A stretch of 29,731 nucleotides of DNA, from UHGV virus genome UHGV-2199876; one strand, written 5' to 3'. Of this stretch, positions 1 to 29,731 are shown piece by piece. Positions within the stretch are counted from its first letter, which is position 1, and the number at the start of each line of letters is the position of its first letter. Below the pieces are notes generated by a model. The model saw nothing but the letters and a program-made list of their open reading frames with translations, did no database searches and had not been told where the DNA came from. Source of the DNA: a virus. The position numbers and the translations under genes are program-made.

Positions 1-261
1 CATGAGAGAGAGCATACTGATATTTACTCCTCATGCCGTCTGATAGTGCGGAAAAACGGTGCTGAAATTTATAACCGTACCGCGCTGGATAATACGCTGA
101 TTTACAGTGGCGTTATTGATATGTCTGCCGGTCACGGTCACATGACGCTGGAGTTTTCGGTGTCAGCATGGCTGGTAAATGGCTGGTATCCCACAGCAAG
201 TATCAGCGATTTGCTGGTTGTTGTGATGAAGAAAGCCACTGCAGGCATCACGATTAGCTGA
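1..261 (+). CDS. J: Tail tip / host-specificity protein, C-terminal end (5' partial; start lies outside the window)
   Basis: Frame 1 is open from base 1 to the stop at 259-261. It sits directly upstream of lom and the side tail fibre, as J does in lambda. Assignment rests on synteny, not on recognised sequence. Confidence 0.55.
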
Positions 262-280
262 ATTTTATAACCCAGATACG

Positions 281-306
281 GGCGCCAGAAATGGCGCCTT
301 TTTTAT
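281..306 (+). terminator. Rho-independent terminator candidate
   Basis: GGCGCC-agaaat-GGCGCC hairpin followed by a run of T's, immediately after the J-like stop. Confidence 0.55.
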
Positions 307-328
307 TGCAGAAAAGCGAGAGGTAATT

Positions 329-928
329 ATGCGTAAATTATGTGCTGTTATTCTGTCCACAGTAGTCTGGCTGGTCGTCGCTGGTACGCCAGCGAGCGCA
401 GCAGAGCATCAGTCCACACTAAGCGCCGGGTATCTTCAGACCCATAATGATATGCCCGGCAACGATGACCTGAAGGGCATTAACGTGAAATACCGTTATG
501 AATTTACGGACACGCTGGGGCTGGTGACGTCATTCAGTTATGCCAATGCCAAAGATGAGCAAAAAACGCATTACAGCGATACCCGCTGGCATGAAGATTC
601 AGTGCGTAACCGCTGGTTCAGCATGATGGCGGGGCCATCTGTACGCGTGAATGAACGGTTCAGTGCTTATGCGATGGCAGGTGTGGCTTACAGCCGTGTT
701 TCGACGTTCTCCGGGGATTATCTCCGCGTAACTGACAACAAGGGGAAAACGCACGATGTGCTGACCGGAAGTGATGACGATCGCCACAGCAACACGTCTC
801 TGGCGTGGGGAGCTGGCGTGCAGTTTAACCCGACCGAATCCGTGGCCATTGATATTGCTTATGAAGGCTCCGGCAGTGGCGACTGGCGCACTGACGGTTT
901 CATCGTGGGTGTCGGTTATAAATTCTGA
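329..928 (+). CDS. lom: Ail/Lom family outer-membrane beta-barrel protein
   Basis: 199-aa ORF with an N-terminal signal peptide and a C-terminal YKF ending. Closely resembles lambda Lom as I remember it (EHQSTLSAGYL, NVKYRYEFTDTLGLVTSFSY, FIVGVGYKF). SD GAGAGG upstream. Same position as lom in lambda. Confidence 0.9.
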   Translation: MRKLCAVILSTVVWLVVAGTPASAAEHQSTLSAGYLQTHNDMPGNDDLKGINVKYRYEFTDTLGLVTSFSYANAKDEQKTHYSDTRWHEDSVRNRWFSMMAGPSVRVNERFSAYAMAGVAYSRVSTFSGDYLRVTDNKGKTHDVLTGSDDDRHSNTSLAWGAGVQFNPTESVAIDIAYEGSGSGDWRTDGFIVGVGYKF

Positions 929-954
929 TTAGCCAGGTAACACAGAGTTATGAC

Positions 955-982
955 AGCCCGCCGGTTCAGGCGGGCTTTTTTG
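955..982 (+). terminator. Rho-independent terminator candidate
   Basis: AGCCCGCC-ggttca-GGCGGGCT hairpin followed by TTTTTTG, after the lom stop. Confidence 0.6.
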
Positions 983-992
983 TGGAGTGGAT

Positions 993-3392
993 ATGGCAGC
1001 AGTAAAAATCTCAGGTGTGCTGAAAGATGGTGCGGGAAAACCAATACAGAACTGCACTATTCAACTGAAGGCAAAGCGTAACAGCACCACGGTACTGGTG
1101 AACACGGTGGCTTCTGAAAATCCGGATGAAGCCGGACGTTACAGCATGGATGTTGAGTATGGCCAGTACAGCGTCACCCTGCTGGTTGAAGGTTTTCCGC
1201 CTTCACATGCCGGGACCATTACCGTCTATGAAGGTTCCAGACCAGGTACGCTGAATGATTTTCTCGGTGCCATGACGGAAGATGATGTCATGCCGGAGGC
1301 ATTGCGCCGTTTTGAGGCAATGGTGGAAGAAGCGGCACGCAACGCCGAAGCCGCCTCTCAGAGCGCAGCGGCGGCAAAGAAATCCGAAACTGCAGCGGCT
1401 TCATCGAAGAACGCGGCGAAAACCTCAGAAACGAATGCAGCTAACAGCGCACAGGCGGCAGCGACCTCGCAGACTGCATCGGCAAACTCCGCGACAGCAG
1501 CCAAAAAATCAGAAACCAACGCGAAAAACAGCGAGACAGCCGCAAAGACGAGCGAAACCAACGCAAAGTCCAGCCAGACGGCAGCGAAAACCAGCGAAAC
1601 GAATGCCAAAGCCAGTGAAACTGCGGCGAAAAATAGCCAGAATGCAGCAGCCGAAAGCGAGAGTGCGGCAGCTGGTTCTGCGACTTCAGCAGCTGGATCA
1701 GCAACTGCTGCGGCTAACAGCCAGAAAGCAGCGAAGACGAGCGAAACTAACGCAAAGTCCAGCCAGACGGCAGCGAAGACCAGCGAAACGAATGCCAAAG
1801 CCAGCGAAACTGCGGCGAAAAGCAGTCAGGATGCAGCAGCTGAAAGCGAGAGTGCCGCAGCTGGTTCTGCAAGTGCGGCGGCTGCTTCTGCCACTGCATC
1901 AGCAAACAGTCAAAAAGCTGCAAAAACCAGTGAAACCAACGCAAAGGCGAGCGAGACTGCGGCTGCGAACTCGGCGCAAGCATCGGCAGCAAGCCAGACA
2001 GCAGCTAAAGCAAGTGAGGATGCAGCCAGAGAGTATGCAAGCCAGGCTGCGGAGCCGTATAAACAAGTATTGCAGCCACTTCCTGATGTGTGGATACCAT
2101 TTAACGATTCGCTGGATATGATTACGGGGTTTTCGCCGTCATATAAAAAGATTGTTATTGGTGATGATGAAATAACGATGCCTGGCGACAAGGTTGTTAA
2201 GTTTAAACGCGCATCGAAAGCAACCTATATTAATAAATCTGGTGTGTTGACAGAGGCTGCCATTGACGAGCCACGGTTTGAACGTGATGGCCTGCTTATT
2301 GAGGGGCAAAGAACAAACTACATGCTCAATTCGGAAAGCCCTGCCAGTTGGGGGCGATCGTCAAATATGGATGTTCCCGAAACAGGGACGGATAATTTTG
2401 GTTTTACCTATGGAAAGTTTGTCTGCAACGATTCTCTGATTGGGAAAACCTCAGCCATTAATATGGCATCAATTGCTGCAACAAAGTCAGTTGATGTCTC
2501 AGGCGATAATAAATACGTGACAACCTCATGTCGTTTTAAAACAGAACTGCAGGTAAGGTTGCGTATCCGGTTTGATAAATATGACGGTAGCGCAACAACT
2601 TTTCTTGGTGATGCGTATATTGATACACAAACGCTTGAAATTAATATGACAGGTGGTGCTTCCGGTAGAATTACGGCACGAGTCAGGAAGGATGAAACTA
2701 CAGGATGGATTTTTGCTGAGGCAACAATTCAGGCAATTGATGGTGAGTTAAAAATAGGCTCTCAGATACAGTATTCACCTAAGCAGGGAGGGGCAACCGT
2801 ATCAGGTGACTATATTTATCTGGCTACCCCACAAGTAGAGAATGGGGCTTGTGTATCATCTTTTATTATATCAGGAACGACGGCGGCGACTCGTGCGAGT
2901 GATATGGTTACGATCCCGACCGAAAACAACATTTATAACAGACCGCTTACTTGTTTGGTCGAGGTTAACAGGAATTGGGGCGATATTCCTCCTAATGTAG
3001 CACCGCGTATTTTTGATTTTTCTGGTGTGCCGCCTATTGAGTCAATCACATACGCTTTTAACACAACCGAGAAATATTACGGTCAGCTTTATATGCAAAC
3101 TTATAAAGCGTCGACAAGTACTTACGTTTCTAGTGTGTTTGCTGGTCGAACTGATGTTCGAAAATTCATTGGTGGTTTTAATATTTATTCTGATGGTACT
3201 AAACGAGTAGTTTCTAACGGTGAGGCTACTAAAACCATGAAAACGGAGTGGACGGGCGTAAAAACACGGACCTTTATTCGAATTGGAGGTCAAGCCACAT
3301 CGGGAACTCGTCATCTATTCGGCCATTTGAGAAATCTTCGTCTCTGGCATAAAGAATTAACTGATGCGCAAATGGGGGAGAGTATTAAATGA
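993..3392 (+). CDS. stf: Side tail fibre protein (lambda Stf-like N-terminus, alanine-rich repeat shaft, divergent C-terminal domain)
   Basis: The N-terminus (AVKISGVLKDG..KP.QNCTIQLKA..NSTTV, SMDVEYGQYSV) matches lambda Stf as I remember it. The middle is K-(T/S)-SETNAK-type alanine-rich phage tail-fibre repeats. The ORF track starts at GTG 987; the ATG at 993 has better SD spacing (GGAG at 984-987). Confidence 0.85.
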   Translation: MAAVKISGVLKDGAGKPIQNCTIQLKAKRNSTTVLVNTVASENPDEAGRYSMDVEYGQYSVTLLVEGFPPSHAGTITVYEGSRPGTLNDFLGAMTEDDVMPEALRRFEAMVEEAARNAEAASQSAAAAKKSETAAASSKNAAKTSETNAANSAQAAATSQTASANSATAAKKSETNAKNSETAAKTSETNAKSSQTAAKTSETNAKASETAAKNSQNAAAESESAAAGSATSAAGSATAAANSQKAAKTSETNAKSSQTAAKTSETNAKASETAAKSSQDAAAESESAAAGSASAAAASATASANSQKAAKTSETNAKASETAAANSAQASAASQTAAKASEDAAREYASQAAEPYKQVLQPLPDVWIPFNDSLDMITGFSPSYKKIVIGDDEITMPGDKVVKFKRASKATYINKSGVLTEAAIDEPRFERDGLLIEGQRTNYMLNSESPASWGRSSNMDVPETGTDNFGFTYGKFVCNDSLIGKTSAINMASIAATKSVDVSGDNKYVTTSCRFKTELQVRLRIRFDKYDGSATTFLGDAYIDTQTLEINMTGGASGRITARVRKDETTGWIFAEATIQAIDGELKIGSQIQYSPKQGGATVSGDYIYLATPQVENGACVSSFIISGTTAATRASDMVTIPTENNIYNRPLTCLVEVNRNWGDIPPNVAPRIFDFSGVPPIESITYAFNTTEKYYGQLYMQTYKASTSTYVSSVFAGRTDVRKFIGGFNIYSDGTKRVVSNGEATKTMKTEWTGVKTRTFIRIGGQATSGTRHLFGHLRNLRLWHKELTDAQMGESIK
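1542..1919 (+). repeat. Tandem duplication of a 189-bp (63-codon) unit inside the tail fibre shaft
   Basis: The unit starting gcaaagacgagcgaaaccaacgcaaagtccagccagacggcagcg at 1542 recurs almost identically from 1731, with only scattered substitutions. Confidence 0.8.
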
Positions 3393-3670
3393 AAGATTTA
3401 ACGCTCAAATTTGCAGACAGGGCCGACTTTTCGGCCTTTATGGAGAGTATTGGCTATTATGATGACGAGTCGATGCAGGGTGATATTCTTATTGACGTGA
3501 TAGGTAACGTGTACAAAGAAACCGGAGAACTGACTGAAGATGGCGAACCGGTATGTGTTAAGGAGGACGGATATTTTGTAAACGTGCGCATCATTAATGA
3601 TGCAAAAAAATCGTCAATATTCGATAAATACGCGATTGTTGTTGAGCATCAACTTCGTGGCTGGATGTGA
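3389..3670 (+). CDS. Hypothetical protein, tail-fibre associated (93 aa)
   Basis: Start overlaps the stf stop (ATGA-type coupling) and it lies between two fibre genes. No recognised motif. Confidence 0.4.
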   Translation: MKDLTLKFADRADFSAFMESIGYYDDESMQGDILIDVIGNVYKETGELTEDGEPVCVKEDGYFVNVRIINDAKKSSIFDKYAIVVEHQLRGWM

Positions 3671-3679
3671 GGGAGACAA

Positions 3680-4720
3680 ATGGCTACATCGACAGTAATT
3701 CCTGATGACATCAAAACGCTAAAATCCGACGTTAGCAAATTAAAAAACGATCAAGGAAGCTACGCAACAAAATCATATGTAGACAGCAAAGATGAAACCG
3801 TTGGTGACTGGTCTGCTTCATGGTATCAGCAGGTATTGCCAACTAGCGGAGCTATATTTGGGAGAAAACTCCGCTCAACTCACAGGACGGCAGGTGTTGA
3901 GGATGCGTATTGCGAACTATATCTCAAAAAATGGATAGACAGTCCAGGTAACGCAATGGCGCGCCTTAACCTGAACGATAACGGGAAAAACATTTGCTGG
4001 GACTTTACCAACCTTTATGGCGGTACGATGATTTTTCCCGGTGACAGCGGATACCTCAAAATGGGTAACTGCCTTATGTCATACAGCAAACGTGGAAGTA
4101 ACGCGCTTATTAAATTTGATTACACCGACACATTACAGATCAAATATGCTAATCATGGGTCAACCATGACATTAACCACACAGGGATCCGCTCACGCTGG
4201 CGTAACAACTAGACTATGGGGTAATTCTAGCCGTCCGGTTGTTTATGAAGTTGGCGTAGATGAGGCTCTGTATATGTTCTACGCACAGAAAACTACCAGC
4301 AATACCTACGAATTAACGGTTAACGGCGCGTGCAATGCAAGTGCATTTAATCAAGGCTCTGACCGGGATCTGAAAGACAATATTCAGGTGATCGATAATG
4401 CAACCGACCGCATTCGTAAAATGAACGGCTATACATACACGCTTAAAGAAAACGGTATGCCTTACGCTGGTGTTATTGCACAAGAAACCCTGGAAGCCAT
4501 CCCCGAAGCCGTAGGGTCTATGATGAAATATCCAGACGGCGGGAGTGGATTAGATGGAGAAGAAGGTGAACGGTATTACACAGTAGATTATTCTGGTGTT
4601 ACTGGCTTGCTTGTTCAGGTAGCCAGAGAGTCGGACGACAGAATAACAGCACTGGAAGAAGAAAACGCAGAATTAAGACAAAGATTATCTGCAATTGAGG
4701 CGGCGCTTGCGTCTAAATAA
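3680..4720 (+). CDS. Tail fibre / tailspike protein with C-terminal intramolecular chaperone (peptidase S74-like) domain
   Basis: 346-aa ORF containing GSDRDLKDNIQVIDNATDRIRKMNGYTYTLKENG...GVIAQE, which matches the S-D-x-x-L-K-x-N-I autoproteolytic chaperone motif of T5 L-shaped fibre and endosialidase-type proteins. C-terminal coiled coil. Confidence 0.7.
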   Translation: MATSTVIPDDIKTLKSDVSKLKNDQGSYATKSYVDSKDETVGDWSASWYQQVLPTSGAIFGRKLRSTHRTAGVEDAYCELYLKKWIDSPGNAMARLNLNDNGKNICWDFTNLYGGTMIFPGDSGYLKMGNCLMSYSKRGSNALIKFDYTDTLQIKYANHGSTMTLTTQGSAHAGVTTRLWGNSSRPVVYEVGVDEALYMFYAQKTTSNTYELTVNGACNASAFNQGSDRDLKDNIQVIDNATDRIRKMNGYTYTLKENGMPYAGVIAQETLEAIPEAVGSMMKYPDGGSGLDGEEGERYYTVDYSGVTGLLVQVARESDDRITALEEENAELRQRLSAIEAALASK

Positions 4721-4726
4721 TATTAA

Positions 4727-4749
4727 GGGGCCGAGCGCCCCGTTTTATT
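4727..4749 (+). terminator. Rho-independent terminator candidate
   Basis: GGGGC-cgagc-GCCCC hairpin followed by GTTTTATT after the fibre gene. Confidence 0.5.
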
Positions 4750-4756
4750 GGGTAGG

Positions 4757-5050
4757 ATGAAAATGGATATAACACCTTTCCTTCATGCACTTTGTGCTGT
4801 GGCTGCGCAGCTACTGATTGGTCTTTTTACCGGGAACTGGGCTTACGGGGCGATAGCCGGTTGTACGTTCTTCATTGCGCGTGAACACACCCAGGCAGAA
4901 TATCGCTGGATTGAAATGTTCGGGCATGGCAAGCGTATGAATATGCCGTGGTGGGGCGGTTTTGATCCGCGCGCTTGGGATGTAGCAAGCCTGATGGATT
5001 TTGCTGTGCCGGTGGTGGCGTGTTTACTTGTATTTATATTTTTTGAATAA
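4757..5050 (+). CDS. Small hydrophobic membrane protein of unknown function (possible lysogenic-conversion or exclusion gene)
   Basis: About 97 aa with two hydrophobic segments (FLHALCAVAAQLLIGLF and FAVPVVACLLVFIFF). Follows the tail fibre genes and converges on sopB. Start is ambiguous between TTG 4748, ATG 4757 and ATG 4763. Confidence 0.4.
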   Translation: MKMDITPFLHALCAVAAQLLIGLFTGNWAYGAIAGCTFFIAREHTQAEYRWIEMFGHGKRMNMPWWGGFDPRAWDVASLMDFAVPVVACLLVFIFFE

Positions 5051-5055
5051 AATTA

Positions 5056-5082
5056 AGACCCCATCTATAACTGATGGGGTCT
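5056..5082. terminator. Bidirectional terminator hairpin between convergent genes
   Basis: AGACCCCATC-tataact-GATGGGGTCT 10-bp stem with T-rich flanks, between the membrane-protein ORF (+) and sopB (-). Confidence 0.6.
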
Positions 5083-5098
5083 ATTCTATTTTCTGCTA

Positions 5099-6088
5099 TT
5101 AGTTATTTTTTACATCGGAAGAATTTCCAAACGCCTCCTCAAGAATAGATTCAATTTTACTCATTAGGTGCGATGGTATTTTTCTGTTATCTAATTTTAA
5201 TGTTGTGAAATTTTTCCCATATTTCGCCACAACACCGTCTCCATATTTCTTTTCCCTTTTCTCTCCATGTGAATTGTTTTTCTCAACAATAATGAAATCA
5301 TGAAGAGCCTGTATTATTCTTTGCGCATCTAAACTTTCACCTGATTTTTTCATCCTCAGCAACTGAGATGCAGCATTTTTCATGGCTGCTTCCTGTCCCT
5401 GATATGCTTTAAAAAGAGCGTCTCCTGCTCTGGCTGATAACTCACCAGGATGGTTAAATATTGCCAATATATCTTTAGGTAAACCGGCTGTATTAATACA
5501 TCGGCTGATAATATTTCTATCCACGCCTTCGGCTTCAGCTAAAGATTTTACGTTACCGTCAAATTCATGGAGCCTTCGCAGGTATCTTTTCCCCCTTTCA
5601 TAGGCGCTGATAGGTCTATAGTCGTTGCCTATCTGCGATAACCATTGCATTTGTTCATCATCTAAATCGCCAATAAGAACACGATAATCGCATCCAGTTA
5701 TAATGGCTGCTTTACGTCTTCGAGAACCATCAGCTACTTCAACAATACCTGACACTTTTCTTGCGAAAGCCGGATTTTGTTGCCCAGAAGTTAGAAAAGA
5801 TGGAATTAAATCAGCTAGAGAAGATTCATTTAATAAATCTTGATCACGCTCATTACCTAGCCATACCATTGTTGCCATTTCTACTTTATCTGCGGGGATC
5901 GTCTCTAACTTAAAGTTAACATTACGTCCGCATACTGGCAAAGTTATGCTATTACCGGTTAATGAACTCAGTTGACGTTTTAAATCACCAACCATAGGTG
6001 ATACCGGCTGATGTTCAGGTGCATGATGATTATTACTCATAATGCGATTAATATCCGGAGCATTTTTTAGAAGAGAGCGTTGTTTCAT
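5099..6088 (-). CDS. sopB: Partition protein SopB (ParB family, centromere-binding)
   Basis: 329-aa ORF immediately downstream of, and overlapping, the sopA ORF. Resembles F SopB as I remember it. Contains a ParB-like segment (RKAAIITGCDYRVLIGD). Confidence 0.85.
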   Translation of the reverse strand: MKQRSLLKNAPDINRIMSNNHHAPEHQPVSPMVGDLKRQLSSLTGNSITLPVCGRNVNFKLETIPADKVEMATMVWLGNERDQDLLNESSLADLIPSFLTSGQQNPAFARKVSGIVEVADGSRRRKAAIITGCDYRVLIGDLDDEQMQWLSQIGNDYRPISAYERGKRYLRRLHEFDGNVKSLAEAEGVDRNIISRCINTAGLPKDILAIFNHPGELSARAGDALFKAYQGQEAAMKNAASQLLRMKKSGESLDAQRIIQALHDFIIVEKNNSHGEKREKKYGDGVVAKYGKNFTTLKLDNRKIPSHLMSKIESILEEAFGNSSDVKNN

Positions 6089-7254
6089 TCTTCGTTCTCC
6101 CAGCGAGGTTTTATTAGATCATCAAAAATTTCTCGACAAACAGGGTCCCATATAGAGACGGCATTTCTCCATGCATTAAGTGTTGAACGCTGGTTTGCCG
6201 CTTGTTCAAATACTGTTCGCATTTTTATCTGACCTTTACCTACTTCATCGGTAACGCGTACAACCTGACGTAATACCATTGATCCCCATGTATTTCTTAT
6301 TTGCTCTTCCATCCATCGTGATTGATTTCCTGTAGTGAGACTATATTTAGTCAGAAGCAAGCGAACGGTCGGCTCAAATCCGCCTAGGTCAACGCTTTCT
6401 AGGAGATCGAGAAGCATTGTGAAAAACTGTAGAACAGAGGCGTAATCAAATAATTCTGCAGGGGTAGCAACAACGATAACGTCAGCTGCGCAAACAACGT
6501 TAATGGTTCCTGTACCGAGGTTTGGAGCACTATCTATAACGATAACATCGTAGTTATCCCAAACTGATTCTATAGCTGCGCGTAGCATCAGGTGAGGAGG
6601 GTGAGGCAATTTACCCTGAGCATGATATTGCATGAGATCTGTTTCTATACGGTGTAAAGCTAGGCAGCTAGGAATAATGTCCAGTCCAGGCCAGCATGTT
6701 GGTTTTATAGCATATTCAGCGTTATCGCGTTCGCCCAAGTAAAATGGCAGTAAAGTATCCTCGGCATGTATATGTAAATCAGGTACATAACCGTGATACA
6801 TGGAGGCTGTTCCCTGAGGATCGTTACCTTCAACTAAAAGAACACGATGACCTTGTAATGCTAGCCATTGTGCCTGATGTACTGCAGACGATGTTTTATA
6901 AACGCCGCCTTTGTGTGACATAACAGCAAGCACAACTGGGTTTTTATCTTGTGGCCGTTGGTTTGGGTTGCCAAAAACAGCTCGCATACTATTGATTTGA
7001 TCTATGGTATAACCGGCACGACGTTCAACTCTTCCTCTCATTTCAAAGTCAGGTGCAGGTAAACGCCCGTTCTTCTCAGCATCTCTTATTGCTTGAGGAG
7101 TTACACCAATTAAATCTGCTACTTCAGTTATCCCCCATCTACGCGTGATACGCCGAGCTTCAGGACTATCATCACCGAATTGAGCTATAGCAATTGCTTG
7201 GGTCATTTCTTGACCGCGCGTAACACAATCTTGTAATAACTTTTTCAAAGACAT
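6085..7254 (-). CDS. sopA: Partition ATPase SopA (ParA family, Walker-type)
   Basis: 389-aa ORF with the deviant Walker A KGGVYKTS and long stretches matching F SopA as I remember it (QGTASMYHGYVPDLHIHAEDTLLPFYLGE, IKPTCWPGLDIIPSCLALHRIET). Confidence 0.9.
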   Translation of the reverse strand: MSLKKLLQDCVTRGQEMTQAIAIAQFGDDSPEARRITRRWGITEVADLIGVTPQAIRDAEKNGRLPAPDFEMRGRVERRAGYTIDQINSMRAVFGNPNQRPQDKNPVVLAVMSHKGGVYKTSSAVHQAQWLALQGHRVLLVEGNDPQGTASMYHGYVPDLHIHAEDTLLPFYLGERDNAEYAIKPTCWPGLDIIPSCLALHRIETDLMQYHAQGKLPHPPHLMLRAAIESVWDNYDVIVIDSAPNLGTGTINVVCAADVIVVATPAELFDYASVLQFFTMLLDLLESVDLGGFEPTVRLLLTKYSLTTGNQSRWMEEQIRNTWGSMVLRQVVRVTDEVGKGQIKMRTVFEQAANQRSTLNAWRNAVSIWDPVCREIFDDLIKPRWENEE

Positions 7255-7360
7255 ACTGTCATCTCCAGCTTATAACTTTGCTTAATAATTATTGCTTTGC
7301 ATATTTCTAGCAAATTGACATAGAAAAAGCAAAGTAAAACAAAAAAGGCAAAGACGAAGA
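7255..7360 (-). promoter_or_regulatory. sop promoter/operator region with CTTTGC/GCAAAG repeats
   Basis: At least four CTTTGC or GCAAAG hexamers lie within about 100 bp upstream of sopA (7276, 7298, 7331, 7350). F SopA autoregulation uses CTTTGC repeats. Confidence 0.5.
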
Positions 7361-7539
7361 TTTGAGCAAAATCATCTTTTGTTTTATCCCTTAAATGCAA
7401 AAAAAAACAACGACAAGCTCATAACAAATTGATAATAAAGGATTTTTTAAAAGAAAGGAAATCGTATAAAACTAGTGAAACATGATGAAAATCATCAATG
7501 AGATACGTTTCCTCTATTTATTCTCCTAATCCTCACCAA

Positions 7540-7875
7540 CAAAAGAACACAATCAAAGATCGTAAAACAACAATAATAATTCACACAAAATAAAGAACAC
7601 AAATACAGAAAACAACAACACAATAAAAACAAGAGAACACAAGCTATAAATATTACACCAATAGAGAACACTAATCAAGAACATATCAGCACATAATTCC
7701 CCATTATACGCGCGTATAATGGGGAATTATGTGCTGATTTTCAGAACAAAGTCAAGGAACAAATTTTAATGTTCCGATATTGTGTTTTTATTTATTATCC
7801 GTTATTGTGTTATGTTAATTTGTGACTAAGTTAACGCGTTATTAGTTATCTTATTCTCAAATTGTGTTACGATAA
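7540..7875. other. tos-like region: telomere-resolution palindrome flanked by inverted AACACAA / TTGTGTT repeats
   Basis: Left of the palindrome: AGAACACAA at 7544, 7594, 7634, with 7665 and 7678 as variants. Right of it: ATTGTGTT at 7779, 7804, 7862. The two sets are in inverted orientation around 7685-7738. Confidence 0.7.
7685..7738. other. telRL-like telomere resolution site (54-bp perfect palindrome with a central CGCGCG)
   Basis: atcagcacataattccccattatacgcg | cgcgtataatggggaattatgtgctgat checked base by base: perfect dyad over 54 bp. Closely resembles the N15 telRL/telO palindrome as I remember it (TATCAGCACACAATTGCCCATTATACGCGCGTATAATGG...). Sits just upstream of telN. Confidence 0.85.
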
Positions 7876-7902
7876 TCCGAGCGGATAATCAGGAGAGGAA
7901 AG

Positions 7903-9816
7903 ATGAGCAAAGTAAAAATCGGTGAATTAATAAACTCACTTGTTAGCGATGTTGAGTCAATAGATAACTCTGACCGTCCTCAAGGGGAGAAAACAAAAAA
8001 AATAAAGGCTGTTGCATTAAAATTTAAAAATGCATTATTTAATGACAAGCGAAAGTTTAGGGGTAAAGGATTAGAAAAAAGAATTACAGCCAACACATTC
8101 AATGCCTATATGAGCAGGGCCAGAAAACGGTTTGATGATAAACTTCATCATAGCTTTGAAAAAAATATACATCGCCTATCTGAAAAGTATCCTTTATATA
8201 ATGAGGAGCTATTATCATGGCTTTCTCTACCTGCTGCCGATATTCGCCAGAGAATGTCAGCTTTACAGGCAAAATTAAAATTAATTCTCCCTCTATCAGA
8301 AGATTTATCTAATATCAGAATTGGCGATAACAAAAATCATAATAAGTTATTAAAATTATCAAATAAATATAAAGAGTGGCAATTCGCCATTTCTGATTTA
8401 ACTAGCGATAACTGGAAAGATAAGCGCGATTATTTATATAAATTACTACAGCAAGGATCTGCCTTACTTGAGGAGTTGAATCAGCTAAAAGTTAACCATG
8501 AGATTCTCTATCATCTTCAACTAAGCCCTGCCGAACGCGCATCTATCCAGCAACGATGGGCGGACGTTCTGCACAATAAGAAACGTAACGTGGTGGTCAT
8601 TGATTACCCCAAATATATGCAAGCTATTTACGATATTATAAATAGCCCTGCTACATTAAATAATCTAAACACTCGTTCAGGTATGGCTCCTTTGGCATTT
8701 GCACTTGCTGCATTGTCAGGAAGACGAATGATTGAGATTATGTATCAAGGTACATTTACTGTTTCTGGTAAGTATACCGTTGATTTTTTAGGCCAAGCAA
8801 AAAAAAGAACTTCTGATGATATAACCAGAAAAATATATACATTATGCGAAGCAAAAACATTTGTTTATTTAATAAATGTACTTCGCTCATGCCCAGCAGC
8901 ATCTGATTTTGATGATGTCGTTAAAGGTTATGGAGATAACGACACACGCTCTGAAAACGGACGGATTAATGCCATATTAGCAAAGGCTTTTAACCCGTGG
9001 GTTAAATCATTTTTCAAAGATGACCGCCGTGTTTATAAAGATAGTCGTGCTATTTATGCCCGTATTGCGTATGAAATGTTTTTCCGCGTAGATCCTCGTT
9101 GGAAAAACGTAGATGAGGATGTTTTCTTTATGGAAATTTTAGGCCATGACGATGAAAACACTCAATTACACTATAAGCAATTCAAGCTGGCCAACTTCTC
9201 AAAGACATGGAGGCCAAATACTGGAAACGAAAATACCAGGCTGGAAGCATTGCAGCAGCTTGATGACGAAATGCCAGGATTCGCCAGAGGAGATGCCGGA
9301 GTTCGTCTGCATAACACAGTTAAGCAGCTGGTAGAGCAGGACCCCTCTATAAAAATCACGAACAGCACTCTAAGAGCATTCAAATTTAGCCCTACAATGA
9401 TTAGTCGATACCTAGAATTTGCTGCTGATGCTCTGGGGCAATTTGTTGGCGAAAATGGACAATGGCAGCTGAAAATAGATTCTCCAGAAATCGTTATGCC
9501 TGACGAAGAAGAGCTGGAAGCAATACCTGAACAGACGGATGAATTATCAGAGGATGACGATCTGGATGACGACGAAATTGAGATAGAGATAGAGGAAGAG
9601 GAAGAGGAAGAGGAAGAGGAAGAGAGCGTAGAAGAACAGCAACCGCCCGCGCCTTCTTCACCTGTATCTAAGCCGGTATTTAAGCCTGTGAGAAATATTG
9701 GTGATGGATCATACGTTGTTGAATTTCATTATAATGGCCAGAATTATGCTTGGTCCGGCAGTGCAAACAGCCCTATATCAGCAATGCAGTTAGCATGGCT
9801 GACATATTTCGGATAA
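7903..9816 (+). CDS. telN: Protelomerase (telomere resolvase) TelN
   Basis: 637-aa ORF closely matching N15 TelN as I remember it (MSKVKIGELIN..., RITANTFNAYMSRARKRFDDKLHHSF, VVVIDYP, GRINAILAKAFNPWVKSFF). Acidic C-terminal tract. SD GGAGAGG upstream. Confidence 0.93.
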   Translation: MSKVKIGELINSLVSDVESIDNSDRPQGEKTKKIKAVALKFKNALFNDKRKFRGKGLEKRITANTFNAYMSRARKRFDDKLHHSFEKNIHRLSEKYPLYNEELLSWLSLPAADIRQRMSALQAKLKLILPLSEDLSNIRIGDNKNHNKLLKLSNKYKEWQFAISDLTSDNWKDKRDYLYKLLQQGSALLEELNQLKVNHEILYHLQLSPAERASIQQRWADVLHNKKRNVVVIDYPKYMQAIYDIINSPATLNNLNTRSGMAPLAFALAALSGRRMIEIMYQGTFTVSGKYTVDFLGQAKKRTSDDITRKIYTLCEAKTFVYLINVLRSCPAASDFDDVVKGYGDNDTRSENGRINAILAKAFNPWVKSFFKDDRRVYKDSRAIYARIAYEMFFRVDPRWKNVDEDVFFMEILGHDDENTQLHYKQFKLANFSKTWRPNTGNENTRLEALQQLDDEMPGFARGDAGVRLHNTVKQLVEQDPSIKITNSTLRAFKFSPTMISRYLEFAADALGQFVGENGQWQLKIDSPEIVMPDEEELEAIPEQTDELSEDDDLDDDEIEIEIEEEEEEEEEEESVEEQQPPAPSSPVSKPVFKPVRNIGDGSYVVEFHYNGQNYAWSGSANSPISAMQLAWLTYFG

Positions 9817-9829
9817 AGCATACGGTAAA

Positions 9830-9856
9830 GGCACCGAATTATCGGTGCCTTGTTGT
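9830..9856. terminator. Bidirectional terminator hairpin between telN and convergent minus-strand genes
   Basis: GGCACCGA-atta-TCGGTGCC perfect 8-bp stem followed by TTGTTGTGT. Confidence 0.6.
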
Positions 9857-9861
9857 GTGGT

Positions 9862-10026
9862 CTACCTCGCCTGCCCCTTTTCGTCCTCATCCAACTTTCT
9901 GATAGCCGTAGAATCAATACCCGCCGCCATACACACATCAGATGCAACAAACCACGGTTCGCCGTTGATCATCACTACACGAACCTGATGCTCTTCCTGA
10001 AAGGAAAAGACTGCTAACGCGCTCAT
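9862..10026 (-). CDS. Truncated Bro-N / antirepressor N-terminal-domain protein (54 aa; below the ORF-track length cutoff)
   Basis: Hand translation gives MSALAVFSFQEEHQVRVVMINGEPWFVASDVCMAAGIDSTAIRKLDEDEKGQAR, which fits the Bro-N/Ant N-terminal signature (F.F....R....GEPWFVA.DV......D....LD.DEK). Its ATG overlaps the stop of the upstream ORF (ATGA) with a GGAGG SD. Confidence 0.55.
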   Translation of the reverse strand: MSALAVFSFQEEHQVRVVMINGEPWFVASDVCMAAGIDSTAIRKLDEDEKGQAR

Positions 10027-10256
10027 TCAGCCTCCTTATCGCGCAGCAAGTGCGACGAGAGAGACGCAGAATATCCCTGTGCTTCATGCGTTAACTCACA
10101 CGCAATCTGCAGAAGTTTTCCAGCCTCTGAGAGGTAAATCGACGCCTCACAACTGGAGACTGTCCGATGGGCTGATGATACGAGCGCATAGACCTGAGCC
10201 AGACGTTCATCCAACGATTCCAGCAGGCCAACAGTGTTCATTTTTACCTGATTCAT
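10023..10256 (-). CDS. Small protein translationally coupled to the Bro-N ORF (candidate icd-like leader gene)
   Basis: 77-aa ORF with a GAGGTGG SD 4 nt upstream. Its stop overlaps the start of the Bro-N ORF, the same coupling seen for icd-ant in P1 immI. The icd-like label is by arrangement only. Confidence 0.4.
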   Translation of the reverse strand: MNQVKMNTVGLLESLDERLAQVYALVSSAHRTVSSCEASIYLSEAGKLLQIACELTHEAQGYSASLSSHLLRDKEAE

Positions 10257-10423
10257 GCAGCCACCTCGCGCACCGGAATACGGGCAGACAATACCAGGAC
10301 AAACCGGCTGGCGAACTGGCGACGAGCTTCCCGTTCAGATGACGCGATAGTGGAAAGATGATGAATGTGGGACTTTTTGTCTGTGCGAACGACTGCCGCA
10401 AATTTGAATTTGAACATGGTATG

Positions 10424-10640
10424 CACTCCGTTTTATTGGTCGTGCTACCACCAGAGTTGCGAATCTCTTTATTGGTGGTAGCCCAGGCGGGGTTCGCAAT
10501 ACCGGTAAACGAAGAAACCGGCCCGACCGAAGTCAGCCCCACCTGAGCCACCATAATTCGGATATGCGCAGGTCTATACACACAAAAAAACACGCTGGCG
10601 CGTGTTGTGCGCTTCGTTTTGCCAGGATTGCGAAGTCCCG
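10424..10640 (-). promoter_or_regulatory. Candidate RNA regulatory leader (structured, with mutually complementary heptamers) upstream of the icd-like/Bro-N ORFs
   Basis: About 530 bp with no credible ORF. Perfect 10-bp stem GCTACCACCA...TGGTGGTAGC (10444-10482) with TTGCGAA in its loop; the complementary TTCGCAA at 10495-10501; a second TTGCGAA at 10629-10635. Confidence 0.3.
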
Positions 10641-10797
10641 ACTGCGGGATTTACCGCAGCGAGGTGACTTTACCTCCAAAACGACGCACACGTCAATAAT
10701 TTGCAAAGACATTTTACCCCGTGACCAGTCACGGGGACAGGTGTTTTTATAGTTTGCTTGAACGAGTGATCAGAAGTTGATCGTTAATCAAAGGCCA

Positions 10798-11109
10798 TTA
10801 CGGATTAAGAGAGTGGAAATACCTAACTAACTTACCGGCATCATCACATTTTTCTTTATCTTCTTCCTTAACATAGCCGCGACAGAAGGCTGAATAAAAT
10901 TTCGCATTTTCAGAAGCAAAAGCAGCCGTCGAAAGGAGCAGTTCTTTGCATGATTCTTTTGATGCAGCATCGGGATTATTTTTACATGCAAGCTCCGCTG
11001 ATGAGTTAATAACAGAAATGCTATCTTCCTGGGCATAAACCGCAGCAGAAAAGGCAAAACATAAAACCAAAATAAAACTCTTCACTTTATCTCCTGTAAC
11101 AGTTATCAC
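10798..11109 (-). CDS. Small secreted cysteine-containing protein (103 aa, signal peptide)
   Basis: N-terminal hydrophobic signal (FILVLCFAFSAAVYAQ) and at least 4 Cys in the mature part. SD GGAG upstream. AT-rich relative to its neighbours. Confidence 0.5.
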   Translation of the reverse strand: MITVTGDKVKSFILVLCFAFSAAVYAQEDSISVINSSAELACKNNPDAASKESCKELLLSTAAFASENAKFYSAFCRGYVKEEDKEKCDDAGKLVRYFHSLNP

Positions 11110-11112
11110 AAC

Positions 11113-11520
11113 TCAATCAACTTTTTTAGCATCAGCCATACGCTTCAACCAGTAATCAACAATCGGCTGCTCATCCACAGAATGTTTACCAGGTATAACT
11201 CGCCAGCTATCTTGCGAAAATCTGCCGTACTTACGCGGGAATAGGCCTTTCTTTATCTCCCGCCATGTACTAGGAAAACCATCCACAAAAGTACCAATTA
11301 ACAGGAGAGGGACAAAAATCAGAGCTACAAACCATCGTGCAAGAAAGTGTTCAACAACAACATTTTCACCGTTGTAGTAATACGCATACGCATCCAATAT
11401 GCGAATTTTCCTTACCTTAAAAATAGCCTTATGCTGAGAACGACTTAACTTGATACGAATGTATCCCTTATCCAAAGGGGATTCGTATTTGTATGATTGA
11501 AAAGCCATTTTTAACCCCAC
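11113..11520 (-). CDS. Hypothetical membrane protein (135 aa, one central TM segment)
   Basis: ORF with the hydrophobic segment WFVALIFVPLLLIGTFV. Translationally coupled to its neighbours. Confidence 0.5.
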   Translation of the reverse strand: MGLKMAFQSYKYESPLDKGYIRIKLSRSQHKAIFKVRKIRILDAYAYYYNGENVVVEHFLARWFVALIFVPLLLIGTFVDGFPSTWREIKKGLFPRKYGRFSQDSWRVIPGKHSVDEQPIVDYWLKRMADAKKVD

Positions 11521-11837
11521 TCACCATCAGCAAACAAAGCGTTATACTCTGACAATGGTAGACGGTTGCCCTCGATGTAGAGATTCAGTTCATACTTCGT
11601 CTCCGGGTTTTCCTTGTCGGCTCGTTCCCAACGCTCAGCAGCCTTACGCGCCAATAATTCCACTGCTTTCAGGTAATCCTCCGTACGGAACCAGCCAAAG
11701 ATAAGGCCACGATCTGTTACAGCCCAGGCGACCTTTTTTTCTTCCTCCTGGATAGCCTTAATGCGTCGATCGCATTCATCCCGGCAGAACTGCAGCTGAC
11801 GGTAATCAAGTTTGTCCAAAAATGCAGTAGTAGACAT
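11511..11837 (-). CDS. Hypothetical protein (108 aa)
   Basis: ORF with a GGGGAG SD upstream. Sits in the repA-distal operon. No recognised motif. Confidence 0.5.
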   Translation of the reverse strand: MSTTAFLDKLDYRQLQFCRDECDRRIKAIQEEEKKVAWAVTDRGLIFGWFRTEDYLKAVELLARKAAERWERADKENPETKYELNLYIEGNRLPLSEYNALFADGEWG

Positions 11838-11841
11838 ATTT

Positions 11842-12033
11842 TTACTCCCCGTTCACCGAAAAATCACGATAGAAGCGTTTCCACATACGATAAGTCTGCG
11901 CGAGTTGTTCACCACGAAACATCGCCTTCCTGGCCTTCATGTTTTCCTTGTGAGACTTTCGATCTATGAACCAAAACCATTGCTGGAACACACAAAGCAA
12001 GAGACACAAAGATAATATCCACTGATTACCCAT
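11842..12033 (-). CDS. Small membrane protein (63 aa) translationally coupled to the repA stop
   Basis: The ATG at 12033-12031 overlaps the repA TAA (ATGGGTAA). Sequence MGNQWILSLCLLLCVFQQWFWF... has one TM segment. The ORF track's longer 102-aa version runs back into repA. Confidence 0.35.
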   Translation of the reverse strand: MGNQWILSLCLLLCVFQQWFWFIDRKSHKENMKARKAMFRGEQLAQTYRMWKRFYRDFSVNGE

Positions 12034-15000
12034 AGAAAGCGCCCTGCTCTTCGTAGCTGCATGAGCTATTCCCGGTAATGTATTCTCGTAACCGCCGCAA
12101 TTCATTGCTGGACAAGTGATCCATGAACTCTGTGAGATACAGAGATGCAAACGTCATAGCTATGCTGGCTGATGACCATGATGACATAGTGGCCAGCTCC
12201 TCACCGGAAAGCGCACTCATCGCCCAGGACTCAGGAACAGCCACCGGCAATACGGCCAAAGCCTCAGAAATTACTGAATGAGGGGCGTTTTGAACCTGCT
12301 CGTTTGTGGATCGCGTTTTATCATCCATATATATATTGAGATCCAAATCGCGATCCATTTCGATGGCTGTCTTCTCGGCTTTACGCGTTTTTAGGGTTAG
12401 GCCATCTTTCTGACGCTGAACAAGAATATCCAGCATAAATGCCGCTGATTCAGGCTCAACAAAACGCAAGGTTGGACGCTTATCGCCGTCTCTGCCGCGA
12501 CGTTTACCTGTTTTAAGGCCAAGAGAGTCGCAAATGTTTTTAAACAACGCTTCCGGCACTTTAGGCTTCCCTTTTGGCGTCATAAAACCACCAATGTGCA
12601 GAACGTTATTCAACAGGTCACGGCGTTCGGCTGTCATGAGGTTATCTCGAGCGAATTTGAGACGCTCCTGAGTCGCCTCGCCGGTCATAGTCTCAGGGTT
12701 GATACCGCAGTCGATAAAGTACTGCCGGAGAGTTGCTGATTTAAGCGCATAGAAACCGCGCGCCCCGACTTCAACAGTAGGAGTAGCTTTTACCTTGTAG
12801 TCGATTATTCCAGGGAATTTAGTTTTAAAGACATCATCAGCCTGCTCGCGAGTCATCGCGGTCACTACAAAATATTGCCACTGTCCCGCCTGACGGTATG
12901 CGTAGGTAAAATTGATGGCTGCTTCTTCCCGGTCGTAACGACGAGCTGTTACCTCATCTAAAAGCATTGTTTCATAGCGGCGAACTTTGTCTCGAGCACC
13001 ATCGAAATAGAATTTCAGCGTGCCTTCTTCAACCGGTAGTTTCAGTTCGTTCTCAATATCCCAGCGGACAAGTTTTGCTTGTTCTTCAAGCGTCAGCGCG
13101 CGTTTTTTTAGCAGTTCTTCACGCTCTGATTCTTGTGGAGTTTCTGTATTGAGATGCAGATCCAGTGTCTGTTCCCACACAATATCCCGCGCTTCTTTAC
13201 GCAGATCTTTACCGATATCATTCGCAGCATAATCGGTGGCCAGCGGCGATACCTTATAACCGTCGCTGTGCATGATGCAGATCATGTTGCTGGCGTAGTC
13301 GTTACGCGCAGACGCTTCAATTGCGGCTGCTTTAATTTTCATCCTGGTAAAGTCGGTATTGGCCACCCCCATTGATATACGGTCGCCATCGAAAACGACA
13401 TCCGTCAGTTCACCGTTCATGCCTGCGGTAGCAAGCAATGCCTGGGCGAATGCTCGTTCTATTTTTTGCGGGTCAGTTTCACGTTTTGCGCGAGCTTTAT
13501 CAAAGCCGATAATAAATTCTTTTGCTGTACGGTCGCGGCGTAGCATTTGCACTGCGTCGCTGGGTACAACTTCACCACAGAACATGCCGAAATGACGGTC
13601 AAAATGTTTTTGCTCAATCGACACACCGGATGAAATAGACGGGCTATAAATCAGGCCGTCGTATTTTTTGACCATCTTTTTCGGTTGATTGGTAAATGCT
13701 TCAACTTCTGGCTCTGGTTTGTTTTTCTGGTTTACACACAGAAATTTCTTACCAGGAAAATGCATTCTCAGGGTGGCTGTCACATCTTCTGCAAAGGTGG
13801 AGCTGTCGGTGGCCAACATGATTTTTTCGCCATCCGATACAGCTTTCACCACCTCGGTCATAATGCGATCTTTTTCTGTATAAAAAACCCGGATTGGCTC
13901 ACCTGTTTCGCGGTTGCGAACATCAACAGGTAATTCAATTACGTGGATCTGCAGCCATGCCGGTAAACCTAGTTCTTCACGGCGTTTCATAGCCAGTTCA
14001 GCCAGGTCAACCAGCAGATCGTTCGCATCAGCATCCACCATTATTGGGTGTTGTTCCGTTCTGGCCAGCGCGTCGATTAACGTATTGAATACAGCCACCG
14101 GGTTTTCCATAGCCCGACCGGAAAGAACGGCACGTAGCCCTTGCGTGGCCTCGTCAAAGCCAAAATAGTCGTGCTGGCGCATCAACGGTTGCCAGCAGTT
14201 TTTAACAATCGAGTTTATGCAGATGGTCAGTTTACTGGCGTATGGAGCCATTTCCTGATAGCCAGGGTCCTGATAGTGCAGGATATCGGCTTTTACACCT
14301 TTTCCTTCTGTCATCATTTCCCACAGGCCACCAATAAGGGAAACACGGTGAGCAACAGAGATACCACGTTCTGAGCTATGCATTAAAGGTCGTAACAATC
14401 CAGTAGATTTGCCGGAACCCATACCAGCACGAACGATGACTATCCCCTGTAGTGATTGCACATACTTCAGGACGTCATCGGTCATTACCGAAGTTTCAAA
14501 ACGCTTATAGGTGATATGTTGAGGACGTTTATTGGGATCAGTTATGCGTTCGCTGAATGAGCGCGGAGCCTGGGCAATACGGCACTTTTTATTCAGGCGA
14601 CGGGCAATGTGGTCTTTTACCGTAGCGCGATAGATATTTTCCAGCCCCATTTCACGCAGAACGATGCAGAACATGTTAAATAAGTCTGACGGACTGTTAG
14701 GAACCGGACAGGTTAGCATGCCAATATCCACCGCTCTCAGCAGCTCTTTGGCAAAAGTACGACGGTTATCCCGCTTAATTGTCTTCAGGCGGTTGAGCGT
14801 CAGAGATAGCAAATCAGTGCCGGTTTTCAGGCGGTTTGCAGTTGCAAACAGTTGACGTGCTGTTTCACGAAGTCCACGCAGTTTGTGCAGGTCGTTGAAG
14901 TCACTGCACTCCATTTGCGGATCGTCTTCAAAAGTTGGATAGACGCAGCGGACATCGTTGAATTTCGATAAGATTTCATAGCCAGTCCGCAGGCCGGTAT

Positions 15001-16021
15001 TCCCTTTTCCTTCTGTGGCTGATTTCCGGTCATTATCCAGTGCGCAGGTGATTTTTGCCGCCGGGTACATGTTTACCAGTTGTTCCACAACATGAACCAT
15101 GTTATTAGCGGATACAGCGACAACCACAGCGTCAAAGCGTTTATCTTTTTTCGTGGCAAGCCAGATGGATGCACCAGTAGCAAAACCTTCTGTAACAGCG
15201 ATGTTTTGCGCCCCTTTTAGCTCACCGATAACAAAGCAGGCACCGACGAAATCGCCGCTGGTTACGGCGCTGGTCTGGTATTTTCCACCTTGTTTGTCGA
15301 TTCGCTGCCAACCCACAATACGACCATCGTAACGACCGTCCAGGTGAGCCAGAGGGATAGCCATATACGTGGTTGGCCCCCTGCTCCATTTTGCGCTGTC
15401 GTGACTGGTCACGCGACGCACATCACACGAATTAAAAACGTCACGAATACCTTTTTTAATCGCATATGGCCATGAGCCGTCTTCTGCAGGAGCATGTTCC
15501 CACGCGCTGTGGAATGCCAGCCATCCCAGCAAACGTTCATGGTCCATTTGGTTGTTTTTCAGGTCATTAATTCGTTTTTGTTCTTCACGGCGACGACGTG
15601 CTTCGGCCTGACGTTCTATTCTTGCCCGTTCTTCTTCCGGTTGTGCGACCACGGTCGCATTATTCCGTTGTTGCTCACGGCGATATTCAGAAAACAGGAA
15701 GGAGAAACCGCTCCATGAGCCAGCATCGCTGCCTTTATGGACGAAGTTAATGAACGGGTAATCAATCCCTTTGCTGTGTTCCAGCCGGGAGTAAATTTCT
15801 ACGCGTCCTTTGAGGCTCTTTTCGAGAGCTTCTGGAGATGTTTTATTGTATGAAGAGTAACGCTCAACACCCCCGCGAGGGTTGAGTTGGATGTTGTCGG
15901 AACAGGCAGACCAGTTGATACCAGCCATCTGTGCCAGCTCGGTTAGTTCATCCCGTGCTGCTTCAATTAGCGAGAACGGATCGCTGCCAAAGCGATCCGC
16001 ATAGAAATCGTTTAATGTCAT
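12026..16021 (-). CDS. repA: Replication protein RepA (multidomain primase-helicase, N15 RepA / P4 alpha-like)
   Basis: 1331-aa ORF with Walker A (VRAGMGSGKST) in the central helicase region and a primase-like N-terminal part. Size and position match N15 repA. Confidence 0.9.
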   Translation of the reverse strand: MTLNDFYADRFGSDPFSLIEAARDELTELAQMAGINWSACSDNIQLNPRGGVERYSSYNKTSPEALEKSLKGRVEIYSRLEHSKGIDYPFINFVHKGSDAGSWSGFSFLFSEYRREQQRNNATVVAQPEEERARIERQAEARRRREEQKRINDLKNNQMDHERLLGWLAFHSAWEHAPAEDGSWPYAIKKGIRDVFNSCDVRRVTSHDSAKWSRGPTTYMAIPLAHLDGRYDGRIVGWQRIDKQGGKYQTSAVTSGDFVGACFVIGELKGAQNIAVTEGFATGASIWLATKKDKRFDAVVVAVSANNMVHVVEQLVNMYPAAKITCALDNDRKSATEGKGNTGLRTGYEILSKFNDVRCVYPTFEDDPQMECSDFNDLHKLRGLRETARQLFATANRLKTGTDLLSLTLNRLKTIKRDNRRTFAKELLRAVDIGMLTCPVPNSPSDLFNMFCIVLREMGLENIYRATVKDHIARRLNKKCRIAQAPRSFSERITDPNKRPQHITYKRFETSVMTDDVLKYVQSLQGIVIVRAGMGSGKSTGLLRPLMHSSERGISVAHRVSLIGGLWEMMTEGKGVKADILHYQDPGYQEMAPYASKLTICINSIVKNCWQPLMRQHDYFGFDEATQGLRAVLSGRAMENPVAVFNTLIDALARTEQHPIMVDADANDLLVDLAELAMKRREELGLPAWLQIHVIELPVDVRNRETGEPIRVFYTEKDRIMTEVVKAVSDGEKIMLATDSSTFAEDVTATLRMHFPGKKFLCVNQKNKPEPEVEAFTNQPKKMVKKYDGLIYSPSISSGVSIEQKHFDRHFGMFCGEVVPSDAVQMLRRDRTAKEFIIGFDKARAKRETDPQKIERAFAQALLATAGMNGELTDVVFDGDRISMGVANTDFTRMKIKAAAIEASARNDYASNMICIMHSDGYKVSPLATDYAANDIGKDLRKEARDIVWEQTLDLHLNTETPQESEREELLKKRALTLEEQAKLVRWDIENELKLPVEEGTLKFYFDGARDKVRRYETMLLDEVTARRYDREEAAINFTYAYRQAGQWQYFVVTAMTREQADDVFKTKFPGIIDYKVKATPTVEVGARGFYALKSATLRQYFIDCGINPETMTGEATQERLKFARDNLMTAERRDLLNNVLHIGGFMTPKGKPKVPEALFKNICDSLGLKTGKRRGRDGDKRPTLRFVEPESAAFMLDILVQRQKDGLTLKTRKAEKTAIEMDRDLDLNIYMDDKTRSTNEQVQNAPHSVISEALAVLPVAVPESWAMSALSGEELATMSSWSSASIAMTFASLYLTEFMDHLSSNELRRLREYITGNSSCSYEEQGAFYG
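15644..15659. other. sopC-like centromere site (TGCGACC-AC-GGTCGCA) inside repA
   Basis: 16-bp match to the inverted repeat shared by the four other sites. Same 7-2-7 architecture as F sopC (TGGGACC-AC-GGTCCCA). Confidence 0.55.
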
Positions 16022-16144
16022 TTTTTAGCCATTCCATGCGAATTATGTTTTTTCGGGTTGAAAAAATCCGCAGGAGCAGCCACAATAAACGCATCTTGAA
16101 TTGACGGAATCCGTCGCGTTACTGTGGCTGCTTCCTGAAAAGGA

Positions 16145-16172
16145 CCCGAGTTTGCCGACTCGGGTTTTTTTT
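16145..16172 (+). terminator. Hairpin followed by T8 between cB and repA
   Basis: CCCGAGT-ttgccg-ACTCGGG followed by TTTTTTTT. The plus-strand orientation is the strongest, but both flanking genes are on the minus strand. Confidence 0.4.
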
Positions 16173-16266
16173 CGTCTTTTTTCTGCTGCTGTAACCTGAG
16201 TCAACCCACAGAACATATGCTCTGCATTAAACCAGATTTACAGCAAACAATAAACCCCGTATTAAG

Positions 16267-16863
16267 TCATCTACCCTCAACCATGAATGATTTGATCGTT
16301 CCGACTATTTGGTGAACAAATTCAAGATCGCTTTTCCTGAAGATGGCGCGTTGTGAATTTGTTCCGTCCAGATAGTAATTTTCATCATCAAAACGGGCCA
16401 GGCGCTGGATGGTGATATTTCCTGCAGTATCACGAACCAGAACATCCTCGCCGGGAACCAGTTCCAGCGCAGAATCGACCAGGAGAAAATCGCCTGGCTG
16501 ATAGTTTCCCTGCGCCAGATTGCTGATAGTTAACGCATAAACAGTATTGCGCTGGCTGATGAATGGCAGGAATCGCTCAGTATTTGGAACCTGTCCTGGC
16601 TTCCACTCTTCATCAGGTCCACTTTCAGTTGTGCCAATAACAGGAATGCGATCAGGGTCATATTCTGTCCCATACAGCACCCAATGCACTGGCTTGCGTA
16701 AGCATTTAGCCAGGGCAATACCTATCTCCAGTGACGGCATTACGTCGCCACGTTCTAAGTTTTGGACGCCTGCAATAGAGATATCGACAGCCTCAGCAAC
16801 TTCTCGCAACGTCAGCTTCATCTCTAAACGGCGTGCTTTCAGTCGTTCGCCTCGTGTTTTCAT
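16267..16863 (-). CDS. cB: Prophage repressor CB (cI-like: N-terminal HTH plus C-terminal S24/LexA-like domain)
   Basis: 198-aa ORF with an XRE-type HTH (LTLREVAEAVDISIAGVQNLERG) and a C-terminal region with the character of lambda cI / LexA S24 domains. Divergent from the cro-like gene. Confidence 0.85.
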   Translation of the reverse strand: MKTRGERLKARRLEMKLTLREVAEAVDISIAGVQNLERGDVMPSLEIGIALAKCLRKPVHWVLYGTEYDPDRIPVIGTTESGPDEEWKPGQVPNTERFLPFISQRNTVYALTISNLAQGNYQPGDFLLVDSALELVPGEDVLVRDTAGNITIQRLARFDDENYYLDGTNSQRAIFRKSDLEFVHQIVGTIKSFMVEGR

Positions 16864-16886
16864 AGCTTAATCATAAATGATCTTCT

Positions 16887-16927
16887 TATAGCTGGCTATA
16901 AAATTTATTTATTATAGCTGGCTTTAA
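16887..16927. promoter_or_regulatory. Immunity operators: two copies of TTATAGC-N2-GCTATAA between cB and cro
   Basis: TTATAGCTGGCTATAA at 16887-16902 and the imperfect TTATAGCTGGCTTTAA at 16912-16927. A TATAAT hexamer lies at 16943-16948. Confidence 0.5.
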
Positions 16928-17176
16928 ATGCGATTTATTGCTTATAATAACCGCATGAAACCAGAAGAACTTATTCGCCACTTTGGCAGTGTAGAAAAAG
17001 CAGCGGCTGGGGTAGGTGTAACACCCGGTGCTGTTTACCAATGGTTAACCGCTGGAGAGATTCCTTCATTGCGGCAAAGTGATATTGAAGTTCGTACTGC
17101 TTACAAGCTGAAGAGTGACTTTACAACTCGGCGGGTAAAGCAGTCGATTAAGGAGAGCCGTAAGCGTGGAGCTTGA
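16928..17176 (+). CDS. cro: Cro-like small DNA-binding regulator
   Basis: 82-aa ORF (73 aa if it starts at ATG 16955) divergent from cB. Contains a GVTPGAVYQWL HTH-like segment. Confidence 0.6.
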   Translation: MRFIAYNNRMKPEELIRHFGSVEKAAAGVGVTPGAVYQWLTAGEIPSLRQSDIEVRTAYKLKSDFTTRRVKQSIKESRKRGA

Positions 17177-17876
17177 GTATATACGCAGCTGCGTCTCCAC
17201 GGCATTGGCTGATATTCATTATCGCCAGCGTGGCATCCTAGAGGTCCAGCTTGAGCAGATGCGTCTAGGCAGATCAGGACGCTTTAACAATAAACCAGTC
17301 CGGTCAATCAGTGTAGGTGATGATAACTCATACGAAGTGTCTGTTCCTGCTGAGCCGGTTAGATTCCACCAGGGCAAAACATTTAAACAATCATCAATGT
17401 TGCTCACTGATATTGATTTTCAGAGCGCCAGCTGGCGCAGGGCTATTGGTCAGTTGAATAACGAGGAATCAGCCTGGCTTTATTATTGCTACGGATGCAA
17501 GCCTAACTACAACAATGATGTGATTGTTTGTCAGTGGTTATGGCTTGATTTTCTGGTTGCGCATTCGGGTGGCGGGTTTAAAAAAATGAAGGCCTCCACG
17601 AAAAAAGCCATGAGAAAATTGATTTATTACGCGGCACAGCAGGTTAAGTCAGAACTTACGTGTGCTGAGGCAGTTGATGATAGAGAACAGGACAGGCAGC
17701 TGAGTTTTCTACTGAATATATCTATTGATAGCTGGAGACAAGATTATAAAGAACGCTGGCTTTTAATTAAGTCGCGATGTCTGAGCTTAAATCGAACTGC
17801 ATTATTAAATGCGGCGGAGAAGCGCAGTGAAATCATCAAACGCCATCGGGCAGGAAGTGCCATTCTGCCTTTGTAA
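17166..17876 (+). CDS. Hypothetical protein at the position of the late antiterminator (Q-like?)
   Basis: 236-aa ORF immediately after cro with a GTG start. Cys cluster YYCYGCKPNYNNDVIVCQW. Assignment is by position only. Confidence 0.3.
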   Translation: MELEYIRSCVSTALADIHYRQRGILEVQLEQMRLGRSGRFNNKPVRSISVGDDNSYEVSVPAEPVRFHQGKTFKQSSMLLTDIDFQSASWRRAIGQLNNEESAWLYYCYGCKPNYNNDVIVCQWLWLDFLVAHSGGGFKKMKASTKKAMRKLIYYAAQQVKSELTCAEAVDDREQDRQLSFLLNISIDSWRQDYKERWLLIKSRCLSLNRTALLNAAEKRSEIIKRHRAGSAILPL

Positions 17877-17883
17877 ACAAGTT

Positions 17884-18129
17884 ATGTTCAGGAAACCGTC
17901 GAAGCCGGAATTAAGGTATTCGGGGGTAAGAAATGAATATGTTATCTGGTGTCCAACTTGTGGTTACAGGACACGACCAGATAGTAATAAGCAGTCTGTA
18001 ATTGCCGATTGGTATTTATCAAATCAGCCAGGTAATAAGCATATAGAAAATCTTTGGATTAAGCGTTACTTGGAAATCAGAGAGGGTGCGACCGTGGTCG
18101 CACAAGAAAATGAAAATAACGCCATTTAA
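17884..18129 (+). CDS. Small zinc-finger protein (CPTCG motif; Lar-like?)
   Basis: About 81 aa from ATG 17884 containing WCPTCGYRTRPD. The ORF-track start at 17809 overlaps the upstream gene. Confidence 0.4.
   Translation: MFRKPSKPELRYSGVRNEYVIWCPTCGYRTRPDSNKQSVIADWYLSNQPGNKHIENLWIKRYLEIREGATVVAQENENNAI
18087..18102. other. sopC-like centromere site (TGCGACC-GT-GGTCGCA)
   Basis: Same inverted repeat, at the 3' end of the zinc-finger ORF. Confidence 0.6.
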
Positions 18130-18139
18130 GCAGGGGCCG

Positions 18140-18313
18140 ATGACGCATGATGAAGCAGAGCGTCTTTCAGATACTTATCGGCGGCGTGGTAAGAAAGTTC
18201 TGGTTGTTCGTTCTGATTTTTTAGGTGATGGATATTGCGTTTATGTTCATTTACCTGAATCAGAAAGAACACCAAAACCATCCAGAACATATCAACAGAA
18301 AATTTGGGTATAG
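18140..18313 (+). CDS. Hypothetical small protein (57 aa from ATG 18140)
   Basis: ORF in the early-right operon. The ORF-track start at 18086 lies inside the sopC-like site. Confidence 0.3.
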   Translation: MTHDEAERLSDTYRRRGKKVLVVRSDFLGDGYCVYVHLPESERTPKPSRTYQQKIWV

Positions 18314-18336
18314 ATAAACGTTGAGGAGAATTATTC

Positions 18337-18936
18337 GTGACTAATCAGATTATTTACGACAGGAAACGGTCTGATGTAATGATTGACCTTGAAACAATGG
18401 GTACTAACACATGTGCTCCAATTGTTTCTATCGGGGCAGTGTTTTTTTCTCCAGAAGGTGAGGAATTAGGTCCTACTTTTTATGTGCCAGTGAATCTCAG
18501 AAGCTCGATGTTGAATGGTGGTGTCGCCGATGGTGATACCATTTTATGGTGGTTGAAACAGAGCAAGGAAGCCAGAGCCGCAATTTGTACTAATGATGCC
18601 CTTAATATTAAGGATGCACTTTTTGAATTATCACACTTTATTACTTGCCATGCATGTAATTTAAAAAAATTGAAAGTATGGGGAAATGGAGCAACATTCG
18701 ACAATGTAATTTTACGCGGTGCTTATGAGCGCGTTGGCTTAGCCTGTCCGTGGGAATATTTTAATGATCAGGATGTTCGAACAATCGTTAATCTTGGTCA
18801 GTTTATTGGTTTCAATCCTAAAAAAGATATGCCATTTGATGGTGAACGACACAATGCCCTGGCTGATGCTATTCATCAGGCTAAGTATGTATCCGCAATT
18901 TTCTCCCGTCTTGTAAAAGGGCAAGGAGAATCGTAA
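18337..18936 (+). CDS. DEDDh-family 3'-5' exonuclease
   Basis: Motif I MIDLETMG, motif II VWGNGATFDN, motif III H-NALADA. GTG start with a GAGGAG SD. Confidence 0.7.
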   Translation: MTNQIIYDRKRSDVMIDLETMGTNTCAPIVSIGAVFFSPEGEELGPTFYVPVNLRSSMLNGGVADGDTILWWLKQSKEARAAICTNDALNIKDALFELSHFITCHACNLKKLKVWGNGATFDNVILRGAYERVGLACPWEYFNDQDVRTIVNLGQFIGFNPKKDMPFDGERHNALADAIHQAKYVSAIFSRLVKGQGES

Positions 18937-19355
18937 TGGCAAAGGCTTTTACACCAGAACAGAGGGAAGAACTGAATAAACAAATTGTGGAACTCGTGCG
19001 CCTGAATGGACGAGGAACGGTTAGGCAACTTGCGGATGAAACTGGTATTAGCCGGTGTGCTGTTAGTCGTTTATCAAGAGAGCTTGCTGCCAGTGGTGAT
19101 TTGTATATCTCTGGCTCCGGGATATTTCTGTCTGCACAAGCACGCAAGGACTGGCAAAACGCCCGTAAAAAACTATCAAGAGTAAAGCCGAAGACATCGG
19201 TAGTGGTTGATCCAGACCTTATCTGGTCATTACCTGACGGAGAAATACGTCGTTACGACAGGCGCTTGAACATGATTTGTCACGATTGCCGGAAAAGTGA
19301 AGTTATGCAGCGTGTGCTGGCTTTTTATCAGGGAAATTTACAGGAGGTGGCGTAG
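18936..19355 (+). CDS. Putative HTH DNA-binding protein (139 aa)
   Basis: GTVRQLADETGISRCAVSRLSRELAASGD has HTH character. AAGGAGA SD. Confidence 0.45.
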   Translation: MAKAFTPEQREELNKQIVELVRLNGRGTVRQLADETGISRCAVSRLSRELAASGDLYISGSGIFLSAQARKDWQNARKKLSRVKPKTSVVVDPDLIWSLPDGEIRRYDRRLNMICHDCRKSEVMQRVLAFYQGNLQEVA

Positions 19356-19645
19356 TGAATATCGACACCACGATAACGATCGATACGGCCCTAAATATCG
19401 GTCTGGCACTTCTCGGTTGGTTTTACATCATGTTCAGTGCGGGGAAGTGGGCGGCCTCTGTTTTTCTAAAGCAGTGGGGAAAGCACCGCAAACAGGAAAG
19501 ACGCCAGAAAGTGTTAGAGGCGTTCTATGACGCATTTGAACTTAGCCGCATTGAGCCAGGCACAACAGCCAAGATAGCGACAAAAGGCGACCTGATGATA
19601 GTGATGTTCCGACAGGAGAGAGCAGATAAAGGGGAATCAGCATGA
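19355..19645 (+). CDS. Small membrane protein (96 aa)
   Basis: GTG start with a CAGGAGGTGG SD. TM segment IGLALLGWFYIMFSAG. Confidence 0.45.
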   Translation: MNIDTTITIDTALNIGLALLGWFYIMFSAGKWAASVFLKQWGKHRKQERRQKVLEAFYDAFELSRIEPGTTAKIATKGDLMIVMFRQERADKGESA

Positions 19646-20301
19646 AATTTTCCAAATTTTCTGAGTTGGTGAATCGTATTTTGTCCAACAACCACAGCCA
19701 TCGTCGCGATATGGATGTAACAATCGTTATTCATTCGCCTGGCAGCATTGGTTCAACACCCTCAGTTGAGGTTCAGTCAATTCACGCTGGTTTTGATTGG
19801 GATTCCGGGAAAGTGCTGATTTTCCCAGCACAGCCACTGACCACGCTAACACCAGAACAGATTACTGATATTACTGATAGTGTGCGCAAAGGTCAGTCCT
19901 GGCACGCATATCAGGAATACAAGAAGCATAAAGAGCAGTTGGAAAAATTGTCGATTGAACTGGATGCTGCAAAACAGCGCGTAGCAGAACTGGAAGCCAA
20001 ACCTGTAAGCCAAACTTACAAGTTAACTTTTGAGCAATGGCTGGAACAGCAGCATGACAAAATTGATGTTGATTGTGGATGTGTAAGTACTGAAATGTTT
20101 ATGCACTGGATAAGGGTCGCGTATGAGGCTGGCAACTCTCCGGTAACTCCGGATGGTCATGTTCAGTTTTCTGTTTCACTTCCTGCAGCGTTTGGTGGAG
20201 ATAAATATTTTATTGATGGTGTATTTCAACCTTTGAGATATGAGCGTGATTGTGAAAGGGCGGTTGTGGCCGCTGGCGGTGTAGTTAGTTGGGTTAAGTA
20301 A
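19642..20301 (+). CDS. Hypothetical protein (219 aa)
   Basis: Start overlaps the upstream stop. Central coiled-coil-like stretch. No recognised domain. Confidence 0.5.
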   Translation: MKFSKFSELVNRILSNNHSHRRDMDVTIVIHSPGSIGSTPSVEVQSIHAGFDWDSGKVLIFPAQPLTTLTPEQITDITDSVRKGQSWHAYQEYKKHKEQLEKLSIELDAAKQRVAELEAKPVSQTYKLTFEQWLEQQHDKIDVDCGCVSTEMFMHWIRVAYEAGNSPVTPDGHVQFSVSLPAAFGGDKYFIDGVFQPLRYERDCERAVVAAGGVVSWVK

Positions 20302-20316
20302 TTTTCAGGAGGATTT

Positions 20317-20643
20317 ATGGCGCTGACACCGGCAGAACGGCAAAGGAGACGCAGGGAACGGTTGAAGAAGGAAGGCACATCAAGACGGGACTGGATTCTA
20401 GAACCTGACGAGTTACGTATGTTGGGGGAAATTTGTGTATTGCGTAGACCAGGGCGAGTTCCATATTCGGAGAACGAAGTCATTGGTTTGCTGATCAGGA
20501 AAAACTATAAGGAGCTGCAGAAGCAGCTATCTACTACTTGCCCGCGATGTGGTCAAAAAATGCCTGTTTCAGAATGCATTTTTGATGGCGAAGGGTCATG
20601 CCACCTTACAACCACGAGGCTGAAACTTGCGCTCAAAGTGTGA
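20317..20643 (+). CDS. Hypothetical basic protein with a C-terminal CxxC (108 aa)
   Basis: Arg-rich N-terminus (TPAERQRRRRERLKKEG) and a CPRCG motif. AGGAGG SD. Confidence 0.45.
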   Translation: MALTPAERQRRRRERLKKEGTSRRDWILEPDELRMLGEICVLRRPGRVPYSENEVIGLLIRKNYKELQKQLSTTCPRCGQKMPVSECIFDGEGSCHLTTTRLKLALKV

Positions 20644-20661
20644 CTGGTCACGGAGGGATAA

Positions 20662-20904
20662 ATGGATAAAAAGGCATTGCTTTTTGAAATGATACGAAAA
20701 CGGAGCGAAAAGAGCTTTTCTGATGGTGGTGATGGGTTTGTTTTCGCTTCGATGCTTGCTTTTGATGTTGGGTTAAATAGCAGAATTGTTAAAAGGATGC
20801 TTGATTCTGCTGTCCGTACTGGACTTCTTGAGAAAGTTGATCGTGGCATAGGGAGAGAGCATAAGTATCGGGTCACACAGCAGTTTACGCAGTTAATTCA
20901 TTGA
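20662..20904 (+). CDS. Hypothetical small protein (80 aa), possible DNA-binding
   Basis: ORF with a GGAGGG SD, preceded by a GTGAC-N2-GTCAC palindrome. Confidence 0.4.
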   Translation: MDKKALLFEMIRKRSEKSFSDGGDGFVFASMLAFDVGLNSRIVKRMLDSAVRTGLLEKVDRGIGREHKYRVTQQFTQLIH

Positions 20905-20932
20905 AAATTGACCGTAAAGTTTGAGTTTTATC

Positions 20933-20948
20933 CTGTAATTTTATACAG
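20933..20948. promoter_or_regulatory. LexA (SOS) box CTGT-N8-ACAG
   Basis: cCTGTaattttatACAGta fits the CTGT-(AT)4-ACAG consensus. Lies about 40 bp upstream of the 20987 ORF and overlaps likely promoter hexamers. Confidence 0.55.
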
Positions 20949-20986
20949 TATAAAAAACCTTTTTTAGTTAAATGGTATGAGATTTA

Positions 20987-21190
20987 ATGTCTGAAGCAGC
21001 CGTATCAACTCTTGAACAACTCGATTCAAATTTGAGAGATATTGACGCCGTTCTGGATCTGGTTAGCGTCACCCTGGCTTCTCCAGAAGCCAGCCTACAT
21101 ATTGGTGAGGTTTCACGACTCATCAACATGTCGCGAGAGATTGCCCAGCATTGTCAGAAAACTATCGCTGTTGAGCGTTCACATCATTGA
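20987..21190 (+). CDS. SOS-controlled small protein (candidate AntC-like antirepressor)
   Basis: 67-aa ORF directly downstream of the LexA box. N15 is reported to have a LexA-regulated small antirepressor, antC. Confidence 0.45.
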   Translation: MSEAAVSTLEQLDSNLRDIDAVLDLVSVTLASPEASLHIGEVSRLINMSREIAQHCQKTIAVERSHH

Positions 21191-21232
21191 TGCACACCCC
21201 GCCCTTCTGGACGGGGTAGTAAAAGAGTCTAA

Positions 21233-21520
21233 TTAATAAACAGCGCGAATATCGATGGTTGCGCCGCAGGCATGAGCATATTTAGCCAAAGTTTTCATAC
21301 TTGCCCCTAAAGGATTGCTTTCCAGGCGGCTGATGGCTGACGGTCGCAACCCCATTCGTTCAGCCAGAGCTGATTTCGTTAAACCTGCTCTTTCCCTCAT
21401 TTCGTATAACATTTCGACCATCTCCAGCTCTTTATCGGCCTCTTCATATCCTTTGATGGCTTCTGGAGTGTTGAGAAGTTTTTCTTTTACTTCGTTAAAC
21501 GGGATGCCTTTCGCTTTCAT
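21233..21520 (-). CDS. HTH (XRE-family) antitoxin
   Basis: 95-aa ORF with an HTH (LTKSALAERMGLRPSAISRLE). Its start overlaps the stop of the upstream toxin-like ORF (HigB-HigA-type order). Confidence 0.7.
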   Translation of the reverse strand: MKAKGIPFNEVKEKLLNTPEAIKGYEEADKELEMVEMLYEMRERAGLTKSALAERMGLRPSAISRLESNPLGASMKTLAKYAHACGATIDIRAVY

Positions 21521-21831
21521 CAGTTCATCTCCTTCAGGCGAGTTCTGGCGATTTCGATAGCCTTCACCGGTGTTTTCTGTGTCTTTTTTACAAATGCATG
21601 CAATAGATAAATTTCGTTACCAGTCGCGTAGGCGTACAGCGTTCTTGCGATGTTTTTATCCCCTACTCGTAGTTCAAAAAGCCCTCCACCTATTACACGG
21701 CTATGGGGCATCTTCAGTTTGTTGCCTTCCTTCTCCAGTCGCTCAATTAATCTGGTCATGCGACCTCGCAAATCATCTGGTAGTTCAAGCAGTTCATCCA
21801 GTGCTGCAGGGTGGGTTATCACGTTAAACAT
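21520..21831 (-). CDS. Gp49-like (HigB/RelE-superfamily) toxin
   Basis: 103 aa with the 'phage-derived Gp49-like' character (KMPHSRVIGGGLFELRVGD...ARTLYAY...IYLLHAFVKKTQKTP). The family is named after N15 gene 49. Confidence 0.7.
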   Translation of the reverse strand: MFNVITHPAALDELLELPDDLRGRMTRLIERLEKEGNKLKMPHSRVIGGGLFELRVGDKNIARTLYAYATGNEIYLLHAFVKKTQKTPVKAIEIARTRLKEMN

Positions 21832-21978
21832 ATTATAGCCTCCATAGCCATAAAATACACCAAAACAAGAAAAAAGCGCAAATTAAAAATTTCACTAAAA
21901 AGTGAAAAATAACACTGGATGTGTTCGTTTGGCAGAGTTACAGTTCGTGTCATTGAGGGGCAATAACCCACTAACTAT

Positions 21979-22218
21979 ATGAATTTGGAGGATATTATGA
22001 ATTATCAAGGTAACGAAAAAATGCGCGACGACGTTGCGGAGATAGCTAACGAACTGTATGAGTTGTGGCAGAAGGTTGAACGTTTCGAAAAGGAATATGG
22101 TTTCAACAGTACCAACCTGGCAGACCGACTGGCTGGTCGCTTAGTTGGGACTATGGGGCCAAAACTGGCTGAGTTGAACCGCTTTATGGCTGATGTTGAT
22201 TTCCAGTTTCAAGATTGA
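21979..22218 (+). CDS. Hypothetical protein (79 aa)
   Basis: ORF with a GGAGG SD. Confidence 0.45.
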   Translation: MNLEDIMNYQGNEKMRDDVAEIANELYELWQKVERFEKEYGFNSTNLADRLAGRLVGTMGPKLAELNRFMADVDFQFQD

Positions 22219-22231
22219 TTAGAGAGGCGTT

Positions 22232-22459
22232 ATGAATATTAATGAAATTCGTGGAAATATGACTGAAGCGGCCCTGAGTGTGGAATGTGTTATGCGTGGA
22301 TACCCACGCATTTCCCTGAAAGAGTTAAGCGAAGCCTGTTTTTTGAGTCAAGCTGCCGTTGAATTTATCATCGAACAGATGATCTGTTTTGGGGTTGCAA
22401 AGCGTAGCGGGTCTGGTCGATATTCTTTGACCGATGAATATAAGCAGGCAACTTTCTAA
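22232..22459 (+). CDS. Hypothetical protein (75 aa)
   Basis: ORF with a GAGAGG SD. Followed by a sopC-like site and a terminator. Confidence 0.45.
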   Translation: MNINEIRGNMTEAALSVECVMRGYPRISLKELSEACFLSQAAVEFIIEQMICFGVAKRSGSGRYSLTDEYKQATF

Positions 22460-22465
22460 AAACTG

Positions 22466-22481
22466 TGCGACCACGGTCGCA
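22466..22481. other. sopC-like centromere site (TGCGACC-AC-GGTCGCA)
   Basis: Inverted repeat immediately after the stop of the 22232 ORF. Confidence 0.6.
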
Positions 22482-22556
22482 CAGCACAAAAACGAAAAAG
22501 CTTGGCAAAATTACGGTTTTTAGTTATTGTTTTGTTAAGTTGGGTTTTTTGTACCC

Positions 22557-22582
22557 AACAGCCAACAAGCCGCCTTTATGGC
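22557..22582 (+). terminator. Rho-independent terminator candidate
   Basis: AGCCGCC-tttat-GGCGGTT followed by TTTTTTTG. Confidence 0.55.
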
Positions 22583-22681
22583 GGTTTTTTTGTGCCTGAA
22601 AAGTGGGCGCAGGACAAGTTGCAGCTTGTCCTGCGGTCAACCCATGCCAGAGCTATAGGCTGAACCTAAAGCCCACCCGCG

Positions 22682-23803
22682 ATGCGCATCGCCGGGTTAG
22701 CTTACCCAGGCAAAAAAATAATAGCTATGTTCAAAACCACTAATATTCATGGCGCGCAACTCGTTTGCGCAGATTCTCTGCAATTTATCAAAACCATCCC
22801 TGATAACTCGGTCAATTTGATTGCAACAGACCCACCATACTTCGGCGTAAAGGCTAACGCATGGGATAACCAGTGGGATAGCGATGCTGACTTTTTGGGG
22901 TGGATTGATGAATTTTTGGCAGAATTTTGGCGGATATTGGCCCCTAATGGCAGCCTGTATATGTTTACCGGCTCTCGCCTTGCGTCAAAAATTGAATTAT
23001 TAACTCGCGACCGTTTCAATGTTCTGAACCATATCATTTGGGCTAAACCCAGTGGTATGTGGCGCGGTTGTCATAAAGAAAGTTTAAGGGCTTATTTTCC
23101 TGCCACTGAAAGAATATTATTTGCAGAGCATTACGGCGCGTCAGGTTATGCTAAAGGTCAGTCAGGTTATGCTTCAAAATGTGCAGATTTAAGAAAAAAT
23201 ATTTTTTCTCCACTAATTGATGCTTTTTCGCTGGCTCGCCGTCAGTTAGATATATCAGCCGCAGACATTAATTCAGCAACAGGAAAGCAGATGTGTTCGC
23301 ACTGGTTTTCTTATTCGCAGTGGCGGCTTCCATCATTAAGTGATTTTAATAAACTATGCGAATTATTTCGCAGGAAGGCAGATTCACTCGGTGTCCCGTG
23401 TCCATATCCTTTTAATGTTGATTATTCAGAACATGAAAAGCGTTATAGCGATCTGAAATTGCGTTATGAGGAAGTAAAGAAGCAGTATGATGATTTGAAG
23501 GCTCAGTATGAAAATTTGCGCCGCCCATTTCATGTTACTGCTGATGTACCTTATACCGATGTATGGGAGTTTCCTCCTGTGCAATATTATCCTGGCAAGC
23601 ACCCATGTGAAAAACCTGCAGCGATGATGGAACATATTATAAAAAGTAGTTCCCGCCCCGGAGATATCGTTGCCGATTTCTTTATGGGATCAGGCTCTAC
23701 TATTAAAGCCGCGCTGAAGTTAGGTCGTCAGGCAATCGGTATTGAGATTGAGGGTGAACGTTATCTTCAGACAGTTGATGAAGTGAAAAAGTTATTTGAG
23801 TAA
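22682..23803 (+). CDS. Orphan DNA methyltransferase (N6-adenine / N4-cytosine type, DPPY motif)
   Basis: Motif IV IATDPPYFG near the N-terminus and motif I (FxGxG) DIVADFFMGSGSTIKAA near the C-terminus. No adjacent restriction endonuclease. Start may be ATG 22727. Confidence 0.8.
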   Translation: MRIAGLAYPGKKIIAMFKTTNIHGAQLVCADSLQFIKTIPDNSVNLIATDPPYFGVKANAWDNQWDSDADFLGWIDEFLAEFWRILAPNGSLYMFTGSRLASKIELLTRDRFNVLNHIIWAKPSGMWRGCHKESLRAYFPATERILFAEHYGASGYAKGQSGYASKCADLRKNIFSPLIDAFSLARRQLDISAADINSATGKQMCSHWFSYSQWRLPSLSDFNKLCELFRRKADSLGVPCPYPFNVDYSEHEKRYSDLKLRYEEVKKQYDDLKAQYENLRRPFHVTADVPYTDVWEFPPVQYYPGKHPCEKPAAMMEHIIKSSSRPGDIVADFFMGSGSTIKAALKLGRQAIGIEIEGERYLQTVDEVKKLFE

Positions 23804-23898
23804 CTGAAGAATATATTCCCCTGCCGTTTTTGATGGGGTTATTTCTCGCCGTATAGTTTCCAAGCCGAAACCTCAGCAACTATTGCGAGGTAAGAGAT

Positions 23899-24171
23899 AT
23901 GAAGATGGATGAACGATACAGCAGCGCATCTTATGGTAGTGCTGGTCTTACTGCGTTCTTTGCCAGCCTGTCATTGCAGGATTGGGGCTTCATTATCGGT
24001 GTCGCGTTCAGCATTATCCTCGGTGTACTTACATACCGGCTCAATAAACGCGAGCAGATGAAGCGCACGAAGATATTGCAGGACATATTGGATAAAACTG
24101 ATGCCAATAATATTTCCGCCACGGCGATGGTTATTGGTGAATTGGGAAAGAGAGCACCGAAGGAAATATGA
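23899..24171 (+). CDS. Class II holin (pinholin-like, two TM segments, dual-start MKM)
   Basis: 90 aa with two TM segments ([11 protein letters not shown] and [18 protein letters not shown]), like S21-type pinholins. Met1-Lys2-Met3 dual start. Overlaps the endolysin start. Confidence 0.7.
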
Positions 24172-24668
24172 TGCAGTCATCATTACGCAAAGCTGTCGCA
24201 ACTGCTATTGGTGGCGGGGCTATTGCCATAGCATCTGTGCTCATCTCTGGTCCGAGCGGCAACGATGGTCTGGAAGGTGTGAGACATAACCCCTACAAAG
24301 ACATCGTTGGTGTATGGACTGTATGTTACGGGCATACAGGAAAAGACATTATGCTCGGTAAAACGTATACCGAAGCAGAATGCAAAGCTCTCCTGAATAA
24401 AGACCTTGCTACTGTCGCCAGACAAATTAACCCGTACATCAAAGTCGATATACCGGAAACAACGCGTGGTGCTCTTTACTCGTTCGTTTACAACGTGGGT
24501 GCAGGCAATTTCAGAACATCGACACTTCTTCGCAAAATCAACCAGGGCGATATCAAAGGTGCATGTGATCAACTACGTCGCTGGACATATGCTGGCGGTA
24601 AGCAATGGAAAGGGCTGATGACTCGCCGTGAGATTGAGCGTGAAGTCTGTTTGTGGGGGCAGCAATGA
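24168..24668 (+). CDS. SAR endolysin (T4-lysozyme-like muramidase with N-terminal signal-anchor-release domain)
   Basis: N-terminal Gly/Ala-rich weak TM segment ([18 protein letters not shown]), then an E-x8-D-x5-T catalytic triad pattern ([16 protein letters not shown]). Confidence 0.85.
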
Positions 24669-25132
24669 GCAGAGTAACCGCAATTATCTCCGCACTGGTT
24701 ATCTGCATCATCGTCTGCCTGTCGTGGGCTGTTAATCATTACCGTGATAACGCCATCGCCTACAAAGAACAGCGTGATAAAAAAGTCAGTGAGCTGAAGC
24801 AGGCGACCGCCACCATCGCTGACATGCAGCAGCGTCAGCGTGATGTTGCTGCGCTCGATGCAAAATACACGAAGGAGTTGGCTGATGCGAAAGCTGAAAA
24901 TGATGCTCTTCGGCGCAAGCTTGATAATGGTGGTCGGGTGCTCGTCAAAGGAAAATGCTCTGTGCCATCCTCAGCCGAAACCTCCAGCGCCTCCGGCATG
25001 GGCAATGATGCCACCGTCGAACTCTCTCCAGTTGCTGGACGAAACGTTCTCGGTATCCGGGACGGAATCATCAGAGACCAGACAGCACTGAGAACGCTTC
25101 AGGAATACATCAAGACGCAATGCCCGAATTAA
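24653..25132 (+). CDS. Rz: Rz i-spanin
   Basis: The N-terminus [31 protein letters not shown] matches lambda Rz as I remember it. Coiled-coil periplasmic domain. Confidence 0.85.
24885..25091 (+). CDS. Rz1: Rz1 o-spanin (lipoprotein embedded in +1 frame of Rz)
   Basis: [21 protein letters not shown]... has a lipobox (VVGC), then a proline-rich stretch [19 protein letters not shown] upstream. Confidence 0.75.
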
Positions 25133-25173
25133 TCCCTCTGTATCAAAAACGAACTCAATTTGTTGGATAGTGA

Positions 25174-25485
25174 ATGAAAATTTATATTGCCGGGCCAATG
25201 ACTGGATATGAGAACTTTAATCGTGACGCCTTTAATAAAGAGGCAGATCGTTTGTCACGACATGGTCACTCTGTCTTGAATCCAGCCACTTTGCCTAATG
25301 GTCTGACACAACGTGAATACATGGATATTTGCTTTGCAATGCTTCGTTGTGCTGATGCTATTTTGATGCTTCCTGGCTGGAAAGCGTCTGCTGGAGCAAC
25401 TGCTGAGTATCATTACGCATACAAGATGGAGATGCCGGTATTCACTACGCTGAATTACCCGCCAGCTTGTTCCTCTGTAGCATAA
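25174..25485 (+). CDS. DUF4406-like / nucleoside 2-deoxyribosyltransferase-fold protein
   Basis: 103 aa starting MKIYIAGPMTG, with ...NPA... and ...LPGW... The family name is from memory of the motif only. Confidence 0.45.
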   Translation: MKIYIAGPMTGYENFNRDAFNKEADRLSRHGHSVLNPATLPNGLTQREYMDICFAMLRCADAILMLPGWKASAGATAEYHYAYKMEMPVFTTLNYPPACSSVA

Positions 25486-25505
25486 AAATCTCTTTGTTTC
25501 TCGTG

Positions 25506-25521
25506 TGCGACCGTGGTCGCA
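25506..25521. other. sopC-like centromere site (TGCGACC-GT-GGTCGCA)
   Basis: Inverted repeat 20 bp after the DUF4406-like stop and just before direct-repeat copy 1. Confidence 0.6.
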
Positions 25522-25532
25522 CATTAAATACC

Positions 25533-25700
25533 GCGCTGCATCGTCGCCGTATTTCCGCATTAACCATGACCGTAGCCCGACGGGGAACTCCTCTGCGCGA
25601 GTGTGCGGAAATAATCAAAAACGATGCACACCGGGTTTTTACCGCGCTAATGATTCGCGGGTTTGTCCCTCATGCTCGCCAGTCCTGTGCGAGGGTGGAA
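25533..25700 (+). repeat. Direct repeat, copy 1 (about 170 bp)
   Basis: About 90% identical to 26473-26645 (gcgctgcatcgtcgccgtatttccgcattaaccatgaccgtagcccgacgggg...). Confidence 0.8.
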
Positions 25701-25725
25701 GAAACAGGGCATGTATTCAGGAGCG

Positions 25726-25741
25726 TGCGACCGTGGTCGCA
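25726..25741. other. sopC-like centromere site (TGCGACC-GT-GGTCGCA)
   Basis: Inverted repeat about 25 bp upstream of the ATG of the 25765 ORF. Confidence 0.6.
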
Positions 25742-25764
25742 CGGTATCTTTGTCAGGAGGTTTT

Positions 25765-26362
25765 GATGAAAGAGTTGCAAAAAATTAATTCAATAATGGA
25801 AAGATTAAGTGCTCTTGAGCGTAAGCTGGACGATTGTGGAAAGCTGTGTGTTGAAAAGCAAAATGAGCTTTACCGGGAATTTTTTACAATCGTAAGTGAG
25901 CTGATGCCAATTGTTAATAACTGCCTGATGACATCCAGATTTTTTAATGTCGATGCTACTACATCCAGAAAATTTTCTGTGAAAATTCAAGAAAGAGTTT
26001 CTGGTAGTGTGACAAGAGAGATGGCTGAACAGTTGGTGGCAATGAGCAATAAAACAAAAAGAAAAAAGGCATTGCTTGTAACAGCAAATCAGCTTTCAGG
26101 GCGCGTTGACTTTCAGGTCAGACAGGGTGGGCGTGTACTGGTAAATGATGCGTTCGTTGGACGTAGCTTTAGTCCTTACTCGATAAAATATGATGTTGAT
26201 GCAGATGATCAGGATATCAGCATTTCCTGGAAATCTGAGACAGCAGGGATTGTATTAACAGCAGAGTTGTTGAGTGATGATAAAAATGATGTCCAGCATC
26301 ATTTGGACGAAAAGAATCATATTTCTGAAATTTGTATGAAGCCACGCAGCATCACTAATTAA
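25765..26362 (+). CDS. Hypothetical AT-rich moron protein (199 aa)
   Basis: ORF with a CAGGAGG SD at 25754-25760. Visibly more AT-rich than its surroundings. Bracketed by the two direct-repeat copies. The ORF-track N-terminal extension (from 25505) is not credible. Confidence 0.45.
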
Positions 26363-26472
26363 ATAGTCCATTACAAAAGCCATTCGCTACTGAGTGGCTT
26401 TGATAATGGCTTATACCCTGCACGGGATAACTTAACTGATATCCCTTTTAACGGATAAAGGTATTCAAGCCT

Positions 26473-26645
26473 GACACATCATGCGCTGCATCGTCGCCGT
26501 ATTTCCGCATTAACCATGACCGTAGCCCGACGGGGAATTCCTTCTGCGCGAGTGTGCGGAAATAATCAAAAACGATGCACACCGGGTTTTTACCGCGTTT
26601 ATGGTGCGCGGTTTTGTCCCTCATAGTCGCCCGTCCGGTGCGATG
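26473..26645 (+). repeat. Direct repeat, copy 2 (about 170 bp), immediately upstream of cos
   Basis: Paired with 25533-25700. Confidence 0.8.
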
Positions 26646-26724
26646 GTGGAAGAAGCTGGATATTAATGCAAGTGATAATTATTCTCACCTTTGCGGGTCC
26701 TTTCCGGCGATCCGGCAGGCTACG

Positions 26725-26736
26725 GGGCGGAAGGCG
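26725..26736. other. cosN candidate (12-nt cohesive-end segment GGGCGGAAGGCG)
   Basis: The flanking sequence tacg | 12-mer | CGCGGGTTTTCGCTATTTATGAAAATTTTCCGG aligns with the lambda left end as I remember it (GGGCGGCGACCT-CGCGGGTTTTCGC...). It lies 189 bp upstream of the nu1 ATG, as in lambda. Confidence 0.6.
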
Positions 26737-26769
26737 CGCGGGTTTTCGCTATTTATGAAAATTTTCCGG

Positions 26770-26895
26770 TTTAAGGCGTTTCCGTTCTTCTTCTCCGTAA
26801 CTTAATGTTTTTATTTAAAACACCCCCTGAAAAGAAAGGAAACGACAGGTGCTGAAAACAGGCCTTTTGGCCTCTGTCGTTTCCTTTCTCTGTTT
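26770..26895. promoter_or_regulatory. cosB-like terminase-binding region (R3 / R2 / R1-like elements)
   Basis: GGCGTTTCCGTTCTTCTTC, AAGGAAACGACAGGTGCTG and CTGTCGTTTCCTTTCTCTG match the lambda cosB R elements as I remember them. Confidence 0.55.
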
Positions 26896-26913
26896 TTGTC
26901 CGTGGAATGAACA

Positions 26914-27433
26914 ATGGAAGTCAACAAAAAGCAGCTGGCTGAAATTTTCGGTGCGAGTATCCGTACCATTCAGAACTGGCAGGAGCAGGGAATGCCCGTT
27001 CTGCGAGGCGGTGGAAAGGGTAATGAGGTGCTTTATGACTCTGCCGCCGTCATAAAATGGTATGCCGAAAGGGATGCTGAAATTGAGAACGAAAAGCTGC
27101 GCCGGGAGGTTGAAGAATTACGGCTGGCCAGCGAGGCAGATCTTCACCCCGGAACACTTGAATTTGAGCGCCATCGCCTGACTCGTGCTCAGGCGACGGC
27201 GCAGGAACTGAAAAATGCCAAAGAATCGGCTGAAGTGGTGGAAACCGCATTCTGTACTTTCGTGCTGTCGCGTATAGCAAGGGAAATATCCAGTATTCTC
27301 GACGGTATTCCTCTGTCGGTGCAGCGACGTTTTCCTGAGCTGGATAACCGGCATATTGATTTCCTGAAACGGGATATCATCAAAGCCATGAACAAAGCAG
27401 CCGCGCTGGATGAACTGATACCGGGGTTGCTGA

Positions 27434-27459
<26 letters not shown>
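26914..27459 (+). CDS. nu1: Terminase small subunit (lambda Nu1-like)
   Basis: 181 aa. MEVNKKQLAEIFGASIRTIQNWQEQGMPVLRGGGKGNEVLYDSAAVIKWYAERDAEIENEKLRREVEEL is close to lambda Nu1 as I remember it. Confidence 0.9.

Positions 27460-29731
<2,272 letters not shown>

Follow-up and report, generated by a model that had tools for sequence, protein, structure and literature searches.

The locus raises two questions: whether a long palindrome and the large gene beside it form a telomere-resolution module, and whether that enzyme and its target differ in specificity from those of phage N15. We examined both in a viral sequence of 29,731 nucleotides (the window, meaning the whole stretch of DNA that was analysed). 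A sequence-only reading had proposed that a telRL-like target with flanking repeats lies beside a protelomerase gene, in a prophage kept as a linear plasmid like that of N15, and on this point protein domains, catalytic residues, synteny, the telO core and the records of relatives agree. The region is very probably the telomere-resolution module of an N15-like temperate E. coli phage-plasmid, nearly identical to Escherichia phage PhiR46_1, and ordinary TelN/TelK specificity is the most likely case.

Protelomerase gene

The 637-aa open reading frame that had been claimed beside the palindrome was found in full.

7903-9816, plus strand: protelomerase (telomere resolvase) of the TelN/TelK type, 637 aa, recognised from Pfam domains, the 2v6e match and catalytic residues; ribosome-binding site GGAGAGG at about 7891-7897

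The Pfam domains TelK_N, TelK_muzzle, ResT-TelK_cat, and TelK_stirrup were all matched far above their curated cut-offs and in the correct order, and residues 1-536 matched the TelK crystal structure 2v6e (E=5e-295). At the DNA level, the gene is 100% identical to that annotated as WP_046076837.1 (RefSeq). The protein shares ~79% identity with TelN, ~76% with TelK, and 42% with PY54 Tel; when compared with TelN by domain, identity was 91% in the stirrup, 88% in the catalytic domain, and 69% in the muzzle, with a divergent acidic linker and C-terminal domain.

Aligning the protein with the N15, phiKO2 and PY54 protelomerases had been proposed as a check of the claim, and R275, K300, R382, H415, and Y424 proved invariant across the window protein, TelN, TelK, and PY54 Tel. 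At Y378, the window protein agrees with TelN and TelK, and PY54 has F. An alignment with ResT supports the same catalytic positions (motifs GRR, AKKR, Y..R, LGH, and HY). The active site of TelA, which is of the topoisomerase-IB/tyrosine-recombinase type, comprises, in the order Arg, Lys, Tyr/x, Arg, His, and nucleophilic Tyr, the residues R255, K286, Y363, R366, H394, and Y405 (PMC3558466), and the residue mutated in the inactive TelN(Y425F) corresponds to Y424 of the window protein (PMC12624138). Judged by its sequence, the product of 7903-9816 is a complete TelN/TelK-type protelomerase.

The palindrome and its core

The palindrome sits between sopA (minus strand, ending at 7254) and tel (plus strand, starting at 7903), an arrangement shared by N15 and phiKO2.

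7540-7880, no strand: tos-like region, consisting of the palindrome and oriented flank repeats in the divergent sopA-telN intergenic region; it aligns with the tel regions of N15, phiKO2, and Pseudocitrobacter
7685-7738, no strand: telRL, a 54-bp perfect palindrome centred between 7711 and 7712; putative protelomerase target by homology to the telRL sites annotated in N15 (with the cut at the dyad) and phiKO2
7701-7722, no strand: telO core CCATTATACGCGCGTATAATGG, identical to that of N15 and phiKO2; the same 22 bp form the annotated telL and telR at both ends of PhiR46_1
7709-7714, no strand: CGCGCG between the putative scissile phosphates; by homology, cuts staggered by 6 bp would fall after 7708 on the top strand and symmetrically on the bottom strand

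A perfect 54-bp dyad with a central CGCGCG had been described from the letters, and it is there as described: the two arms (7685-7711 and 7712-7738) are 100% complementary and meet with no spacer, and CGCGCG occupies 7709-7714. No other long perfect inverted repeat occurs in the 29.7-kb window, where the chance expectation for such a palindrome is ~2e-12 (arithmetic), and folding the palindrome as DNA gave z=-10.7 relative to shuffles. In the native TelK target, the scissile positions enclose CGCGCG (PMC3558466). The outer inverted repeats of the L3/R3 type are present around the core (ATCAGCACATAAT and its complement) with one substitution (C to T) when compared with N15, and phiKO2 telL has the same T as the window in this repeat. 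Scanning for the telO core returned one locus among genome contigs (Pseudocitrobacter) and 36 loci among viral contigs.

Flanking AACACAA repeats

Seven oriented repeats surround the palindrome.

7546-7552, plus strand: left repeat AACACAA (GAACACAAT), outermost; motif at a matching distance (-166/-167) in N15 and Pseudocitrobacter
7596-7602, plus strand: left repeat AACACAA, from the motif count and shuffles
7617-7623, plus strand: left repeat AACACAA, the fourth copy, from the motif count
7636-7642, plus strand: left repeat AACACAA, mirroring the right copy at 7780-7786; the outer edges of both are 75 bp from the dyad
7780-7786, minus strand: right repeat (TTGTGTT on the plus strand), +75 from the dyad; position (+75/+76) kept in N15 and phiKO2
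7805-7811, minus strand: right repeat, +100 from the dyad; +100 kept in N15, phiKO2, and Pseudocitrobacter
7862-7868, minus strand: right repeat, +157 from the dyad; within ATTGTGTTAyGAT, the best-conserved block ahead of the tel start codon

AACACAA occurs nine times in the window, and 7/9 copies fall within 7546-7868, none of them wrongly oriented (0/7): plus-strand copies stand to the left of the dyad (7546, 7596, 7617, and 7636) and minus-strand copies to the right (7780, 7805, and 7862). The sequence-only reading had counted three repeats on the left and three inverted repeats on the right; its right count was correct, but there are four on the left, the copy at 7617 having been missed. 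When the strongly A-rich and T-rich flanks were shuffled by local dinucleotides, the left count had P=0.007 and the right count was reached in 0/20,000 shuffles. The positions +75, +100, and +157 are conserved in both N15 and phiKO2.

By sequence and position, these repeats are the counterparts of the N15 flank repeats L1/L2 and R1/R2 (described in PMC12624138), as degenerate copies of the outer half-site motif. Most likely, they would act as extra protelomerase-binding sites that help enzyme recruitment and end protection, and they may also regulate the flanking telN and sop promoters. In the PY54-like phage P840, processing works without the flanking inverted repeat (PMC10612081), which counts against this reading of the repeats.

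Proposed mechanism

By analogy with N15 and phiKO2, the genome would circularise after infection at a lambda-like cos site, and two protelomerase monomers would then bind the 54-bp telRL head to head. Tyr424 of each monomer would cut one strand, the two cuts lying 6 bp apart astride the dyad and flanking the CGCGCG at 7709-7714, and the self-complementary overhangs would fold back and be resealed. Each time the plasmid has replicated, the same enzyme would resolve the resulting telLL and telRR palindromes. Both the cut positions and the activity of the enzyme at 7685-7738 are what we infer from N15 and phiKO2.

The element and its relatives

The wider gene content of the window is that of an N15-like phage-plasmid (a lambdoid siphovirus whose prophage is a plasmid), with SopAB, a large RepA primase-helicase, immB, cos with terminase, and tel on one replicon. 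The genes in the window context include Lom, a tail fibre, SopB/SopA, RepA (1331 aa), a CI-like repressor, Cro, Q, lysozyme, Nu1, and gpA, and Pfam matches were obtained for SopB_HTH, a ParA-type ATPase, RepA (Toprim and origin-binding domains), the HTH+S24 repressor, Cro, Q, lysozyme, Nu1, and gpA. Across repA-Q, the window is similar to N15 and phiKO2. A lambda-like cos leader is present in variant form, and the sequence contains no exact copy of the lambda cosN 12-mer GGGCGGCGACCT. A presumed sopC-like centromere motif (GGGACCNNGGTCCC) had no match in the window; the motif may be wrong, or the centromeres may lie outside the window. A sigma-70 scan of 7200-10000 gave 10 matches where 9.6 were expected, and no promoter claim was drawn from it.

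The element is a known system, already annotated in public databases. Positions 7701-24000 are 99.9% identical to PhiR46_1 (PV340565), with ~99.4% identity at the telR-side end, and the same element is found as phage YDC107_1 (CP025712) and as ~46 kb 'plasmids' of E. coli, E. albertii, and Shigella (e.g., pEND_Eco 123-2, NZ_CP126957, and p19KM1803_4, NZ_CP151021). It is carried by ~33 PLSDB plasmids and by 18 of 5,426 complete E. coli genomes. The window differs from PhiR46_1 in one spacer base per arm (TTC in the window, TTT in PhiR46_1) and in the length of the poly-Glu tract of the protein, and some relatives differ from the window in the outer motif of telR. The PhiR46_1 record is linear with both ends in the core and with telL and telR annotated, five plasmid records begin 5-51 bp to the right of the dyad, and pEND_Eco 123-2 has the protelomerase gene in two identical head-to-head copies around the palindrome, i.e., a telLL mirror. 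Records that start near the dyad or are mirrored about it are as expected for hairpin ends, for which these relatives give indirect evidence.

As a discovery, this textbook N15-type telomere-resolution module carries little weight, since the element has already been deposited and annotated. Its recognition does flag the source replicon as a probable hairpin-ended linear phage-plasmid, whose ends assemblers are prone to circularise or to mirror-duplicate.

Comparison with characterised systems

Like the window, N15 has the gene order sopB-sopA, telRL, telN ... repA, an identical 22-bp telO core and CAGCACA, flank repeats at matching distances, and the same enzyme domains and catalytic residues. 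The N15 site, however, is 56 bp long and imperfect (TTGCCC vs TAGTCC), whereas that of the window is a perfect 54-bp palindrome. The sequence-only reading had said that the N15 palindrome is not the same, and this is correct: the left arm is ACAATTGCCC in N15 and ATAATTCCCC in the window, with two substitutions per arm. phiKO2 shares the core and, in telL, the ACATAAT of the window site, but its arms are asymmetric (CAG and TAG spacers) and its host is Klebsiella. PY54 Tel/pal resembles the window in enzyme family, in the central TACGCGCGTA, and in the location of the site upstream of tel (PMC3540006), but its 42-bp palindrome is another one, and in vivo its specificity cannot stand in for that of TelN (PMC12624138).

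Alternative explanations

A terminator scan lists the palindrome with a T-rich tail, and its hairpin is very stable, which would suit an intrinsic terminator working in both directions, or a regulatory cruciform, with no part in telomere resolution. We consider this vanishingly improbable, given that protelomerase targets defined by experiment have the identical core and that the records of relatives end or mirror exactly at the dyad. The terminator reading was rejected despite the scan flag: sopA (minus strand) and tel (plus strand) diverge from the region, so there is no transcript to terminate at the palindrome. A different doubt concerns the molecule that was sequenced, as an assembler might have created the intact telRL junction by joining the telR and telL hairpin ends across the 27-bp arm that they have in common. 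The 54-bp palindrome would then be a reconstruction, and the biology of a hairpin-ended linear plasmid would be unchanged. Intact telRL and intact cos (with Nu1/gpA) occur together in the window, a permutation absent from the virion and from the linear prophage. Moreover, many relatives are deposited as 'circular' with the same junction, while others are mirror-duplicated or linear from near the dyad, and this mixture indicates that assemblers treat such ends inconsistently. However, circular telRL-bearing molecules of N15 occur after infection and in lytic replication, according to a paper cited by PMC10612081, and the sequences outside the palindrome are not alike on its two sides (AACAT vs TTTCA), with the same telR and telL flanks present in 12 or more independent records. 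Given these distinct flanks, the junction is true telRL sequence of the phage, regardless of which molecule was sampled, and an assembly join strikes us as possible but doubtful.

With the telomere-resolution module as the preferred reading, the remaining question is whether the enzyme and the palindrome form a variant pair, with target specificity altered relative to N15 TelN/telRL, as had been suggested from the ATAATTCCCC arm as compared with ACAATTGCCC. We judged this from a table of at least 50 natural half-sites and their adjacent enzymes. There are indeed two differences: counted from the dyad, the N15 left arm has G at position 13 and C at position 18, where the window arm has C and T. 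The T at position 18 (ACATAAT) is invariant in all arms of the clade with enzymes at least 97% identical to that of the window, whereas C predominates in the N15/Klebsiella clade, and this invariance could reflect a mild shift in preference. In addition, the identity of the enzyme to TelN is only ~79%, and TelN and PY54 Tel act in vivo on their cognate ends only (PMC12624138), so specificity within the family can diverge. Nonetheless, neither the 22-bp core nor the CAGCACA outer motif has changed, and the 91% (stirrup) and 88% (catalytic domain) identities to TelN argue against altered specificity. Also against the suggestion, both differing positions are polymorphic in natural sites, and variant sites are paired with substitution-free enzymes. 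At position 18, a single phiKO2 site combines T (telL) with C (telR); the spacer that holds position 13 is asymmetric even in N15 (TTG vs TAG-T), and G, A, C, and T all occur naturally at that position. Two relatives, L051 and L045, encode enzymes that differ from that of the window in poly-Glu length only, free of amino-acid substitutions, yet L051 pairs its enzyme with the spacer TTT rather than TTC, and L045 pairs its enzyme with a CGGAACA outer motif in telR. Divergence is also much greater in the PY54 site, which shares 59.5% identity with ntelRL (PMC12624138), than in that of the window. Altered specificity is thus quite improbable, and the enzyme most likely recognises its target with ordinary TelN/TelK specificity, although a small shift would still be compatible with these sequences.

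Natural half-site variation

Natural variants of the half-site, namely the spacers and the alternative outer motifs found with substitution-free enzymes, show which positions of telRL tolerate change, and may be mildly useful for TelN/TelK substrate engineering (e.g., doggybone or linear-vector DNA). It is improbable, if a little less so than altered specificity, that the protelomerase of this clade has a slightly shifted or broadened half-site preference. The spacer alleles collected were TTC, TTT, TTA, and TAC, and the two arms had the same allele at 10 of 13 junctions, one of which carries a rare TTA/TTA pair. Some telR arms apparently served by the same enzyme have CGAAACA or CGGAACA as the outer motif in place of CAGCACA. 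Taken with the invariant T at position 18, the variant telR outer motifs and matched spacers could mean that outer-motif recognition is looser than N15 suggests and that the telomeres evolve in concert.

Telomere-resolution site and enzyme

As the sequence-only reading had claimed, the 54-bp palindrome at 7685-7738 is perfect: its arms (7685-7711 and 7712-7738) are 100% complementary with no spacer between them, and a CGCGCG hexamer sits at the centre (7709-7714). It was the sole long perfect inverted repeat of the window (runner-up, 25-nt arms with 84% complementarity), and by our own arithmetic a 29.7-kb sequence should contain ~2e-12 palindromes with arms of 27 nt through chance alone. Folded as single-stranded DNA, it reached -26.2 kcal/mol (z=-10.7 versus shuffles). 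The palindrome occupies a divergent intergenic stretch, with sopA (6085-7254, - strand) on one side and the protelomerase gene on the other, at exactly the place where N15 is annotated with an "inverted repeat containing cut site for prophage formation" and phiKO2 with telRL. Its central 22 bp, CCATTATACGCGCGTATAATGG (7701-7722), and the outer CAGCACA motif are identical across the window, N15 and phiKO2; this is a canonical protelomerase site with the canonical core. In the native TelK target, CGCGCG separates the two scissile phosphates (PMC3558466); by homology, the top strand of the window should be cut after 7708 and the bottom strand at the symmetric position. We also observed a promoter-like match at 7726-7755 (- strand; TTGACT, 18 nt, CATAAT; 10/12), directed at sopA, whose -10 falls within the palindrome's right arm and whose -35 lies beyond it. 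Because telomere resolution would split this match, it could be usable solely on the uncut circular form, although the promoter scan overall did not exceed chance.

The adjacent ORF (7903-9816) encodes 637 aa, in agreement with the earlier description. TelK_N, muzzle, ResT/TelK catalytic and stirrup domains were all found, each 60-140 bits over the Pfam cut-off, and phiKO2 TelK (crystal structure 2v6e) aligned end to end with residues 1-536 (E=5e-295). Whole-protein identity was ~79% to N15 TelN, 76% to TelK and 42% to PY54 Tel, with similar tblastn values. Compared with TelN by domain, identity was 85% (N-terminal), 69% (muzzle), 88% (catalytic) and 91% (stirrup), the divergence lying in the acidic linker and the C-terminal 48 residues. 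Alignment with the N15, phiKO2 and PY54 protelomerases, which had been proposed as a check, found R275, K300, R382, H415 and Y424 invariant in all four enzymes, and Y378 is common to the window enzyme, TelN and TelK. The catalytic motifs also align with ResT and correspond to the catalytic residues listed for TelA (PMC3558466); Y424 matches the tyrosine that, when mutated, leaves TelN inactive (PMC12624138). The catalytic set is intact. Within the acidic linker, a poly-Glu/EIEIEI tract (9560-9625, residues ~553-575), encoded by a GAG/GAA simple repeat, explains all length variation among the enzymes of close relatives (629-641 aa), which otherwise differ by 0-13 substitutions.

Flanking repeats

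The window holds nine copies of the AACACAA heptamer, 7/9 of them within 7546-7868:

7546, 7596, 7617 and 7636, + strand: four AACACAA copies left of the dyad
7780, 7805 and 7862, - strand: three AACACAA copies right of the dyad

Among these seven, no copy in the opposite orientation was found on either side of the dyad. The three inverted right-hand repeats were therefore as first described, while the left-hand count is four and not three. Flank composition is extreme (left flank, 60% A); even so, local dinucleotide shuffles matched the observed count on the left in just 0.7% of trials, and on the right in 0/20,000. In a regional alignment of the window, N15, phiKO2, a Pseudocitrobacter contig and one viral contig, conservation outside the palindrome was concentrated on repeat motifs, in particular those to the right of the dyad (+75/76, +100 and +157). 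The previous call of a telomere-resolution module, comprising palindrome, repeats and protelomerase gene, is upheld by an intact family enzyme, a canonical core, these conserved repeats and relatives whose records end at the dyad.

The AACACAA repeats are counterparts of N15 L1/L2 and R1/R2, which are degenerate copies of the L3/R3 outer motif (PMC12624138), and their consensus, (G/A)AACACAA(T), is similar to the outer half-site GCACATAAT. They probably bind additional protelomerase molecules. It has been considered conceivable that the stirrup domain (CTD1) binds the N15 repeats, but the domain is also reported to be dispensable for end protection (PMC12624138); phage P840 shows that processing can proceed without flanking repeats (PMC10612081). 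The +157 copy falls within the most conserved block, directly upstream of the tel start, and from this position we infer that it suggests tel autoregulation.

Two other small motifs lie nearby. One, a small inverted repeat (GGAACAAATTTTAATGTTCC, 7756-7775), separates the palindrome from the first right-hand repeat and consists of two GAACA motifs in opposite orientation; N15 and Pseudocitrobacter, though not phiKO2, have GAACA conserved at that distance. Upstream of sopA, four GCAAAG hexamers (7276 and 7295, - strand; 7329 and 7348, +; 7276-7353 overall) agree with the SopA/ParA operator motifs reported at the partition promoters of F, N15 and phiKO2 (PMC8465637); they mark the sop promoter-operator, distinct from the tos repeats.

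A known element and its distribution

The element, the protein and the tel sites are in public records and thus already known. Escherichia phage PhiR46_1 (PV340565; host ECOR13) has a left arm 99.9% identical to window 7701-24000. Its linear record starts within the 22-bp core and also ends within it, with "telL site" and "telR site" annotated, and its last 472 bp show three differences from window 7251-7722, one being spacer TTT for TTC. The protelomerase gene is 100% identical to that encoding RefSeq WP_046076837.1 ("protelomerase family protein"). Phage YDC107_1 and 33 PLSDB plasmids matched at 80-100% (31/33 plasmids at >=90%); the plasmids, from E. coli, E. albertii, Shigella and Enterobacter, were all typed non-mobilizable. 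The element was carried by 18 of 5,426 complete E. coli genomes, with 36/38 places on plasmid records. The other two were on chromosome records, which could reflect misassignment, integration or misassembly of a linear plasmid. The remainder of the window is a typical N15-like genome, encoding Lom, a tail fibre and chaperone, SopB, SopA, a 1331-aa RepA, a CI-like repressor, Cro, Q, a methylase, lysozyme, Nu1 and gpA, along with a lambda-like cos leader.

Arm variation and enzyme specificity

The sequence-only reading had given the N15 arm as ACAATTGCCC against ATAATTCCCC in the window, which comparison with NC_001901 showed to be correct, and had proposed a variant TelN/target pair with altered specificity. 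We scanned the 22-bp core across viral and genome collections, added eight plasmid junctions, and tabulated every arm alongside the identity of its adjacent enzyme. Counted from the dyad, the window has C where the N15 left arm has G at position 13, and T where it has C at position 18. Both positions vary among natural sites, leaving the proposal unsupported. Position 13 falls in the 3-4-nt spacer separating core from outer motif, where N15's own arms are unequal (TTG vs TAG-T), those of phiKO2 read CAG and TAG, and natural sites include TTC, TTT, TTA, TAC, TAA, TTG, TAG and others. Within the window clade (13 telRL junctions with an enzyme >=97% identical to the window's), we found four spacer alleles and three telR outer motifs (CAGCACA, CGAAACA, CGGAACA). 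The enzymes of two relatives' loci, L051 (TTT spacer in both arms) and L045 (CGGAACA in telR), show zero amino-acid substitutions from the window enzyme and differ in poly-Glu length alone. Position 18 is T in all arms of the window clade and C in most N15/Klebsiella arms; the single phiKO2 site has T in telL and C in telR, so TelK handles both. These data argue that positions 13 and 18 represent tolerated variation rather than a new specificity, with the invariant T18 leaving a small possibility of a preference shift.

Many close relatives carry AACGAAACATAAT or AACGGAACATAAT in telR where the window (7685-7697) has ATCAGCACATAAT, while telL retains CAGCACA.

telR variants among relatives' loci
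CGAAACA outer motif: L019, L034, L040, L048, L049, L050
CGGAACA outer motif: L045
GCGAAACA: L033

Since the enzymes beside altered telR outer motifs are 98-99.4% identical to the window's (L045 being substitution-free), one enzyme apparently works with two different outer motifs. For real divergence of outer-motif recognition, L039 (IMGVR_UViG_3300036778_000064, 14665-14733) is a stronger candidate than the window: there, a palindrome that shares the 22-bp core but has quite different outer arms (ATCGTCACCACATTTCCC) adjoins a far more distant protelomerase (58% identical).

The spacers (7698-7700 and 7723-7725 in the window) shared an allele between arms in 10/13 junctions of the window clade, as TTC/TTC, TTT/TTT or the rare TTA/TTA (E. 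albertii, L050). Such matching is unexpected because the two hairpin ends replicate independently; it could arise from concerted evolution, recombination, or a polishing artefact within the shared repeat.

Probable physical ends and the junction

Five plasmid records begin 5-51 bp right of the dyad, their first base corresponding to query 418-464, and in at least seven oversized records (61-92 kb) the match is confined to sequence from the palindrome's left edge onward. One of the latter, pEND_Eco 123-2, carries two identical protelomerase genes arranged head to head around the palindrome, a telLL mirror as expected where long reads round a hairpin or a replicative dimer is sampled. The record starts and this mirror assembly are evidence that the dyad would be a physical end in relatives. 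We distinguished telRL from mirror (telLL, telRR) junctions by the bases directly beyond the 54 bp; in the window these are AACAT on the left (telR flank) and TTTCA on the right (telL flank), which identifies it as the telRL junction.

By analogy with the biochemistry of N15, phiKO2 and TelA (PMC3558466, PMC12624138, PMC10612081), a protelomerase dimer would bind head to head and Tyr424 would form 3'-phosphotyrosyl intermediates 6 bp apart, after which the CGCGCG overhangs would refold and be sealed as hairpins. Following replication, telLL and telRR palindromes would be resolved likewise, and bound enzyme would probably shield the ends from SbcCD, as has been shown for TelN.

A lambda-like cos leader (CGGGTTTTCGCTATTTATGAAAATTTTCCGGTTTAAGGCGTTTCC...) lies at ~26720-26915, with a stem-loop (26833-26889) directly before Nu1 (26914); its cosN differs from the lambda cosN, GGGCGGCGACCT. 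Because cos and telRL are both intact within the window, it represents a circular permutation found in neither virion nor prophage. The telRL join may derive from a genuine circular intermediate or may have been made by the assembler via the shared 27-bp arm, and the functional reading is unchanged by either origin.

Follow-up and report, generated by a model that had tools for sequence, protein, structure and literature searches.

N15 (NC_001901) is the prototype telomere phage-plasmid; its genome circularizes via cos before TelN acts and its prophage is ~50% circularly permuted relative to the phage (PMC10612081), with telLL/telRR processing having also been reported (PMC12624138). Molecules in which telRL and cos are both intact exist transiently in this cycle, as the cos-closed infecting genome, lytic circular monomers, and concatemers (Mardanov & Ravin 2009, as relayed in PMC3905847). 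The window, by which we mean the whole 29.7-kb stretch of viral DNA analyzed here, has the architecture and life-cycle parts of N15, with DNA identity of only ~76% over 19% of the query. Klebsiella phage phiKO2 belongs to another host genus and shows DNA similarity of only ~74% over a third of the query, while its TelK (PDB 2V6E) is ~80% identical over residues 1-536 and has all four TelK domains in common with the window's protein. Lambda (NC_001416) has the same cosN flanks, with Nu1 and gpA directly downstream in both, but lambda integrates, whereas the window's replicon is a TelN/RepA/SopAB linear plasmid.

The closest named phage, PhiR46_1 (PV340565.1), is 99.8% identical to window positions 7701-27500 and shares with the window its gene order (telN, repA, cI/cro/Q, lysis, cos, lambda-like Nu1 and A, tail, sopBA), its 22-bp tel core, and its cosN variant. 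It was deposited as a linear prophage with both ends at the 22-bp tel core, so the sopA-telRL-telN junction of the window is split across its ends; in this prophage form cos is internal at 19846, and ~821 bp more than in the window lie between telN and Nu1. YDC107_1, pEC21Z144-46K, and p19KM1803_4 are further related E. coli phage-plasmids. The window represents 29.7 kb of a circular genetic map, that of a temperate N15-type telomere phage-plasmid whose lineage joins an N15-like plasmid and immunity module to a module of lambda-like head, tail, and cos functions. Away from telRL and cos, the following genes were recognized:

329..928, plus strand: Lom-like outer-membrane protein at the end of the lambda-like tail module (ORF; homologue annotation)
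987..4720, plus strand: side tail-fibre genes at 987-3392, 3389-3670, and 3680-4720 (ORFs; annotation of near-identical records)
5099..6088, minus strand: sopB/parB partition gene (Pfam SoPB_HTH, 1.6e-23)
6085..7254, minus strand: sopA/parA partition ATPase gene (Pfam AAA_31, CbiA)
12026..16021, minus strand: repA replication gene, 1331 aa (N15 RepA homology)
16267..17876, no strand assigned: immB-type switch (Pfam HTH_3, Phage_antiter_Q; relatives' annotation), comprising the next three genes
16267-16863, minus strand: cB repressor
16928-17176, plus strand: cro (P22_Cro on the homologous gene)
17166-17876, plus strand: Q antiterminator
21233..21831, minus strand: RelE/ParE-type toxin (Gp49 family) and HTH antitoxin (Pfam Gp49, 2.5e-29; annotation)
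22682..25132, plus strand: DNA methyltransferase, holin, lysozyme, and Rz lysis genes (ORFs; relatives' annotation and Pfam)

As expected of an N15-type replicon, the window has a TelN/TelK-family protelomerase, a telRL site with a telO core next to telN, and RepA with SopAB. Identity to the N15 proteins is 93.3% for SopA, 73.7% for SopB, and 75.7% over 1319 aa for RepA, whose homologue is annotated as "CyRepA1 family" in RefSeq relatives. Homologues of the gene at 329..928 are labelled Lom or Ail/Lom in PhiR46_1 and NZ_CP165740.1, and the first side tail-fibre gene contains 21-nt periodic repeats at 1471-1963.

The telRL palindrome and its protelomerase

7685..7738, no strand assigned: telRL, a 27+27 nt inverted repeat, 100% complementary, without spacer
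7701..7722, no strand assigned: telO-type 22-bp core CCATTATACGCGCGTATAATGG, equal to the centre of N15 telRL
7545..7868, no strand assigned: inverted GAACACWA / TTGTGTT arrays flanking the palindrome (motif positions)
7903..9816, plus strand: telN protelomerase, intact, 637 aa (Pfam and TelK match)

The telRL site is a perfect 54-bp palindrome centred between 7711 and 7712 and is the longest perfect palindrome in the window, the runner-up being 18 bp. When compared with N15 telRL (N15 record 24775-24830, with the annotated cut at 24802/3 as reference), which is an imperfect 56-bp palindrome, 49/56 positions are alike, and the 22-bp core lies inside a wholly identical stretch of this alignment; the same 22-mer is annotated as both telL and telR in PhiR46_1. 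Relatives in which the identical 54-mer sits where either arm folds back further strengthen this identification. The enzyme is encoded nearby, with telN beginning 165 bp downstream of the palindrome. TelN carries the Pfam domains TelK_N, TelK_muzzle, ResT-TelK_cat, and TelK_stirrup, retains the HYKQF tyrosine motif in its match to TelK 2V6E (residues 1-536, E=5e-295), and is 76.9% identical to N15 TelN.

All four GAACACWA sites of the window and 7/9 TTGTGTT sites fall within 7545..7868. Of these TTGTGTT sites, the four left of telRL are on the minus strand and the three right of it on the plus strand, the same inverted layout that TTGTGT has around the N15 cut site. These arrays are probably accessory TelN-binding (tos-like) or telN-promoter repeats. 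Over the whole window, GAACACWA and TTGTGTT counts show no excess over chance, and what is notable for these motifs is only their clustering and orientation around telRL.

The cos site and the packaging module

25533..26670, plus strand: ~190-bp direct repeats at 25533-25719 and 26483-26670, just upstream of cos
26695..26701, plus strand: GGGTCCT at the lambda cosQ position, 30 bp upstream of the nick, as in lambda
26725..26736, plus strand: cosN 12-nt cohesive-end region GGGCGGAAGGCG (homology to lambda and N15 bases 1-12)
26777..26893, plus strand: cosB, with terminase small-subunit binding elements R3 (26777), R2 (26836), and R1 (26878) (lambda 16-mers)
26914..27459, plus strand: Nu1 terminase small subunit (Pfam Phage_Nu1, 1.7e-95)
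27434..29359, plus strand: gpA terminase large subunit (Pfam GpA_ATPase, GpA_nuclease)

The predicted virion-end site, cosN at 26725-26736, is placed purely by homology: window position 26725 aligns to lambda base 1, and in more than 10 lambda-like records deposited from the cohesive end, base 13 falls at window position 26737. The first-pass annotation had argued that a virion genome would end at cosN, which agrees with the deposition of lambda-type genomes from the homologous cos position. The subsites follow the lambda-type order, with cosQ (as we take GGGTCCT in the window to be, from prior knowledge of lambda), cosN, and cosB upstream of Nu1 and gpA. R3, R2, and R1 are exact lambda 16-mers, with offsets as in lambda for R3 and R2 and 1 bp less for R1. 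The packaging module as a whole is lambda's, not N15's, and its cosB is lambda-type, as reflected in the identities of Nu1 (92.8% to lambda, 54% to N15) and gpA (99.2% to lambda, 87% to N15).

The 12-nt overhang reads GGGCGGAAGGCG in the window, GGGCGGCGACCT in lambda, and GGGCGGCGTCCG in N15. It differs from lambda at 5/12 positions, all in the right half (positions 7-10 and 12, AAGG.G in the window vs CGAC.T in lambda), while the N15 and window overhangs are both 12 nt long, with GGGCGG at the start and CG at the end. The window's variant is common to three phage records, and nowhere in the phage collection does a record carrying it start at cos. The ~190-bp direct repeats suggested a second cos copy, but the first of them diverges ahead of anything resembling cos; cos is therefore single. 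The ORF at 25766-26362, between the repeats, has no Pfam match.

Relatives in public assemblies and the origin of the window sequence

It had been claimed that the window runs contiguously across telRL and cosN, and both sites are indeed internal and intact, 19.0 kb apart. Within the window, neither terminal redundancy nor a long inverted repeat or fold-back, as a concatemer or hairpin would leave, was found. A MEGAHIT contig from ENA (k=119) comes nearest; it equals window 4903-12816 at 100% (7.9 kb compared) and crosses telRL. Among phage, plasmid, and E. coli complete genomes, the best matches reach 99.8% over part, or 99.1% over 98%, of the query, and species-representative genomes gave no match to the window.

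The public assemblies of the lineage fall into three classes. The first consists of ~46-kb records in which both sites are internal; the eight relatives checked that have a contiguous sopA|telRL|telN layout are each 45-47 kb, all eight are flagged circular, and in NZ_CP148365.1 and NZ_OY757103.1 one match covers both telRL and cos. The second class comprises fold-back records of 61-91 kb, in which the assembler had read through the hairpin, and the third is made up of contigs ending at the palindrome. Several relatives end at the palindrome or fold back through it. CP088430.1 (91,525 bp, flagged circular) consists of the genome and its own reverse complement, with two telO junctions 45,430 bp apart and 99.6% identity to the window's telN-to-gpA stretch; CP019258.1 has the order sopA|palindrome|sopA' with the exact 54-mer present; and CP126957.1, which matches the window at 100% over 5.1 kb, runs telN'|palindrome|telN in one perfect palindrome of 3,054 bp. 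Among IMG/VR and metagenome contigs with the 34-bp core (n=13), nine end at or just past the palindrome and one is a long fold-back, while three further IMG/VR and metagenome contigs have sopA|tel|telN contiguous.

Because the second and third classes fold back or end at the palindrome, they show that relatives up to 99.6-100% identical to the window, or with the exact palindrome, are truly hairpin-ended linear plasmids. The statement that a prophage would end at telRL holds insofar as these relatives end or fold back at the palindrome, but the true ends are telL and telR, the halves of telRL. Since the prophage would end at the palindrome and the virion at cos, a sequence with both sites is not a single packaged or prophage molecule, and no single mature molecule holds both telRL and cos intact.

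A single map fits the window and its ~46-kb relatives: 19 kb separate telRL from cos, and virion and prophage are circular permutations of it. On this map, virion DNA would be linear with 12-nt 5' cohesive ends, cosN being cut by Nu1/gpA, and injected DNA would close through cos. TelN would cut telRL at its centre and seal each half as a hairpin, and the prophage would be a linear plasmid with the order telL-telN...repA...cos...head/tail...sopBA-telR, circularly permuted with respect to the virion. The window is most probably a circular-closed assembly or deposit of such a hairpin-ended N15-type phage-plasmid, its assembly history being read from the behaviour of its relatives.

We infer two routes by which the window sequence may have been produced. 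In the first, reads from cos-joined prophage DNA would be merged with reads from telRL-joined DNA, the latter coming from virions released by spontaneous induction or from lytic intermediates. In the second, the assembler would cross the self-complementary palindrome node common to both hairpin ends. At k of 55 or below, all telRL-junction k-mers are already contained in hairpin read-through, and the second route is possible; k of 56 or above needs junction-specific k-mers. Plain unitigs normally stop at a branching palindrome node, and therefore this route needs a scaffolding or graph-resolution step. The first-pass annotation had listed a circular or concatemeric intermediate, a merged assembly, and a circularized deposit, a list that includes the likeliest case and omits two alternatives: hairpin-only DNA whose assembly graph was closed across the palindrome, and a circular derivative defective in resolution. 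Its logic was sound but restated textbook N15 biology that is already known.

Alternative readings and consequences for database records

A sample rich in transient circles or concatemers would yield a sequence identical to the window. It is accordingly conceivable, if unlikely, that the sequenced DNA consisted mostly of true circular monomers or rolling-circle concatemers, as after induction of a culture or soon after infection, and that the contig is a physical molecule. Circular intermediates belong to the N15 cycle, as cos circularization precedes TelN action (PMC10612081) and lytic replication turns linear DNA circular (Mardanov & Ravin 2009, by the account given in PMC3905847), and the k=119 MEGAHIT contig crosses telRL at a k that demands junction-specific k-mers. 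Packaged virions, in which telRL is internal, explain junction reads equally well, and such reads therefore do not imply circles. Moreover, circular and concatemeric forms are a transient minority in ordinary lysogen cultures, and the window, at less than one genome unit and without terminal redundancy, bears no sign of a concatemer.

It is very improbable that the source strain carries a stably circular plasmid derivative without working telomere resolution, TelN being silent or telRL uncleaved. N15-type replicons replicate as circles with repA alone, and a telN insertion mutant is presumed circular (PMC10612081). The palindrome is precisely missing from NZ_CP165740.1, which indicates that loss of resolution may occur, unless the deletion is an artefact. 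The window itself, by contrast, has a perfect telRL palindrome with the N15 telO core and a full-length TelN that is close to crystallized TelK and keeps the catalytic tyrosine motif, and the fold-back records with identical TelN and palindrome show that resolution works in this lineage. There is likewise only a slim chance that substantial steady-state circular monomers with intact telRL coexist with, or replace, the hairpin-linear form in the source cells despite intact TelN and telRL. Such a pool could come from TelN-mediated telomere fusion in lysogeny, or from TelN being held off, and, if real, would mean that an N15-type plasmid is naturally circular or switches topology.

That telRL and cos are chance resemblances or decayed remnants whose internal position is meaningless, as the 5/12 overhang differences from lambda and the want of a phage-collection record beginning at the variant might suggest, is next to negligible and for telRL already refuted, given the gap between the 54-bp palindrome and its 18-bp runner-up, the N15 telO core, the recurrence of the palindrome at hairpin fold-back junctions across many independent assemblies, and the exact, rightly spaced cosQ, R3, R2, and R1 beside terminase genes 93-99% identical to lambda's.

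The preferred reading, a circular-closed assembly or deposit of a hairpin-ended plasmid, has a value that is practical rather than conceptual, as the underlying biology is the well-established N15 life cycle. The window is not a new replicon topology, and public assemblies of the N15-like family often look like it. Our literature search turned up no paper saying outright that mis-deposition as circular is routine for N15-like elements. In such database records, "circular, about 46 kb" should not be taken as physical topology; plasmid typing, phage-plasmid surveys, and estimates of size and copy number can all be misled by these records. The problem records are of three kinds: ~46-kb records flagged circular, "circular" records without the palindrome, and circular-flagged fold-backs of 61-91 kb, which are fold-back artefacts of a ~46-kb hairpin-ended plasmid.

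Identity of the element and its telomere and cos sites

The element is an N15-type telomere phage-plasmid carrying a lambda packaging and structural module, and belongs to a mosaic N15/lambda lineage known from earlier work on E. coli and Shigella (bioRxiv 10.1101/2025.09.12.675607). Members in the databases include PhiR46_1 (PV340565.1), which is 99.8% identical to window 7701-27500, together with YDC107_1 and numerous E. coli plasmid records. The repA product is 75.7% identical to N15 RepA.

Telomere and packaging features of the window
7545-7868: inverted GAACACWA / TTGTGTT arrays surrounding telRL, from motif clustering and orientation
7685-7738: telRL, the protelomerase target, an inverted repeat of 27+27 nt whose arms are 100% complementary and abut directly
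7701-7722: telO-type core, 22 bp, CCATTATACGCGCGTATAATGG, the same as the centre of N15 telRL
7903-9816: telN protelomerase, an intact 637-aa ORF starting 165 bp downstream of telRL
26725-26736: cosN, 12-nt overhang GGGCGGAAGGCG, assigned by homology
Between and around telRL and cos: sopBA, repA, cB/cro/Q switch, RelE/ParE-type pair, methylase and lysis genes

Within the window, telRL far outranks every other perfect palindrome (the second longest is 18 bp), and 49 of 56 positions are identical to the annotated N15 telRL (NC_001901 24775-24830, "cut at 24802/3"). In PhiR46_1, the nearest of the phage records, both the telL and telR labels sit on the identical 22-mer core. The adjacent TelN carries all four TelK/ResT protelomerase domains (Pfam), matches crystallised TelK (2V6E) with E=5e-295, retains the HYKQF tyrosine motif and is 76.9% identical to N15 TelN. 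A chance or decayed palindrome was considered for telRL and is excluded.

At the packaging site, lambda base 1 aligns with window 26725, and more than 10 lambda-like records whose deposited sequence opens at the cohesive end share this register, their base 13 falling on window 26737. The heptamer GGGTCCT lies 30 bp upstream of 26725, as in lambda, at the position of cosQ. All three cosB R elements are exact lambda 16-mers, with R3 and R2 at lambda offsets and R1 1 bp closer; downstream of cos follow the terminase subunits Nu1 (92.8% identical to lambda) and then gpA (99.2%). It is very unlikely that a site in such surroundings is a chance or decayed cos. The physical virion ends are predicted, from homology, at 26725-26736; in the phage collection, no record starts at a site with the GGGCGGAAGGCG variant.

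The first-pass annotation had observed that telRL and cosN, 19.0 kb apart, are both internal, and had read the sequence as a circular or concatemeric intermediate, a merged assembly or a circularised deposit. Both sites are indeed real, intact and internal, the one a 54-bp palindrome with the N15 core beside telN, the other a lambda-matching cos followed by Nu1/gpA. The topological reasoning is also correct and is textbook biology: both sites are intact together in no mature form of an N15-type element. Virion DNA has cos at its ends and telRL internal, and is closed through cos after injection (PMC10612081); TelN then makes staggered cuts in telRL and the halves are sealed as the hairpins telL and telR (PMC10612081, PMC12624138). 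Relative to the virion, the prophage, a linear plasmid, is circularly permuted by about 50% (PMC10612081), which places cos in its interior. Replication yields telLL and telRR junctions that are resolved by TelN (PMC12624138), and work cited in PMC3905847 has the linear form reconverted to a circle in lytic growth.

Telomere layouts in public assemblies

The question of the source assembly was addressed through a survey of public assemblies from the same lineage, in which sopA/telRL/telN was contiguous as in the window (class a), folded back (class b) or terminated at the telomere (class c). Class a records measure 45-47 kb and carry a circular flag in all eight checked; in NZ_CP148365.1 and NZ_OY757103.1, one single match covers telRL and cos. 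The same layout occurs in three IMG/VR and metagenome contigs, and the ENA MEGAHIT contig ERZ27239410 k119_10640 matches window 4903-12816, junction included, at 100% identity. Class a shows that the window layout is simply the usual closed representation of the lineage.

Class b is exemplified by CP088430.1, a 91,525-bp "circular" record that consists of a complete genome plus its own reverse complement, with two telO junctions spaced 45,430 bp apart and 99.6% identity to the telN-to-gpA stretch of the window; this structure is the appearance of a denatured hairpin-ended duplex. CP019258.1 (NZ_CP019258.1) has the order sopA/palindrome/sopA' with the exact 54-mer present, and CP126957.1 (NZ_CP126957.1) has telN'/palindrome/telN as a perfect palindrome of 3,054 bp, encoding a TelN identical to that of the window. 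Short-read contigs of 56-60 kb fold back at telN, at least one of them from a human gut metagenome. Circular-flagged plasmid records of 61-91 kb are fold-back (hairpin read-through) forms of a linear plasmid of ~46 kb; this was examined in detail in the three records named, and for LT906558, CP014491, CP088738, CP088810 and CP088562 it is deduced from palindrome-ended half-matches. Their database sizes and gene counts are inflated correspondingly.

In class c, nine of the 13 contigs with the 34-bp core end at the palindrome or 2-24 nt past it, and the first base of NZ_JBRAXZ010000005.1 lies exactly at the centre, window 7712. The circular-flagged pEC21Z151-46K and pEC21Z144-46K end or start tens of bp before the palindrome, the former lacking 78 bp (window 7665-7742) that include the entire palindrome. 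This gap of 78 bp, which takes out the whole telRL, is that of the circular-flagged NZ_CP101200.1, where the record start lies 31 bp and its end 47 bp from the centre of the palindrome. NZ_CP101226.1, also flagged circular, begins at window 7755; both look like linear contigs mislabelled as circular. Taken together, the fold-backs and telomere-terminated contigs show that 7711/7712 is a working hairpin telomere in this lineage.

Two further kinds of record were encountered. NZ_CP165740.1 (~99% identical, flagged linear, with arbitrary ends) is missing ~50 bp near 23575, corresponding to window 7688-7737 and thus to essentially the entire palindrome, with sopA and telN intact; the palindrome either collapsed during assembly or polishing or was truly lost, and a true loss of telRL would force circular replication. 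N15-like segments are also embedded in Mb-size chromosome records or contigs: the YDC107 chromosome (NZ_CP025707.1) holds the sopA arm and palindrome at 15399-16337, near the record start, and contigs L037, L040 and L044/L045 pass from phage to chromosomal genes at or shortly past cos/Nu1. These are probably chimeric assemblies formed via shared lambdoid sequence.

How both sites became internal

The annotation's interpretation is upheld as a set of alternatives, among which closure during assembly or deposition is the likeliest and probably explains the window. Such closure could arise by merging, whereby prophage reads that cross cos would be combined with reads that cross telRL, the latter derived from virions or lytic intermediates in the same culture or metagenome. 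It could also arise by graph closure, in which hairpin read-through would rebuild the whole palindrome: each read-through restores the full palindrome, so both ends share a single self-complementary node. When the window sequence was tested by k-mers, hairpin read-through alone contained all sopA/telRL/telN junction k-mers at k≤55, whereas at k≥56 junction-specific k-mers are required. Fold-back read-through is seen in short-read data, and since crossing a branching node requires a resolver step, graph closure is a route that we infer. The identical k=119 contig suggests genuine junction reads in at least one sample, of which virions would be the supplier.

True circular or concatemeric DNA predominating in the sample would also leave both sites internal, but such forms are transient and the window sequence never exceeds one genome unit, making this explanation improbable; neither fold-back nor terminal redundancy was found within the window. 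Still further from likely is a resolution-defective circular derivative, as TelN and telRL are intact, and functional in near-identical relatives. Closure in assembly or deposition adds to a biology already known a database artefact of a known type, and topology, size and copy number should not be read from such records unless reads support them.

Variation at cos, telomere flanks and accessory repeats

Where lambda has GGGCGGCGACCT and N15 has GGGCGGCGTCCG, the window overhang reads GGGCGGAAGGCG; five of its 12 positions (7-10 and 12), all in the right half, depart from lambda. In the phage collection this variant occurs only in PhiR46_1, YDC107_1 and PhiR70_1. The overhang has diverged although gpA is lambda-like and cosQ, R3, R2 and R1 are exact, which suggests that lambda terminase tolerates centre-right overhang changes or that the few residues at which gpA differs are important.

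The window's four GAACACWA sites all fall within 7545-7868, around telRL, as do seven of its nine TTGTGTT sites; they are clustered in inverted orientation, an arrangement that N15 shares. The arrays are probably accessory TelN sites or promoter elements of telN and sopA, the former fitting accessory sites reported in telRL flanks (PMC12624138). The symmetric 7700/7723 pair directly outside the core varies among relatives. CP151021 and both CP088430 junctions have T..A where the window has C..G, and the mixed pairs T..G and C..A occur in OY754439 and CP135212, respectively. These symmetric and mixed states fit independent left and right halves that recombine when telRL re-forms.

Repeats of the window
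1471-1963: 21-nt (7-codon) periodic repeats, two 189-nt blocks inside the side tail-fibre gene 987-3392
25533-25719 and 26483-26670: ~190-bp direct repeat, 87-98% identical, just upstream of cos

The direct repeats flank an ORF of 198 aa (25766-26362) that matches no Pfam family and that chromosomal lambdoid prophages also commonly carry. PhiR46_1 is ~821 bp longer than the window between telN and Nu1. The ORF and its repeats look like a moron cassette swapped via recombination between the repeats.

Follow-up and report, generated by a model that had tools for sequence, protein, structure and literature searches.

A 54-codon Bro-N-like open reading frame in an N15-like plasmid prophage is most likely an inert remnant of antB

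The 54-codon open reading frame (ORF) studied here is very probably an inert deletion remnant, namely the 5' stump of antB that was left by a single 738-bp deletion. The window, by which we mean the whole analyzed stretch of 29,731 nucleotides (virus genome UHGV-2199876), is an N15-like (Ravinvirus) linear plasmid prophage, the region matching phage PhiR46_1 at 99.9%, YDC107_1 at about 90% and N15 at 78%. It contains an N15-type immA (secondary-immunity or anti-immunity) operon, and the 54-codon ORF is the third and last gene of this operon (Table 1).

Table 1. Coordinates of the immA operon, the deletion junction and the convergent telN gene in the window.
Feature	Position	Strand	Evidence or remark
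telN protelomerase, 637 aa	7903..9816	+	ORF list; annotated as protelomerase in YDC107_1, N15 and RefSeq plasmids
Hairpin, probable bidirectional terminator between antB remnant and telN	9828..9851		-21.5 kcal/mol, z -5.1
antB remnant, 54 aa	9862..10026	-	AntB codons 1-51 (10026-9874) plus Gln-Ala-Arg-stop from the former 3' flank
Deletion junction, G run within AAAAGGGGCAGG	9874..9877	-	BLAST breakpoints and alignments; AGGG microhomology
antA, 77-aa antirepressor, intact	10023..10256	-	63% identity to N15 gp31, E 1e-29
icd, 54-aa cell-division inhibitor homologue, intact	10253..10417	-	95% identity to the C-terminal part of N15 gp32
C4-type antisense RNA gene, counterpart of N15 CA RNA	10471..10558	-	Rfam RF01695, 82.3 bits vs gathering threshold 45, full-length
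isrK-like leader with intrinsic terminator at its end	10585..10660	-	Rfam RF01394, 52.8 bits vs gathering threshold 50
Promoter-like site (TTGACG, 18-nt spacer, TAAAGT), candidate operon promoter	10667..10696	-	Consensus scan only

In N15, the immA locus comprises the CA RNA, icd (gene 32), antA (gene 31) and antB (gene 30) (Ravin et al., 1999, cited in PMC4488713). The order found in the window is promoter-like site, isrK-like leader with terminator, C4/CA RNA, icd, antA and antB remnant, and we assign the locus to the N15 type because of the C4 RNA match (82.3 bits), the identity of Icd (95%) and AntA (63%) to their N15 counterparts, and the convergent telN gene. The latter fixes the locus as N15-type, with an identical telN-convergent synteny in N15, phiKO2, YDC107_1 and every locus fetched. 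Like N15 immA, the window has the C4/CA RNA, icd as the first ORF and antA as the second, translationally coupled one; instead of an intact antB of 257-264 aa, however, the third ORF encodes 54 aa. Icd scored 67 bits against the cut-off of 25 of the NCBIfam model phage_ICD_like (NF033153). AntA matched phrog_10889 ('anti-repressor') of PHROG with an E-value of 1.3e-18 and its phiKO2 homologue is annotated as N15 AntA-like, while neither a Pfam nor an NCBIfam family matched it. ATGA overlaps of stop and start codons are found at both junctions, icd/antA and antA/54-codon ORF. The initial annotation had noted the second of these (10026-10023), which was borne out, and had likened it to icd-ant of phage P1. 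This likeness stands with regard to the C4 RNA (82 bits) and the presence of an Icd homologue, but it had been drawn at the wrong junction, the P1-like one being icd/antA (10256-10253). The 77-aa ORF that had been read as the Icd counterpart is in fact AntA, and Icd lies one gene further upstream, the labels having been shifted by one.

The leader terminator consists of a stem at 10606-10589 and a T run according to a terminator scan, and N15 is annotated with a rho-independent terminator at the equivalent place. Immunity control in N15 reportedly acts by transcription termination. For the candidate promoter the evidence is weak, with one site found in the scan versus 1.4 expected by chance. 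Within the C4 RNA, the unpaired AUUGCGAA is complementary to UUCGCAA(U) both upstream (approximately 10634-10627) and downstream (10463-10457) of the RNA gene, with the UUGCGAA of the RNA facing a UUCGCAA on either side, and the loop CUUCGUUU is complementary to AAACGAAG upstream. All complementarities found are short, and the duplex energies predicted for the C4 RNA with its flanking sequences were no better than those of shuffled sequences. A c4-a1b1 target match of 24.8 bits, below threshold, was seen in the leader region (10585-10673, minus strand).

Annotations of this RNA region differ between records. The 96-aa annotation of N15 gp32 reaches upstream across the C4/CA RNA gene (window 10253-10543, corresponding to 2673-2963 of the N15 locus L003), as does the older 'cA secondary immunity repressor' coding sequence of U63086; the conserved Icd ORF corresponds only to the last 54-57 codons of N15 gene 32. 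Small 'ash family protein' ORFs are called over the RNA region in some RefSeq records. Beyond the promoter-like site, the window contains a 103-aa ORF (10798-11109, minus strand) with a hydrophobic N-terminus and several cysteines; it carries the putative label 'Spackle exclusion protein' in PhiR46_1, and its sole match is phrog_26765, of unknown function (E 2.9e-63). On the other side of the operon, the 3' part of telN (9540-9660, plus strand) encodes a Glu/Asp-rich low-complexity tract (…EIEIEIEEEEEEEEEEES…) near the TelN C-terminus. The length of this tract differs among relatives, with indels on the 12-bp scale relative to YDC107_1, and annotated TelN proteins range from 629 to 643 aa.

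The 54-codon ORF starts with an ATG and is preceded at a distance of 4 nt by AAGGAGG. Its product had been described from the sequence as a truncated Bro-N-like protein on the minus strand, and the profile search confirmed this description with a significant match to Bro-N (Pfam PF02498; 30.7 bits versus a cut-off of 25.6, E 4.8e-7), covering only profile positions 1-41 of 96. PHROG antirepressor families matched with E-values from 2.6e-18 to 1e-5, over about 52 positions of profiles that are 150-480 positions long. The combination of an N-terminal Bro-N domain with a C-terminal effector domain, as in the PHROG 'anti-repressor Ant' families, is missing in the product, the C-terminal 207 residues of AntB being deleted. 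The product is 89% identical to the N-terminus of the 258-aa AntB of YDC107_1 and 61% identical to N15 gp30 over the first 51 residues. NCBIfam has no family matching either the stump or intact AntB. Public annotations already call the ORF (XSB42742.1; RefSeq WP_001542490.1, 'BRO-N domain-containing protein'). As the initial annotation had stated, it ends just before a bidirectional terminator: a hairpin with a 10-bp stem lies between its stop codon and that of telN and is conserved in YDC107_1, and the equivalent site is marked as a 'putative bidirectional' terminator in the phiKO2 GenBank record.

Comparison with intact relatives shows how the ORF came to be short. Relative to YDC107_1, 738 bp are absent (positions 1677-2414 of its locus L001), with window 9500-9877 aligning to 1313-1679 and window 9875-10782 to 2415-3322 of that locus, and with the crossover inside AGGG/GGGGG. 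The lost DNA comprises AntB codons 52-258 together with 113 of the 172 bp that form the spacer 3' of antB, and the terminator hairpin directly beyond it is preserved. As the deleted length is divisible by three, the reading frame continues with Gln-Ala-Arg and then TAG. One microhomology-mediated deletion fused AntB codon 51 in frame to three codons of the flank and their stop codon. The comparison with antA/antB of N15, where AntB has 264 aa, likewise shows that the C-terminal part was lost through this deletion. In YDC107_1, a hydrophobic 60-aa ORF is annotated between antB and telN (L001 1591-1773), and part of it is deleted in the window. We take this ORF to be probably spurious as a gene, since it has no family match and shares its sequence with both the terminator hairpin and the end of telN.

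Intact AntB proteins are 257-264 aa long (258 in YDC107_1) and are matched by the entire Bro-N profile (1-96 of 96), at residues 14-102 or 15-108; Pfam gave no match to their C-terminal part. An AlphaFold2 (AF2) model of an intact close relative, built from a shallow alignment, reached pLDDT values of 77-88 over residues 11-80 and of 50-66 in the C-terminal half. Its Bro-N elements lie within residues 5-107 (E5-9, E13-20, E23-27, H28-35, H39-44, E50-57, E60-67, H69-77, H80-83, H88-107). By this model, the stump, whose AntB part ends at residue 51, keeps beta1-beta3 and alpha1-alpha2 and lacks beta4-beta5, alpha3-alpha5 and the conserved C-terminal helical part, which amounts to a loss of five of the ten Bro-N secondary-structure elements. 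In a Foldseek search of the model against the PDB, the only confident match was 4ye7, the N-terminal domain of baculovirus Orf22 (E 0.02, 108 columns), with nothing usable for the C-terminal half; a PDB sequence search with intact AntB found no match at E-values up to 1.

Across 23 intact AntB sequences from five genera, residues 1-27 and 69-258 are almost invariant, and according to these alignments intact antB is under strong purifying selection across genera. The plasmids concerned come from Escherichia, Klebsiella, Enterobacter, Citrobacter and Salmonella. Residues of approximately 28-68, inside Bro-N, form discrete, shuffled sequence types similar to a specificity cassette (its retained part corresponds to window 9945-9874). 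The cassette type of YDC107_1 AntB (…ASDVCMAAGIDSTAIRKLDEDEKG…) is the same as in the window, and among the intact forms found this protein comes closest to the ancestral allele.

The deletion is not restricted to the window. The identical junction occurs in all 23 sequences retrieved with it; seven of these are IMG/VR contigs and eight are contigs from metagenomes, and the others are finished plasmids of Escherichia coli and Shigella together with the phage record of PhiR46_1. Among 5426 complete E. coli genomes, 17 hold the locus, 13 with the deletion versus four with intact antB, and PLSDB records of Escherichia and Shigella are divided into 17 with the 738-bp deletion versus nine intact ones. 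The exact stump protein occurs in 6394 index blocks versus 774, 508 and 288 for the three commonest intact alleles, counts that are only indicative as exact-sequence matching favors short proteins. The 738-bp allele accompanies two versions of antA, between which 17 of 234 nt differ, and its sources include poultry, pets, humans, a panda, Shigella and wastewater. The phage genome of PhiR46_1, which was deposited as complete, has this antB deletion allele as well, suggesting that the phage life cycle tolerates the loss of antB; no paper on this phage or on PV340565 turned up in a literature search. Several of the 'circular' records of 62-92 kb hold two telN-immA copies, in at least one case inverted and a few kb apart. 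These records (L042/L043 on JAJOME010000004.1, 90 kb; NZ_CP019258.1, 75 kb; CP088430.1, 91.5 kb) have the appearance of dimers joined head to head or of misassembled linear plasmids with hairpin ends.

A search with the stump revealed two more short products in the slot between antA and telN, that is, in the order icd(54)-antA(77)-X-telN (loci L030-L037). In the first, an in-frame deletion of 588 bp joins AntB residue 35 to the last 26 residues, giving a 61-aa protein (166 blocks). In the second, an in-frame deletion of 636 bp joins residue 28 to the last 17 residues, and the stop codon is mutated to Tyr, with read-through to the same TAG as in the window, giving an 87-aa protein (41 blocks) of which a 31-aa nonsense derivative also exists. 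Rare frameshifted alleles of the intact type (P0003, P0009) were found as well. A comparison of these alleles shows that at least three independent events have inactivated antB in E. coli plasmids. All three deletion lengths are multiples of three (probability by chance approximately 0.04-0.11), and the conserved N-terminal 27-28 residues of AntB survive in all three deletion alleles. Both features could reflect a residual function, or chance together with ascertainment through searches for short proteins.

This pattern raises the question of whether the loss of antB was selected. According to such a reading, the stump itself is idle, but deletion of antB is favored in Escherichia hosts, where knock-outs would arise repeatedly and spread; we regard this as possible, though on balance doubtful, and we are equally tentative about the corollary that the 54-aa stump marks the knock-out deletion with the greatest success among three or more independent ones. 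The cost of AntB might lie in destabilization of the plasmid prophage (induction, plasmid loss), in toxicity or in recognition by host defence. Three independent large deletions at the same syntenic gene, together with the rare frameshifts, speak for selected loss, as do the predominance of the 738-bp allele over intact antB in all three counts and its occurrence on two antA backgrounds in varied hosts and sources. The strong conservation of intact antB across genera further argues that its loss is not simply the fate of a useless gene. However, the bias of the block counts toward short proteins weighs against this reading, public sampling of E. coli is clonal and clinical, such that hitch-hiking or drift could look alike, and the additional deletions came from a search with a short query, which entails ascertainment bias. 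Moreover, relatives in Klebsiella (174 records), Enterobacter and Citrobacter retain antB. The contrast between conservation where antB is intact and its repeated loss suggests either a host-specific cost of AntB or dispensability combined with drift and clonal sampling. Selected loss is in any case compatible with the stump being an inert remnant.

Substitution patterns in the stump are in line with an inert remnant. Ten nucleotide haplotypes of the 165-nt stump occur among the 23 deletion alleles. The differences at nt 18, 45, 60, 69 and 123 also occur in intact or other alleles and may be due to inheritance or import, while four nonsynonymous changes (Q10P, A35S, G36S, L45F), one synonymous change (nt 93) and one frameshift are private to the deletion lineage. 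The frameshift is a 4-bp deletion at stump codon 15 (L006, CP088746.1) that stops the frame at codon 16. Its sub-lineage is represented by a 36-aa 'BRO family protein, partial' (P0138) called on 203 contigs, including Shigella sonnei, and it is therefore no isolated read error. A stump variant with Q10P, A35S and L45F is found on 148 contigs, and W25R, S8Y, D48H and others were also seen; Q10, W25 and L45 are invariant in the 23 intact AntB proteins of the five genera. For the same allele pairs, antA shows three nonsynonymous versus 14 synonymous differences and icd zero to one versus two to three. These small numbers of substitutions point to a relaxed constraint on the stump and a maintained constraint on icd and antA. 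The deletion being young, the small counts would also be compatible with weak constraint on the stump; 18 of the 23 sequenced deletion alleles still encode the 54-aa product or its E23D variant. Cluster size (51 stump versus 16 AntA variants) was rejected as a proxy for constraint, as it is confounded by differences between the underlying populations.

The initial annotation had left two options, a decayed antirepressor or a minimal single-domain variant. In the second case, the 54-aa mini-protein would be functional, for example by pairing in a dominant-negative manner with AntB from superinfecting relatives or by assisting AntA, which we consider improbable. The strong ribosome-binding site and the translational coupling are kept, conservation within the Bro-N half of AntB is highest over the N-terminal 27 residues, and the majority of stump alleles are unchanged, as a functional mini-protein would lead one to expect. 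Yet the stump comprises less than half of Bro-N, with half of the structure elements gone; the frameshift lineage abolishes the 54-aa product altogether, and Q10P, L45F and W25R strike invariant residues. The other deletion alleles, in addition, retain different segments of AntB (35+26 residues, or 28+17 residues plus a read-through tail). The first option was the right one: the ORF is a deletion stump in which a frameshift lineage and changes at invariant residues are accumulating. An artefact, be it a sequencing frameshift or a collapsed assembly of intact antB, is close to inconceivable: close relatives such as YDC107_1 do carry the intact 258-aa gene, and the initial annotation had named a full-length orthologue as the sign of such a frameshift, yet the difference is a clean 738-bp gap and no frameshift, and it is genuine, the same junction recurring in 23 sequences that were produced independently of each other (metagenomes, finished plasmids and a phage genome deposit among them). 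Thousands of assemblies share the deletion, and the exact product is listed in 6394 index blocks.

As the Shine-Dalgarno sequence and the ATGA overlap with antA are retained, the stump is probably still translated whenever the operon is expressed. We posit that upon derepression of immA, ribosomes finishing antA would reinitiate at the overlapping ATG and make the 54-aa fragment. This fragment would be unable to form the Bro-N fold and would lack the C-terminal domain, leaving it inactive. Considering the domain coverage, the frameshift lineage and the changes at invariant residues, the stump is most likely inactive and evolving neutrally. Anti-repression by the window operon would then be carried by AntA alone, and the auxiliary contribution of AntB would be lost.

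Earlier work on related phages is consistent with the dispensability of antB. The immA locus of N15 and phiKO2 has been described as an operon that encodes AntA, Icd and AntB, the function of AntB being 'not elucidated', and PY54 lacks antB (PMC4488713, PMC10612081). Expression of AntA by itself is used to increase the copy number of vectors derived from N15 (PMC2847241). According to this literature, AntA is sufficient to derepress N15-derived replicons, which supports antB being dispensable. In the phiKO2 GenBank record the trio appears in the order icd, 'antirepressor AntA' and 'auxilary anti-repressor AntB', and the label 'auxiliary antirepressor' for AntB rests on this record and on secondary citations. 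The Bro-N gene is thus not the antirepressor proper for which it had been taken, but antB, which is described only as auxiliary or of unelucidated function.

Among the known systems, N15 immA resembles the window locus in its slot converging on telN, its gene order, its ATGA-type coupling and the C4-type RNA and leader terminator upstream, and differs in its intact antB, of which the window has lost codons 52 onward together with 113 bp of the flank. The operons of the Klebsiella phage phiKO2 (gp29-gp28-gp27) and of the E. coli Ravinvirus YDC107_1 are the same and have the same putative bidirectional terminator, but encode full-length AntB of 258-260 aa. The Yersinia phage PY54 is a telomere phage that functions without antB and therefore sets a precedent for its dispensability; there, however, antB is wholly absent and antA and icd are separated, whereas the window operon is intact except for the recent, stump-leaving deletion.

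In the immI operon of phage P1, a C4-family RNA is processed from the operon leader, and icd comes first and is followed by the antirepressor gene (ant1/ant2), with the stop codon of the one overlapping the start codon of the other. The likeness of the window to P1 is based on the C4 RNA and Icd family matches, and by this analogy the locus would work like the P1 c4-icd-ant module, with the difference that its antirepressor AntA has 77 aa and no Pfam match. In Salmonella Gifsy-1, isrK precedes an antirepressor operon (isrK-orf45-anrP), as the leader does in the window; the leader (10660-10585) resembles isrK by RNA family only and matches the model (RF01394) barely above the threshold.

The window locus is an already annotated instance of a known operon with a common deletion allele. 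What our analysis adds is a correction of its annotation: the 54-aa 'BRO-N domain-containing protein' or 'antirepressor' is to be named an antB remnant, and the real antirepressor is its unnamed 77-aa neighbor. Public N15-like plasmid prophages of E. coli are mostly without a working antB, while a highly conserved antB is retained in their relatives from Klebsiella and Enterobacter. The losses in E. coli offer a natural knock-out handle on the role of AntB, and if they were indeed selected, AntB would have a host-specific cost in Escherichia.

Follow-up and report, generated by a model that had tools for sequence, protein, structure and literature searches.

The silencing of an antirepressor operon by a C4/CA-type antisense RNA that acts with two target sites and a leader is already well known. 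It has been described for the c4 RNA of the immI region of phages P1 and P7 (Citron & Schuster 1990) and for the CA RNA of the immA region of phage N15 (Ravin, Svarchevsky & Deho 1999). C4 is cleaved by RNase P at a GGW motif, and its b' box occludes the ribosome-binding site while its a' box confers specificity (PMC5320573). That the RNA acts in trans against antirepressor synthesis is known for P1 and P7 and has been reported for N15. The immA operon consists of icd, antA and antB, and antirepression in N15 is under the control of a small processed RNA (PMC4488713). In P4, the CI RNA, with seqA, seqB and seqC, is the primary immunity factor and shuts off the replication genes rather than controlling an antirepressor; premature termination has been summarised as the mode of control in that system (PMC4825925). 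In the Salmonella prophage Gifsy-1, the two-hairpin leader IsrK/STnc1160 (RF01394) ends at an intrinsic terminator; a processed C4-like RNA and a gene resembling antirepressors come after it. IsrK is structurally homologous to P4 seqA, and the processed RNA downstream of it is CI-like (PMC4825925).

The stretch of DNA analysed here (the window; 29,731 nucleotides) is 100% identical to Escherichia phage PhiR46_1, a telomere phage of the N15 type whose prophage is a linear plasmid. Between telN (7903-9816) and repA (12026-16021), it harbors icd, antA and antB in the order of N15 immA, and the locus is syntenic with the N15 telN-immA region, with a DNA identity of ~79-82% across the leader. In the matching region, the N15 record carries the features 'cA: secondary immunity repressor', genes 30-32 and the leader terminator. 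The link to the small RNA of N15 anti-immunity that the original prediction had drawn is thus borne out, and the likeness extends to the position between telN and repA, gene order, promoter, leader terminator, C4-type RNA and layout of the boxes. With high confidence, we take the locus to be the region that controls secondary immunity (anti-immunity, immA-type) in an N15-like telomere phage, and its RNA to be an orthologue of N15 CA and a member of the P1/P7 c4 - P4 CI family; what is established is the identity of the locus, its fold, the complementarity and co-variation of its boxes, its gene content and its synteny. There is little new in this orthologue of the N15 CA RNA locus, which has different specificity boxes, and by itself it raises no new question.

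All the elements of the locus described below lie on the minus strand. The first gene of the operon, icd (10253-10417, 54 aa), matches NCBIfam NF033153 (phage_ICD_like) with 67 bits against a 25-bit cutoff. Its product shares 94% identity with the last 54 aa of N15 gp32, and the gene is already a CDS in the PhiR46_1 record. The claim that 10270-10800 is devoid of any credible coding frame is contradicted by this gene, and the untranslated leader is limited to ~10418-10660. The ORF at 10023-10256 (77 aa), which had been read as icd-like, actually encodes an AntA-like antirepressor that is 63% identical to N15 gp31 and belongs to PHROG 10889 ('anti-repressor'); its equivalent in phiKO2, Gp28, is noted as 'similar to antirepressor N15 AntA'. 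Next comes a truncated antB (9862-10026, 54 aa), which matches only the N-terminal part of the Pfam Bro-N domain (30.7 bits). Its product is 62% identical to residues 1-52 of N15 gp30, a protein of 264 aa, and with 54 of ~264 codons kept the operon is not intact relative to that of N15. ATGA overlaps connect the icd stop with the antA start and the antA stop with the antB start. The gene content also differs from that of P1, whose antirepressor is Ant1/Ant2, in that a small AntA and a Bro-N remnant are found here.

A consensus scan revealed a sigma-70-type promoter at 10667-10696 (TTGACG, 18-nt spacer, TAAAGT), equivalent to N15 Pa and P1 P1c4, and ATTGAC and TAnnnT are invariant columns in an alignment of 12 homologues. 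In P1, a C1 operator governs the promoters. Model position 1 of isrK maps 7 nt past the -10 hexamer, and the transcript is predicted to start at ~10660. The leader RNA (10585-10660), homologous to IsrK, P4 seqA and the P1 a1b1 leader, matches the isrK model (RF01394) over its full length with 52.8 bits for a gathering score of 50. It comprises, in this order, hairpin 1, hairpin 2 with target a1 in its loop, target b1 and an intrinsic terminator, the hairpins being seen in the computed fold. On the c4-a1b1 model (RF03163), it reaches 24.8 bits for a gathering score of 46.7, with one extra nucleotide in the a1 loop here; five Klebsiella homologues are above the gathering score for both models. 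The leader covariance model also matches the leaders of N15, phiKO2, P1 and P4, the isrK score of the last being 60.8 bits. The Rho-independent terminator (10585-10606) is made of a 7-bp stem, AACACGC-GCCA-GCGUGUU, followed by a U run; it aligns with the annotated terminators of N15 and phiKO2 in a block that is nearly invariant among homologues. Both signals are conserved, and the leader is predicted to be a primary transcript that runs from the promoter to this terminator. Premature termination had been expected between the effector and 10256, but the only intrinsic terminator lies upstream of the effector RNA. Between C4 and antA none was found, the sole terminator-like match (10530-10518) being a hairpin of C4 itself.

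The effector, a C4/CA-type antisense RNA, lies at 10471-10558. The Rfam covariance search for the c4/CI family that had been proposed as a check matched RF01695 there with 82.3 bits (gathering score, 45; E 6e-15; model positions 1-87 of 87), and the same model gives 74.9 bits on P4 CI. With the 88-nt RNA as a query, blastn did not recover P1, because the sequences are too diverged. Structure prediction, the other check that had been suggested, yielded a C4 fold of -47.6 kcal/mol (z = -5.7) for which the MFE and centroid structures are identical. This fold, which is also that of P1/P7 c4, consists of a long closing stem, a UUCG tetraloop hairpin, a second hairpin and a joint, and leaves b' and a' unpaired. 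The RNA shares with P1/P7 c4 the AU|GGU 5' processing context and the ...CCACC 3' end; aligned to the annotated ends of P1 c4, the RNase P-type signatures are AU|GGU at 10554-10550 and ...CUACCACCA at 10481-10473. By homology with those ends, the mature RNA would extend from 10552 to 10474 (~79 nt), with GGU at its 5' end and ...CCACC at its 3' end. The layout annotated in P1, namely a1, b1, a terminator-like hairpin, c4, a2, b2, icd and ant, is found again with near-identical spacing.

Each of the two unpaired boxes of C4 has two partners. Box a' (10493-10499, RNA UUGCGAA), in the single-stranded joint, can form 8 bp with target a1 (10627-10634, RNA UUCGCAAU), in the loop of leader hairpin 2, and 7 bp with target a2 (10457-10463, RNA UUCGCAA). 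Box b' (10507-10514, RNA CUUCGUUU), in the loop of the second C4 hairpin, is the perfect complement of target b1 (10612-10619, RNA AAACGAAG) over 8 bp and forms 8 bp, including one G-U, with target b2 (10426-10433, RNA AAACGGAG). The icd Shine-Dalgarno sequence GGAG (10429-10426) is located inside b2, 8 nt ahead of the AUG, and this overlap is present in every homologue; in P1 also, the b2 feature, annotated 10 nt upstream of icd, lies at the ribosome-binding site of that gene. The original prediction had recognized the a boxes as complementary heptamers. It placed TTGCGAA correctly in the loop of a stem (10457-10463), and the two other motifs exist as well but at slightly different positions, TTCGCAA at 10493-10499 (plus-strand letters) rather than 10495-10501 and the second TTGCGAA at 10628-10634 rather than 10629-10635. 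The central heptamer is the effector, and the flanking copies are targets a1 and a2. The extra flanking complementarity that had been reported corresponds to inverted repeats of 17 nt at 82% (a1/a'), 14 nt at 79% and 8 nt at 100% (b1/b'). With the matches of the C4 and isrK models, the proposed target-effector-target antisense RNA of the P1 c4/P4 CI/N15 CA type, controlling an antirepressor operon, is supported.

Three-way co-variation of the boxes is seen across 12 to 17 homologues, N15, phiKO2, P1 and P4 among them. In 12 homologues, pairing of the a':a2 helix reaches 96.4%, with compensatory changes in five of its seven pairs, and the b1:b' helix has changes on both sides in seven of eight pairs. 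MAFFT had set the a1 of the window one column off register, with an initial a1:a' pairing of 43.8%; when the register was slid by -1, the joint pairing of the a1:a' and b1:b' helices rose from 56.9% to 75.8%. The duplexes of C4 with its cognate targets have mean energies of -28.1 and -24.9 kcal/mol, compared with -16.2 and -16.7 kcal/mol for non-cognate ones, and the cognate target is top-ranked in 10 and 9 of the 12 rows. In 17 of 17 loci, P1 and P4 included, C4 contains a k-mer with complements in the leader as well as in the downstream region.

That the heptamers and the stem might be chance repeats in an AT/GC-mixed intergenic spacer would fit with their frequency over the whole window, where the eight matches equal the 7.9 expected after shuffling and the heptamer is not enriched. 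However, three copies fall within 178 nt, an arrangement expected ~0.05 times at the whole-window density, and seven a-box alleles occur among the 12 homologues, with a1, a' and a2 changing together in each. Given this three-way co-variation and the matches of curated covariance models (E 6e-15), chance deserves practically no credence and was discarded. It has also been considered that 10410-10593 encodes a protein, be it a 'cA secondary immunity repressor', an 'ash family protein' or an orf45-type product, and that the repeats are incidental. In support of this, the ORF at 10207-10593 matches Pfam Phage_ASH (E 1.6e-12), RefSeq has an 'ash family protein' on eight E. coli plasmids that are identical, among them NZ_CP101200, the N15 and P4 records contain cA and cI CDS features here, and translation of the 45-codon ORF at the equivalent site of Gifsy-1, with coupling to anrP, has been reported (PMC4825925). 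Nevertheless, when counted from a conserved AUG, the ORF varies from 28 to 115 aa among ten telomere phages, and it occurs in each of the three frames relative to icd; in N15 the ORF that runs through the RNA is in frame with icd and yields gp32 (96 aa), whereas here it is out of frame, and in Klebsiella phage Kpn74 it is frameshifted part-way. The variable columns are distributed 13/16/15 over the three codon positions, which shows no codon-position bias, and the substitutions are instead compensatory in RNA helices. Even orf45 is conserved in its nucleotides but not in its amino acids (review, PMC12197685). A protein-coding cA/Ash ORF is thus highly improbable and was rejected on the grounds of its length, frame and lack of codon-position bias, although a short translated ORF may serve ribosome traffic only. 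The PhiR46_1 record and the eight plasmids have no RNA feature at this place, RefSeq setting the 'ash family protein' over the RNA; the proper annotation for the locus is a C4/CA antisense RNA, an IsrK-type leader and icd-antA.

We infer the ends of the RNA, its processing, repression in trans, Rho-dependent polarity and the role of a1/b1 from the characterised relatives. Transcription of the minus strand would initiate near 10660 from the sigma-70 promoter (10696-10667), and many transcripts probably end at the terminator (10606-10585), giving rise to an IsrK-type leader of ~76-80 nt that carries a1 and b1. The read-through RNA would hold the tRNA-like, very stable C4 fold, from which RNase P probably excises C4 at AU|GGU, the 3' end being probably trimmed to ...CCACC(A), to release a stable product of ~79 nt (10552-10474). 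Its exposed a' and b' boxes, in the joint and the hairpin loop, respectively, would pair with a2 and b2 on the operon mRNA. Because b2 holds the icd Shine-Dalgarno sequence, its pairing with b' would leave icd untranslated, and antA and the truncated antB would depend on icd translation because of the ATGA overlaps. The untranslated mRNA would then be terminated by Rho, as in P1 and P4; with icd silenced and transcription ended in this way, AntA would not be made and the prophage repressor would stay active. The a' and b' boxes may also pair with a1 and b1, either as a feedback on leader termination and read-through or because the leader titrates C4 as Gifsy-1 IsrK does. For N15, Ravin and colleagues reportedly described control by premature termination in 1999.

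Premature termination, which N15 and P4 are both said to use, might also be the main mechanism here, C4 enforcing termination at 10606-10585 by binding to nascent a1/b1 rather than controlling the icd ribosome-binding site. The end of b1 is 5 nt ahead of the terminator stem, and a1/b1 co-vary with a'/b' as tightly as a2/b2 do. We nevertheless consider such attenuation rather unlikely as the main mechanism, as no convincing antiterminator that competes with the leader terminator, and that C4 binding would remove, was found in MFE folds, and as the overlap of b2 with the icd Shine-Dalgarno sequence in every homologue would be left unexplained. Attenuation and control at the icd ribosome-binding site can coexist and are not mutually exclusive. 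Positive control of the IsrK type is a further, equally tentative option. By analogy with Gifsy-1, the short leader with a1 and b1, presumed to be abundant, would bind in trans to the a'/b' of either free C4 or the read-through transcript and lead to icd-antA translation and induction. The leader exceeds the isrK gathering score, conserved alternative helices connect the C4 fold with the icd start, and in Gifsy-1 translation of the read-through mRNA is switched on by short IsrK, which pairs with the region equivalent to a'/b' (PMC4825925). On the other hand, the MFE (-47.6 kcal/mol) strongly favors the closed C4 fold, and the downstream genes are arranged differently in Gifsy-1, where the short leader is said to activate orf45-anrP translation in trans; the first downstream gene here is icd. 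To our knowledge, no IsrK-type trans-activation has been described for N15-type phages.

Downstream of C4, the transcript can form alternative helices. The perfect 10-bp stem of the original prediction (10444-10482) proved exact, with arms at 10444-10453 and 10473-10482 and 19 nt between them that hold a2 in the loop. It has an energy of -19 kcal/mol (z = -4.4), is 91.5% paired with 4 compensatory pairs, and a partner for this alternative pairing was found in 17 loci, including those of P4 and P1. This hairpin and the C4 fold are mutually exclusive, because the C4 closing stem uses the 5' arm of the hairpin (10482-10473) as its 3' strand. Another hairpin (10416-10451), in which GUGGUAGCAC (10451-10442) is paired with GUGC-A-UACCAU (10426-10416), covers the icd start codon, leaves b2 in its loop and rivals the 10-bp stem for 10451-10444; it is 91.6% paired, with 5 compensatory pairs and z = -2.7. 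The chain of mutually exclusive helices formed by the C4 3' strand, the segment after a2 and the icd start is conserved with compensatory changes throughout the C4/CI family, being present in N15-like phages, P1, P4, Stx and P2-like phages. P4 resembles the locus also in its downstream Icd-like peptide, three-way complementarity and alternative hairpin. It is conceivable, if somewhat speculative, that the chain is a cis-acting relay by which the way the antisense RNA folds or is processed would affect how the targets are presented and how the first gene is translated. If functional, such a relay could respond to the binding of the short leader RNA and could provide IsrK-type activation with its structural basis. 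We know of no description of a helix relay of this kind for P1, P4 or N15, and the conserved alternative helices offer a modest lead for work on the c4/CI/IsrK mechanism.

N15-like plasmid-prophages are common in E. coli and Klebsiella, and the locus represents one more specificity allele in the system that sets heteroimmunity among them. The N15 boxes are UUGAGAA for a' and UUCUUCUUGU for b', which differ from those found here; judging from P1 and P7, neither phage would be expected to cross-repress the anti-immunity operon of the other. The a box is shared with Kpn74, and the b box with NAR688. The second immA-like locus of phage YDC107_1 was set aside as an inverted duplicate of the same telN-repA block, which is probably an assembly artefact.

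The locus between the protelomerase gene (7903-9816, plus strand) and the repA-type gene (12026-16021, minus strand) is orthologous to the N15 CA RNA locus, and its central element belongs to a curated RNA family; what is gained here is a corrected annotation of the locus, a warning on spurious 'ash family protein' calls, and a lead in the form of alternative helices. The region matches Escherichia phage PhiR46_1 (PV340565.1) at 100% identity, phage YDC107_1 at 90% and N15 at 79-82%. The secondary-immunity locus of N15 has the same position between protelomerase and repA, and N15 records place there genes 30-32, a feature called 'cA: secondary immunity repressor' and a terminator described as putative and Rho-independent. 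A 301-nt part of the locus is present at 100% identity on eight complete E. coli genomes (replicons of 46-75 kb). In CP025712.1 (YDC107_1, comparison records L004 and L014), the telN-immA-repA block occurs twice, inverted, with two protelomerase genes; the duplicate is probably no real second locus, having arisen when the assembly read through the hairpin telomere.

The original prediction, an untranslated leader at 10270-10800 under antisense-RNA control, was right as to the type of regulation; the element belongs to an experimentally characterized family. The Rfam search that it proposed places both C4 and isrK on the minus strand, each above its gathering score: C4 antisense RNA (RF01695) matches at full length at 10471-10558 (82.3 bits against a gathering score of 45, E 6e-15), and isrK (RF01394) at 10585-10660 (52.8 bits against 50). 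A third, related model, c4-a1b1 (RF03163), stays below its gathering score in the window (24.8 bits) and passes in five Klebsiella homologues. The C4-isrK pair was found in each of 11 homologous loci from telomere phages and Stx phages, as well as in P4 and further phages, and is already annotated in some GenBank records, e.g., LC710660. P1 scores 68.8 bits with C4, 51 bits with c4-a1b1 and 35 bits with isrK. The isrK and c4-a1b1 models describe overlapping parts of one leader element (10585-10673, minus strand, in the window; 4218-4312 and 341-418 in the comparison records L015 and L021, respectively), and isrK also matches the P4 seqA leader (60.8 bits) along with the P1 leader (35 bits). 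Clan CL00128 contains C4 and c4-a1b1, without isrK.

Examination of both strands of 9600-11400 showed that the repeats underlying the prediction are real, with small corrections. The 10-bp inverted repeat (10444-10453/10473-10482) is perfect, and all three heptamers exist, the second and third displaced by 2 and 1 nt from where they had been placed: on the plus strand, TTGCGAA lies at 10457-10463 and 10628-10634, and its complement TTCGCAA at 10493-10499. Complementarity extends over 17 nt between 10493-10509 and 10618-10634 (82%), and a perfect complementary 8-mer links 10507-10514 to 10612-10619. The heptamer is not enriched over the window (8 occurrences vs 7.9 expected); about 0.05 cases of three copies within 178 nt are expected at that density. 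The leader is not 530 nt of non-coding DNA as had been proposed, because 10253-10417 encodes an Icd-like protein.

Effector and target copies can now be assigned, all on the minus strand. Transcription would start from a promoter at 10696-10667 (TTGACG, 18 nt, TAAAGT), whose ATTGAC and TAnnnT are invariant columns among 12 homologues and whose end lies 7 nt ahead of position 1 of the isrK model. The leader is predicted to fold, within 10660-10585, into a first hairpin and a second one with target box a1 in its loop (UUCGCAAU, 10634-10627), and continues with box b1 (AAACGAAG, 10619-10612) and an intrinsic terminator (10606-10585) in the same place as the annotated terminators of N15 and phiKO2. 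The C4 fold follows at 10558-10471 (-47.6 kcal/mol, z = -5.7), with the effector boxes b' in the loop of its second hairpin (CUUCGUUU, 10514-10507) and a' in an unpaired joint (UUGCGAA, 10499-10493). Alignment with the annotated P1 c4 RNA predicts a mature RNA that begins with GGU at 10552 and ends with ...CCACC at 10474. Downstream are the target boxes a2 (UUCGCAA, 10463-10457) and b2 (AAACGGAG, 10433-10426), the latter containing a GGAG Shine-Dalgarno sequence 8 nt upstream of the ATG at 10417. Some 20 nt before the -35 hexamer there is a palindrome with perfect 9-bp arms (CCCCGTGAC-CA-GTCACGGGG, 10717-10736), which could act as an operator for the leader promoter or terminate the upstream gene (10798-11109, minus strand). 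PhiR46_1 gives the name 'Spackle exclusion protein' to the product of that gene, which has a hydrophobic N-terminus; no Pfam family matches it, and PHROG 26765, of unknown function, is its sole match.

The C4 stretch has also been read as protein. An ORF at 10207-10593 (minus strand), named 'ash family protein' by RefSeq on eight identical E. coli plasmids, matches Pfam Phage_ASH (PF10554), and the match falls on translated C4 RNA. Across ten phages, the ORF from the conserved AUG ranges from 28 to 115 aa; all three frames relative to icd occur, one homologue carries a frameshift, and variable columns are spread 13/16/15 over the three codon positions. As ORF length, frame and codon positions oppose a protein, we conclude on these comparative grounds that conservation acts on the RNA, a reading with which the history of N15 cA and P4 cI agrees. 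For orf45, too, the nucleotide sequence is conserved and the peptide sequence is not (PMC12197685). The Phage_ASH family, or at least its calls on the C4 stretch, looks spurious. Over-extended 'antirepressor' or 'Rha' CDS features enclose the C4 RNA in several records of lambdoid phages.

Pairing between the boxes was assessed in an alignment of 12 homologous leaders. It contains seven a-box alleles (a' being UUGCGAA, UUGAGAA, UUCUCAC, GUUCCAA, UUCCUAC, UUUCGAC or GUCCUAA), and in each the changes in a1, a' and a2 go together. Pairing in the a':a2 helix reaches 96.4%, with both-side changes in five of seven pairs, and the b1:b' helix shows double changes in seven of eight. As aligned, a1:a' is 43.8% paired, the window being one column out of register, and a slide of -1 raises a1:a' and b1:b' jointly from 56.9% to 75.8%. 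For duplexes predicted between the C4 boxes and their cognate targets, the mean energy is -28.1 kcal/mol in the leader and -24.9 kcal/mol downstream, against -16.2 and -16.7 kcal/mol with the targets of other phages; the own target ranks top in 10 of 12 rows for the leader and 9 of 12 for the downstream region. At each of the 17 loci examined, P1 and P4 among them, C4 contains a k-mer of 6-9 nt with complements in both regions. The window shares its a allele with Klebsiella phage Kpn74 and its b allele with NAR688, and it has an icd at 100% identity to the one in YDC107_1, from which its boxes (within 10426-10634) differ; on these sequence matches the specificity boxes are mosaic, which fits diversification for heteroimmunity, as known for P1 vs P7 (PMC5320573).

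The comparisons establish the identity of the RNA, its fold, the co-varying complementary boxes, the position of b2 over the icd Shine-Dalgarno sequence and the stop/start overlaps of the operon. Regulation may proceed as in P1/P7, where C4 is excised by RNase P (PMC5320573; P1 annotation). The excised RNA would pair with a2 and b2 and block icd translation, and the antirepressor gene, coupled to icd, would thereby be silent. In P1 and P4, the untranslated mRNA is ended by Rho. A terminator scan found no intrinsic terminator between C4 and antA, the visible one acting upstream of C4. The premature termination before 10256 that had been anticipated would therefore require Rho. By analogy, a1 and b1 could serve feedback on leader termination, as in the P4/N15 type; another possibility is IsrK-like titration or activation by the terminated leader, such action having been demonstrated for IsrK of Gifsy-1 (PMC4825925).

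The alternative helices are the unexplained conserved feature of the locus, and its sole part for which no matching published description was found. The 5' arm of the 10-bp stem is the 3' strand of the C4 closing stem, and the two structures are therefore mutually exclusive. The stem is conserved (91.5% pairing, four compensatory pairs), and a complementary partner lies 9-19 nt past the C4 match in 17 of 17 loci, with matching changes (CUACCACC/GGUGGUAG, UCACCACC/GGUGGUGA, CCACCGCC/GCGGUGG and, in P4, CUAUCGCC/GGCGAUAG). The same downstream segment can pair instead with GUGC-A-UACCAU (10426-10416), in a second helix (91.6% paired, five compensatory pairs, z = -2.7) with the icd AUG covered and b2 remaining in the loop. 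The minimum free energy structure predicted for the read-through transcript combines the C4 fold with this second hairpin, which in such a model may simply display a2 and b2 in loops; the helices may also form a relay coupling C4 folding to icd translation.

The operon itself, with overlapping stop and start codons throughout, begins with the icd-like gene (10253-10417; NCBIfam NF033153, 67 bits; a CDS in PhiR46_1), whose 54-aa product is 94% identical to N15 Icd. It continues with an AntA homologue (10023-10256, 63% identical to N15 gp31) and antB' (9862-10026), all on the minus strand; the equivalent genes of phiKO2 are labelled as homologues of N15 icd, AntA and AntB. Published summaries equate immA with icd, antA and antB and, for the antirepressor, cite Ravin et al. 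(1999) on control through a small RNA that is processed (PMC4488713; PMC10612081). Of antB, the first 54 codons alone are present, with part of the Bro-N domain, in contrast to 264 aa for N15 gp30 and 258 aa in YDC107_1; Kpn74 likewise has a short 'prophage antirepressor' ORF (64 aa) in the same position. The antB' frame ends just short of a convergent hairpin (9829-9852) common to the end of telN, and the protelomerase has, close to its C-terminus, a poly-glutamate tract (EIEIEEEEEEEEEEE) encoded by consecutive GAA/GAG codons (9545-9625, plus strand).

Follow-up and report, generated by a model that had tools for sequence, protein, structure and literature searches.

Three conserved GTGAC-N2-GTCAC dyads in an N15-like phage-plasmid as putative operators of a gp46-family protein

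The locus and its three dyads

The window analyzed here, a whole stretch of 29,731 nt, belongs to an N15-like linear phage-plasmid and is 99.9% identical to PhiR46_1. It contains exactly three perfect matches to GTGACNNGTCAC, at 10721, 15401, and 20640 (Table 1). An earlier sequence-only reading had listed three perfect GTGAC-N2-GTCAC copies at 10721, 15397, and 20639; the outer two positions stand, while the middle one was off by 3-4 bases.

Table 1. Features of the window that bear on the three dyads
Feature	Position	Strand	Remarks
Leader RNAs downstream of site 1	10471..10660	-	ahead of the icd/Ash-like and ant ORFs
Ash-family ORF	10207-10593		
C4 antisense RNA	10558-10471	-	Rfam RF01695, 82.3 bits, gathering threshold
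isrK-like RNA	10660-10585	-	Rfam RF01394, 52.8 bits, gathering threshold
Sigma-70-like promoter of the immA-like leader	10667..10696	-	TTGACG-18-TAAAGT, consensus match only
Dyad site 1	10721..10732		GTGACCAGTCAC on + strand; intergenic
repA	12026..16021	-	1331 aa primase/replicase; holds site 2 at +610 from start
Dyad site 2	15401..15412		GTGACTGGTCAC on + strand; within repA
gp46-family gene	20317..20643	+	108 aa; N15 gp46 homologue; proposed binder
Dyad site 3	20640..20651		GTGACTGGTCAC; overlaps stop codon of gp46-family gene
gp47-like ORF	20662..20904	+	80 aa; winged-helix-like; phrog_13995

The contexts that had been described for the copies (upstream of the leader region, inside repA near another repeat, and before the 80-aa ORF 20662) were borne out. 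Site 1 is found 24 bp upstream of the -35 element in the leader promoter that serves the icd/ant operon, and also downstream of the gene block repA-gp33, which is read leftward. The gap from site 1 to TTGACG is invariant at 24 bp in 24 distinct contexts (N15, phiKO2, 48ST307, and IMG/VR relatives). The -35 element itself is conserved in all N15-like contexts, and the dyad centre is now and then GG/CC in relatives. The start predicted for the leader promoter (~10660) falls on the 5' end of the isrK-like match. A small ORF starting from the ATG after site 1 was also considered and was rejected, as inspection of relatives showed that it is not conserved.

Site 2 corresponds to RepA codons 204-207 (VTSH, coded on the minus strand) and is separated by 245 bp from a sopC-like site in repA. 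The TGA at 20641-20643 in site 3 terminates the gp46-family reading frame. The Shine-Dalgarno sequence GGAGG of ORF 20662 follows directly after the dyad, which lies 10 nt before the ATG of this ORF, and a LexA box is present at 20933. The gp47-like ORF 20662 is likely a regulated target and not the binder, because its ribosome-binding region adjoins site 3.

Conservation and selection

A chance origin of the dyads was rejected on two grounds, namely sequence shuffling and conservation in relatives. In 100 dinucleotide-preserving shuffles of the window the mean number of matches was 0.02 and three were never reached, in agreement with the earlier claim of an occurrence above chance. When one mismatch is allowed, a single extra match appears (28397), and relatives do not keep it. 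The genome-wide count that had been proposed found these three copies and no others in the full 46-kb genome of PhiR46_1, and likewise exactly three in N15 (at 28550, 33237, and 39269). All three dyads occupy syntenic positions in N15, phiKO2, 48ST307, YDC107_1, and 45 metagenomic (IMG/VR) loci, where the arms are invariant while the flanks drift. Every N15/phiKO2-type genome examined keeps the dyads at all three positions. The GTGAC-N2-GTCAC dyad is absent from two telomere phages, PY54 and P840.

Site 2 offers a view of selection within a coding sequence. All four of its codons are monomorphic in 30 haplotypes, whereas synonymous variants occur in 50 of the 60 comparable flanking codons (P~8e-4 for the synonymous invariance). 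In PY54, RepA has an indel at this position and the dyad is missing. Site 2 was therefore rejected as a by-product of RepA coding, since its four codons are synonymously invariant against a background that is 83% polymorphic and the RepA of PY54 differs there. Judged from these sequence comparisons, the dyads are under selection at the DNA level.

The three dyads are thus real and strongly conserved DNA sites, which are unannotated in the N15 and phiKO2 records. The conservation of the three positions in all N15/phiKO2-type genomes, together with the DNA-level selection, supports the earlier proposal of a regulator binding site, from which we infer the binding itself.

The gp46 family and its sites

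The gp46-family protein belongs to an uncharacterized family that includes N15 gp46 and epsilon15 gp49 (phrog_536; E=4.7e-32, residues 2-107 on profile positions 3-114 of 115). The functional label of phrog_536 is 'transcriptional regulator', for which no experimental basis was found. The protein consists of a basic N-terminal helix, a ribbon-helix-helix (RHH) core, and a C-terminal Cys-rich zinc ribbon, the latter conserved throughout the family as CxxC...C...C(W). The AlphaFold model (pLDDT 90) has the RHH fold (beta-alpha-alpha) followed by the zinc ribbon. No Pfam or NCBIfam family was matched at E<=0.01, and five gp46 homologues yielded nothing RHH-related in Pfam even at E<=10.

Family loci gathered by single-protein scans show that the protein and the dyad travel together. 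At least one dyad is located within 10 kb in 125 of the 126 viral loci with a gp46-family member, and in 100 of the 126 a dyad begins at -1 relative to the gp46-family stop codon. Epsilon15 contains three dyads, one of them on the gp49 stop codon; in AH07 (two dyads) the stop codon of the gp46 homologue is overlapped in the same way, and ZF40 and Vibrio K303, also unrelated, carry three dyads each. After dereplication, 57 copies are distributed over 30/30 loci (552 kb), with a spacer of strictly 2 bp in 57/57, while 5-N2-5 dyads in the same sequence average 0.59 each (runner-up: 14). Conversely, neither a gp46 homologue nor the dyad was found in seven controls (lambda, P22, HK97, P2, Mu, PY54, and P840; 294 kb). 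Among the 552 ORF segments of PhiR46_1, gp46 is the sole one common to epsilon15, ZF40, AH07, and K303. Prophages with the pair number in the hundreds (in Salmonella, E. coli, Klebsiella, Pectobacterium, and Vibrio), and IncN resistance plasmids carry it too; where the tblastn summaries name a phage or plasmid host, it is mostly from Enterobacterales or Vibrio.

The residues of the beta-strand co-vary with the centre of the dyad: RK.E accompanies AT, RR.D accompanies CA/TG, and QE.R accompanies GC/CC. The RR.D type, that of N15, occurs independently in one further locus (L088), there too with a CA/TG centre. Covariation extends to the spacer, as the IncN plasmid homologue is accompanied by three GTGAC-A-GTCAC sites (1-bp spacer, 11 bp), one of which lies 13 nt before its own ATG. 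In general, the dyads prefer gene boundaries (42% within ORFs vs 80% for random positions, P=3e-10) and recur just 5' of ribosome-binding sites.

The dyads are thus real, kept by selection, and found together with the RHH-fold gp46 family. From this, the gp46-family RHH/zinc-ribbon protein is very probably the binder of the three dyads.

Proposed mode of action

The protein encoded at 20317-20643 probably has the dyads as its operators and would act on them as a site-specific regulator or roadblock. As to the mode of binding, a gp46 dimer would insert its two-stranded beta-ribbon into the major groove over the dyad centre, and the basic N-terminal helices may reach the outer GTG/CAC bases. As to timing, the gene follows Q in the early-right operon, and the protein is therefore expected after derepression or infection.

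The sign and the targets of regulation can be proposed for each site. Bound gp46 would most likely regulate or obstruct transcription at specific sites on the boundaries between units. On site 1, it may modulate the icd/antirepressor leader promoter or insulate this promoter from transcription that runs on out of the repA operon. Binding to site 2 would hamper repA transcription, and binding to site 3 could limit how strongly gp47 and, further downstream, the LexA-controlled antirepressor region are expressed. The placement of a dyad in the gene's own stop codon would keep gene and site linked through mosaic recombination.

Alternative explanations

It is possible, but rather unlikely, that gp46 binds the dyads in an architectural capacity, in which it bridges or loops sites, anchors the replicon on some structure of the host, or blocks replication forks (as has been proposed for MatP at matS). 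Each replicon has just two to three sites, which lie far apart and in several cases within genes, and sites 2 and 3 have no promoter. The structural matches include MatP (70 aligned residues), another RHH protein whose site has GTGAC arms, and the additional C-terminal zinc-ribbon/helix module could provide higher-order contacts. However, the IncN site before the homologue's own ATG resembles that of an autoregulated repressor, and dyads recur just 5' of ribosome-binding sites and at a fixed distance to a promoter. Moreover, there is no sign of oligomerization, and bridging between sites is reported to be infrequent even for MatP (PMC7394560).

A second alternative, which is very improbable, assigns the binding to a host protein that recognizes GTGAC arms (MatP or SlmA), with gp46 as bystander or modulator; the phage-plasmid would then exploit host chromosome organization through the dyads. 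The named gp46-family hosts are dominated by Enterobacterales and Vibrio, orders that possess MatP. The dyad arms are identical to those of matS, GTGAC[AG]N[TC]GTCAC (PMC3603311, PMC3116907). Against this stand the 2-bp spacer in 57/57 sites, the 1-bp spacer of the IncN relatives, and a count of zero for 13-bp sites of the matS type (5-3-5) in the 552 kb of gp46-family loci. The dyad is also missing from the seven gp46-less phages of the same hosts, including Yersinia telomere phages, its centre co-varies with the beta-strand of a phage protein, and prophages are reported to avoid matS (PMC3603311).

There is equally little to expect from another phage protein, such as the winged-helix gp47-like ORF 20662 or the DUF977 ORF 18936, as the binder, with the gp46 gene just ending in a copy of the site. 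Site 3 directly precedes the winged-helix-looking ORF, and the sequence-only reading had named ORFs 18936 and 20662, CB, and Cro as candidates, none of which tracks the dyad in the homologues listed; the best candidate is ORF 20317-20643. Homologues of gp47 are restricted to telomere phages and absent from the dyad-bearing epsilon15, ZF40, AH07, and K303, whereas PY54 has a 40%-identical gp47-like copy and yet no dyad. No protein besides gp46 is common to these four unrelated dyad phages. Gp47, DUF977, gp50, gp51, and the TA antitoxin were each rejected as binders, since outside telomere phages their occurrence does not follow that of the dyad.

That the element acts as RNA (a hairpin, a terminator, or a pairing seed) is hardly credible: although GUGACUGGUCAC is self-complementary with G-U pairs, the site 1 hairpin is stable in the window (z = -3.0) and in phiKO2 (z = -2.6), and all three epsilon15 dyads adjoin intrinsic terminators, sites 2 and 3 score about 0 against shuffles, N15 site 1 is weak (z = -0.9), the extended site 1 stem is not conserved while the 12-mer is, the 12-mer by itself forms a stem of just 4 bp, the sites are not all oriented alike with respect to transcription, and neither the co-occurrence with an RHH protein nor the beta-strand covariation would be accounted for. 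A terminator or extended hairpin was rejected as well, as a terminator scan gave none at the three sites and only site 1 folds, in some genomes.

Significance

N15 serves as the model for linear phage-plasmids, and linear cloning vectors in wide use derive from it. A three-site regulon of gp46 would touch its replication gene and lie near both of its antirepressor loci. If true, the proposal would tell what the 'hypothetical' proteins of this large family do and would supply annotation with a new operator, recognizable by sequence alone. No relevant paper was found in the searched literature on GTGACTGGTCAC, GTGACATGTCAC, GTGACAGTCAC, N15 gp46, or epsilon15 gp49, and a gp46-dyad regulon was accordingly not found described before.

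Comparison with known systems

The site of SlmA, a TetR-family protein, is a 12-bp palindrome of the GTGAGTACTCAC type. It has the same length and the same outer GTGA/TCAC as the dyad; the inner four bases differ (CTGG in the dyad, GTAC in the SlmA site). Both the co-occurrence of the dyad with gp46 and the lack of dyads in phages of the same hosts that have no gp46 speak against a host site of the SlmA type. The outer 4 bp of the SlmA site equal those of matS (PMC3116907).

The 13-bp matS consensus GTGAC-[AG]N[TC]-GTCAC (PMC3603311, PMC3116907) shares its arms with the dyad and differs in its spacer, which is 3 bp (RNY) as opposed to 2 bp here. Identity with matS was rejected on the uniform 2-bp spacer of the window and related sites and on their location, on phage and plasmid DNA and not in the chromosomal Ter macrodomain. 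The same holds for the proteins: MatP/matS is chromosomal, whereas the gp46 pair is phage- and plasmid-borne, and MatP has a four-helix bundle and a coiled coil where gp46 has a zinc ribbon. No MatP Pfam match was obtained for any nearby ORF, and the gp46-family profile has no detectable homology to E. coli MatP (hhalign probability 0.2%). The identical arms nevertheless raise a testable question of cross-talk with host chromosome organization. As a speculation that is given little weight here, gp46 and its dyads might form an unrecognized self-contained module (one protein and two or three dispersed sites) that, with one site fixed in the stop codon of its gene, moves among enterobacterial and vibrio replicons, both temperate phages and conjugative plasmids. 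Such a module may derive from or interfere with the MatP/Ter system, because its sites carry the exact matS arms, or it may organize or position the replicon, or insulate units, by MatP-like bridging and not by repression of the classical kind.

In the DksA/TraR family, the C4 zinc finger is recognized as CxxC-x17-CxxC after a long helix. The C-terminal 60 residues of the gp46 profile, a helix and a CxxC...C zinc module, align weakly to F-plasmid TraR and YbiI (E 0.014-0.026). Kinship of this half with TraR/DksA is thus a weak sequence hint, which the folds do not support.

SopB/sopC-like sites are also short perfect dyads with a 2-bp centre that are scattered on the same replicon, and repA holds one of each. 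They are, however, 18 bp long (GTGCGACC-AC-GGTCGCAC) and unlike the GTGAC dyad in sequence; the form annotated in phiKO2 is GTGCGACC-NN-GGTCGCAC, and five such sites occur elsewhere in the window. PY54 has eight sopC-like sites and zero GTGAC dyads, whereas the integrating phages epsilon15, ZF40, and AH07 carry the GTGAC dyad without a Sop system. The previously claimed distinction of the dyad from the sopC-like, LexA, and CB/Cro repeats holds as far as the sopC-like, LexA, and CB elements are concerned: the annotated CB operators of N15 (34056-34094 and 34729-34793) do not lie at its dyads.

Finally, the RHH repressors of phages and plasmids (P22 Arc/Mnt, the CopG/RepB-type copy-number regulators, the TacA/ParD antitoxins, and AmrZ) share the fold, with gp46 standing outside the Pfam RHH families. 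Gp46 differs from them in its conserved C-terminal zinc ribbon. In the gp46 phages, the linked site is located at the 3' end of the gene, in the stop codon and not in the promoter, and the other sites are kilobases away, often within genes.

Three dyads in an N15-like replicon

At 99.9% identity the window matches Escherichia phage PhiR46_1, a linear N15-like phage-plasmid, and its gene order is that of N15 (sopBA, telN, repA, cB, cro, Q). The whole window holds exactly three perfect matches to GTGACNNGTCAC, the inverted repeat GTGAC-N2-GTCAC, hereafter called the dyad. The sequence-only reading had judged three copies to be far above chance, and indeed dinucleotide-preserving shuffles averaged 0.02 matches, and none contained three. 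The contexts that it assigned to the copies (near the leader region, inside repA and ahead of ORF 20662) also hold, while its middle coordinate was 3-4 bases too low. When one mismatch is allowed, a single extra copy appears in the window (28397), which is not conserved.

Site 1 is intergenic. Exactly 24 bp further on the minus strand lies a promoter-like element (TTGACG-18-TAAAGT), the predicted start of which coincides with the position of an isrK-like RNA; after this come a C4 antisense RNA and icd/ant. Site 2 covers codons 204-207 of repA and is located 245 bp from one of five sopC-like centromere sites. Site 3 includes the TGA stop of the ORF encoding the gp46 homologue and is directly followed by the Shine-Dalgarno sequence and ATG of the gp47-like ORF 20662. 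About 290 bp beyond site 3 come a LexA box and a small ORF resembling an antirepressor gene.

Dyad sites and neighboring elements (window coordinates, except for the last two rows)
Feature	Position	Strand	Details
Site 1	10721-10732		GTGACCAGTCAC
Site 2	15401-15412		GTGACTGGTCAC
Site 3	20640-20651		GTGACTGGTCAC
Longer palindrome around site 1	10713-10740		9+9, CCCCGTGAC..GTCACGGGG
gp46 homologue	20317-20643	+	108 aa
gp47-like ORF 20662	20662-20904	+	80 aa, winged-helix-like
Promoter-like element of the ant leader	10667-10696	-	TTGACG-18-TAAAGT
isrK-like Hfq-binding RNA	10660-10585	-	Rfam, 52.8 bits
C4 antisense RNA	10558-10471	-	Rfam, 82.3 bits
sopC-like centromere dyads (n=5)	15643-15660, 18086-18103, 22465-22482, 25505-25522, 25725-25742		18 bp
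LexA box	20933-20948		perfect, CTGTAATTTTATACAG
67-aa ORF after LexA box	20987-21190		antirepressor PHROG match
HTH_3 antitoxin	21233-21520	-
Gp49/HigB-type toxin	21520-21831	-
IncN plasmid L190 (NZ_CP128967.1), GTGAC-A-GTCAC sites	33668, 33770, 40390
IncN plasmid L190, gp46-family CDS	33692-34036

Conservation of the sites

Conservation in relatives had been proposed as a check on the motif, and all three sites are kept. The complete PhiR46_1 and N15 genomes contain exactly three dyads each, at positions matching those of the window, and the same is true of phiKO2 and Klebsiella phage 48ST307, despite DNA that is only ~75% identical. In 45 N15-like loci from IMG/VR each site within the retrieved DNA is present, and the inter-site distances differ with the mosaic gene content. 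The sites are unannotated in the N15 and phiKO2 records. Across the N15-like loci the arms are invariant and the flanks drift; centres read TG/CA, apart from a few with GG/CC. Neither N15 nor phiKO2 keeps the extended CCCC...GGGG palindrome that surrounds site 1 in the window; selection therefore acts on the 12-mer core. At site 2, none of the four codons (GTG ACC AGT CAC) varies among 30 distinct haplotypes, whereas synonymous variation is seen in 50 of 60 flanking codons whose amino acid is degenerate and invariant (rough P 8e-4). There is no ascertainment loss in this test, as the site is present in every locus. The Yersinia telomere phages PY54 and P840 contain zero copies, and in PY54 the RepA segment homologous to site 2 has an indel and different residues.

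A single GTGAC-N1-GTCAC copy in the tail-gene region of PhiR46_1 (29591) and YDC107_1 (7562), not in N15, is probably a chance match. YDC107_1 (CP025712.1) also carries the telN-repA arm twice, inverted, as do the IMG/VR pairs L013/L037, L019/L032 and L040/L051. This head-to-head duplication looks like assembly through a hairpin telomere or a captured replicative dimer, and motif counts are inflated in such records.

Neighboring elements

The sopC-like dyads have the form GTGCGACC-(AC/GT)-GGTCGCA(C/T), the same as that of four sites which the phiKO2 annotation calls 'putative plasmid partitioning sites', and are scattered over repA, the region after Q, the stretch ahead of the methylase gene and positions farther to the right. 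It was ruled out that the dyads are sopC-like sites, LexA boxes or CB operators, in agreement with the sequence-only reading, which had set them apart.

The isrK-like and C4 RNAs stand in tandem in the leader of the icd/antirepressor operon; this N15-like leader thus combines P1-type antisense control with a Gifsy-1-type isrK element. The 67-aa ORF presumably encodes the phage's antirepressor under SOS control. The toxin/antitoxin pair is convergent with the early-right operon and homologous to N15 genes 48/49.

The gp46 family and the dyad

The ORF ending in site 3 encodes a homologue of N15 gp46 (phrog_536) with a ribbon-helix-helix (RHH) fold. It is called 'hypothetical' in source databases, and no Pfam or NCBIfam match was obtained for the protein of the window. 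By tblastn, homologues at 30-40% identity were found in unrelated temperate phages, and every one examined has the dyad. The podovirus epsilon15 contains exactly three copies of GTGACATGTCAC, one over the TGA that ends gp49, the gp46 homologue of this phage. Three dyads are present in the Pectobacterium myovirus ZF40, one beginning 3 nt past the homologue's stop, and three in the Vibrio siphovirus K303; Pantoea phage AH07 has two, one over the homologue's stop codon.

The ZF40, K303 and epsilon15 proteins retrieved 126 viral loci, 125 of which have at least one dyad within 10 kb; in 100 of the 126 a dyad starts one base ahead of the homologue's stop codon. After dereplication (30 loci, 552 kb), 57 copies were counted, distributed over 30/30 loci. 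All 5-N2-5 dyads average 0.59 copies in this set, the runner-up reaching 14, and spacers 0-7 other than 2 give 0-2 copies. The dyad is absent from 294 kb of homologue-less temperate phages of the same hosts (lambda, P22, HK97, P2, Mu, PY54, P840). Among 552 ORF segments of PhiR46_1, gp46 alone has a homologue in each of the four unrelated phages that bear the dyad. ORF 20662, earlier put forward as a candidate binder, is disfavoured: it occurs in telomere phages only and is present in the dyad-less PY54.

The dyad is thus coupled to the gp46 family, and we infer from this comparative support that a gp46 dimer would bind each dyad. The predicted DNA-facing beta-strand residues co-vary with the dyad centre. 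Strands of the RK(L/I)E type accompany AT centres. CA/TG is found with the N15 type (SRRDWIL) and, independently, with RRIDLPL of one further locus (L088), and GC/CC/AC with the Vibrio type QE(L/V)RLK. In IncN conjugative plasmids (~650 PLSDB records with a gp46-family protein by tblastn), the homologue lies directly after stbABC and its strand reads SVTVTLT. Their three sites, cGTGAC-A-GTCACg, have a 1-bp spacer and are located 13 nt ahead of the homologue's own ATG, within its gene, and between ardB and ardR. The IncN protein is a candidate for an undescribed regulator of the leading/stability region. Given this covariation, including the IncN sites, the arms are family-wide and the centre and spacer subfamily-specific. 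Such a pattern would be expected of a site that is read by the protein itself. The literature covered, subscription papers on N15 and phiKO2 being outside it, contained nothing relevant on the motif or on gp46-family function, and an earlier mention may exist.

Site placement and proposed action

Only 42% of the sites fall inside long ORFs, versus 80% of random positions (P=3e-10), and in 23 of the 57 the dyad TGA is used as stop codon. Sites lie a few bases upstream of the ribosome-binding site of N15 gp47, the IncN homologue's own gene, K303 terS and AH07 xis. Terminators adjoin all three epsilon15 sites, and in N15-type phages the 24-bp gap from site 1 to the -35 of the ant-leader promoter is exact, the bases between varying. 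Besides the gp46 homologue, further genes end in a dyad TGA, among them epsilon15 gp18 (L054, 19517-19528); in L058-L183 this applies to 8 of 42 non-own sites. Such cases suggest a general preference for a dyad right where a coding region stops.

This placement favours gp46 as a putative transcriptional regulator or roadblock at unit boundaries. In the window its targets would be the antirepressor leader, repA, and gp47 together with the antirepressor region under LexA control that lies downstream. Since no promoter-like motif adjoins sites 2 and 3, gp46 could also play an architectural, MatP-like role. Folding that exceeds shuffled sequence is seen at site 1 alone, which makes action of the dyad at the RNA level unlikely. 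The RNA hairpin of the longer palindrome at site 1 is stable (z=-3.0), with a T-run 7 nt after it on the plus strand; as this extension is missing from N15, it may be a lineage-specific terminator laid over the site.

Comparison with known systems

MatP of E. coli is also an RHH protein, and the consensus of matS is GTGAC[AG]N[TC]GTCAC (PMC3603311, PMC3116907). The arms of the dyad equal those of matS. However, the GTGAC-N2-GTCAC spacer is 2 in every case and that of matS is 3, homology of the gp46 family to MatP is not detectable, and the domain make-up differs; the pair is therefore not a MatP/matS member. It would work somewhat like MatP/matS or like the Arc/Mnt/CopG-type repressors, and belongs to neither.

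What the first reader, a model, noticed from the sequence alone, without database searches (positions are those of the whole stretch)
10798..12033. Operon of four small membrane or secreted proteins coupled to the 3' end of repA
Directly downstream of repA on the same strand, with overlapping or near-overlapping starts: a 63-aa TM protein coupled to the repA stop, a 108-aa protein, a 135-aa TM protein and a 103-aa signal-peptide protein with several cysteines. None has a recognisable motif and the block is more AT-rich than repA. This composition and position are typical of accessory cargo such as superinfection exclusion, defence or host-interaction genes.
Basis: inference. Interest (0 to 1): 0.55.

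Follow-up and report, generated by a model that had tools for sequence, protein, structure and literature searches.

The report
Small-gene tail of the repA operon
The four small genes are real and form the tail end of the replication-gene operon of an N15-like linear phage-plasmid: three are recurrent backbone genes of unknown function, and only the last, an exported four-cysteine protein, sits in the known cargo slot, so the finding is largely ordinary.

Summary
The window is 100% identical to Escherichia phage PhiR46_1, an N15-like telomere phage-plasmid. The four ORFs exist on the minus strand right after repA.

- **orfA** (63 aa) is a single-pass membrane protein. Its ATG overlaps the repA stop by 8 nt, and this overlap is conserved in 14 related loci.
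- **orfB** (108 aa) is the orthologue of N15 gp35. It is near-universal in the group and under strong purifying selection.
- **orfC** is best read as 131 aa, not 135. It belongs to a membrane-anchor family found just downstream of replication genes in several phage types.
- **orfD** is best read as 95 aa, not 103. It is a Sec-exported, four-cysteine helical protein of a very small family.

A, B and C assort independently among 38 relatives. They alternate with unrelated alleles (N15 gp36, gp34, gp33).

orfD occupies the hot spot that holds telocin–immunity cassettes in Klebsiella telomere phages. Elsewhere the same slot holds lipoproteins or a ParE toxin.

The depositor's "Spackle" label for orfD is not supported, because only the signal peptides align.

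No Pfam, NCBIfam, PADLOC, PDB or fold match gives a function. The best reading is a mosaic, nin-like accessory tail of the repA operon (A–C) plus one periplasmic moron (D).

The parts
12026..16021 (-). repA (1331 aa primase/helicase-type replication initiator; first gene of the operon)
   Evidence: ORF. Annotated 'primase' or 'plasmid replication protein, CyRepA1 family' in identical records. Orthologue of N15 gene 37.
11842..12033 (-). orfA, 63 aa: single-pass inner-membrane protein (TM 5-23) with a basic (+6) C-terminal tail carrying the conserved motif RG..FA..YR.W..YRE. Its ATG overlaps the repA stop by 8 nt.
   Evidence: Relatives at 37-51% identity in Klebsiella and Citrobacter telomere plasmids at the same position. 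The overlap is conserved in 14 loci with TAA, TAG or TGA stops.
11511..11837 (-). orfB, 108 aa: soluble alpha/beta protein, orthologue of N15 gp35 (phrog_10878)
   Evidence: Family alignment A4 with invariant H26, R33, W59, G77, P79. Relatives in Klebsiella, Enterobacter and Yersinia telomere phages, and downstream of a DNA polymerase gene or lambda-type P in Proteus and Providencia phages.
Signal peptide at 11032-11085; 77-aa mature periplasmic protein with 4 invariant Cys at 10801-11031.
   Evidence: Only about 5 genuine family members among 1.84 billion representatives. Helical but low-confidence model.
10717..10736 (-). GC-rich hairpin (8-bp stem CCCCGUGA/UCACGGGG, 4-nt loop) 62 nt after the orfD stop: the likely but weak terminator of the repA operon
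   Evidence: Sequence and fold. N15 has an annotated terminator at the equivalent place after gene 33. The U-tract is poor, so its function is inferred.
10471..10660 (-). Downstream boundary: isrK-like RNA (10585-10660) and C4 antisense RNA (10471-10558) of the antirepressor (immA-type) locus. Not part of the block.
   Evidence: Rfam: C4 82.3 bits (gathering 45), isrK 52.8 bits (gathering 50). A terminator-like site lies at 10589-10606.

Best explanation
The segment is the promoter-distal tail of the repA operon of an N15-like telomere phage-plasmid. It is the positional equivalent of N15 genes 36-33.

**Expression (inferred).** The four genes are read with repA from the CB-repressed repA promoter. 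They would therefore be made at a low level in the lysogen and at a high level after derepression. Transcription probably stops at the hairpin at 10717-10736, before the C4/isrK-controlled antirepressor operon.

**Organisation (shown).** The tail is a mosaic of independent small genes, not one machine.
- orfA is translated by termination-reinitiation at the repA stop, so it is made in step with RepA. It inserts in the inner membrane with a basic cytoplasmic tail.
- orfB (gp35) is a cytoplasmic alpha/beta protein kept by nearly all members of the group.
- orfC is a membrane-anchored protein of a family that recurs directly after phage replication genes.
- orfD fills the cargo hot spot.

**Function of A-C (inferred).** I read them as nin-like accessory early proteins. 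They would modulate replication or host physiology at the inner membrane and would be dispensable for basic plasmid replication.

**Function of orfD (inferred).** It is exported by Sec, folds in the periplasm with two disulfides, and most likely protects the lysogen's envelope. The likely mode is superinfection exclusion at DNA entry, or neutralisation of a cell-wall-targeting phage or bacteriocin enzyme.

The anatomy, conservation pattern and slot identity are shown here. Co-transcription and all functions are inferred.
For: **Identity and layout.** The window is 100% identical to PhiR46_1 and to several E. coli plasmids. N15 has the same arrangement: gene 37, then four small genes, then a terminator, then the antirepressor operon.

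**Operon structure.** Gaps are -8, 4, 2 and 27 nt with Shine-Dalgarno sequences. No promoter-like site lies inside the block.

**orfA coupling.** The ATGNNTRR overlap with the repA stop is conserved in 14 of 14 A-type loci.

**Survey of 38 non-redundant loci.**
- Slot 1 holds A-type in 21, gp36-type in 10 and neither in 7.
- B is present in 36 of 38.
- Slot 3 holds C, gp33, gp34 or a 127-aa family.
- A and C assort independently.

**Cargo slot.** Its contents in relatives are D, lipoproteins of 270 and about 140 aa, TelA with a colicin-immunity-type protein, TelB with a Pim-type protein, ParE and a hexapeptide transferase. It matches the telocin locus of PMC12042878.

**orfC family.** Members lie next to RepA (Yersinia P840), a DNA polymerase gene (Proteus phage Isfahan, 4-nt overlap) and lambda-type P in a nin region (Providencia).

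**orfD relatives.** One sits in the same slot of another N15-like element. The others sit beside the tape-measure gene or after gpI in siphovirus tail clusters.

**Selection.** All four genes are under purifying selection.

**Copy number.** N15 copy number rises from about 5 to about 50 per cell on antirepressor expression (PMC2847241).
Against: - There are no expression or phenotype data for any of the four genes.
- The telomere-phage lysogen proteome in PMC12042878 detected only nine phage proteins, and none was a repA-distal hypothetical.
- The hairpin lacks a good U-tract.
- The tight conserved coupling of orfA to repA, and the co-variation of the slot-1 allele with the RepA C-terminus (73-100% versus 45-54% identity), could mean a dedicated RepA partner rather than a dispensable accessory.
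- That repA alone suffices for N15 mini-replicons is recalled from the N15 literature, not verified here. The pJAZZ paper does not say whether genes 33-36 were removed.
- The orfD model is low-confidence (pLDDT 58.8), so nothing structural supports its proposed role.
Confidence: 0.6

Rival explanations
1. orfA-C are dedicated cofactors of RepA-driven replication. For example, they could tether the replisome or the linear plasmid to the inner membrane, as the small membrane proteins p1 and p16.7 do for phi29. On this reading they are core genes, not accessory ones.
For: - The 8-nt overlap of orfA with the repA stop is conserved across three A subtypes.
- The slot-1 allele co-varies with the RepA C-terminal type.
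- B is near-universal with dN/dS 0.05-0.13.
- C-family genes are coupled to three different kinds of replication gene.
Against: - Slots 1 and 3 hold unrelated alternatives: gp36 has no TM segment, and C versus gp33 gives hhalign probability 0.4%.
- Seven loci have no recognisable slot-1 gene, and six have neither C nor gp33.
- B is absent from YDC107_1 and from the element carrying P0090.
- From recalled N15 literature, repA alone supports mini-replicons.
- The phi29 analogy is functional only; no homology was found.
Confidence: 0.22
2. The four genes form one defence or superinfection-exclusion cassette, Rex-like, with membrane components plus a cytoplasmic sensor.
For: - Three of the four products are membrane or periplasmic proteins.
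- The operon should be expressed in the lysogen (inferred).
- C and D are AT-richer than repA.
Against: - No PADLOC model matches even at E<=1.
- The genes assort independently among relatives.
- B and the A coupling are conserved backbone features.
- D is replaced by unrelated cargo in otherwise near-identical elements (L013 and L018).
Confidence: 0.1
3. orfD is a true homologue of T4 Spackle, as the GenBank record labels it, and inhibits the lysozyme domain of an incoming phage's tail spike.
For: - The depositor annotated it as 'Spackle exclusion protein'.
- Both are small, Sec-exported, predicted helical periplasmic proteins with disulfide-forming Cys.
Against: - BLASTP against verified T4 Spackle gives E=31.
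- A family profile against Spackle aligns only residues 1-16, the signal peptide.
- A profile search of PDB sequences does not find Spackle.
- Foldseek against the PDB finds nothing with E<=0.001.
- The Cys pattern differs: 4 in mature orfD against 2 in the mature Spackle sequence used.
Confidence: 0.04
4. orfA is a small hydrophobic toxin (Hok/TisB-like or holin-like) that contributes to post-segregational killing or lysis timing, with a neighbouring gene as its antidote.
For: It is 63 aa with one TM segment and a basic tail, and it is tied to a plasmid replication gene.
Against: - A 40-residue cytoplasmic tail with a conserved aromatic/basic motif is atypical of such toxins.
- No antisense RNA or own promoter was detected in the block.
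- Translation coupled to RepA would make it constitutively in the lysogen.
- No Pfam or NCBIfam toxin family matches.
Confidence: 0.04

Closest known systems
Phage N15 genes 36-35-34-33 (the repA-distal genes, function unknown)
   Same: Same strand, same position between repA (gene 37) and the antirepressor operon, four small genes, then a terminator. orfB is 64% identical to gp35.
   Different: - orfA (TM peptide overlapping the repA stop) replaces the unrelated soluble gp36, which lies 11 nt after repA.
- orfC is not detectably related to gp33.
- There is no gp34.
- N15 has no orfD.
Telocin:immunity locus of Klebsiella telomere phages (NAR688 TelA/ImmA; TelB-E), PMC12042878
   Same: orfD lies in the same genomic slot, between the hypothetical genes after RepA and the antirepressor/protelomerase side. 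In Klebsiella relatives of this window the slot holds TelB plus a Pim-like protein, or TelA plus a colicin-immunity-like protein.
   Different: There is no toxin gene here. orfD matches neither Pim nor Colicin_im nor any other Pfam family. A survey preprint also reports no telocin homologues in its seven full-length N15-like contigs, which spanned five species including Escherichia and Shigella.
T4 Spackle (Sp), periplasmic inhibitor of the gp5 tail lysozyme
   Same: Small Sec-exported periplasmic protein with a helical prediction and disulfide potential. This is also the depositor's label.
   Different: There is no homology beyond the signal peptide and no fold match. orfD is in a temperate phage-plasmid, not a T-even phage.
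Tail-cluster morons of temperate siphoviruses, e.g. HK97 gp15 superinfection exclusion protein (recalled from the literature)
   Same: orfD relatives P0093 and P0094 lie between the tail chaperone genes and the tape-measure gene, and P0092 lies after gpI. These are classic moron sites.
   Different: The resemblance is positional and functional only. Homology to gp15, Cor, Lom or Bor was not tested with their sequences. gp15 is membrane-anchored, whereas orfD is predicted to be soluble in the periplasm.
Lambda nin region / ren (small non-essential delayed-early genes after the replication genes)
   Same: Small, tightly packed, mosaic genes in the same transcription unit directly after the replication gene. 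An orfC-family gene lies in the nin region (after P, before NinB) of a Providencia lambdoid prophage.
   Different: No NinB, RusA or NinH homologues occur here, and the block is not followed by Q.

Membership tests
N15 gp35 family (phrog_10878) | Full-length sequence similarity to N15 gp35 | tested here: met
   orfB matches phrog_10878 at E=1.9e-52 over 104 of 104 profile positions. It is 64% identical to N15 gp35 by tblastn. There are 72 clusters at 57-97% identity with 21 invariant columns.
N15 gp35 family (phrog_10878) | Location one gene downstream of repA in an N15-like telomere phage | tested here: met
   Same position in 36 of 38 surveyed loci.
T4 Spackle | Sequence or profile homology of the mature domain to Spackle | tested here: not met
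   BLASTP E=31. hhalign aligns only signal-peptide residues 1-16. A profile search of PDB sequences does not retrieve 6X6O or 7CN6.
T4 Spackle | Spackle fold | tested here: inconclusive
   Foldseek against the PDB gives no hit with E<=0.001, and Spackle is not among the 19 listed. The query model has pLDDT of only 58.8.
T4 Spackle | Binds and inhibits the gp5 lysozyme domain and excludes superinfecting T-even phage | not testable with these tools
   Needs binding and efficiency-of-plating assays.
Telocin / bacteriocin-immunity cassette | A bacteriocin toxin gene paired with an immunity gene in the slot | tested here: not met
   Only orfD lies between orfC and the hairpin. TelA and TelB are found in relatives but not in the window.
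Telocin / bacteriocin-immunity cassette | Immunity protein of a known family (Colicin_im, Pim) | tested here: not met
   The relatives' immunity proteins hit PF03857 and PF16765. orfD and its family hit no such family.
Known anti-phage defence systems (PADLOC-DB 2.0) | Any component matching a defence-system HMM | tested here: not met
   Zero families for all four proteins at E<=1.
Phage moron (independently acquired lysogenic-conversion gene), applied to orfD | Presence/absence polymorphism among close relatives, different neighbours in different phages, lower GC than flanks | tested here: met
   - D is replaced by a 270-aa lipoprotein gene in elements with 98-100% identical A and B (L013 and L018).
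- Relatives lie in siphovirus tail clusters.
- GC is 0.389 and GC3 0.302, against 0.487 and 0.479 for repA.
Phage moron, applied to orfD | Own promoter and terminator | tested here: inconclusive
   A hairpin follows orfD. Only 27 nt separate orfD from orfC and no promoter-like site was found. In the P0090 element the gene has about 750 nt of upstream spacer.

The most novel reading that the evidence does not exclude
Two novel readings remain open.

1. orfD founds a new family of periplasmic, disulfide-bonded four-helix proteins that temperate phages use to exclude superinfecting phages. They might instead disarm peptidoglycan-targeting weapons, acting as an 'orphan immunity' gene in the telocin slot.
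2. Separately, orfA is a RepA-coupled inner-membrane anchor that links linear-plasmid replication to the membrane.
Probability: 0.2. Interest if true: 0.6.

Novelty: new member of a known kind. Interest (0 to 1): 0.3.

Why it matters
N15-like telomere phage-plasmids are common in E. coli, Shigella and Klebsiella. Their repA-to-telN segment is where lysogen-expressed weapons (telocins) sit.

This analysis separates a recurrent, repA-coupled backbone (A, B, C types) from the true cargo slot (D). That tells annotators which genes to screen for lysogenic-conversion traits. It also corrects a misleading "Spackle" label in a public record.

Functionally it offers two cheap tests. One is whether the small exported four-cysteine protein excludes phages or bacteriocins. 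The other is whether the RepA-coupled membrane peptide affects copy number. Without such tests the block remains a set of ordinary hypothetical early genes.

Tried and rejected
**Family and structure searches that gave nothing**
- Pfam, NCBIfam and PADLOC scans of all four proteins, and of N15 gp33, gp34, gp36 and the Klebsiella A and C homologues: nothing usable.
- PHROGs: only unknown-function families.
- PDB sequence searches with orfD, the orfD family profile and the orfB profile: only noise, best E=0.05.
- orfB structure against BFVD: only N15 gp34 stands out.
- The afdb50 library was unavailable.
- orfD model: low confidence, and Foldseek was uninformative.

**Homology leads rejected**
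- orfC related to N15 gp33 (both have a hydrophobic segment): rejected by BLASTP and hhalign, probability 0.4%.
- orfB versus gp34 and the 127-aa family: hhalign is weak or negative (E 0.27 and 0.0014). Paralogy therefore rests only on the fold hit.

**Literature and collection leads**
- 'gp35 detected in the NAR688 lysogen proteome' looked like expression evidence for orfB. NAR688 uses its own numbering, and its gp35 is a RelE/ParE toxin. Rejected.
- ECOR13 mentions in Laub-lab papers are unrelated to this prophage.
- No paper mentions PhiR46.
- The genome-contig scan returned only one locus.

**Apparent orfD homologues**
Many orfD 'homologues' in the protein database are frameshift chimeras of the same gene. 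At least one related assembly, YDC107_1, also has split repA and telN. These were not counted as family diversity.
Full report
**What the window is.** The 1.8 kb around the finding is 100% identical to Escherichia phage PhiR46_1 (PV340565.1, host E. coli ECOR13). It is also identical to several about 46-kb 'non-mobilizable' E. coli plasmids. The record and the neighbouring genes show an N15-like telomere phage-plasmid. These include sopBA, a 54-bp perfect telRL palindrome at 7685-7738, telN, repA, cB/cI and cro. N15 itself has the same local layout. Gene 37 (repA) is followed on the same strand by four small genes (36, 35, 34, 33), an annotated terminator, and then the antirepressor operon 32-31-30.

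**Checking the observation.**
- All four ORFs exist on the minus strand.
- orfA (11842..12033, 63 aa) starts at an ATG embedded in the last repA codons (ATGGGTAA).
- orfB (11511..11837, 108 aa) starts 4 nt after the orfA stop behind GGGGAG.
- orfC is best started at ATG 11508, giving 131 aa. This start lies 2 nt after the orfB stop and is the one used in GenBank. The PHROG profile aligns from that residue.
- orfD is best started at GTG 11085 behind AGGAG, giving 95 aa, as in GenBank.
- Hydropathy gives one TM segment in orfA (residues 5-23, +6 tail) and none in orfB. orfC has one strong hydrophobic segment (about residues 55-80) with positive flanks on both sides. orfD has an N-terminal signal (…AAVYA|QE) and four Cys in its mature part.
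- GC content is lower than repA for C (0.404), D (0.389) and A (0.438), but not for B (0.489 against 0.487).
- No promoter-like site lies inside the block.
- A GC-rich 8-bp hairpin follows orfD at 10717-10736.
- Rfam then finds isrK (10585-10660) and C4 antisense RNA (10471-10558). These are the control region of the antirepressor locus and bound the block.

**Are they genes?** Yes.
- orfB has 72 clusters in E. coli, Salmonella, Citrobacter, Klebsiella, Enterobacter, Serratia and Atlantibacter, with 21 invariant columns. Its dN/dS is 0.05-0.13.
- orfA has relatives at 37-51% identity in Klebsiella and Citrobacter telomere plasmids. They share a conserved tail motif, RG..FA..YR.W..YRE.
- orfC has relatives at 27-52% identity in Klebsiella, Enterobacter and Yersinia telomere phages and beyond.
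- orfD has a tiny family. An exhaustive HMMER pass over 1.84 billion representatives found only four distant relatives (32-45% identity). All have a signal peptide and the same four Cys.
- Many apparent orfD 'homologues' are frameshift versions of the same gene.

**Comparative anatomy.** I collected 38 non-redundant N15-like loci, mostly by searching with the orfB alignment. The order found is:
- repA;
- slot 1: A-type in 21, N15 gp36-type in 10, neither in 7;
- B, present in 36 of 38;
- slot 3: C-type in 16, otherwise gp33, gp34+gp33, a 127-aa family with gp33, or nothing;
- a variable cargo slot;
- C4/isrK, then icd-gp31-ant, then telN.

Further points from the survey:
- A and C assort independently: A+C in 14 loci, A with the 127-aa family and gp33 in 4, gp36+C in 1.
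- The alternatives are unrelated. hhalign gives probability 0.4% for C against gp33 and 0.1% for A against gp36.
- The slot-1 allele tracks the RepA C-terminal type. A-type loci have 73-100% identity to this RepA's last 110 residues, and gp36-type loci have 45-54%.
- All 14 A-type loci examined keep the 8-nt ATGNNTRR overlap with the repA stop, using TAA, TAG or TGA. Most have a CAGGAGG upstream. This argues for conserved translational coupling of orfA to RepA.

**The cargo slot.**
- In this window the slot holds only orfD.
- In E. coli elements with 98-100% identical A and B it holds instead a 270-aa lipoprotein gene (L013, L018).
- Elsewhere it holds about 140-aa lipoproteins, a ParE toxin with an HTH partner, or a hexapeptide acetyltransferase.
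- It can also hold TelA-like toxin with a colicin-immunity-like protein, or a pesticin-like muramidase with a Pim-like protein.
- This is the published 'telocin:immunity locus' between RepA and the protelomerase of Klebsiella telomere phages. Its products are among the few phage proteins detected in lysogens (PMC12042878).
- A survey preprint reports no telocin homologues in its seven full-length N15-like contigs, which spanned five species including Escherichia and Shigella.
- The nearest orfD relative (P0090, about 44-45% identity) lies in the same slot of a different N15-like element, whose repA is followed by a different 115-aa gene.
- The other three relatives are morons in siphovirus tail clusters. 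They lie between the tail chaperones and the tape-measure gene, or after gpI.
- orfD therefore behaves as an independent moron.

**The 'Spackle' label.** The GenBank record calls orfD 'Spackle'. I verified the T4 Spackle sequence against PDB 6X6O and 7CN6 and compared the two.
- BLASTP gives E=31.
- The family profile aligns only residues 1-16, the signal peptides.
- A profile search of PDB sequences does not retrieve Spackle.
- Foldseek gives nothing, but the model is poor (pLDDT 58.8, four predicted helices).

Membership is not supported. A Spackle-like job (a periplasmic inhibitor of an incoming enzyme) remains possible by analogy only.

**Structures and families for A-C.**
- The orfB model is confident (pLDDT 93): two long helices packed on a three-stranded sheet.
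- The best viral neighbour is N15 gp34 (Foldseek probability 0.99, TM 0.58). This hints that gp34 is a divergent paralogue, although hhalign does not see it.
- orfC-family genes also occur right after RepA in Yersinia phage P840. One overlaps the end of a DNA polymerase gene by 4 nt in Proteus phage Isfahan. Another lies in the nin region after replication protein P in a Providencia lambdoid prophage.
- The family therefore has a recurrent association with replication modules of three different types.

**Interpretation.**
- Shown: the anatomy, the conservation pattern, the independence of the four genes, the identity of the cargo slot, and the absence of any known domain.
- Inferred: co-transcription with repA from the CB-controlled promoter, low in lysogens and high after derepression. 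N15 copy number rises from about 5 to about 50 per cell on antirepressor expression (PMC2847241).
- My reading: A-C are nin-like accessory early genes acting at the inner membrane, with orfA made in step with RepA. orfD is a periplasmic lysogenic-conversion protein that most likely protects the envelope.
- Main rival (0.22): A-C are real RepA cofactors, for example membrane tethers like phi29 p1 and p16.7. The orfA coupling and the universality of B favour this. The unrelated alternative alleles, and the loci lacking them, count against it.
- Minor rivals: a single defence cassette, a true Spackle homologue, and an orfA toxin. All are weakly supported.

**Verdict.** The cargo interpretation holds for orfD only. 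The block is an ordinary, already deposited set of hypothetical genes whose organisation is now clearer. Interest is modest (0.3). The most novel surviving reading is that orfD founds a new periplasmic exclusion or immunity family, or that orfA is a RepA-coupled membrane anchor. I give that reading a probability of about 0.2.

Noticed in passing
window 9862-10026 (-): The antirepressor gene is truncated. The ORF encodes only 54 aa, which match residues 1-52 of the 264-aa N15 Ant (gene 30; 62% identity, E=1e-20). It ends 45 nt from the telN stop. Relatives keep a 259-aa Bro-N protein here. This phage may have lost antirepressor-mediated induction.
   Followed up: partly
window 10471-10660 (-): Rfam finds a C4 antisense RNA (82.3 bits), an isrK-like RNA (52.8 bits) and a sub-threshold c4-a1b1 target (10619-10673). 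They lie upstream of the icd-like gene (10253-10417), so the locus is a P1/N15-type immA antirepressor control region.
   Followed up: partly
window 7685-7738: A perfect 54-bp palindrome (27-nt arms, no spacer) lies in a 29% GC region upstream of telN. Its centre is at 7711/7712, one base from position 1 (telL) of the PhiR46_1 record, which maps to 7713. This is the intact telRL site, so the window is in the uncut (virion or circular) permutation.
   Followed up: yes
L013 and L018 7815-8627; L023 7738-8556: A 270-272-aa predicted lipoprotein (LLSGC lipobox, no Pfam family) replaces orfD in E. coli elements that are otherwise near-identical. It also occurs in a gp36-type element, so it is a second mobile cargo gene for the same slot.
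   Followed up: partly
protein clusters P0003, P0004, P0006, P0008-P0010 (from E. coli plasmids): Several database 'homologues' of orfD are frameshift chimeras between the orfD frame and the overlapping frame (window ORF 10827-11057). The cause is either assembly indels or real decay of orfD in some lineages. At least one related assembly, YDC107_1, also has split repA and telN.
   Followed up: partly
L003 6968-7297 (N15 gene 34); L011 7334-7717: N15 gp34 is the best structural neighbour of the orfB (gp35) model (Foldseek probability 0.99, TM 0.58). A 127-173-aa family in other elements shows weak profile similarity to both (E about 0.0015). This suggests a diversified family of B-like small proteins in this operon.
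   Followed up: partly
window 9494-9661 (within telN, +): The TelN C-terminal region contains a long acidic low-complexity run (…DDDLDDDEIEIEIEEEEEEEEEEESVEEQ…). It generates spurious ORFs on the opposite strand.
   Followed up: no
L002 (Escherichia phage YDC107_1) 4506-5199: This relative combines an N15-type gp36 with a frameshifted C-type gene directly after repA and has no orfB there. It is an example of recombination inside the block. The record also holds a second, intact C copy elsewhere.
   Followed up: no

Follow-up and report, generated by a model that had tools for sequence, protein, structure and literature searches.

The genome UHGV-2199876, analysed here as one stretch of 29,731 nucleotides (the window), raises the question of what five copies of the inverted repeat TGCGACC-NN-GGTCGCA, scattered over about 10 kb of its replication, early and late regions (15644-25741), contribute to the replicon. 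The original prediction took them for sopC-like centromere sites dispersed in the manner of phage N15. We consider it about 90% probable that the five palindromes constitute the dispersed SopB-binding centromere of an N15-like linear plasmid-prophage of Escherichia coli, and not a sopC array by sopAB.

Sequence, number and position of the sites

An exact search of the window returned five matches to the repeat, each at the coordinate predicted for it (Table 1). The chance expectation for the 16-mer is 0, and none of 100 dinucleotide-preserving shuffles contained any match. All five sites are one 16-mer in two orientations, with AC or its complement GT at the centre. Allowing up to two mismatches recovered no further copies in the window, and allowing three added a single chance-level match at 16647 in the repressor gene region and none near sopAB. 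Across a whole replicon, that of Escherichia phage PhiR46_1 (46,290 bp; 99.6% identical), a scan for the 16-mer recovered these five sites and nothing further.

The published core of N15 IR1-IR4, GTGCGACCNNGGTCGCAC, is also the core of the five window sites, as determined by comparison with Table 4 of PMC7205306 and by a scan of the N15 genome. The predicted architectural likeness to F sopC held as well, both cores having the 7-2-7 layout and differing by one base per half-site, a difference already described between N15 and F sites (PMC2910045). The F-type core TGGGACC-AC-GGTCCCA is absent from the window, where its nearest matches are the five sites only, each with two mismatches. All five palindromes can fold as hairpins with GC-rich stems of 7 to 9 bp, and RNA hairpin folding is a candidate second role for them; site 5 has a weak terminator-like score.

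Table 1. Features of the window that bear on the five sites (window coordinates; a dot marks features without a strand).
Feature	Coordinates	Strand	Remarks
Terminator-like hairpin	5056..5082	.	Bidirectional, 10-bp stem; directly after sopB stop
sopB	5099..6088	-	ParB-type centromere-binding protein, 329 aa; 74% identical to N15 SopB
sopA	6085..7254	-	Partition ATPase, 389 aa; 93% identical to N15 SopA
telRL palindrome	7689..7734	.	Telomere resolution site; linear prophage ends map there; PhiR46_1 position 1 (telL) = window 7713
Protelomerase gene, telN-like	7903..9816	+	ORF; orthologue annotated protelomerase in near-identical plasmids
repA	12026..16021	-	Replication protein, 1331 aa; holds site 1; from ORF and comparison with relatives
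Site 1 (IR1 slot)	15644..15659	.	TGCGACCACGGTCGCA; within repA, ~365 nt from repA start
Q-like late antiterminator gene	17166..17876	+	Pfam Phage_antiter_Q, E=4e-85
Site 2 (IR2 slot)	18087..18102	.	TGCGACCGTGGTCGCA; 211 bp downstream of Q antiterminator gene
gp51-like small ORF	22232..22459	+	Before site 3; phrog_331; "putative gp51" in YDC107_1
Site 3 (IR3 slot)	22466..22481	.	In 10-2-10 palindrome; 7 bp after gp51-like ORF; 20 bp upstream of late-promoter -35
Late promoter-like element and terminator	22502..22587	+	TTGGCA-17-TATTGT (22502-22530), then terminator (22567-22587); layout as in N15 annotation
DUF4406 ORF	25174..25485	+	N15 gp57-like, before site 4; Pfam DUF4406, E=3.7e-34
Site 4 (IR4 slot, "IR4a")	25506..25521	.	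20 bp after DUF4406 ORF
Direct-repeat copy 1	25533..25719	+	Between sites 4 and 5
Site 5 (extra, "IR4b")	25726..25741	.	In 9-2-9 palindrome; 24 bp upstream of cargo ORF start codon
Cargo (moron) ORF	25766..26362	+	198 aa, truncated phrog_2571 member; PhiR46_1 version 286 aa
Direct-repeat copy 2	26483..26670	+	Upstream of cos/Nu1 region

Four of the five sites occupy the gene slots used in N15 and the Klebsiella phage phiKO2, namely within repA (where one site had been predicted), after the Q gene, upstream of the late promoter and after the DUF4406 gene. The flanks of IR1-IR3 are homologous to their N15 and phiKO2 counterparts, those of site 2 matching N15 35931 and phiKO2 40346, and the repA codons that carry site 1 have homologues carrying a site in N15, phiKO2, 48ST307 and PY54. 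The expectation that number and positions might differ from N15 was weakly borne out: four positions are the IR1-IR4 slots, and only the fifth site is extra.

A motif scan of IMG/VR was used only to show that multi-site loci among the matches listed are all N15-like. All loci with at least two sites (18 of 18) carried N15-like genes, and 83 of 101 single-site loci among those matches lacked them; most of the latter look like chance matches. Among the matches listed, the N15-like contigs had at least 10 sites in RepA, at least 14 after Q, at least 15 after gp51 and at least 17 after the DUF4406 gene. Site number in the family ranges from 4 to 6, with 8 of the F type in PY54, so that five sites are not unusual.

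The sop operon and the proposed centromere

As predicted, no site lies beside sopAB: 8.4 kb separate the start of sopA from the closest of them, and no tandem array was found between 3500 and 8500 except an AT-rich run (13 bp x 2.4 copies). F-type sites and a sopC-like array were considered as candidates and neither is present in the window. The terminator expected directly after sopB was recovered, and telL and telR, which map to the neighbouring palindrome, are annotated in the PhiR46_1 record. The window SopB matches Pfam SoPB_HTH (E=1.6e-23) and, in its DNA-binding domain, the structure of F SopB (3MKY; E=6e-39). In N15 SopB, residues 179-200 determine site specificity (PMC2910045). The window protein shares 17 of these 22 residues with N15, and the residues beside the conserved arginine are N15-like; the 5 that differ count as a point against the centromere reading.

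Site type and protein vary together. The recognition helix reads D-R-N in the window, N15, phiKO2 and the close relative L126, all of which have the C-type site, and S-R-K in F and PY54, which have the G-type site. In PY54 repA, a G-type palindrome occupies the same codons as window site 1, and the RepA peptide changes there from ATVVA to GTTVP, which argues that the DNA site and not the protein sequence is conserved. The joint switch of the repA-embedded site and the SopB helix between the N15 type and the PY54/F type is a case in which a DNA site overrides protein-coding constraint.

The identity of the core with N15 IR1-IR4 and the closely N15-like sopAB operon support the reading as an N15-style scattered Sop centromere, in which sites 1-4 are orthologues of IR1-IR4. 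By homology with N15 and F, each palindrome would be a single site for one SopB dimer, bound via the helix-turn-helix, and the ParB-type arginine patch of SopB would nucleate a larger complex there. SopA would then place the SopB complexes on the nucleoid, giving each daughter cell a copy. Site 3, whose placement ahead of the late promoter matches that in N15, might in addition tie late transcription to the binding of SopB; Ravin et al. are said to have described in 2008 an effect of Sop on late expression in N15. From this homology we infer SopB binding, partition and a possible effect on late transcription in UHGV-2199876. When the four IR sites are placed in an array, N15 SopB gathers on them in foci (PMC7205306), and in the N15 system plasmids with the repA-internal site are stabilised by sopAB to a loss of <0.1% per generation (PMC2847241).

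The fifth site and the cargo segment

Sites 4 and 5, taken with one flanking base pair on either side (25505-25522 and 25725-25742), do bracket direct-repeat copy 1 ahead of the moron ORF, as the original prediction had it. Site 5 is part of a segment of about 950 bp bounded by the direct repeat of about 190 bp. The cargo ORF had no match in a Pfam search, and the PHROGs family to which it belongs has no assigned function. The cargo segment is absent from L126, which has four sites; its sole IR4 is site 4 with identical flanks, and its single repeat copy agrees with copy 1 at its left and copy 2 at its right. Site 5 is a second IR4-slot site tied to the cargo segment. Either recombination with a different N15-like phage brought it in, or it is the copy lost from the four-site relatives through repeat-mediated deletion. 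Paired IR4-slot sites occur in other relatives at spacings of 155, 181 and 220 bp with unrelated DNA between them, and the doubled sites checked in these relatives did not flank the window's direct repeat.

The evidence leaves an even chance that only sites 1-4 are working centromeres and that site 5 is a passenger of the cargo segment, bound by SopB with no measurable gain in stability or regulation. The close relative manages without site 5, one site suffices to stabilise plasmids in N15 (PMC2847241), and the 22 nt that site 5 has in common with N15 IR4, flanks included, suggest a former IR4 of another N15-like phage. Weighing on the other side, the recurrence of IR4-slot pairs could reflect selection for doubling, and SopB bound so close to the cargo ORF start would be able to affect the cargo gene. 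It is a speculative and rather unlikely extension that site 5 is more than a spare centromere and places the cargo gene under SopB control, by prophage silencing or a tie to the late programme, and that IR4-slot palindromes generally are cargo-exchange junctions of N15-like phages; such junctions would account for the recurrent doubled sites with their differing spacing and intervening DNA.

The plasmid pZ1323HEC0355-3, accession NZ_CP148365.1, with four sites, and UHGV-2199876, with five, form a natural pair for the effect of site number and placement on linear plasmid stability, and equally for whether SopB beside a promoter or cargo gene alters expression.

Two further proposals concern all five sites. 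The palindromes might serve mainly as transcript hairpins, which at transcription-unit ends would be intrinsic terminators or elements of RNA stability, and not as protein-binding centromeres. All five do fold, four of the five stand directly behind ORF ends, site 5 was flagged as terminator-like, and in N15 a stem-loop annotated as a putative terminator overlaps IR4. Any palindrome folds, however, and only site 5 has a T-rich tail, a weak one, for which reason we rejected termination as the main role. Sites 1-4 have no following U-tract, site 1 is surrounded by repA coding sequence, and the late promoter already has a proper terminator of its own. Nor does termination need an identical 14-base core across sites and relatives, and the switch of that core from C to G with the SopB helix in PY54 and F would be left unexplained, all of which makes the proposal highly improbable. 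We likewise give very little credence to the sites being operators of another phage regulator, such as a small winged-helix gp51-like protein: the gp51-like ORF does end just before site 3, with the late promoter just beyond, and shows a similarity to winged HTHs that is too weak to reach the Pfam cut-off, but the identical core is the N15 SopB site used experimentally, site type and SopB helix change together between the N15-type and F/PY54-type systems, and no evidence links other proteins to the sites.

Comparison with known systems

Scattered SopB sites are already known from N15, and UHGV-2199876 is a close E. coli relative with one extra copy beside an inserted cargo gene. The finding of N15-type sites plus one extra copy is therefore real but ordinary. 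Since the public record of PhiR46_1 carries no annotation of the sites, marking them there would be useful; beyond annotation the importance is little, as known biology is extended and no new question is opened.

Among the closest known systems is the dispersed Sop centromere of N15, IR1-IR4 (Ravin & Lane 1999; Grigoriev & Lobocka 2001; Ravin, Rech & Lane 2008). N15 and the window share the same 14 specified core bases, the same four slots, an IR1-IR2 spacing of 2451 bp in N15 against 2443 bp in the window, a third site some 20 bp ahead of the late promoter, and a sopAB operon that adjoins telRL with no neighbouring centromere. They differ in that N15 has four sites whereas the window has five, the IR4 slot being doubled around the cargo segment. 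The central dinucleotides of N15 are AC, TC, AT and AC, against AC at all five window sites; IR1 in the N15 RefSeq record has one mismatch to the core (AGCGACC...), whereas the window sites are exact; and the IR4 flanks and late-region cargo of N15 are unlike those of the window.

phiKO2 likewise carries this core at four sites, which occupy the same slots and are labelled in its record as putative plasmid partitioning sites; their site 1-site 2 spacing is 2440 bp, and the sopAB DNA of phiKO2 is 75-76% identical to that of the window. Its relative 48ST307 differs in having six sites, two of them in tandem in the IR3 slot at a distance of 47 bp and another within the head genes, so site number in the family varies in other ways than in the window.

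Similarity to F sopC extends to the 7-2-7 palindrome, the central AC and binding by a homologous SopB. F has tandem 43-bp repeats beside sopB with one site in each, in contrast to the window, which has no array and no G-type site, and the S-R-K helix of F stands against D-R-N here. The spyAB system of Yersinia phage PY54 differs from the window in its eight F-type TGGGACC-NN-GGTCCCA sites and in a SopB homologue with the S-R-K helix, but PY54 is also a linear phage-plasmid with dispersed palindromes, one of which lies at the same repA codons and another after the DUF4406 gene.

Five palindromes in an N15-like element

An exact search of the window recovered the five TGCGACC-NN-GGTCGCA copies of the original prediction (sites 1-5 in the table), and 0 of 100 dinucleotide-preserving shuffles of the window contained any match to the 16-mer. 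No further site was found in the window at up to 2 mismatches; allowing up to 3 added one chance-level match, at 16647. All five are one 16-mer in either orientation with AC or GT at the centre, and flanking bases lengthen the palindrome at four of them, to 8-2-8 at site 2, 10-2-10 at site 3 and 9-2-9 at sites 4 and 5. In the leftward direction, the palindrome at site 3 (22458-22484, minus strand) runs directly into TTTTT, which by eye resembles a terminator; it is absent from the list of the terminator scan, and N15 is without the A-run seen beside window site 3.

Escherichia phage PhiR46_1, a linear element of 46,290 bp whose ends are annotated as telL and telR, matches the window at 99.6% identity. 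Identity to phage YDC107_1, a member of the N15 genus Ravinvirus, is 98%. The lineage also includes many plasmids from E. coli, E. albertii, E. fergusonii and Shigella, and N15 has the gene order of the window. The whole-replicon scan proposed with the prediction returned the same five sites from complete PhiR46_1 and none besides. On this linear prophage map they lie at 7.9-18.0 kb and sopAB at 43.7-45.8 kb, at the opposite end of the molecule, confirming that the sites are away from sopAB; the predicted placement of one site inside repA and of two around direct-repeat copy 1 also held. In the YDC107_1 record (CP025712.1), the telN-repA arm is duplicated and inverted at 34650-46300, giving two protelomerase and two repA copies, which looks like an assembly read through a hairpin telomere; the record has a sixth motif copy because this arm is duplicated.

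Positions of the palindromes and neighbouring features in the window and of sites in three relatives
Element	Feature	Position	Strand	Context
Window	tail fibre genes			first in gene order
Window	sopB	5099-6088	-	
Window	sopA	6085-7254	-	
Window	telRL palindrome	7689-7734		
Window	protelomerase gene	7903-9816		
Window	repA	12026-16021	-	
Window	site 1	15644		repA codons homologous with relatives
Window	repressor, cro			between repA and Q
Window	Q	17166-17876		
Window	site 2	18087		211 bp after Q
Window	early genes, RelE/ParE pair			after Q
Window	gp50-like, gp51-like ORFs			after early genes and RelE/ParE pair
Window	site 3	22466		7 bp after gp51-like ORF, 20 bp before TTGGCA-17-TATTGT promoter
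Window	terminator	22567-22587		follows that promoter
Window	late promoter, methylase, lysis genes			after gp50-/gp51-like ORFs
Window	DUF4406 ORF, then cos and terminase genes			after lysis genes
Window	site 4	25506		20 bp after DUF4406 ORF (N15 gp57-like)
Window	direct-repeat copy 1	25533-25719		about 190 bp; sites 4 and 5 on its two sides
Window	site 5	25726		
Window	cargo ORF	25766-26362		
Window	direct-repeat copy 2	26483-26670		upstream of cos/Nu1
N15	site	33480		in repA; one mismatch in RefSeq
N15	site	35931		after Q
N15	site	41125		ends 21 bp before annotated late-promoter -35
N15	site	45562		after gene 58; overlaps annotated stem-loop
PY54	F-type sites	508, 6566, 26513, 31240, 34394, 39870, 40976, 44409		
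48ST307	sites	15133, 15180		IR3-slot tandem pair
48ST307	site	27548		head-gene region, outside usual slots

Correspondence with the N15 centromere and its SopB

In the oligonucleotides from which the N15 centromere was rebuilt, IR1-IR4 read GTGCGACC-(AC/TC/AT/AC)-GGTCGCAC (PMC7205306 Table 4), and their 14 specified bases are identical to the window sites. A scan of the N15 genome yielded four sites. N15 RefSeq (NC_001901, 33480-33495) reads IR1 as AGCGACCACGGTCGCA, one mismatch from the palindrome, whereas window site 1 is perfect; the IR1 oligonucleotide carries TGCGACC (PMC7205306 Table 4). phiKO2 likewise has four, placed in the same slots and labelled putative plasmid partitioning sites in its GenBank record. 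Flanks at sites 1-3 are visibly homologous in N15 and phiKO2, and sites 1 and 2 are 2443 bp apart in the window, 2451 in N15 and 2440 in phiKO2. In a scan of IMG/VR, among the matches listed, all 18 loci with at least two sites carried N15-like genes, 83 of 101 single-site loci did not, and N15-like loci had their sites in the same four slots, which supports the specificity of the motif.

Window SopA and SopB are 93% and 74% identical to their N15 counterparts; SopB has the HTH domain, aligns with the solved DNA-binding domain of F SopB (3MKY) and keeps the ParB-type DGSRRRK patch. In published domain swaps, residues 179-200 of N15 SopB carried all of the sequence specificity. A single base in each half-site separates the N15 site from the F site, and residues beside the conserved Arg190 are believed to recognise it (PMC2910045). 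Around this arginine, window SopB, N15, phiKO2 and the four-site relative NZ_CP148365.1 have D-R-N, and F and PY54 have S-R-K. Site type follows helix type across the compared systems: PY54 has zero C-type (TGCGACC) sites and eight TGGGACC-NN-GGTCCCA sites, one of them in repA at the same codons as N15 IR1. There the RepA peptide is GTTVP in PY54 versus ATVVA in the others, and therefore it is the DNA site that is maintained, at the cost of protein sequence. We infer from this covariation, the best evidence here and most telling at the repA site, that SopB probably reads these palindromes.

The known N15-type mechanism would best explain the window sites: SopB dimers would bind each palindrome and assemble partition complexes, which SopA would position, thereby ensuring inheritance of the low-copy linear prophage. 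N15 sopAB stabilises plasmids with the repA site alone (PMC2847241), and N15 SopB makes foci on the four IRs (PMC7205306). The site 3-promoter-terminator stretch aligns with the N15 late promoter region, and the placement of the site beside the promoter is conserved. This would fit the role in late gene expression that Ravin, Rech & Lane reportedly assigned to the N15 Sop system in 2008. Operators of some other regulator fit worse, leaving the covariation with SopB unexplained. Terminators also fit worse, with a weak T-rich tail at site 5 only and site 1 within coding sequence. The identical core, shared slots and SopB-site covariation support the predicted N15-style scattered Sop centromere sites.

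The fifth site and the cargo segment

The two repeat copies are 87-98% identical and enclose site 5 and a cargo ORF. Of the 291 positions in the phrog_2571 profile, this 198-aa ORF covers only 1-200; PhiR46_1 (18054-18914) has the full 286-aa protein plus about 830 bp of additional DNA, and the window ORF looks shortened by a deletion near 26350. NZ_CP148365.1, a close relative, is without the segment and has exactly four sites. The left part of its sole repeat copy (21100-21270) matches copy 1 and the right part copy 2, a hybrid that fits two histories: loss of the segment when the two copies recombined, or, in reverse, acquisition of the cargo through recombination with a different phage. 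Site 5 and its flanks have 22 nt in common with N15 IR4, suggesting that site 5 was formerly the IR4 of another N15-like phage; it may be a contributor or a passenger. The full arrangement occurs in about 23 of 5,426 complete E. coli genomes. The full IR4-cargo-cos region is also matched in NZ_CP178648.1, NZ_CP135957.1 and NZ_OY757949.1, records labelled as 4.7-5.1-Mb chromosomes, which could reflect an integrated N15-like element, a lambdoid prophage with a common module, or misassembly.

Site number across the family

N15 and phiKO2 have four sites each, and the window lineage four or five. Klebsiella phage 48ST307 carries six, two of them forming an IR3-slot pair 47 bp apart and another lying in the head genes; in PY54 there are eight, of the F type. 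IR4-slot pairs spaced 155 and 181 bp occur in other IMG/VR contigs among the matches listed, and their intervening DNA bears no relation to the direct repeat of the window. Since site count varies among relatives and paired IR4-slot sites recur, five sites are within normal variation. The original prediction allowed that number and positions might differ from N15; the fifth site is indeed extra, but four sites occupy the N15 IR1-IR4 slots. The window provides another example of the N15-type dispersed centromere, varying slightly in how many sites it has.

What the first reader, a model, noticed from the sequence alone, without database searches (positions are those of the whole stretch)
20905..21190. 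LexA box directly upstream of a 67-aa ORF: candidate SOS-inducible antirepressor
A well-formed CTGT-N8-ACAG box with an AT-rich spacer (20933-20948) overlaps promoter-like hexamers ahead of a small ORF. No other LexA-like box was found in the intergenic regions I checked by eye. The CB repressor has an S24-like domain but may not be the only induction route. N15 is reported to use a LexA-controlled small antirepressor (AntC), which matches this arrangement.
Basis: partly seen in the sequence, partly recalled or inferred. Interest (0 to 1): 0.6.

Follow-up and report, generated by a model that had tools for sequence, protein, structure and literature searches.

The report
LexA-controlled antC antirepressor of N15-like phage
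This is the N15-type antC gene, a small antirepressor kept silent by the host LexA protein until DNA damage, found here in an N15-like linear-plasmid prophage of E. coli; it is real, but the system was described in phage N15 in 2007.

Summary
A 20-nt LexA operator (TCCTGTAATTTTATACAGTA, 20931-20950) lies 36 nt upstream of a 67-codon ORF (20987-21190). It is the only SOS-box-like site in the window. The bare CTGT-N8-ACAG pattern is not rare (33 of 100 shuffles have one). The full 20-mer scores like a genuine E. coli operator, and 0 of 200 random windows reach it.

The window matches Escherichia phage YDC107_1, a Ravinvirus (N15-like). The ORF is the syntenic ortholog (52-56% identity) of an unannotated N15 ORF between genes 47 and 48. 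That ORF carries one of only two strong LexA boxes in N15, so I identify it as antC (Mardanov and Ravin 2007).

Box and ORF co-occur at a fixed 36-40 nt spacing in all 51 IMG/VR loci and in the GenBank relatives. The box is the best-conserved stretch of the intergenic region.

The window's CB repressor has only a degenerate S24-like domain, with no catalytic Ser and Lys replaced by Gln. Antirepression is therefore probably the main SOS route, not a back-up.

Novelty is low: this is a new member of a known kind. Every database calls the family "hypothetical protein".

The parts
20921..20926 (+). -35-like hexamer TTGAGT of the inferred antC promoter
   Evidence: TTTG at 20920-20923 is invariant in 29 distinct upstream regions. 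It lies 17 nt from TACAGT. The pair matches only 8 of 12 consensus positions, so the strict scan does not report it. Inferred, not mapped.
20931..20950 (.). LexA operator (SOS box) TCCTGTAATTTTATACAGTA; core CTGT-N8-ACAG at 20933-20948
   Evidence: Only site in the window. It scores 20.7 bits and 0 of 200 random windows reach that. A strong box is present 36-40 nt before the ATG in 51 of 51 IMG/VR loci and in N15, KpLi5, NAR688 and MStein. phiKO2 has one core change, ATGT.
20944..20949 (+). -10-like hexamer TACAGT, lying inside the right half of the LexA box
   Evidence: Invariant in all relatives. Geometry. Its function as a -10 element is inferred.
20974..20977 (+). Conserved GGTA, a candidate weak ribosome-binding site 9 nt before the ATG
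   Evidence: It is the only invariant block between the box and the start codon. Inference only.
20987..21190 (+). antC ortholog: 67-aa small antirepressor, predicted to be a two-helix hairpin
   Evidence: Ortholog of the N15 ORF at 39619-39831. Matches phrog_6301 (E = 2e-35) and phrog_10889 'anti-repressor' (E = 6e-8). Coding signature over 30 distinct alleles: differences per site at codon positions 1/2/3 are 0.27/0.17/0.47, with no internal stops. AlphaFold model has pLDDT 93, with helices at 3-31 and 33-66.
21197..21216 (.). GC-rich hairpin CCCCGCCCTTCTGGACGGGG between antC and the convergent toxin-antitoxin operon; a possible terminator
   Evidence: Folds at -15.9 kcal/mol, but z is only -1.75 and there is no T-run, so the terminator scan does not report it. 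N15 has a stronger hairpin at the same place. Weak evidence.
16267..16863 (-). cB prophage repressor, the presumed target of AntC
   Evidence: 78% identical to N15 CB. Contains HTH_3 plus a degenerate S24-like domain (21.3 bits against a cut-off of 23.3). The catalytic Ser is absent and the catalytic Lys is replaced by Gln.

Best explanation
This is the antC module of an N15-like (Ravinvirus) linear-plasmid prophage. In the lysogen, host LexA binds the operator at 20931-20950. That operator covers the -10 region of a weak promoter, so antC is kept silent. DNA damage activates RecA, LexA cleaves itself, and antC is transcribed. The 67-aa helical-hairpin AntC protein then binds the CB repressor and takes it off its operators. 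CB cannot cleave itself, so this step is what starts lytic growth. The sequence anatomy, orthology, conservation and loss of the CB catalytic residues are shown here. LexA binding, SOS induction and AntC-CB binding are inferred from the N15 experiments and were not tested for this phage.
For: The window is 100% identical over the tested kilobase to Escherichia phage YDC107_1, a Ravinvirus. The operator is unique in the window and scores at operator level. The ORF is 52-56% identical to an N15 ORF in the same position, between gp47 and the gene 48/49 toxin-antitoxin pair. A whole-genome scan of N15 finds only two strong LexA boxes: one before the umuD-like gene 26 and one 37 nt before this ORF. 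N15 antC is published as a LexA-controlled antirepressor acting on CB (Mardanov and Ravin 2007, as cited in PMC3121763, PMC4488713 and PMC11652158). All 51 IMG/VR loci (27 distinct) carry a box scoring 17-25 bits, 36-40 nt before the ATG, and nothing else in each 3.2-kb locus scores above about 10 bits. The right half of the box, TATACAGTA, is invariant while its flanks vary. The codon-position pattern shows that the ORF is coding. CB lacks the catalytic Ser and Lys. The literature reports no RecA cleavage site or catalytic Ser/Lys in N15 and phiKO2 CB (PMC4997575) and no cleavage of the N15 repressor in vivo (PMC10432266).
Against: I could not read the primary N15 paper. Equating antC with the N15 ORF at 39619 therefore rests on deduction and on my recollection, not on printed coordinates. 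No consensus sigma-70 promoter is detected. AntC here is only about 52% identical to the N15 protein, and AntC identity does not track CB identity tightly: MStein CB is 97% identical to N15 CB while its AntC is 59% identical. Specificity for this phage's CB is therefore assumed. No database names the family, and there is no solved or similar structure.
Confidence: 0.9

Rival explanations
1. The LexA-like box is a chance palindrome in an AT-rich intergenic region, and the small ORF is expressed only by read-through from the upstream early operon (gp43-gp47). It would then have no SOS control.
For: CTGT-N8-ACAG occurs by chance in 33 of 100 shuffles. The region has GC 0.23. No strict promoter or terminator separates gp47 from the ORF.
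Against: The 20-mer score is reached by 0 of 200 random windows. The box is the most conserved part of the intergenic region in 29 distinct relatives, at a fixed distance from the ATG. N15 antC is published as a member of the SOS regulon (PMC3121763, PMC11652158).
Confidence: 0.03
2. The module is SOS-controlled, but the protein does something other than inactivate CB. It might, for example, modulate RecA or LexA as DinI does, or act on the neighbouring toxin-antitoxin pair. Induction would then proceed by another route, such as the immA anti-immunity locus or CB cleavage.
For: AntC is fast-evolving and only about 52% identical to N15 AntC. No domain or structural match reveals a function. A second antirepressor locus, immA with a BRO-N protein, is present in the genome.
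Against: Orthology and strict synteny with the N15 gene. The core motifs are conserved (DAVLD-VS, SPEASLH, RL--MSR). CB lacks the residues needed for self-cleavage. The ORF matches a PHROG family labelled 'anti-repressor'.
Confidence: 0.06
3. RecA-stimulated self-cleavage of CB, through its S24-like domain, is the main induction route. The small ORF would be accessory.
For: CB has a weak Peptidase_S24 match (E = 2e-4). RefSeq names N15 gene 38 a 'LexA family transcriptional regulator'.
Against: The S24 match is below Pfam's gathering score. In the alignment with LexA, lambda CI and UmuD, the catalytic Ser position is a gap and the catalytic Lys is Gln. The N15 repressor is not cleaved after ciprofloxacin treatment (PMC10432266). 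The catalytic residues are reported absent from N15 and phiKO2 CB (PMC4997575).
Confidence: 0.02

Closest known systems
AntC of coliphage N15 (Mardanov and Ravin 2007, J Bacteriol 189:6333)
   Same: Orthologous small protein (52-56% identity) in the same genomic slot, between gp47 and the gene 48/49 toxin-antitoxin pair. The LexA box lies at the same distance from the ATG. The partner is the same kind of non-cleavable CB repressor (78% identical). The phage genus is the same, Ravinvirus.
   Different: Nearly half of the residues differ. The window allele belongs to a separate E. coli subgroup: 67 aa, with a C-terminal ...AVERSHH tail. The in-frame upstream ATG used by gene callers in the N15 type is closed by a stop codon here. 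Nothing has been tested experimentally in this phage.
Tum of coliphage 186
   Same: A LexA-repressed antirepressor that inactivates a non-cleavable prophage repressor on SOS induction (PMC3121763).
   Different: Tum is 146 aa and its second half is DinI-like (PMC3121763). I found no sequence relationship to the 67-aa protein here: it has no Pfam or NCBIfam hit.
GfoA/GftA antirepressors of Salmonella Gifsy prophages
   Same: Small, LexA-controlled antirepressors encoded outside the immunity region that bind the repressor rather than cleave it (PMC3121763).
   Different: Unrelated in sequence and carried by integrated lambdoid prophages. They cross-act on non-cognate repressors, which is not known for AntC.
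N15 immA anti-immunity system (antA/antB/icd)
   Same: A second antirepressor locus of the same phage type. It is present in this window at about 9565-10770 (PMC4488713).
   Different: It is controlled by a small processed RNA and a secondary repressor, not by LexA (Ravin 1999, as cited in PMC4488713 and PMC10432266). Its protein is a larger BRO-N/Ant type.

Membership tests
N15-type AntC (LexA-controlled antirepressor of Ravinvirus-like telomere phages) | Sequence homology to N15 AntC over the full length | tested here: met
   tblastn against N15 gives E = 9e-16 with 55.6% identity over residues 1-63. The alignment has no gaps until the C-terminal tails and shares invariant motifs. The window and N15 proteins hit the same PHROG, phrog_6301. 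Caveat: identifying the N15 ORF as antC is a deduction, because the paper is not held.
N15-type AntC (LexA-controlled antirepressor of Ravinvirus-like telomere phages) | Conserved position: after the gp46/gp47 homologs and convergent with the gene 48/49 toxin-antitoxin pair | tested here: met
   Annotated maps of YDC107_1, N15, phiKO2 and KpLi5. Pfam assignments of the neighbouring genes.
N15-type AntC (LexA-controlled antirepressor of Ravinvirus-like telomere phages) | LexA operator within the promoter region | tested here: met
   A 20.7-bit box lies 36 nt before the ATG. The same arrangement occurs in 51 of 51 IMG/VR loci and in the GenBank relatives.
N15-type AntC (LexA-controlled antirepressor of Ravinvirus-like telomere phages) | LexA binds the operator, and transcription is induced by DNA damage in a lexA-dependent way | not testable with these tools
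   Requires EMSA or footprinting and reporter assays. Only sequence evidence is available.
N15-type AntC (LexA-controlled antirepressor of Ravinvirus-like telomere phages) | The protein binds CB and abolishes its operator binding | not testable with these tools
   The structure tool models single chains only. The AlphaFold monomer is a confident two-helix hairpin, which says nothing about binding.
N15-type AntC (LexA-controlled antirepressor of Ravinvirus-like telomere phages) | The cognate prophage repressor cannot self-cleave | tested here: met
   Peptidase_S24 match is below the cut-off. The Ser119-equivalent is absent and the Lys156-equivalent is Gln in both the window and N15 CB. This agrees with PMC4997575 and PMC10432266.
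E. coli SOS regulon operator (LexA box) | CTGT-N8-ACAG palindrome with an AT-rich spacer and an overall score within the range of known operators | tested here: met
   The score of 20.7 bits is above the median of the 26 training operators (19.6). The heterology-index-like value is 4.5-7.6, within the training range of 1.2-9.5. The matrix was built from operator sequences I recalled, not from a curated file.

The most novel reading that the evidence does not exclude
The E. coli subgroup of AntC, to which this allele belongs, is about 50% diverged from N15 AntC, while its CB is 78% identical to N15 CB. The most novel reading not excluded is that AntC alleles have distinct repressor specificities. 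They could then mediate, or prevent, cross-induction between co-resident N15-like linear plasmid prophages, in the way Gifsy antirepressors cross-talk. AntC might do this by docking on the degenerate S24-like domain of CB.
Probability: 0.15. Interest if true: 0.4.

Novelty: new member of a known kind. Interest (0 to 1): 0.15.

Why it matters
It explains how this common E. coli linear-plasmid prophage senses DNA damage even though its repressor cannot self-cleave. The region occurs in 12 of 5,426 complete E. coli genomes, and the exact protein has been seen on at least 1,000 contigs. The practical value lies in annotation. The AntC family is labelled "hypothetical protein" in every source examined and is not annotated at all in the N15 reference record, although its function was published in 2007. 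Pairing the conserved box with the ORF would allow all members to be named. It adds nothing new to the biology of SOS-controlled antirepression.

Tried and rejected
- **Primary paper:** I tried to read Mardanov and Ravin 2007 by DOI and by PMC id; it is not held. Five literature searches found only secondary citations of antC, none giving coordinates.
- **Family scans of the 67-aa protein:** Pfam and NCBIfam gave no hit.
- **Structure comparisons:** The PDB sequence search found only a chance match at E = 1.1. Foldseek of the model against the PDB and against viral structures returned nothing. A two-helix hairpin is too simple to be informative.
- **Family breadth:** The exhaustive search of 1.84 billion representatives found only 5 clusters, so the family is narrow. 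The most distant hit, P0088 (42% identity), could not be placed in any phage record.
- **AntC-CB covariation:** The correlation of pairwise identities is r = 0.70 on six phages. The MStein/N15 pair (CB 97%, AntC 59%) argues against tight co-evolution, so I rejected this as evidence.
- **Promoter and terminator:** The strict promoter scan found none. The downstream hairpin is not significant as a terminator.
- **Window origin:** I suspected the window contained the palindromic duplication seen in record CP025712.1. It has no inverted repeat of 200 nt or more.

Full report
**What is in the sequence**

The stretch 20905-20986 is an AT-rich intergenic region (GC 0.23 against 0.46 for the window). 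It follows an 80-codon ORF that ends at 20904.

It contains CTGTAATTTTATACAG at exactly 20933-20948. This is the only CTGT-N8-ACAG in the window on either strand. That pattern alone proves little, because 33 of 100 dinucleotide-preserving shuffles contain one.

I therefore scored the full 20-mer, TCCTGTAATTTTATACAGTA (20931-20950). The matrix was symmetrised and built from 26 E. coli LexA operators that I recalled from the literature. This is my own knowledge, not a curated file.
- The site scores 20.7 bits, above the median of the training operators (19.6; minimum 12.6).
- The next best site in the window scores 9.6.
- None of 200 random windows reaches 20.7.

The ORF is as described: ATG 20987 to TGA 21188-21190, 67 codons.

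**Where the window comes from**

The kilobase around the finding is 100% identical to Escherichia phage YDC107_1 (CP025712.1, genus Ravinvirus) and 99.6% identical to phage PhiR46_1. The surrounding gene order is that of the linear plasmid-prophage N15: protelomerase, immA, repA, cB, cro, Q, exonuclease, gp46, gp47, then the 67-aa ORF, which the record labels 'putative gp47'. Next comes a convergent Gp49-like toxin with an HTH antitoxin pair, then gp50, gp51 and a methylase.

In complete E. coli genomes the region occurs in 12 of 5,426, always on plasmid records, most of them about 46 kb long (range 36-75 kb). The ORF is always called 'hypothetical protein' there.

**Identity of the ORF**

tblastn finds the protein in 13 phage records, all N15-like. 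They comprise YDC107_1 and PhiR46_1 themselves, N15, phiKO2, six Klebsiella phages and one Enterobacter phage. Identity to the relatives is 52-57% over nearly the full length.

In N15 the match (39619-39807; the ORF runs to 39831) falls in a gap between genes 47 and 48 that the record does not annotate. The DNA alignment shows the same layout: box, 36-37 nt, ATG.

N15 antC is described in papers I could read as a separate locus. Its product acts against the CB repressor, and it is under direct LexA control (PMC3121763, PMC4488713 and PMC11652158, all citing Mardanov and Ravin 2007). The primary paper is not held, so I tested the identification indirectly. A matrix scan of the whole N15 genome finds only two strong LexA boxes:
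- one of 25.0 bits directly upstream of the umuD-like gene 26;
- one of 21.3 bits at 39562-39581, 37 nt before this ORF.

The LexA-controlled antirepressor gene must therefore be this ORF. That agrees with my recollection of the paper.

The window protein matches phrog_6301 (unknown function, E = 2e-35). It matches phrog_10889, labelled 'anti-repressor', more weakly (E = 6e-8).

**Conservation**

A scan of IMG/VR with the family alignment returned 51 loci, of which 27 are distinct in upstream sequence plus protein.
- Every one has a box scoring 17-25 bits that ends 36-40 nt before the ATG.
- Nothing else in each 3.2-kb locus scores above about 10 bits.

I aligned 29 distinct upstream regions. 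The invariant blocks are TTTG (20920-23), TGT, TT, TATACAGTA (the box, especially its right half), GGTA (20974-77) and the ATG. The flanks vary freely. phiKO2 has a single core change, ATGT.

This footprint supports a promoter with -35 TTGAGT (20921-26), a 17-nt spacer and -10 TACAGT (20944-49). The -10 hexamer lies inside the operator, so bound LexA would occlude it. This is an inference. The pair matches only 8 of 12 consensus positions, and the strict scan reports no promoter.

The ORF is coding. Over 30 distinct alleles there are no internal stops, and the mean differences per site at codon positions 1/2/3 are 0.27/0.17/0.47.

In N15-type relatives, gene callers often start five codons further upstream (MVYDS-M...). 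In the window that in-frame ATG (20972) is closed after two codons (ATGGTATGA). This points to the shared ATG as the real start.

**The protein**

It has no Pfam or NCBIfam hit and no PDB relative. AlphaFold2 with a 25-sequence alignment gives a confident two-helix hairpin (pLDDT 93; helices 3-31 and 33-66). Foldseek finds nothing comparable in the PDB or in viral models.

The family is narrow. It has 39 clusters at 90% identity and 5 representatives at 50% identity among 1.84 billion proteins. All are unnamed.

Its conserved core is LD--L-D-DAVLD-VS---SPEASLH----RL--MSR----C.

**The target**

CB (16267-16863, minus strand) is 78% identical to N15 CB. It has an HTH_3 domain and a Peptidase_S24 match below the gathering score (21.3 bits against a cut-off of 23.3).

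I aligned it with LexA, lambda CI and UmuD, using sequences recalled from memory; the LexA numbering checks out, with A84-G85, S119 and K156 in the expected places. In that alignment the G-x-S-M catalytic Ser position is a gap, and the catalytic Lys (TVKRL in LexA) is Gln (TIQRL). This holds for both the window and the N15 proteins.

This agrees with PMC4997575, which reports no RecA cleavage site or catalytic Ser/Lys in N15 and phiKO2 CB. It also agrees with PMC10432266, which shows that the N15 repressor is not cleaved after ciprofloxacin treatment. Self-cleavage is not a plausible route.

**Mechanism**

The model has four steps:
1. LexA represses antC in the lysogen.
2. DNA damage leads to LexA cleavage.
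3. AntC is made.
4. AntC binds CB and lifts repression of the lytic promoters.

What is shown here is the anatomy, the orthology, the conservation and the dead protease domain of CB. LexA binding, inducibility and AntC-CB binding are inferred from N15.

No terminator was detected between gp47 and antC. Read-through from the early operon could therefore add AntC once lytic transcription starts, giving positive feedback. This is speculation.

**Rivals**

- A chance box is excluded by the score and the conservation.
- A different function for the protein cannot be excluded by computation. AntC evolves fast (51-75% identity among different phages whose CBs are 77-97% identical) and does not covary tightly with CB. 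Orthology and synteny make a different function unlikely.
- CB self-cleavage is contradicted by the missing catalytic residues.

**Verdict**

This is the antC module already described for N15, in a different Ravinvirus of E. coli. It is a new member of a known kind and of low interest, apart from the annotation gap.

Noticed in passing
window 21233-21831 (- strand): A Gp49-like toxin (PF05973, E = 2.5e-29) and an HTH_3 antitoxin form a HigB/HigA-like pair. They are homologous to N15 genes 49 and 48 and convergent with antC.
   Followed up: partly
window 20972-20980: An in-frame ATG lies 15 nt upstream of the antC start. Gene callers use the equivalent ATG as the start in N15-type relatives (MVYDS-M...). 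In the window it is closed by TGA after two codons (ATGGTATGA), so the shared ATG at 20987 is probably the real start in the family.
   Followed up: partly
L008 (N15 genome) 21658-21677: N15 has a second, even stronger LexA box (TACTGTATAAAAAAACAGTT, 25 bits) directly upstream of its umuD-like gene 26. No equivalent site exists in the window or in record CP025712.1.
   Followed up: partly
L002 1501-1713 (N15 39619-39831) and all homologs: The AntC family is not annotated in the N15 reference record. It is called 'hypothetical protein', 'Gp47' or 'putative gp47' everywhere else, including RefSeq PGAP annotation, although its function was published in 2007.
   Followed up: yes
L009 (CP025712.1) 27179-36551 versus 36934-46299: The YDC107_1 record carries an inverted duplicate of the cB-repA-immA-protelomerase arm, with split gene calls in the second copy. 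This looks like an assembly that reads through the hairpin telomere. The window itself has no inverted repeat of 200 nt or more.
   Followed up: partly
window about 9565-10770 (- strand): A BRO-N domain protein, a gp31 homolog and a 'putative secondary immunity repressor' correspond to the N15 immA anti-immunity locus. This is a second antirepressor system and is not LexA-controlled (PMC4488713).
   Followed up: no
window 16267-16863 versus relatives (alignment A6): The window's CB is an outlier. It is 77-78% identical to the CBs of N15, phiKO2, KpLi5, MStein and NAR688, which are 85-97% identical to one another. Substitutions are spread over both the HTH and C-terminal domains, so this E. coli lineage may be heteroimmune to N15.
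   Followed up: partly

Follow-up and report, generated by a model that had tools for sequence, protein, structure and literature searches.

The window, that is the whole stretch of 29,731 nucleotides that was analysed (UHGV virus genome UHGV-2199876), contains two small genes on its minus strand, which are listed in Table 1 together with the elements around them. Its sequence identifies the window as a linear phage-plasmid of Escherichia coli of the N15-like (Ravinvirus) type, in agreement with the plasmid-prophage replicon supposed in the preliminary description. Genes for protelomerase, repA, Q, lysis and terminase functions were identified around the pair, and the phages YDC107_1 and PhiR46_1 match the region of the pair (positions 20900-22200) at 99.8-100%. 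The CP025712.1 record carries an inverted duplication and the window represents another permutation; plain reverse-complement mapping gives 69% identity.

The pair forms a minus-strand island within a rightward gene block, with the early-right genes on one side of it and the late promoter region on the other. Its arrangement as two small overlapping ORFs, toxin and then antitoxin, and its orientation opposite to the rightward block had been described before; the coordinates given then proved exact, an overlap of one base was found in the sequence and every flanking gene is on the plus strand. The same layout is present in N15, where the pair lies between genes 47 and 50 on the opposite strand, with a nucleotide identity of 77-80% to the window. 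Among 5,426 complete E. coli genomes the pair was identified in 16, being plasmid-borne in every case.

Table 1. Genes and sequence elements at the toxin-antitoxin locus (positions of the window).
Feature	Position	Strand	Description
Plus-strand genes upstream of the pair	20317..20643, 20662..20904, 20987..21190	+	ORF list
GC-rich hairpin (inverted repeat I3)	21196..21217	-	16 nt past the antitoxin stop, between convergent genes 48 and 47
Antitoxin gene, N15 gene 48 orthologue	21233..21520	-	ORF list; 95 aa, ATG start
Putative translational-coupling junction	21518..21534	-	Read from sequence; AAGGAG 21529-21534, TGATG 21518-21522
Toxin gene, N15 gene 49 orthologue	21520..21831	-	ORF list; 103 aa, ATG start
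Toxin Shine-Dalgarno GGAGG	21839..21843	-	Read from sequence; 7 nt before the toxin ATG
Predicted sigma-70 promoter	21852..21881	-	-35 TTGCGC 21876-21881, 16-nt spacer, -10 TGTATT 21854-21859
Alternative -10 of the predicted promoter	21852-21857	-	TATTTT, 18-nt spacer
Palindrome TTTCACT-TTTT-AGTGAAA	21890..21907	-	Ends 8 nt upstream of the -35 element
Plus-strand genes downstream of the pair	21979..22218, 22232..22459	+	ORF list

The two genes and their products

The product of the first gene is matched by Pfam Gp49 (PF05973) along the entire profile (positions 1-90/90, E = 2.5e-29, 101.6 bits against a curated cut-off of 23.9 bits) and by PHROG 2523 (E = 2.6e-43). This above-threshold, full-domain match places it in the Gp49/Tad family (PF05973, COG4679) of the RelE/ParE superfamily and, together with the HigB-like fold model described below, bears out the Gp49-like, RelE/HigB-superfamily character noticed earlier for this ORF. 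The Pfam scan returned Gp49 alone, with no second toxin family, and no NCBIfam model matched the protein; RefSeq annotates the pair as a RelE/ParE-family toxin and an HTH regulator. Amino-acid identity of the toxin is 92% to N15 gp49 (NP_046945) and 91% to phiKO2 gp49. The N15 protein is the namesake of the Pfam Gp49 family. The pair is thus already known and not new, being the orthologue of that namesake, an orthology that the preliminary description missed.

The product of the second gene comprises an N-terminal extension of about 35 residues and an XRE-type helix-turn-helix domain (residues 36-92), and ends three residues past this domain; the hairpin and then the convergent gene 47 come next. 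The XRE assignment made earlier for this ORF held, the protein matching Pfam HTH_3 at E = 1.6e-12 (47.7 bits, cut-off 23) and being above the Pfam cut-offs also for HTH_31 (E = 2.9e-9) and HTH_19. It carries the Xre/Cro-type helix-turn-helix of Ata/HigA-type antitoxins (COG5606/COG1396) and matches PHROG 1373 ('transcriptional regulator', E = 1.8e-36). The HipB, MqsA and Y4mF antitoxin models gave matches under their equivalog cut-offs, and the solved antitoxins that weakly match the sequence include HipB, HigA2 and Streptococcus pneumoniae HigA (6af3_B, query residues 9-90). Amino-acid identity is 86% to N15 gp48 (NP_046944) and 81% to phiKO2 gp48. Both a SecB-like chaperone gene and a ChAD (chaperone-addiction) tail on the antitoxin are absent at the locus, which is therefore not a TAC system; the N15 gp49-gp48 locus has been termed 'chaperone-less' (PMC3581621).

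Elements of the transcription unit

The two genes share base 21520, where the toxin stop codon TGA and the antitoxin start codon ATG overlap as TGATG, and the antitoxin Shine-Dalgarno AAGGAG is located within the 3' end of the toxin gene, 8 nt ahead of the antitoxin ATG. Overlaps between toxin and antitoxin genes, of 1 to 38 nt, recur at related loci. The one-base stop/start overlap, the promoter architecture and the upstream palindrome are shared with N15, and the toxin GGAGG is kept in N15, phiKO2, Xenorhabdus and Buttiauxella.

The predicted promoter differs from that of N15 in its -10 element, TGTATT after a 16-nt spacer in the window and TATATT after 17 nt in N15. At this position, and in quite different genomic contexts, the relatives have retained TTGnGT and TATATT with 17 nt between them. 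A strict consensus scan called no promoter for the operon, so that the assignment rests on conservation. The same scan made a single terminator call, which falls within the antitoxin gene on the strand opposite to the one required and at chance level, and this call was rejected. An antitoxin promoter internal to the toxin gene has reportedly been described; inside the toxin gene of the window, no promoter was called by the consensus scan and none was convincing by eye.

The palindrome upstream of the promoter is symmetric in 93.7% of the cells compared across nine relatives, a value reached by 8 of 500 shuffles. Both arms change together at two positions, from TCACT/AGTGA to TCTCT/AGAGA and to TCTAT/ATAGA. 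It may be an operator for the helix-turn-helix antitoxin, for which it is a candidate; folded as RNA it reaches -6.2 kcal/mol, and the symmetry and the both-arm changes fit a weak hairpin equally. In the GenBank record of N15 the upstream palindrome is entered as a stem_loop, a putative rho-independent terminator. An intrinsic terminator is less likely than an operator, because the 7-bp stem is weak and AT-rich and no same-strand gene upstream needs termination. The position of the palindrome, ahead of the -35 element instead of across the core promoter, is an unusual one for simple autorepression.

The other end of the unit is marked by the GC-rich hairpin, which lacks a U tract. The minus-strand transcript is predicted to fold at -19.4 kcal/mol, against -14.6 kcal/mol for the plus strand, the latter being weaker because one stem position that is G.U in the minus transcript becomes an A.C mismatch. 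At this place N15, phiKO2 and Pseudocitrobacter present a canonical hairpin plus T-run; in N15 gene 48 is followed by this canonical terminator and about 380 bp, whereas in the window gene 48 is followed by the hairpin, with only 42 bp separating it from gene 47. The hairpin is probably the 3' end or a stabiliser of the toxin-antitoxin transcript. Transcription of the cassette and of the early-right operon is convergent, and this U-tract-less hairpin is all that insulates the cassette.

Predicted fold, catalytic residues and conservation

The AlphaFold model of the toxin (pLDDT 92.8) contains helices at residues 8-15, 19-38 and 89-102 and strands at 44-48, 51-57, 61-69 and 73-82. This predicted fold is of the RelE type, with two N-terminal helices, a four-stranded antiparallel sheet and a long C-terminal helix, the last being typical of Gp49-like toxins (PMC9098466). 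The best PDB match in Foldseek was S. pneumoniae HigB (6af3/6af4; TM 0.81, E = 5.5e-7), which was also the top PDB match by sequence (E = 5.5e-5). The second best was Mycobacterium tuberculosis HigB1 (ribosome-bound 7nbu, TM 0.77; also 7awk), followed by RelE and Vibrio cholerae HigB2. S. pneumoniae HigBA shares with the window the toxin-first order and the long C-terminal helix, but its HigB is only 24-26% identical to the toxin and has a longer N terminus.

M. tuberculosis HigB1 (Rv1955; 7awk, 7nbu) has a Gp49-type fold, with 28-30% identity over the structural alignment, and serves as the mechanistic model for the toxin, namely cleavage of mRNA in the A site of the ribosome. Ribosome-dependent mRNA cleavage has been demonstrated for HigB1, and its catalytic or mRNA-contact residues are K58, E66, R68, N73, R77, F93, K95, Q98, K99 and K113 (PMC9098466). 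In the phmmer alignment E66, R68, N73, F93 and K95 pair with E53, R55, N60, F80 and K82 of the toxin, and Q98, K99, K58 and K113 with Q85, K86, R45 and K100. R77 most likely corresponds to R63, judging from a common R-x-L-aromatic motif, the phmmer alignment being one residue off at this point. R117, in the C-terminal helix of HigB1, has no equivalent since the toxin of the window ends earlier. E53, R63, K82 and K83 are invariant across the 49 homologues compared, and R55 and F80 are nearly so.

The fold model and the conserved residues point to an RNase mechanism at this locus, and the toxin is best described as a Gp49/Tad-type protein of RelE/HigB fold and a predicted ribosome-dependent mRNA endonuclease. 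The Gp49 family as a whole is summarised as acting by ribosome-dependent mRNA degradation, with the gene order toxin/antitoxin (PMC11980606). The M. tuberculosis Gp49-family toxins HigB2 and HigB3 are non-toxic (PMC9098466), so membership of the family alone is no guarantee of activity.

Against N15 and phiKO2, pN is 0.03-0.11 and pS 0.57-0.79 (synonymous sites saturated), which indicates that the toxin and antitoxin genes are under strong purifying selection. With these values and the Pfam matches, the two genes stand far outside what chance would give. At 78 of 80 related loci, from many phyla, a homologous antitoxin gene overlaps the 3' end of the toxin gene and the toxin comes first, an order that is the rule for the Gp49/Tad family (PMC5906591; PMC11980606). 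The two-gene cassette is also found alone, in chromosomes and in integrated prophages, and without phage context in the chromosomes of Buttiauxella and Xenorhabdus. A four-gene module including gp50 and gp51 was considered and rejected: the short divergent ORFs found upstream of the Xenorhabdus and metagenomic-prophage cassettes are no homologues of gp50 or gp51 (22-29% identity in forced alignments).

Function of the pair and alternative readings

Dziewit et al. (2007), judged by the title under which later papers cite it (PMC2701414, PMC5906591, PMC12977533), describes N15 gp49-gp48 as a plasmid-stabilising toxin-antitoxin system of the tad-ata group; the addiction role that had been proposed for the pair of the window would thus be the one published for its orthologue. 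That study is reported to have found the N15 toxin toxic by itself and neutralised by its partner, and the pair able to stabilise unstable replicons. HigBA of plasmid Rts1 (Proteus vulgaris) is also like the pair, with the toxin first, an XRE-HTH antitoxin, an RNase toxin of the RelE superfamily and a plasmid-stabilising effect (PMC5906591), but its toxin belongs to another family. The earlier label 'HigB-HigA-like' therefore stands for gene order and fold and does not for the toxin family, which is on the Gp49/Tad branch and not the classical Rts1-type HigB family. M. tuberculosis TAC differs in having a SecB-like chaperone gene and a ChAD tail on its antitoxin.

With these relatives considered, the pair is very probably a chaperone-less type II toxin-antitoxin operon of the Gp49/Tad-Ata (HigBA-like) group, the orthologue of N15 49/48 on an N15-like E. 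coli phage-plasmid. The predicted sigma-70 promoter, constitutive in this reading, would give a bicistronic mRNA; translation would start with the toxin and pass to the antitoxin by coupling through the TGATG overlap. The antitoxin, which carries an N-terminal extension ahead of its XRE-HTH domain, would bind and neutralise the toxin and, alone or in complex with it, would probably repress its own operon by way of the palindrome. If the low-copy linear prophage is lost from a daughter cell, or the two proteins are no longer made, the antitoxin, presumably labile, would be degraded; the freed toxin would enter the ribosomal A site and cleave mRNA, and the cured cell would be arrested or killed. 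Such post-segregational killing would stabilise the prophage in the lineage.

How far the pair stabilises the prophage in its native setting, if it does, is something that we infer. A partition system with centromere sites is known in N15-like prophages (phiKO2), a centromere site of that kind was also seen in the window, and the partition system may make the contribution of the toxin-antitoxin pair to stability small. The related SXT cassette s044-s045 had a stabilising effect on a heterologous plasmid, but SXT itself was lost no more often when the cassette was deleted (PMC2654960); stabilisation of a test plasmid is hence no proof that addiction is the native role.

The preliminary description had also offered an abortive-infection or defence function. 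It is unlikely, though worth weighing, that the pair serves chiefly in anti-phage defence (abortive infection or superinfection exclusion), instead of or beside plasmid addiction. Infection would deplete the antitoxin, e.g. by shut-off of host transcription, and the RNase toxin, once free, would halt translation before the invader could finish its cycle. TAC systems with HigBA units do give E. coli immunity to phages (bioRxiv 10.1101/2024.02.24.581848), and M. tuberculosis HigB, the second-best structural match of the toxin, belongs to a TAC system (PMC9098466), but the SecB-like chaperone, the sensor of known HigBAC, is what the locus lacks. Toxins of the RelE/ParE superfamily have been reviewed as defence toxins (PMC11980606), and toxin residues 43-95 match the C-terminal domain of PADLOC NsnC (E = 2.6e-7); this match however covers 54 of 293 positions, the antitoxin gave generic HTH matches only and there was no system-level match in PADLOC-DB v2. 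The cassette forms a transcription unit of its own that runs counter to the phage gene flow, and in integrated prophages it occupies moron-like positions beside tail-fibre genes, whereas the chromosomal cassettes are found among housekeeping genes and not in defence islands. No defence phenotype for N15 gp49-gp48 was identified in the literature found.

Less probable again is that the cassette is an addiction module and at the same time a switchable host-shutoff/defence device wired into the phage-plasmid life cycle, with the palindrome as the antitoxin operator. If this were true, the operon would fall silent on prophage induction, or when a superinfecting phage shuts off transcription; gp48 would then be depleted and the gp49 RNase released, and either the infection by a competitor would be aborted or the RNase would assist in shutting off the host during N15-type lytic growth. 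The operator would then stand upstream of the -35 element, which is unusual, at the usual place of a promoter UP element.

There is very little room for the toxin being a ParE-like poison of DNA gyrase and not an mRNA endonuclease. The RefSeq name 'RelE/ParE family toxin' would allow it, some tad-type toxins reportedly cause filamentation, and ParE structures (5cw7, 7r5a, 8c24) are among the weaker fold matches (TM 0.46-0.57). The best fold matches, however, are RNases (HigB and RelE, TM 0.60-0.81), well ahead of ParE, and the RNase-pocket residues of HigB1 are conserved here and invariant in the family. The Gp49 family is furthermore listed under ribosome-dependent mRNA degradation (PMC11980606).

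Least probable of all is a phage regulatory module, in which gp48 would control N15-type phage genes, gp49 would be an accessory modulator and toxin-antitoxin behaviour would be irrelevant in vivo: gp48 resembles phage repressors in being an XRE-HTH protein (PHROG 'transcriptional regulator') and the location between early-right genes and late promoter region would suit such a role, but the cassette is phage-free in the Buttiauxella and Xenorhabdus chromosomes, genes 50 and 51 next to it are not conserved along with it, and the toxin fold and catalytic residues are intact.

As a probable addiction module of the Gp49/Tad-Ata group the pair has slight significance beyond correct annotation. It serves as a marker of N15-like elements, and the co-varying palindrome is a concrete operator candidate for studies of Gp49/Tad-type regulation. 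In E. coli lineages, the pair would help to account for the persistence of a low-copy linear plasmid-prophage.

Locus structure and family assignment

The pair comprises two overlapping genes on the minus strand, the toxin followed by the antitoxin. The preliminary description had proposed this arrangement on the opposite strand of a rightward block, and both points were borne out: the list of open reading frames shows exactly those two, and since every neighbouring gene lies on the plus strand, the pair forms an opposite-strand island. In the sequence, base 21520 is common to both frames: within TGATG the toxin ends at TGA and the antitoxin begins at ATG. Both genes have good Shine-Dalgarno elements, GGAGG, 7 nt 5' of the toxin ATG, and AAGGAG, 8 nt 5' of the antitoxin ATG and within the 3' end of the toxin gene.

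Features of the toxin-antitoxin pair and its flanks (window coordinates)
Feature	Position	Strand	Description
Toxin ORF	21520..21831	-	103 aa, ATG start; ORF list for 20500-22600
Antitoxin ORF	21233..21520	-	95 aa, ATG start; ORF list for 20500-22600
Predicted promoter of the pair	-35, 21876-21881; -10, 21854-21859	-	TTGCGC, 16-nt spacer, TGTATT; predicted from conservation
Upstream palindrome	21890-21907	-	TTTCACT-TTTT-AGTGAAA; 8 nt upstream of the -35 element
GC-rich hairpin	21196-21217	-	16 nt past the antitoxin stop

The Gp49-like and HTH character previously attributed to the two proteins was confirmed by profile search. The toxin matched Pfam Gp49 (PF05973) over the entire profile (E = 2.5e-29, 101.6 bits, cut-off 23.9) and the antitoxin matched HTH_3 (E = 1.6e-12), plus related XRE-type HTH models. 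In PHROGs they belong to phrog_2523 (toxin, E = 2.6e-43) and phrog_1373, 'transcriptional regulator' (antitoxin, E = 1.8e-36). No NCBIfam model matches the toxin; for the antitoxin, the hits to models of antitoxins such as HipB, MqsA and Y4mF all fell below threshold. Every plasmid match is labelled by RefSeq PGAP as 'type II toxin-antitoxin system RelE/ParE family toxin' and 'helix-turn-helix transcriptional regulator', respectively. With PADLOC the antitoxin gave generic HTH matches and the toxin only a partial one, in which its C-terminal half aligned with the NsnC C-terminal domain. Residues 43-95 of the toxin (within window 21523-21831) match the last 54 of the 293 NsnC model positions (E = 2.6e-7), which points to a Gp49/RelE-like domain at the end of this defence-system protein.

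Predicted fold, catalytic residues and selection

The AlphaFold model of the toxin, built from a 49-sequence alignment, is confident (pLDDT 92.8, pTM 0.86) and depicts the RelE architecture with a long C-terminal helix. The top Foldseek match in the PDB is Streptococcus pneumoniae HigB (6af3/6af4, TM 0.78-0.81), followed by Mycobacterium tuberculosis HigB1, free and ribosome-bound (7awk, 7nbu; TM 0.77), then by RelE proteins and Vibrio cholerae HigB2; ParE structures rank still lower (TM 0.46-0.57). The same two HigB proteins were identified by PDB sequence search with the toxin, and HipB, HigA2 and S. pneumoniae HigA with the antitoxin.

Ribosome-dependent cleavage has been shown by others for M. 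tuberculosis HigB1, whose catalytic or mRNA-contact residues are K58, E66, R68, N73, R77, F93, K95, Q98 and K99, together with K113 and R117 of the C-terminal helix (PMC9098466). Toxin residues R45, E53, R55, N60, F80, K82, Q85, K86 and K100 pair with the listed HigB1 residues in the phmmer alignment, and the counterpart of R77 is most plausibly R63, judging from a common R-x-L-aromatic motif. None of E53, R63, K82 and K83 varies in the 49-sequence alignment. With these residues kept the toxin looks catalytically competent, in contrast to M. tuberculosis HigB2 and HigB3, which are non-toxic and lack several of them (PMC9098466).

Nucleotide identity of the pair to N15 and phiKO2 is 74-81%, with synonymous differences at or near saturation (pS 0.57-0.79), pN of 0.03-0.11 and, where computable, dN/dS of 0.02-0.09. 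Both genes are thus maintained as protein-coding.

Host element and distribution of the cassette

Escherichia phage YDC107_1 (genus Ravinvirus) matches the pair with its flanks (window 20900-22200) at 100% identity, phage PhiR46_1 at 99.8%, and many plasmids of E. coli, E. albertii and E. fergusonii at 94-100%. Across window ~7700-25000 the values are 99.8% for PhiR46_1 and 97.5% for YDC107_1, the first ~7.7 kb being outside both alignments. Annotated relatives carry the N15 gene set: protelomerase, large replication protein, CB-type repressor, cro, Q and genes 46 and 47 before the pair; genes 50 and 51, DNA methylase, lysis genes and terminase after it. In N15 and phiKO2 the pair likewise lies between genes 47 and 50, in the same position and on the same strand. 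In tblastn the toxin shows 92.2% identity to N15 gene 49 and 91.3% to phiKO2 gp49; by alignment the values are 92% and 91% for the toxin and 86% and 81% for the antitoxin. Given its identity, position and strand in N15, the toxin is the orthologue of the namesake protein of the Pfam Gp49 family.

At window 7685-7738, 165 bp upstream of a protelomerase-sized ORF (7903..9816), is a perfect palindrome of 54 bp with 27-nt arms and no spacer, and PhiR46_1, a linear prophage record, begins to align at about window 7701. This palindrome resembles an intact telRL-type protelomerase target, which would place the window in the uncut permutation (virion or circularised assembly). In the YDC107_1 record (CP025712.1, 14311-44041) the protelomerase, BRO, gp31, gp36 and replication genes occur twice, as mirror images of each other, and several are fragmented. 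This inverted duplication looks like an assembly artefact from read-through of a hairpin telomere, and because of it the window is not colinear with that record.

The cassette survey comprised 80 genome loci from many phyla, encoding toxin relatives of 41-92% identity. A downstream ORF overlapping the toxin end and homologous to the window antitoxin was identified in 78 (phmmer E 1e-54 to 4e-6); one of the other two loci runs off its contig. The cassette stands alone in a formate-hydrogenlyase gene cluster of Buttiauxella chromosomes, adjoins formate dehydrogenase genes in Xenorhabdus and tail-fibre genes in integrated prophages, and its neighbours gp50 and gp51 presented no co-conservation with it. 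In this linkage of the two genes, their occurrence alone and the lack of co-conserved neighbours, the pair behaves as an autonomous mobile toxin-antitoxin cassette. Among 5,426 complete E. coli genomes the pair is carried by 16, always on plasmid-type replicons of ~36-75 kb and never on the chromosome.

In the Buttiauxella loci (L005-L007, 3001-3596) the toxin is 70% identical and the cassette sits between molybdopterin oxidoreductase/Fe-S protein genes and hycI/hycH, a purely chromosomal, non-phage context.

Predicted flanking regulatory elements and proposed function of the module

Alignment of the 147-bp region between genes 49 and 50 with N15, phiKO2 and more distant relatives identified a promoter-like arrangement (TTGnGT, 17 nt, TATATT) just upstream of GGAGG, kept in unrelated genomic contexts such as Xenorhabdus and Erwinia. 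The window -10 has G for A at position 2 relative to N15, phiKO2 and Xenorhabdus, and the spacer is 1 bp shorter than that of N15. This slightly weaker version explains why a strict promoter scan of the window did not call the pair's predicted promoter, and both differences might lower operon expression.

The N15 record labels the upstream palindrome a putative rho-independent terminator. Folded as RNA, it is weak (-6.2 kcal/mol) and nothing upstream on its strand needs termination, which favours the reading as a candidate operator for the dimeric HTH antitoxin, although the data fit a hairpin equally. Among nine relatives the symmetry is kept in 93.7% of cells, registers shifted by at least one position pair in only 22-52%, and the score was reached by 8 of 500 shuffles. 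Two positions changed on both arms: to TCTCT/AGAGA in Xenorhabdus, Erwinia and an Enterobacteriaceae isolate, and to TCTAT/ATAGA in one relative.

The hairpin past the antitoxin is more stable in the minus-strand transcript (-19.4 kcal/mol) than in the plus-strand one (-14.6 kcal/mol), because one stem position is G.U in the former and an A.C mismatch in the latter. It has no U tract, whereas N15, phiKO2 and Pseudocitrobacter present canonical terminators there. With its own predicted promoter and downstream hairpin, the pair is a self-contained transcription unit.

A strongly conserved block between genes 49 and 50 (21917-21950, minus strand ACGAACTGTAACTCTGCC...CACATCCAG) is common to the N15, phiKO2, Pseudocitrobacter and Limoniibacter elements, absent from chromosomal cassette copies, and may serve genes 50 and 51 as a promoter or regulatory site. 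Directly after gene 51, GTGCGACCACGGTCGCAC (22465-22482) is identical to the phiKO2 'putative plasmid partitioning site'; about 90 bp beyond lies a canonical hairpin and T8 terminator (22569-22592), in agreement with the late-promoter/terminator layout of the phiKO2 and N15 annotations.

A type II toxin-antitoxin module is the best-supported reading of the pair: families, predicted fold, conserved residues, selection and gene linkage uphold what the preliminary description proposed, and the N15 orthologue has been published as such. Dziewit et al. are reported to have found gp49 bactericidal when over-expressed in E. coli, heterologous replicons stabilised by the N15 cassette, and each gene preceded by its own promoter, two in all. 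The toxin-antitoxin and stabilising behaviour of the N15 pair (Dziewit et al.) is known here as cited in PMC2701414 and several other papers. Makarova et al. 2009 described the Tad-Ata system and detected the similarity of Tad to RelE RNases (PMC2701414), and the gp49 family is listed with ribosome-dependent mRNA degradation and toxin/antitoxin order (PMC11980606).

By extension to the window allele, the toxin would be a HigB-like ribosome-dependent mRNA endonuclease neutralised by the XRE-HTH antitoxin, which would probably autoregulate the operon, and the module would act as a post-segregational killing device of the linear plasmid-prophage. A related cassette of SXT could stabilise a test plasmid, yet SXT itself was not destabilised when the cassette was deleted (PMC2654960). 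In addition, N15-type prophages are equipped with a partition system whose centromere sites are dispersed, one of them ~630 bp from the pair in the window. On both grounds it is not certain how much the module adds to the stability of its native element. A role in anti-phage defence is plausible by analogy with HigBAC, but the sensor of that system is a chaperone, which is absent at the window pair.

The pair is already known and routinely annotated. The present analysis adds little: a candidate operator in the co-varying palindrome upstream, and the features of the -10 element and downstream hairpin in which this allele differs.
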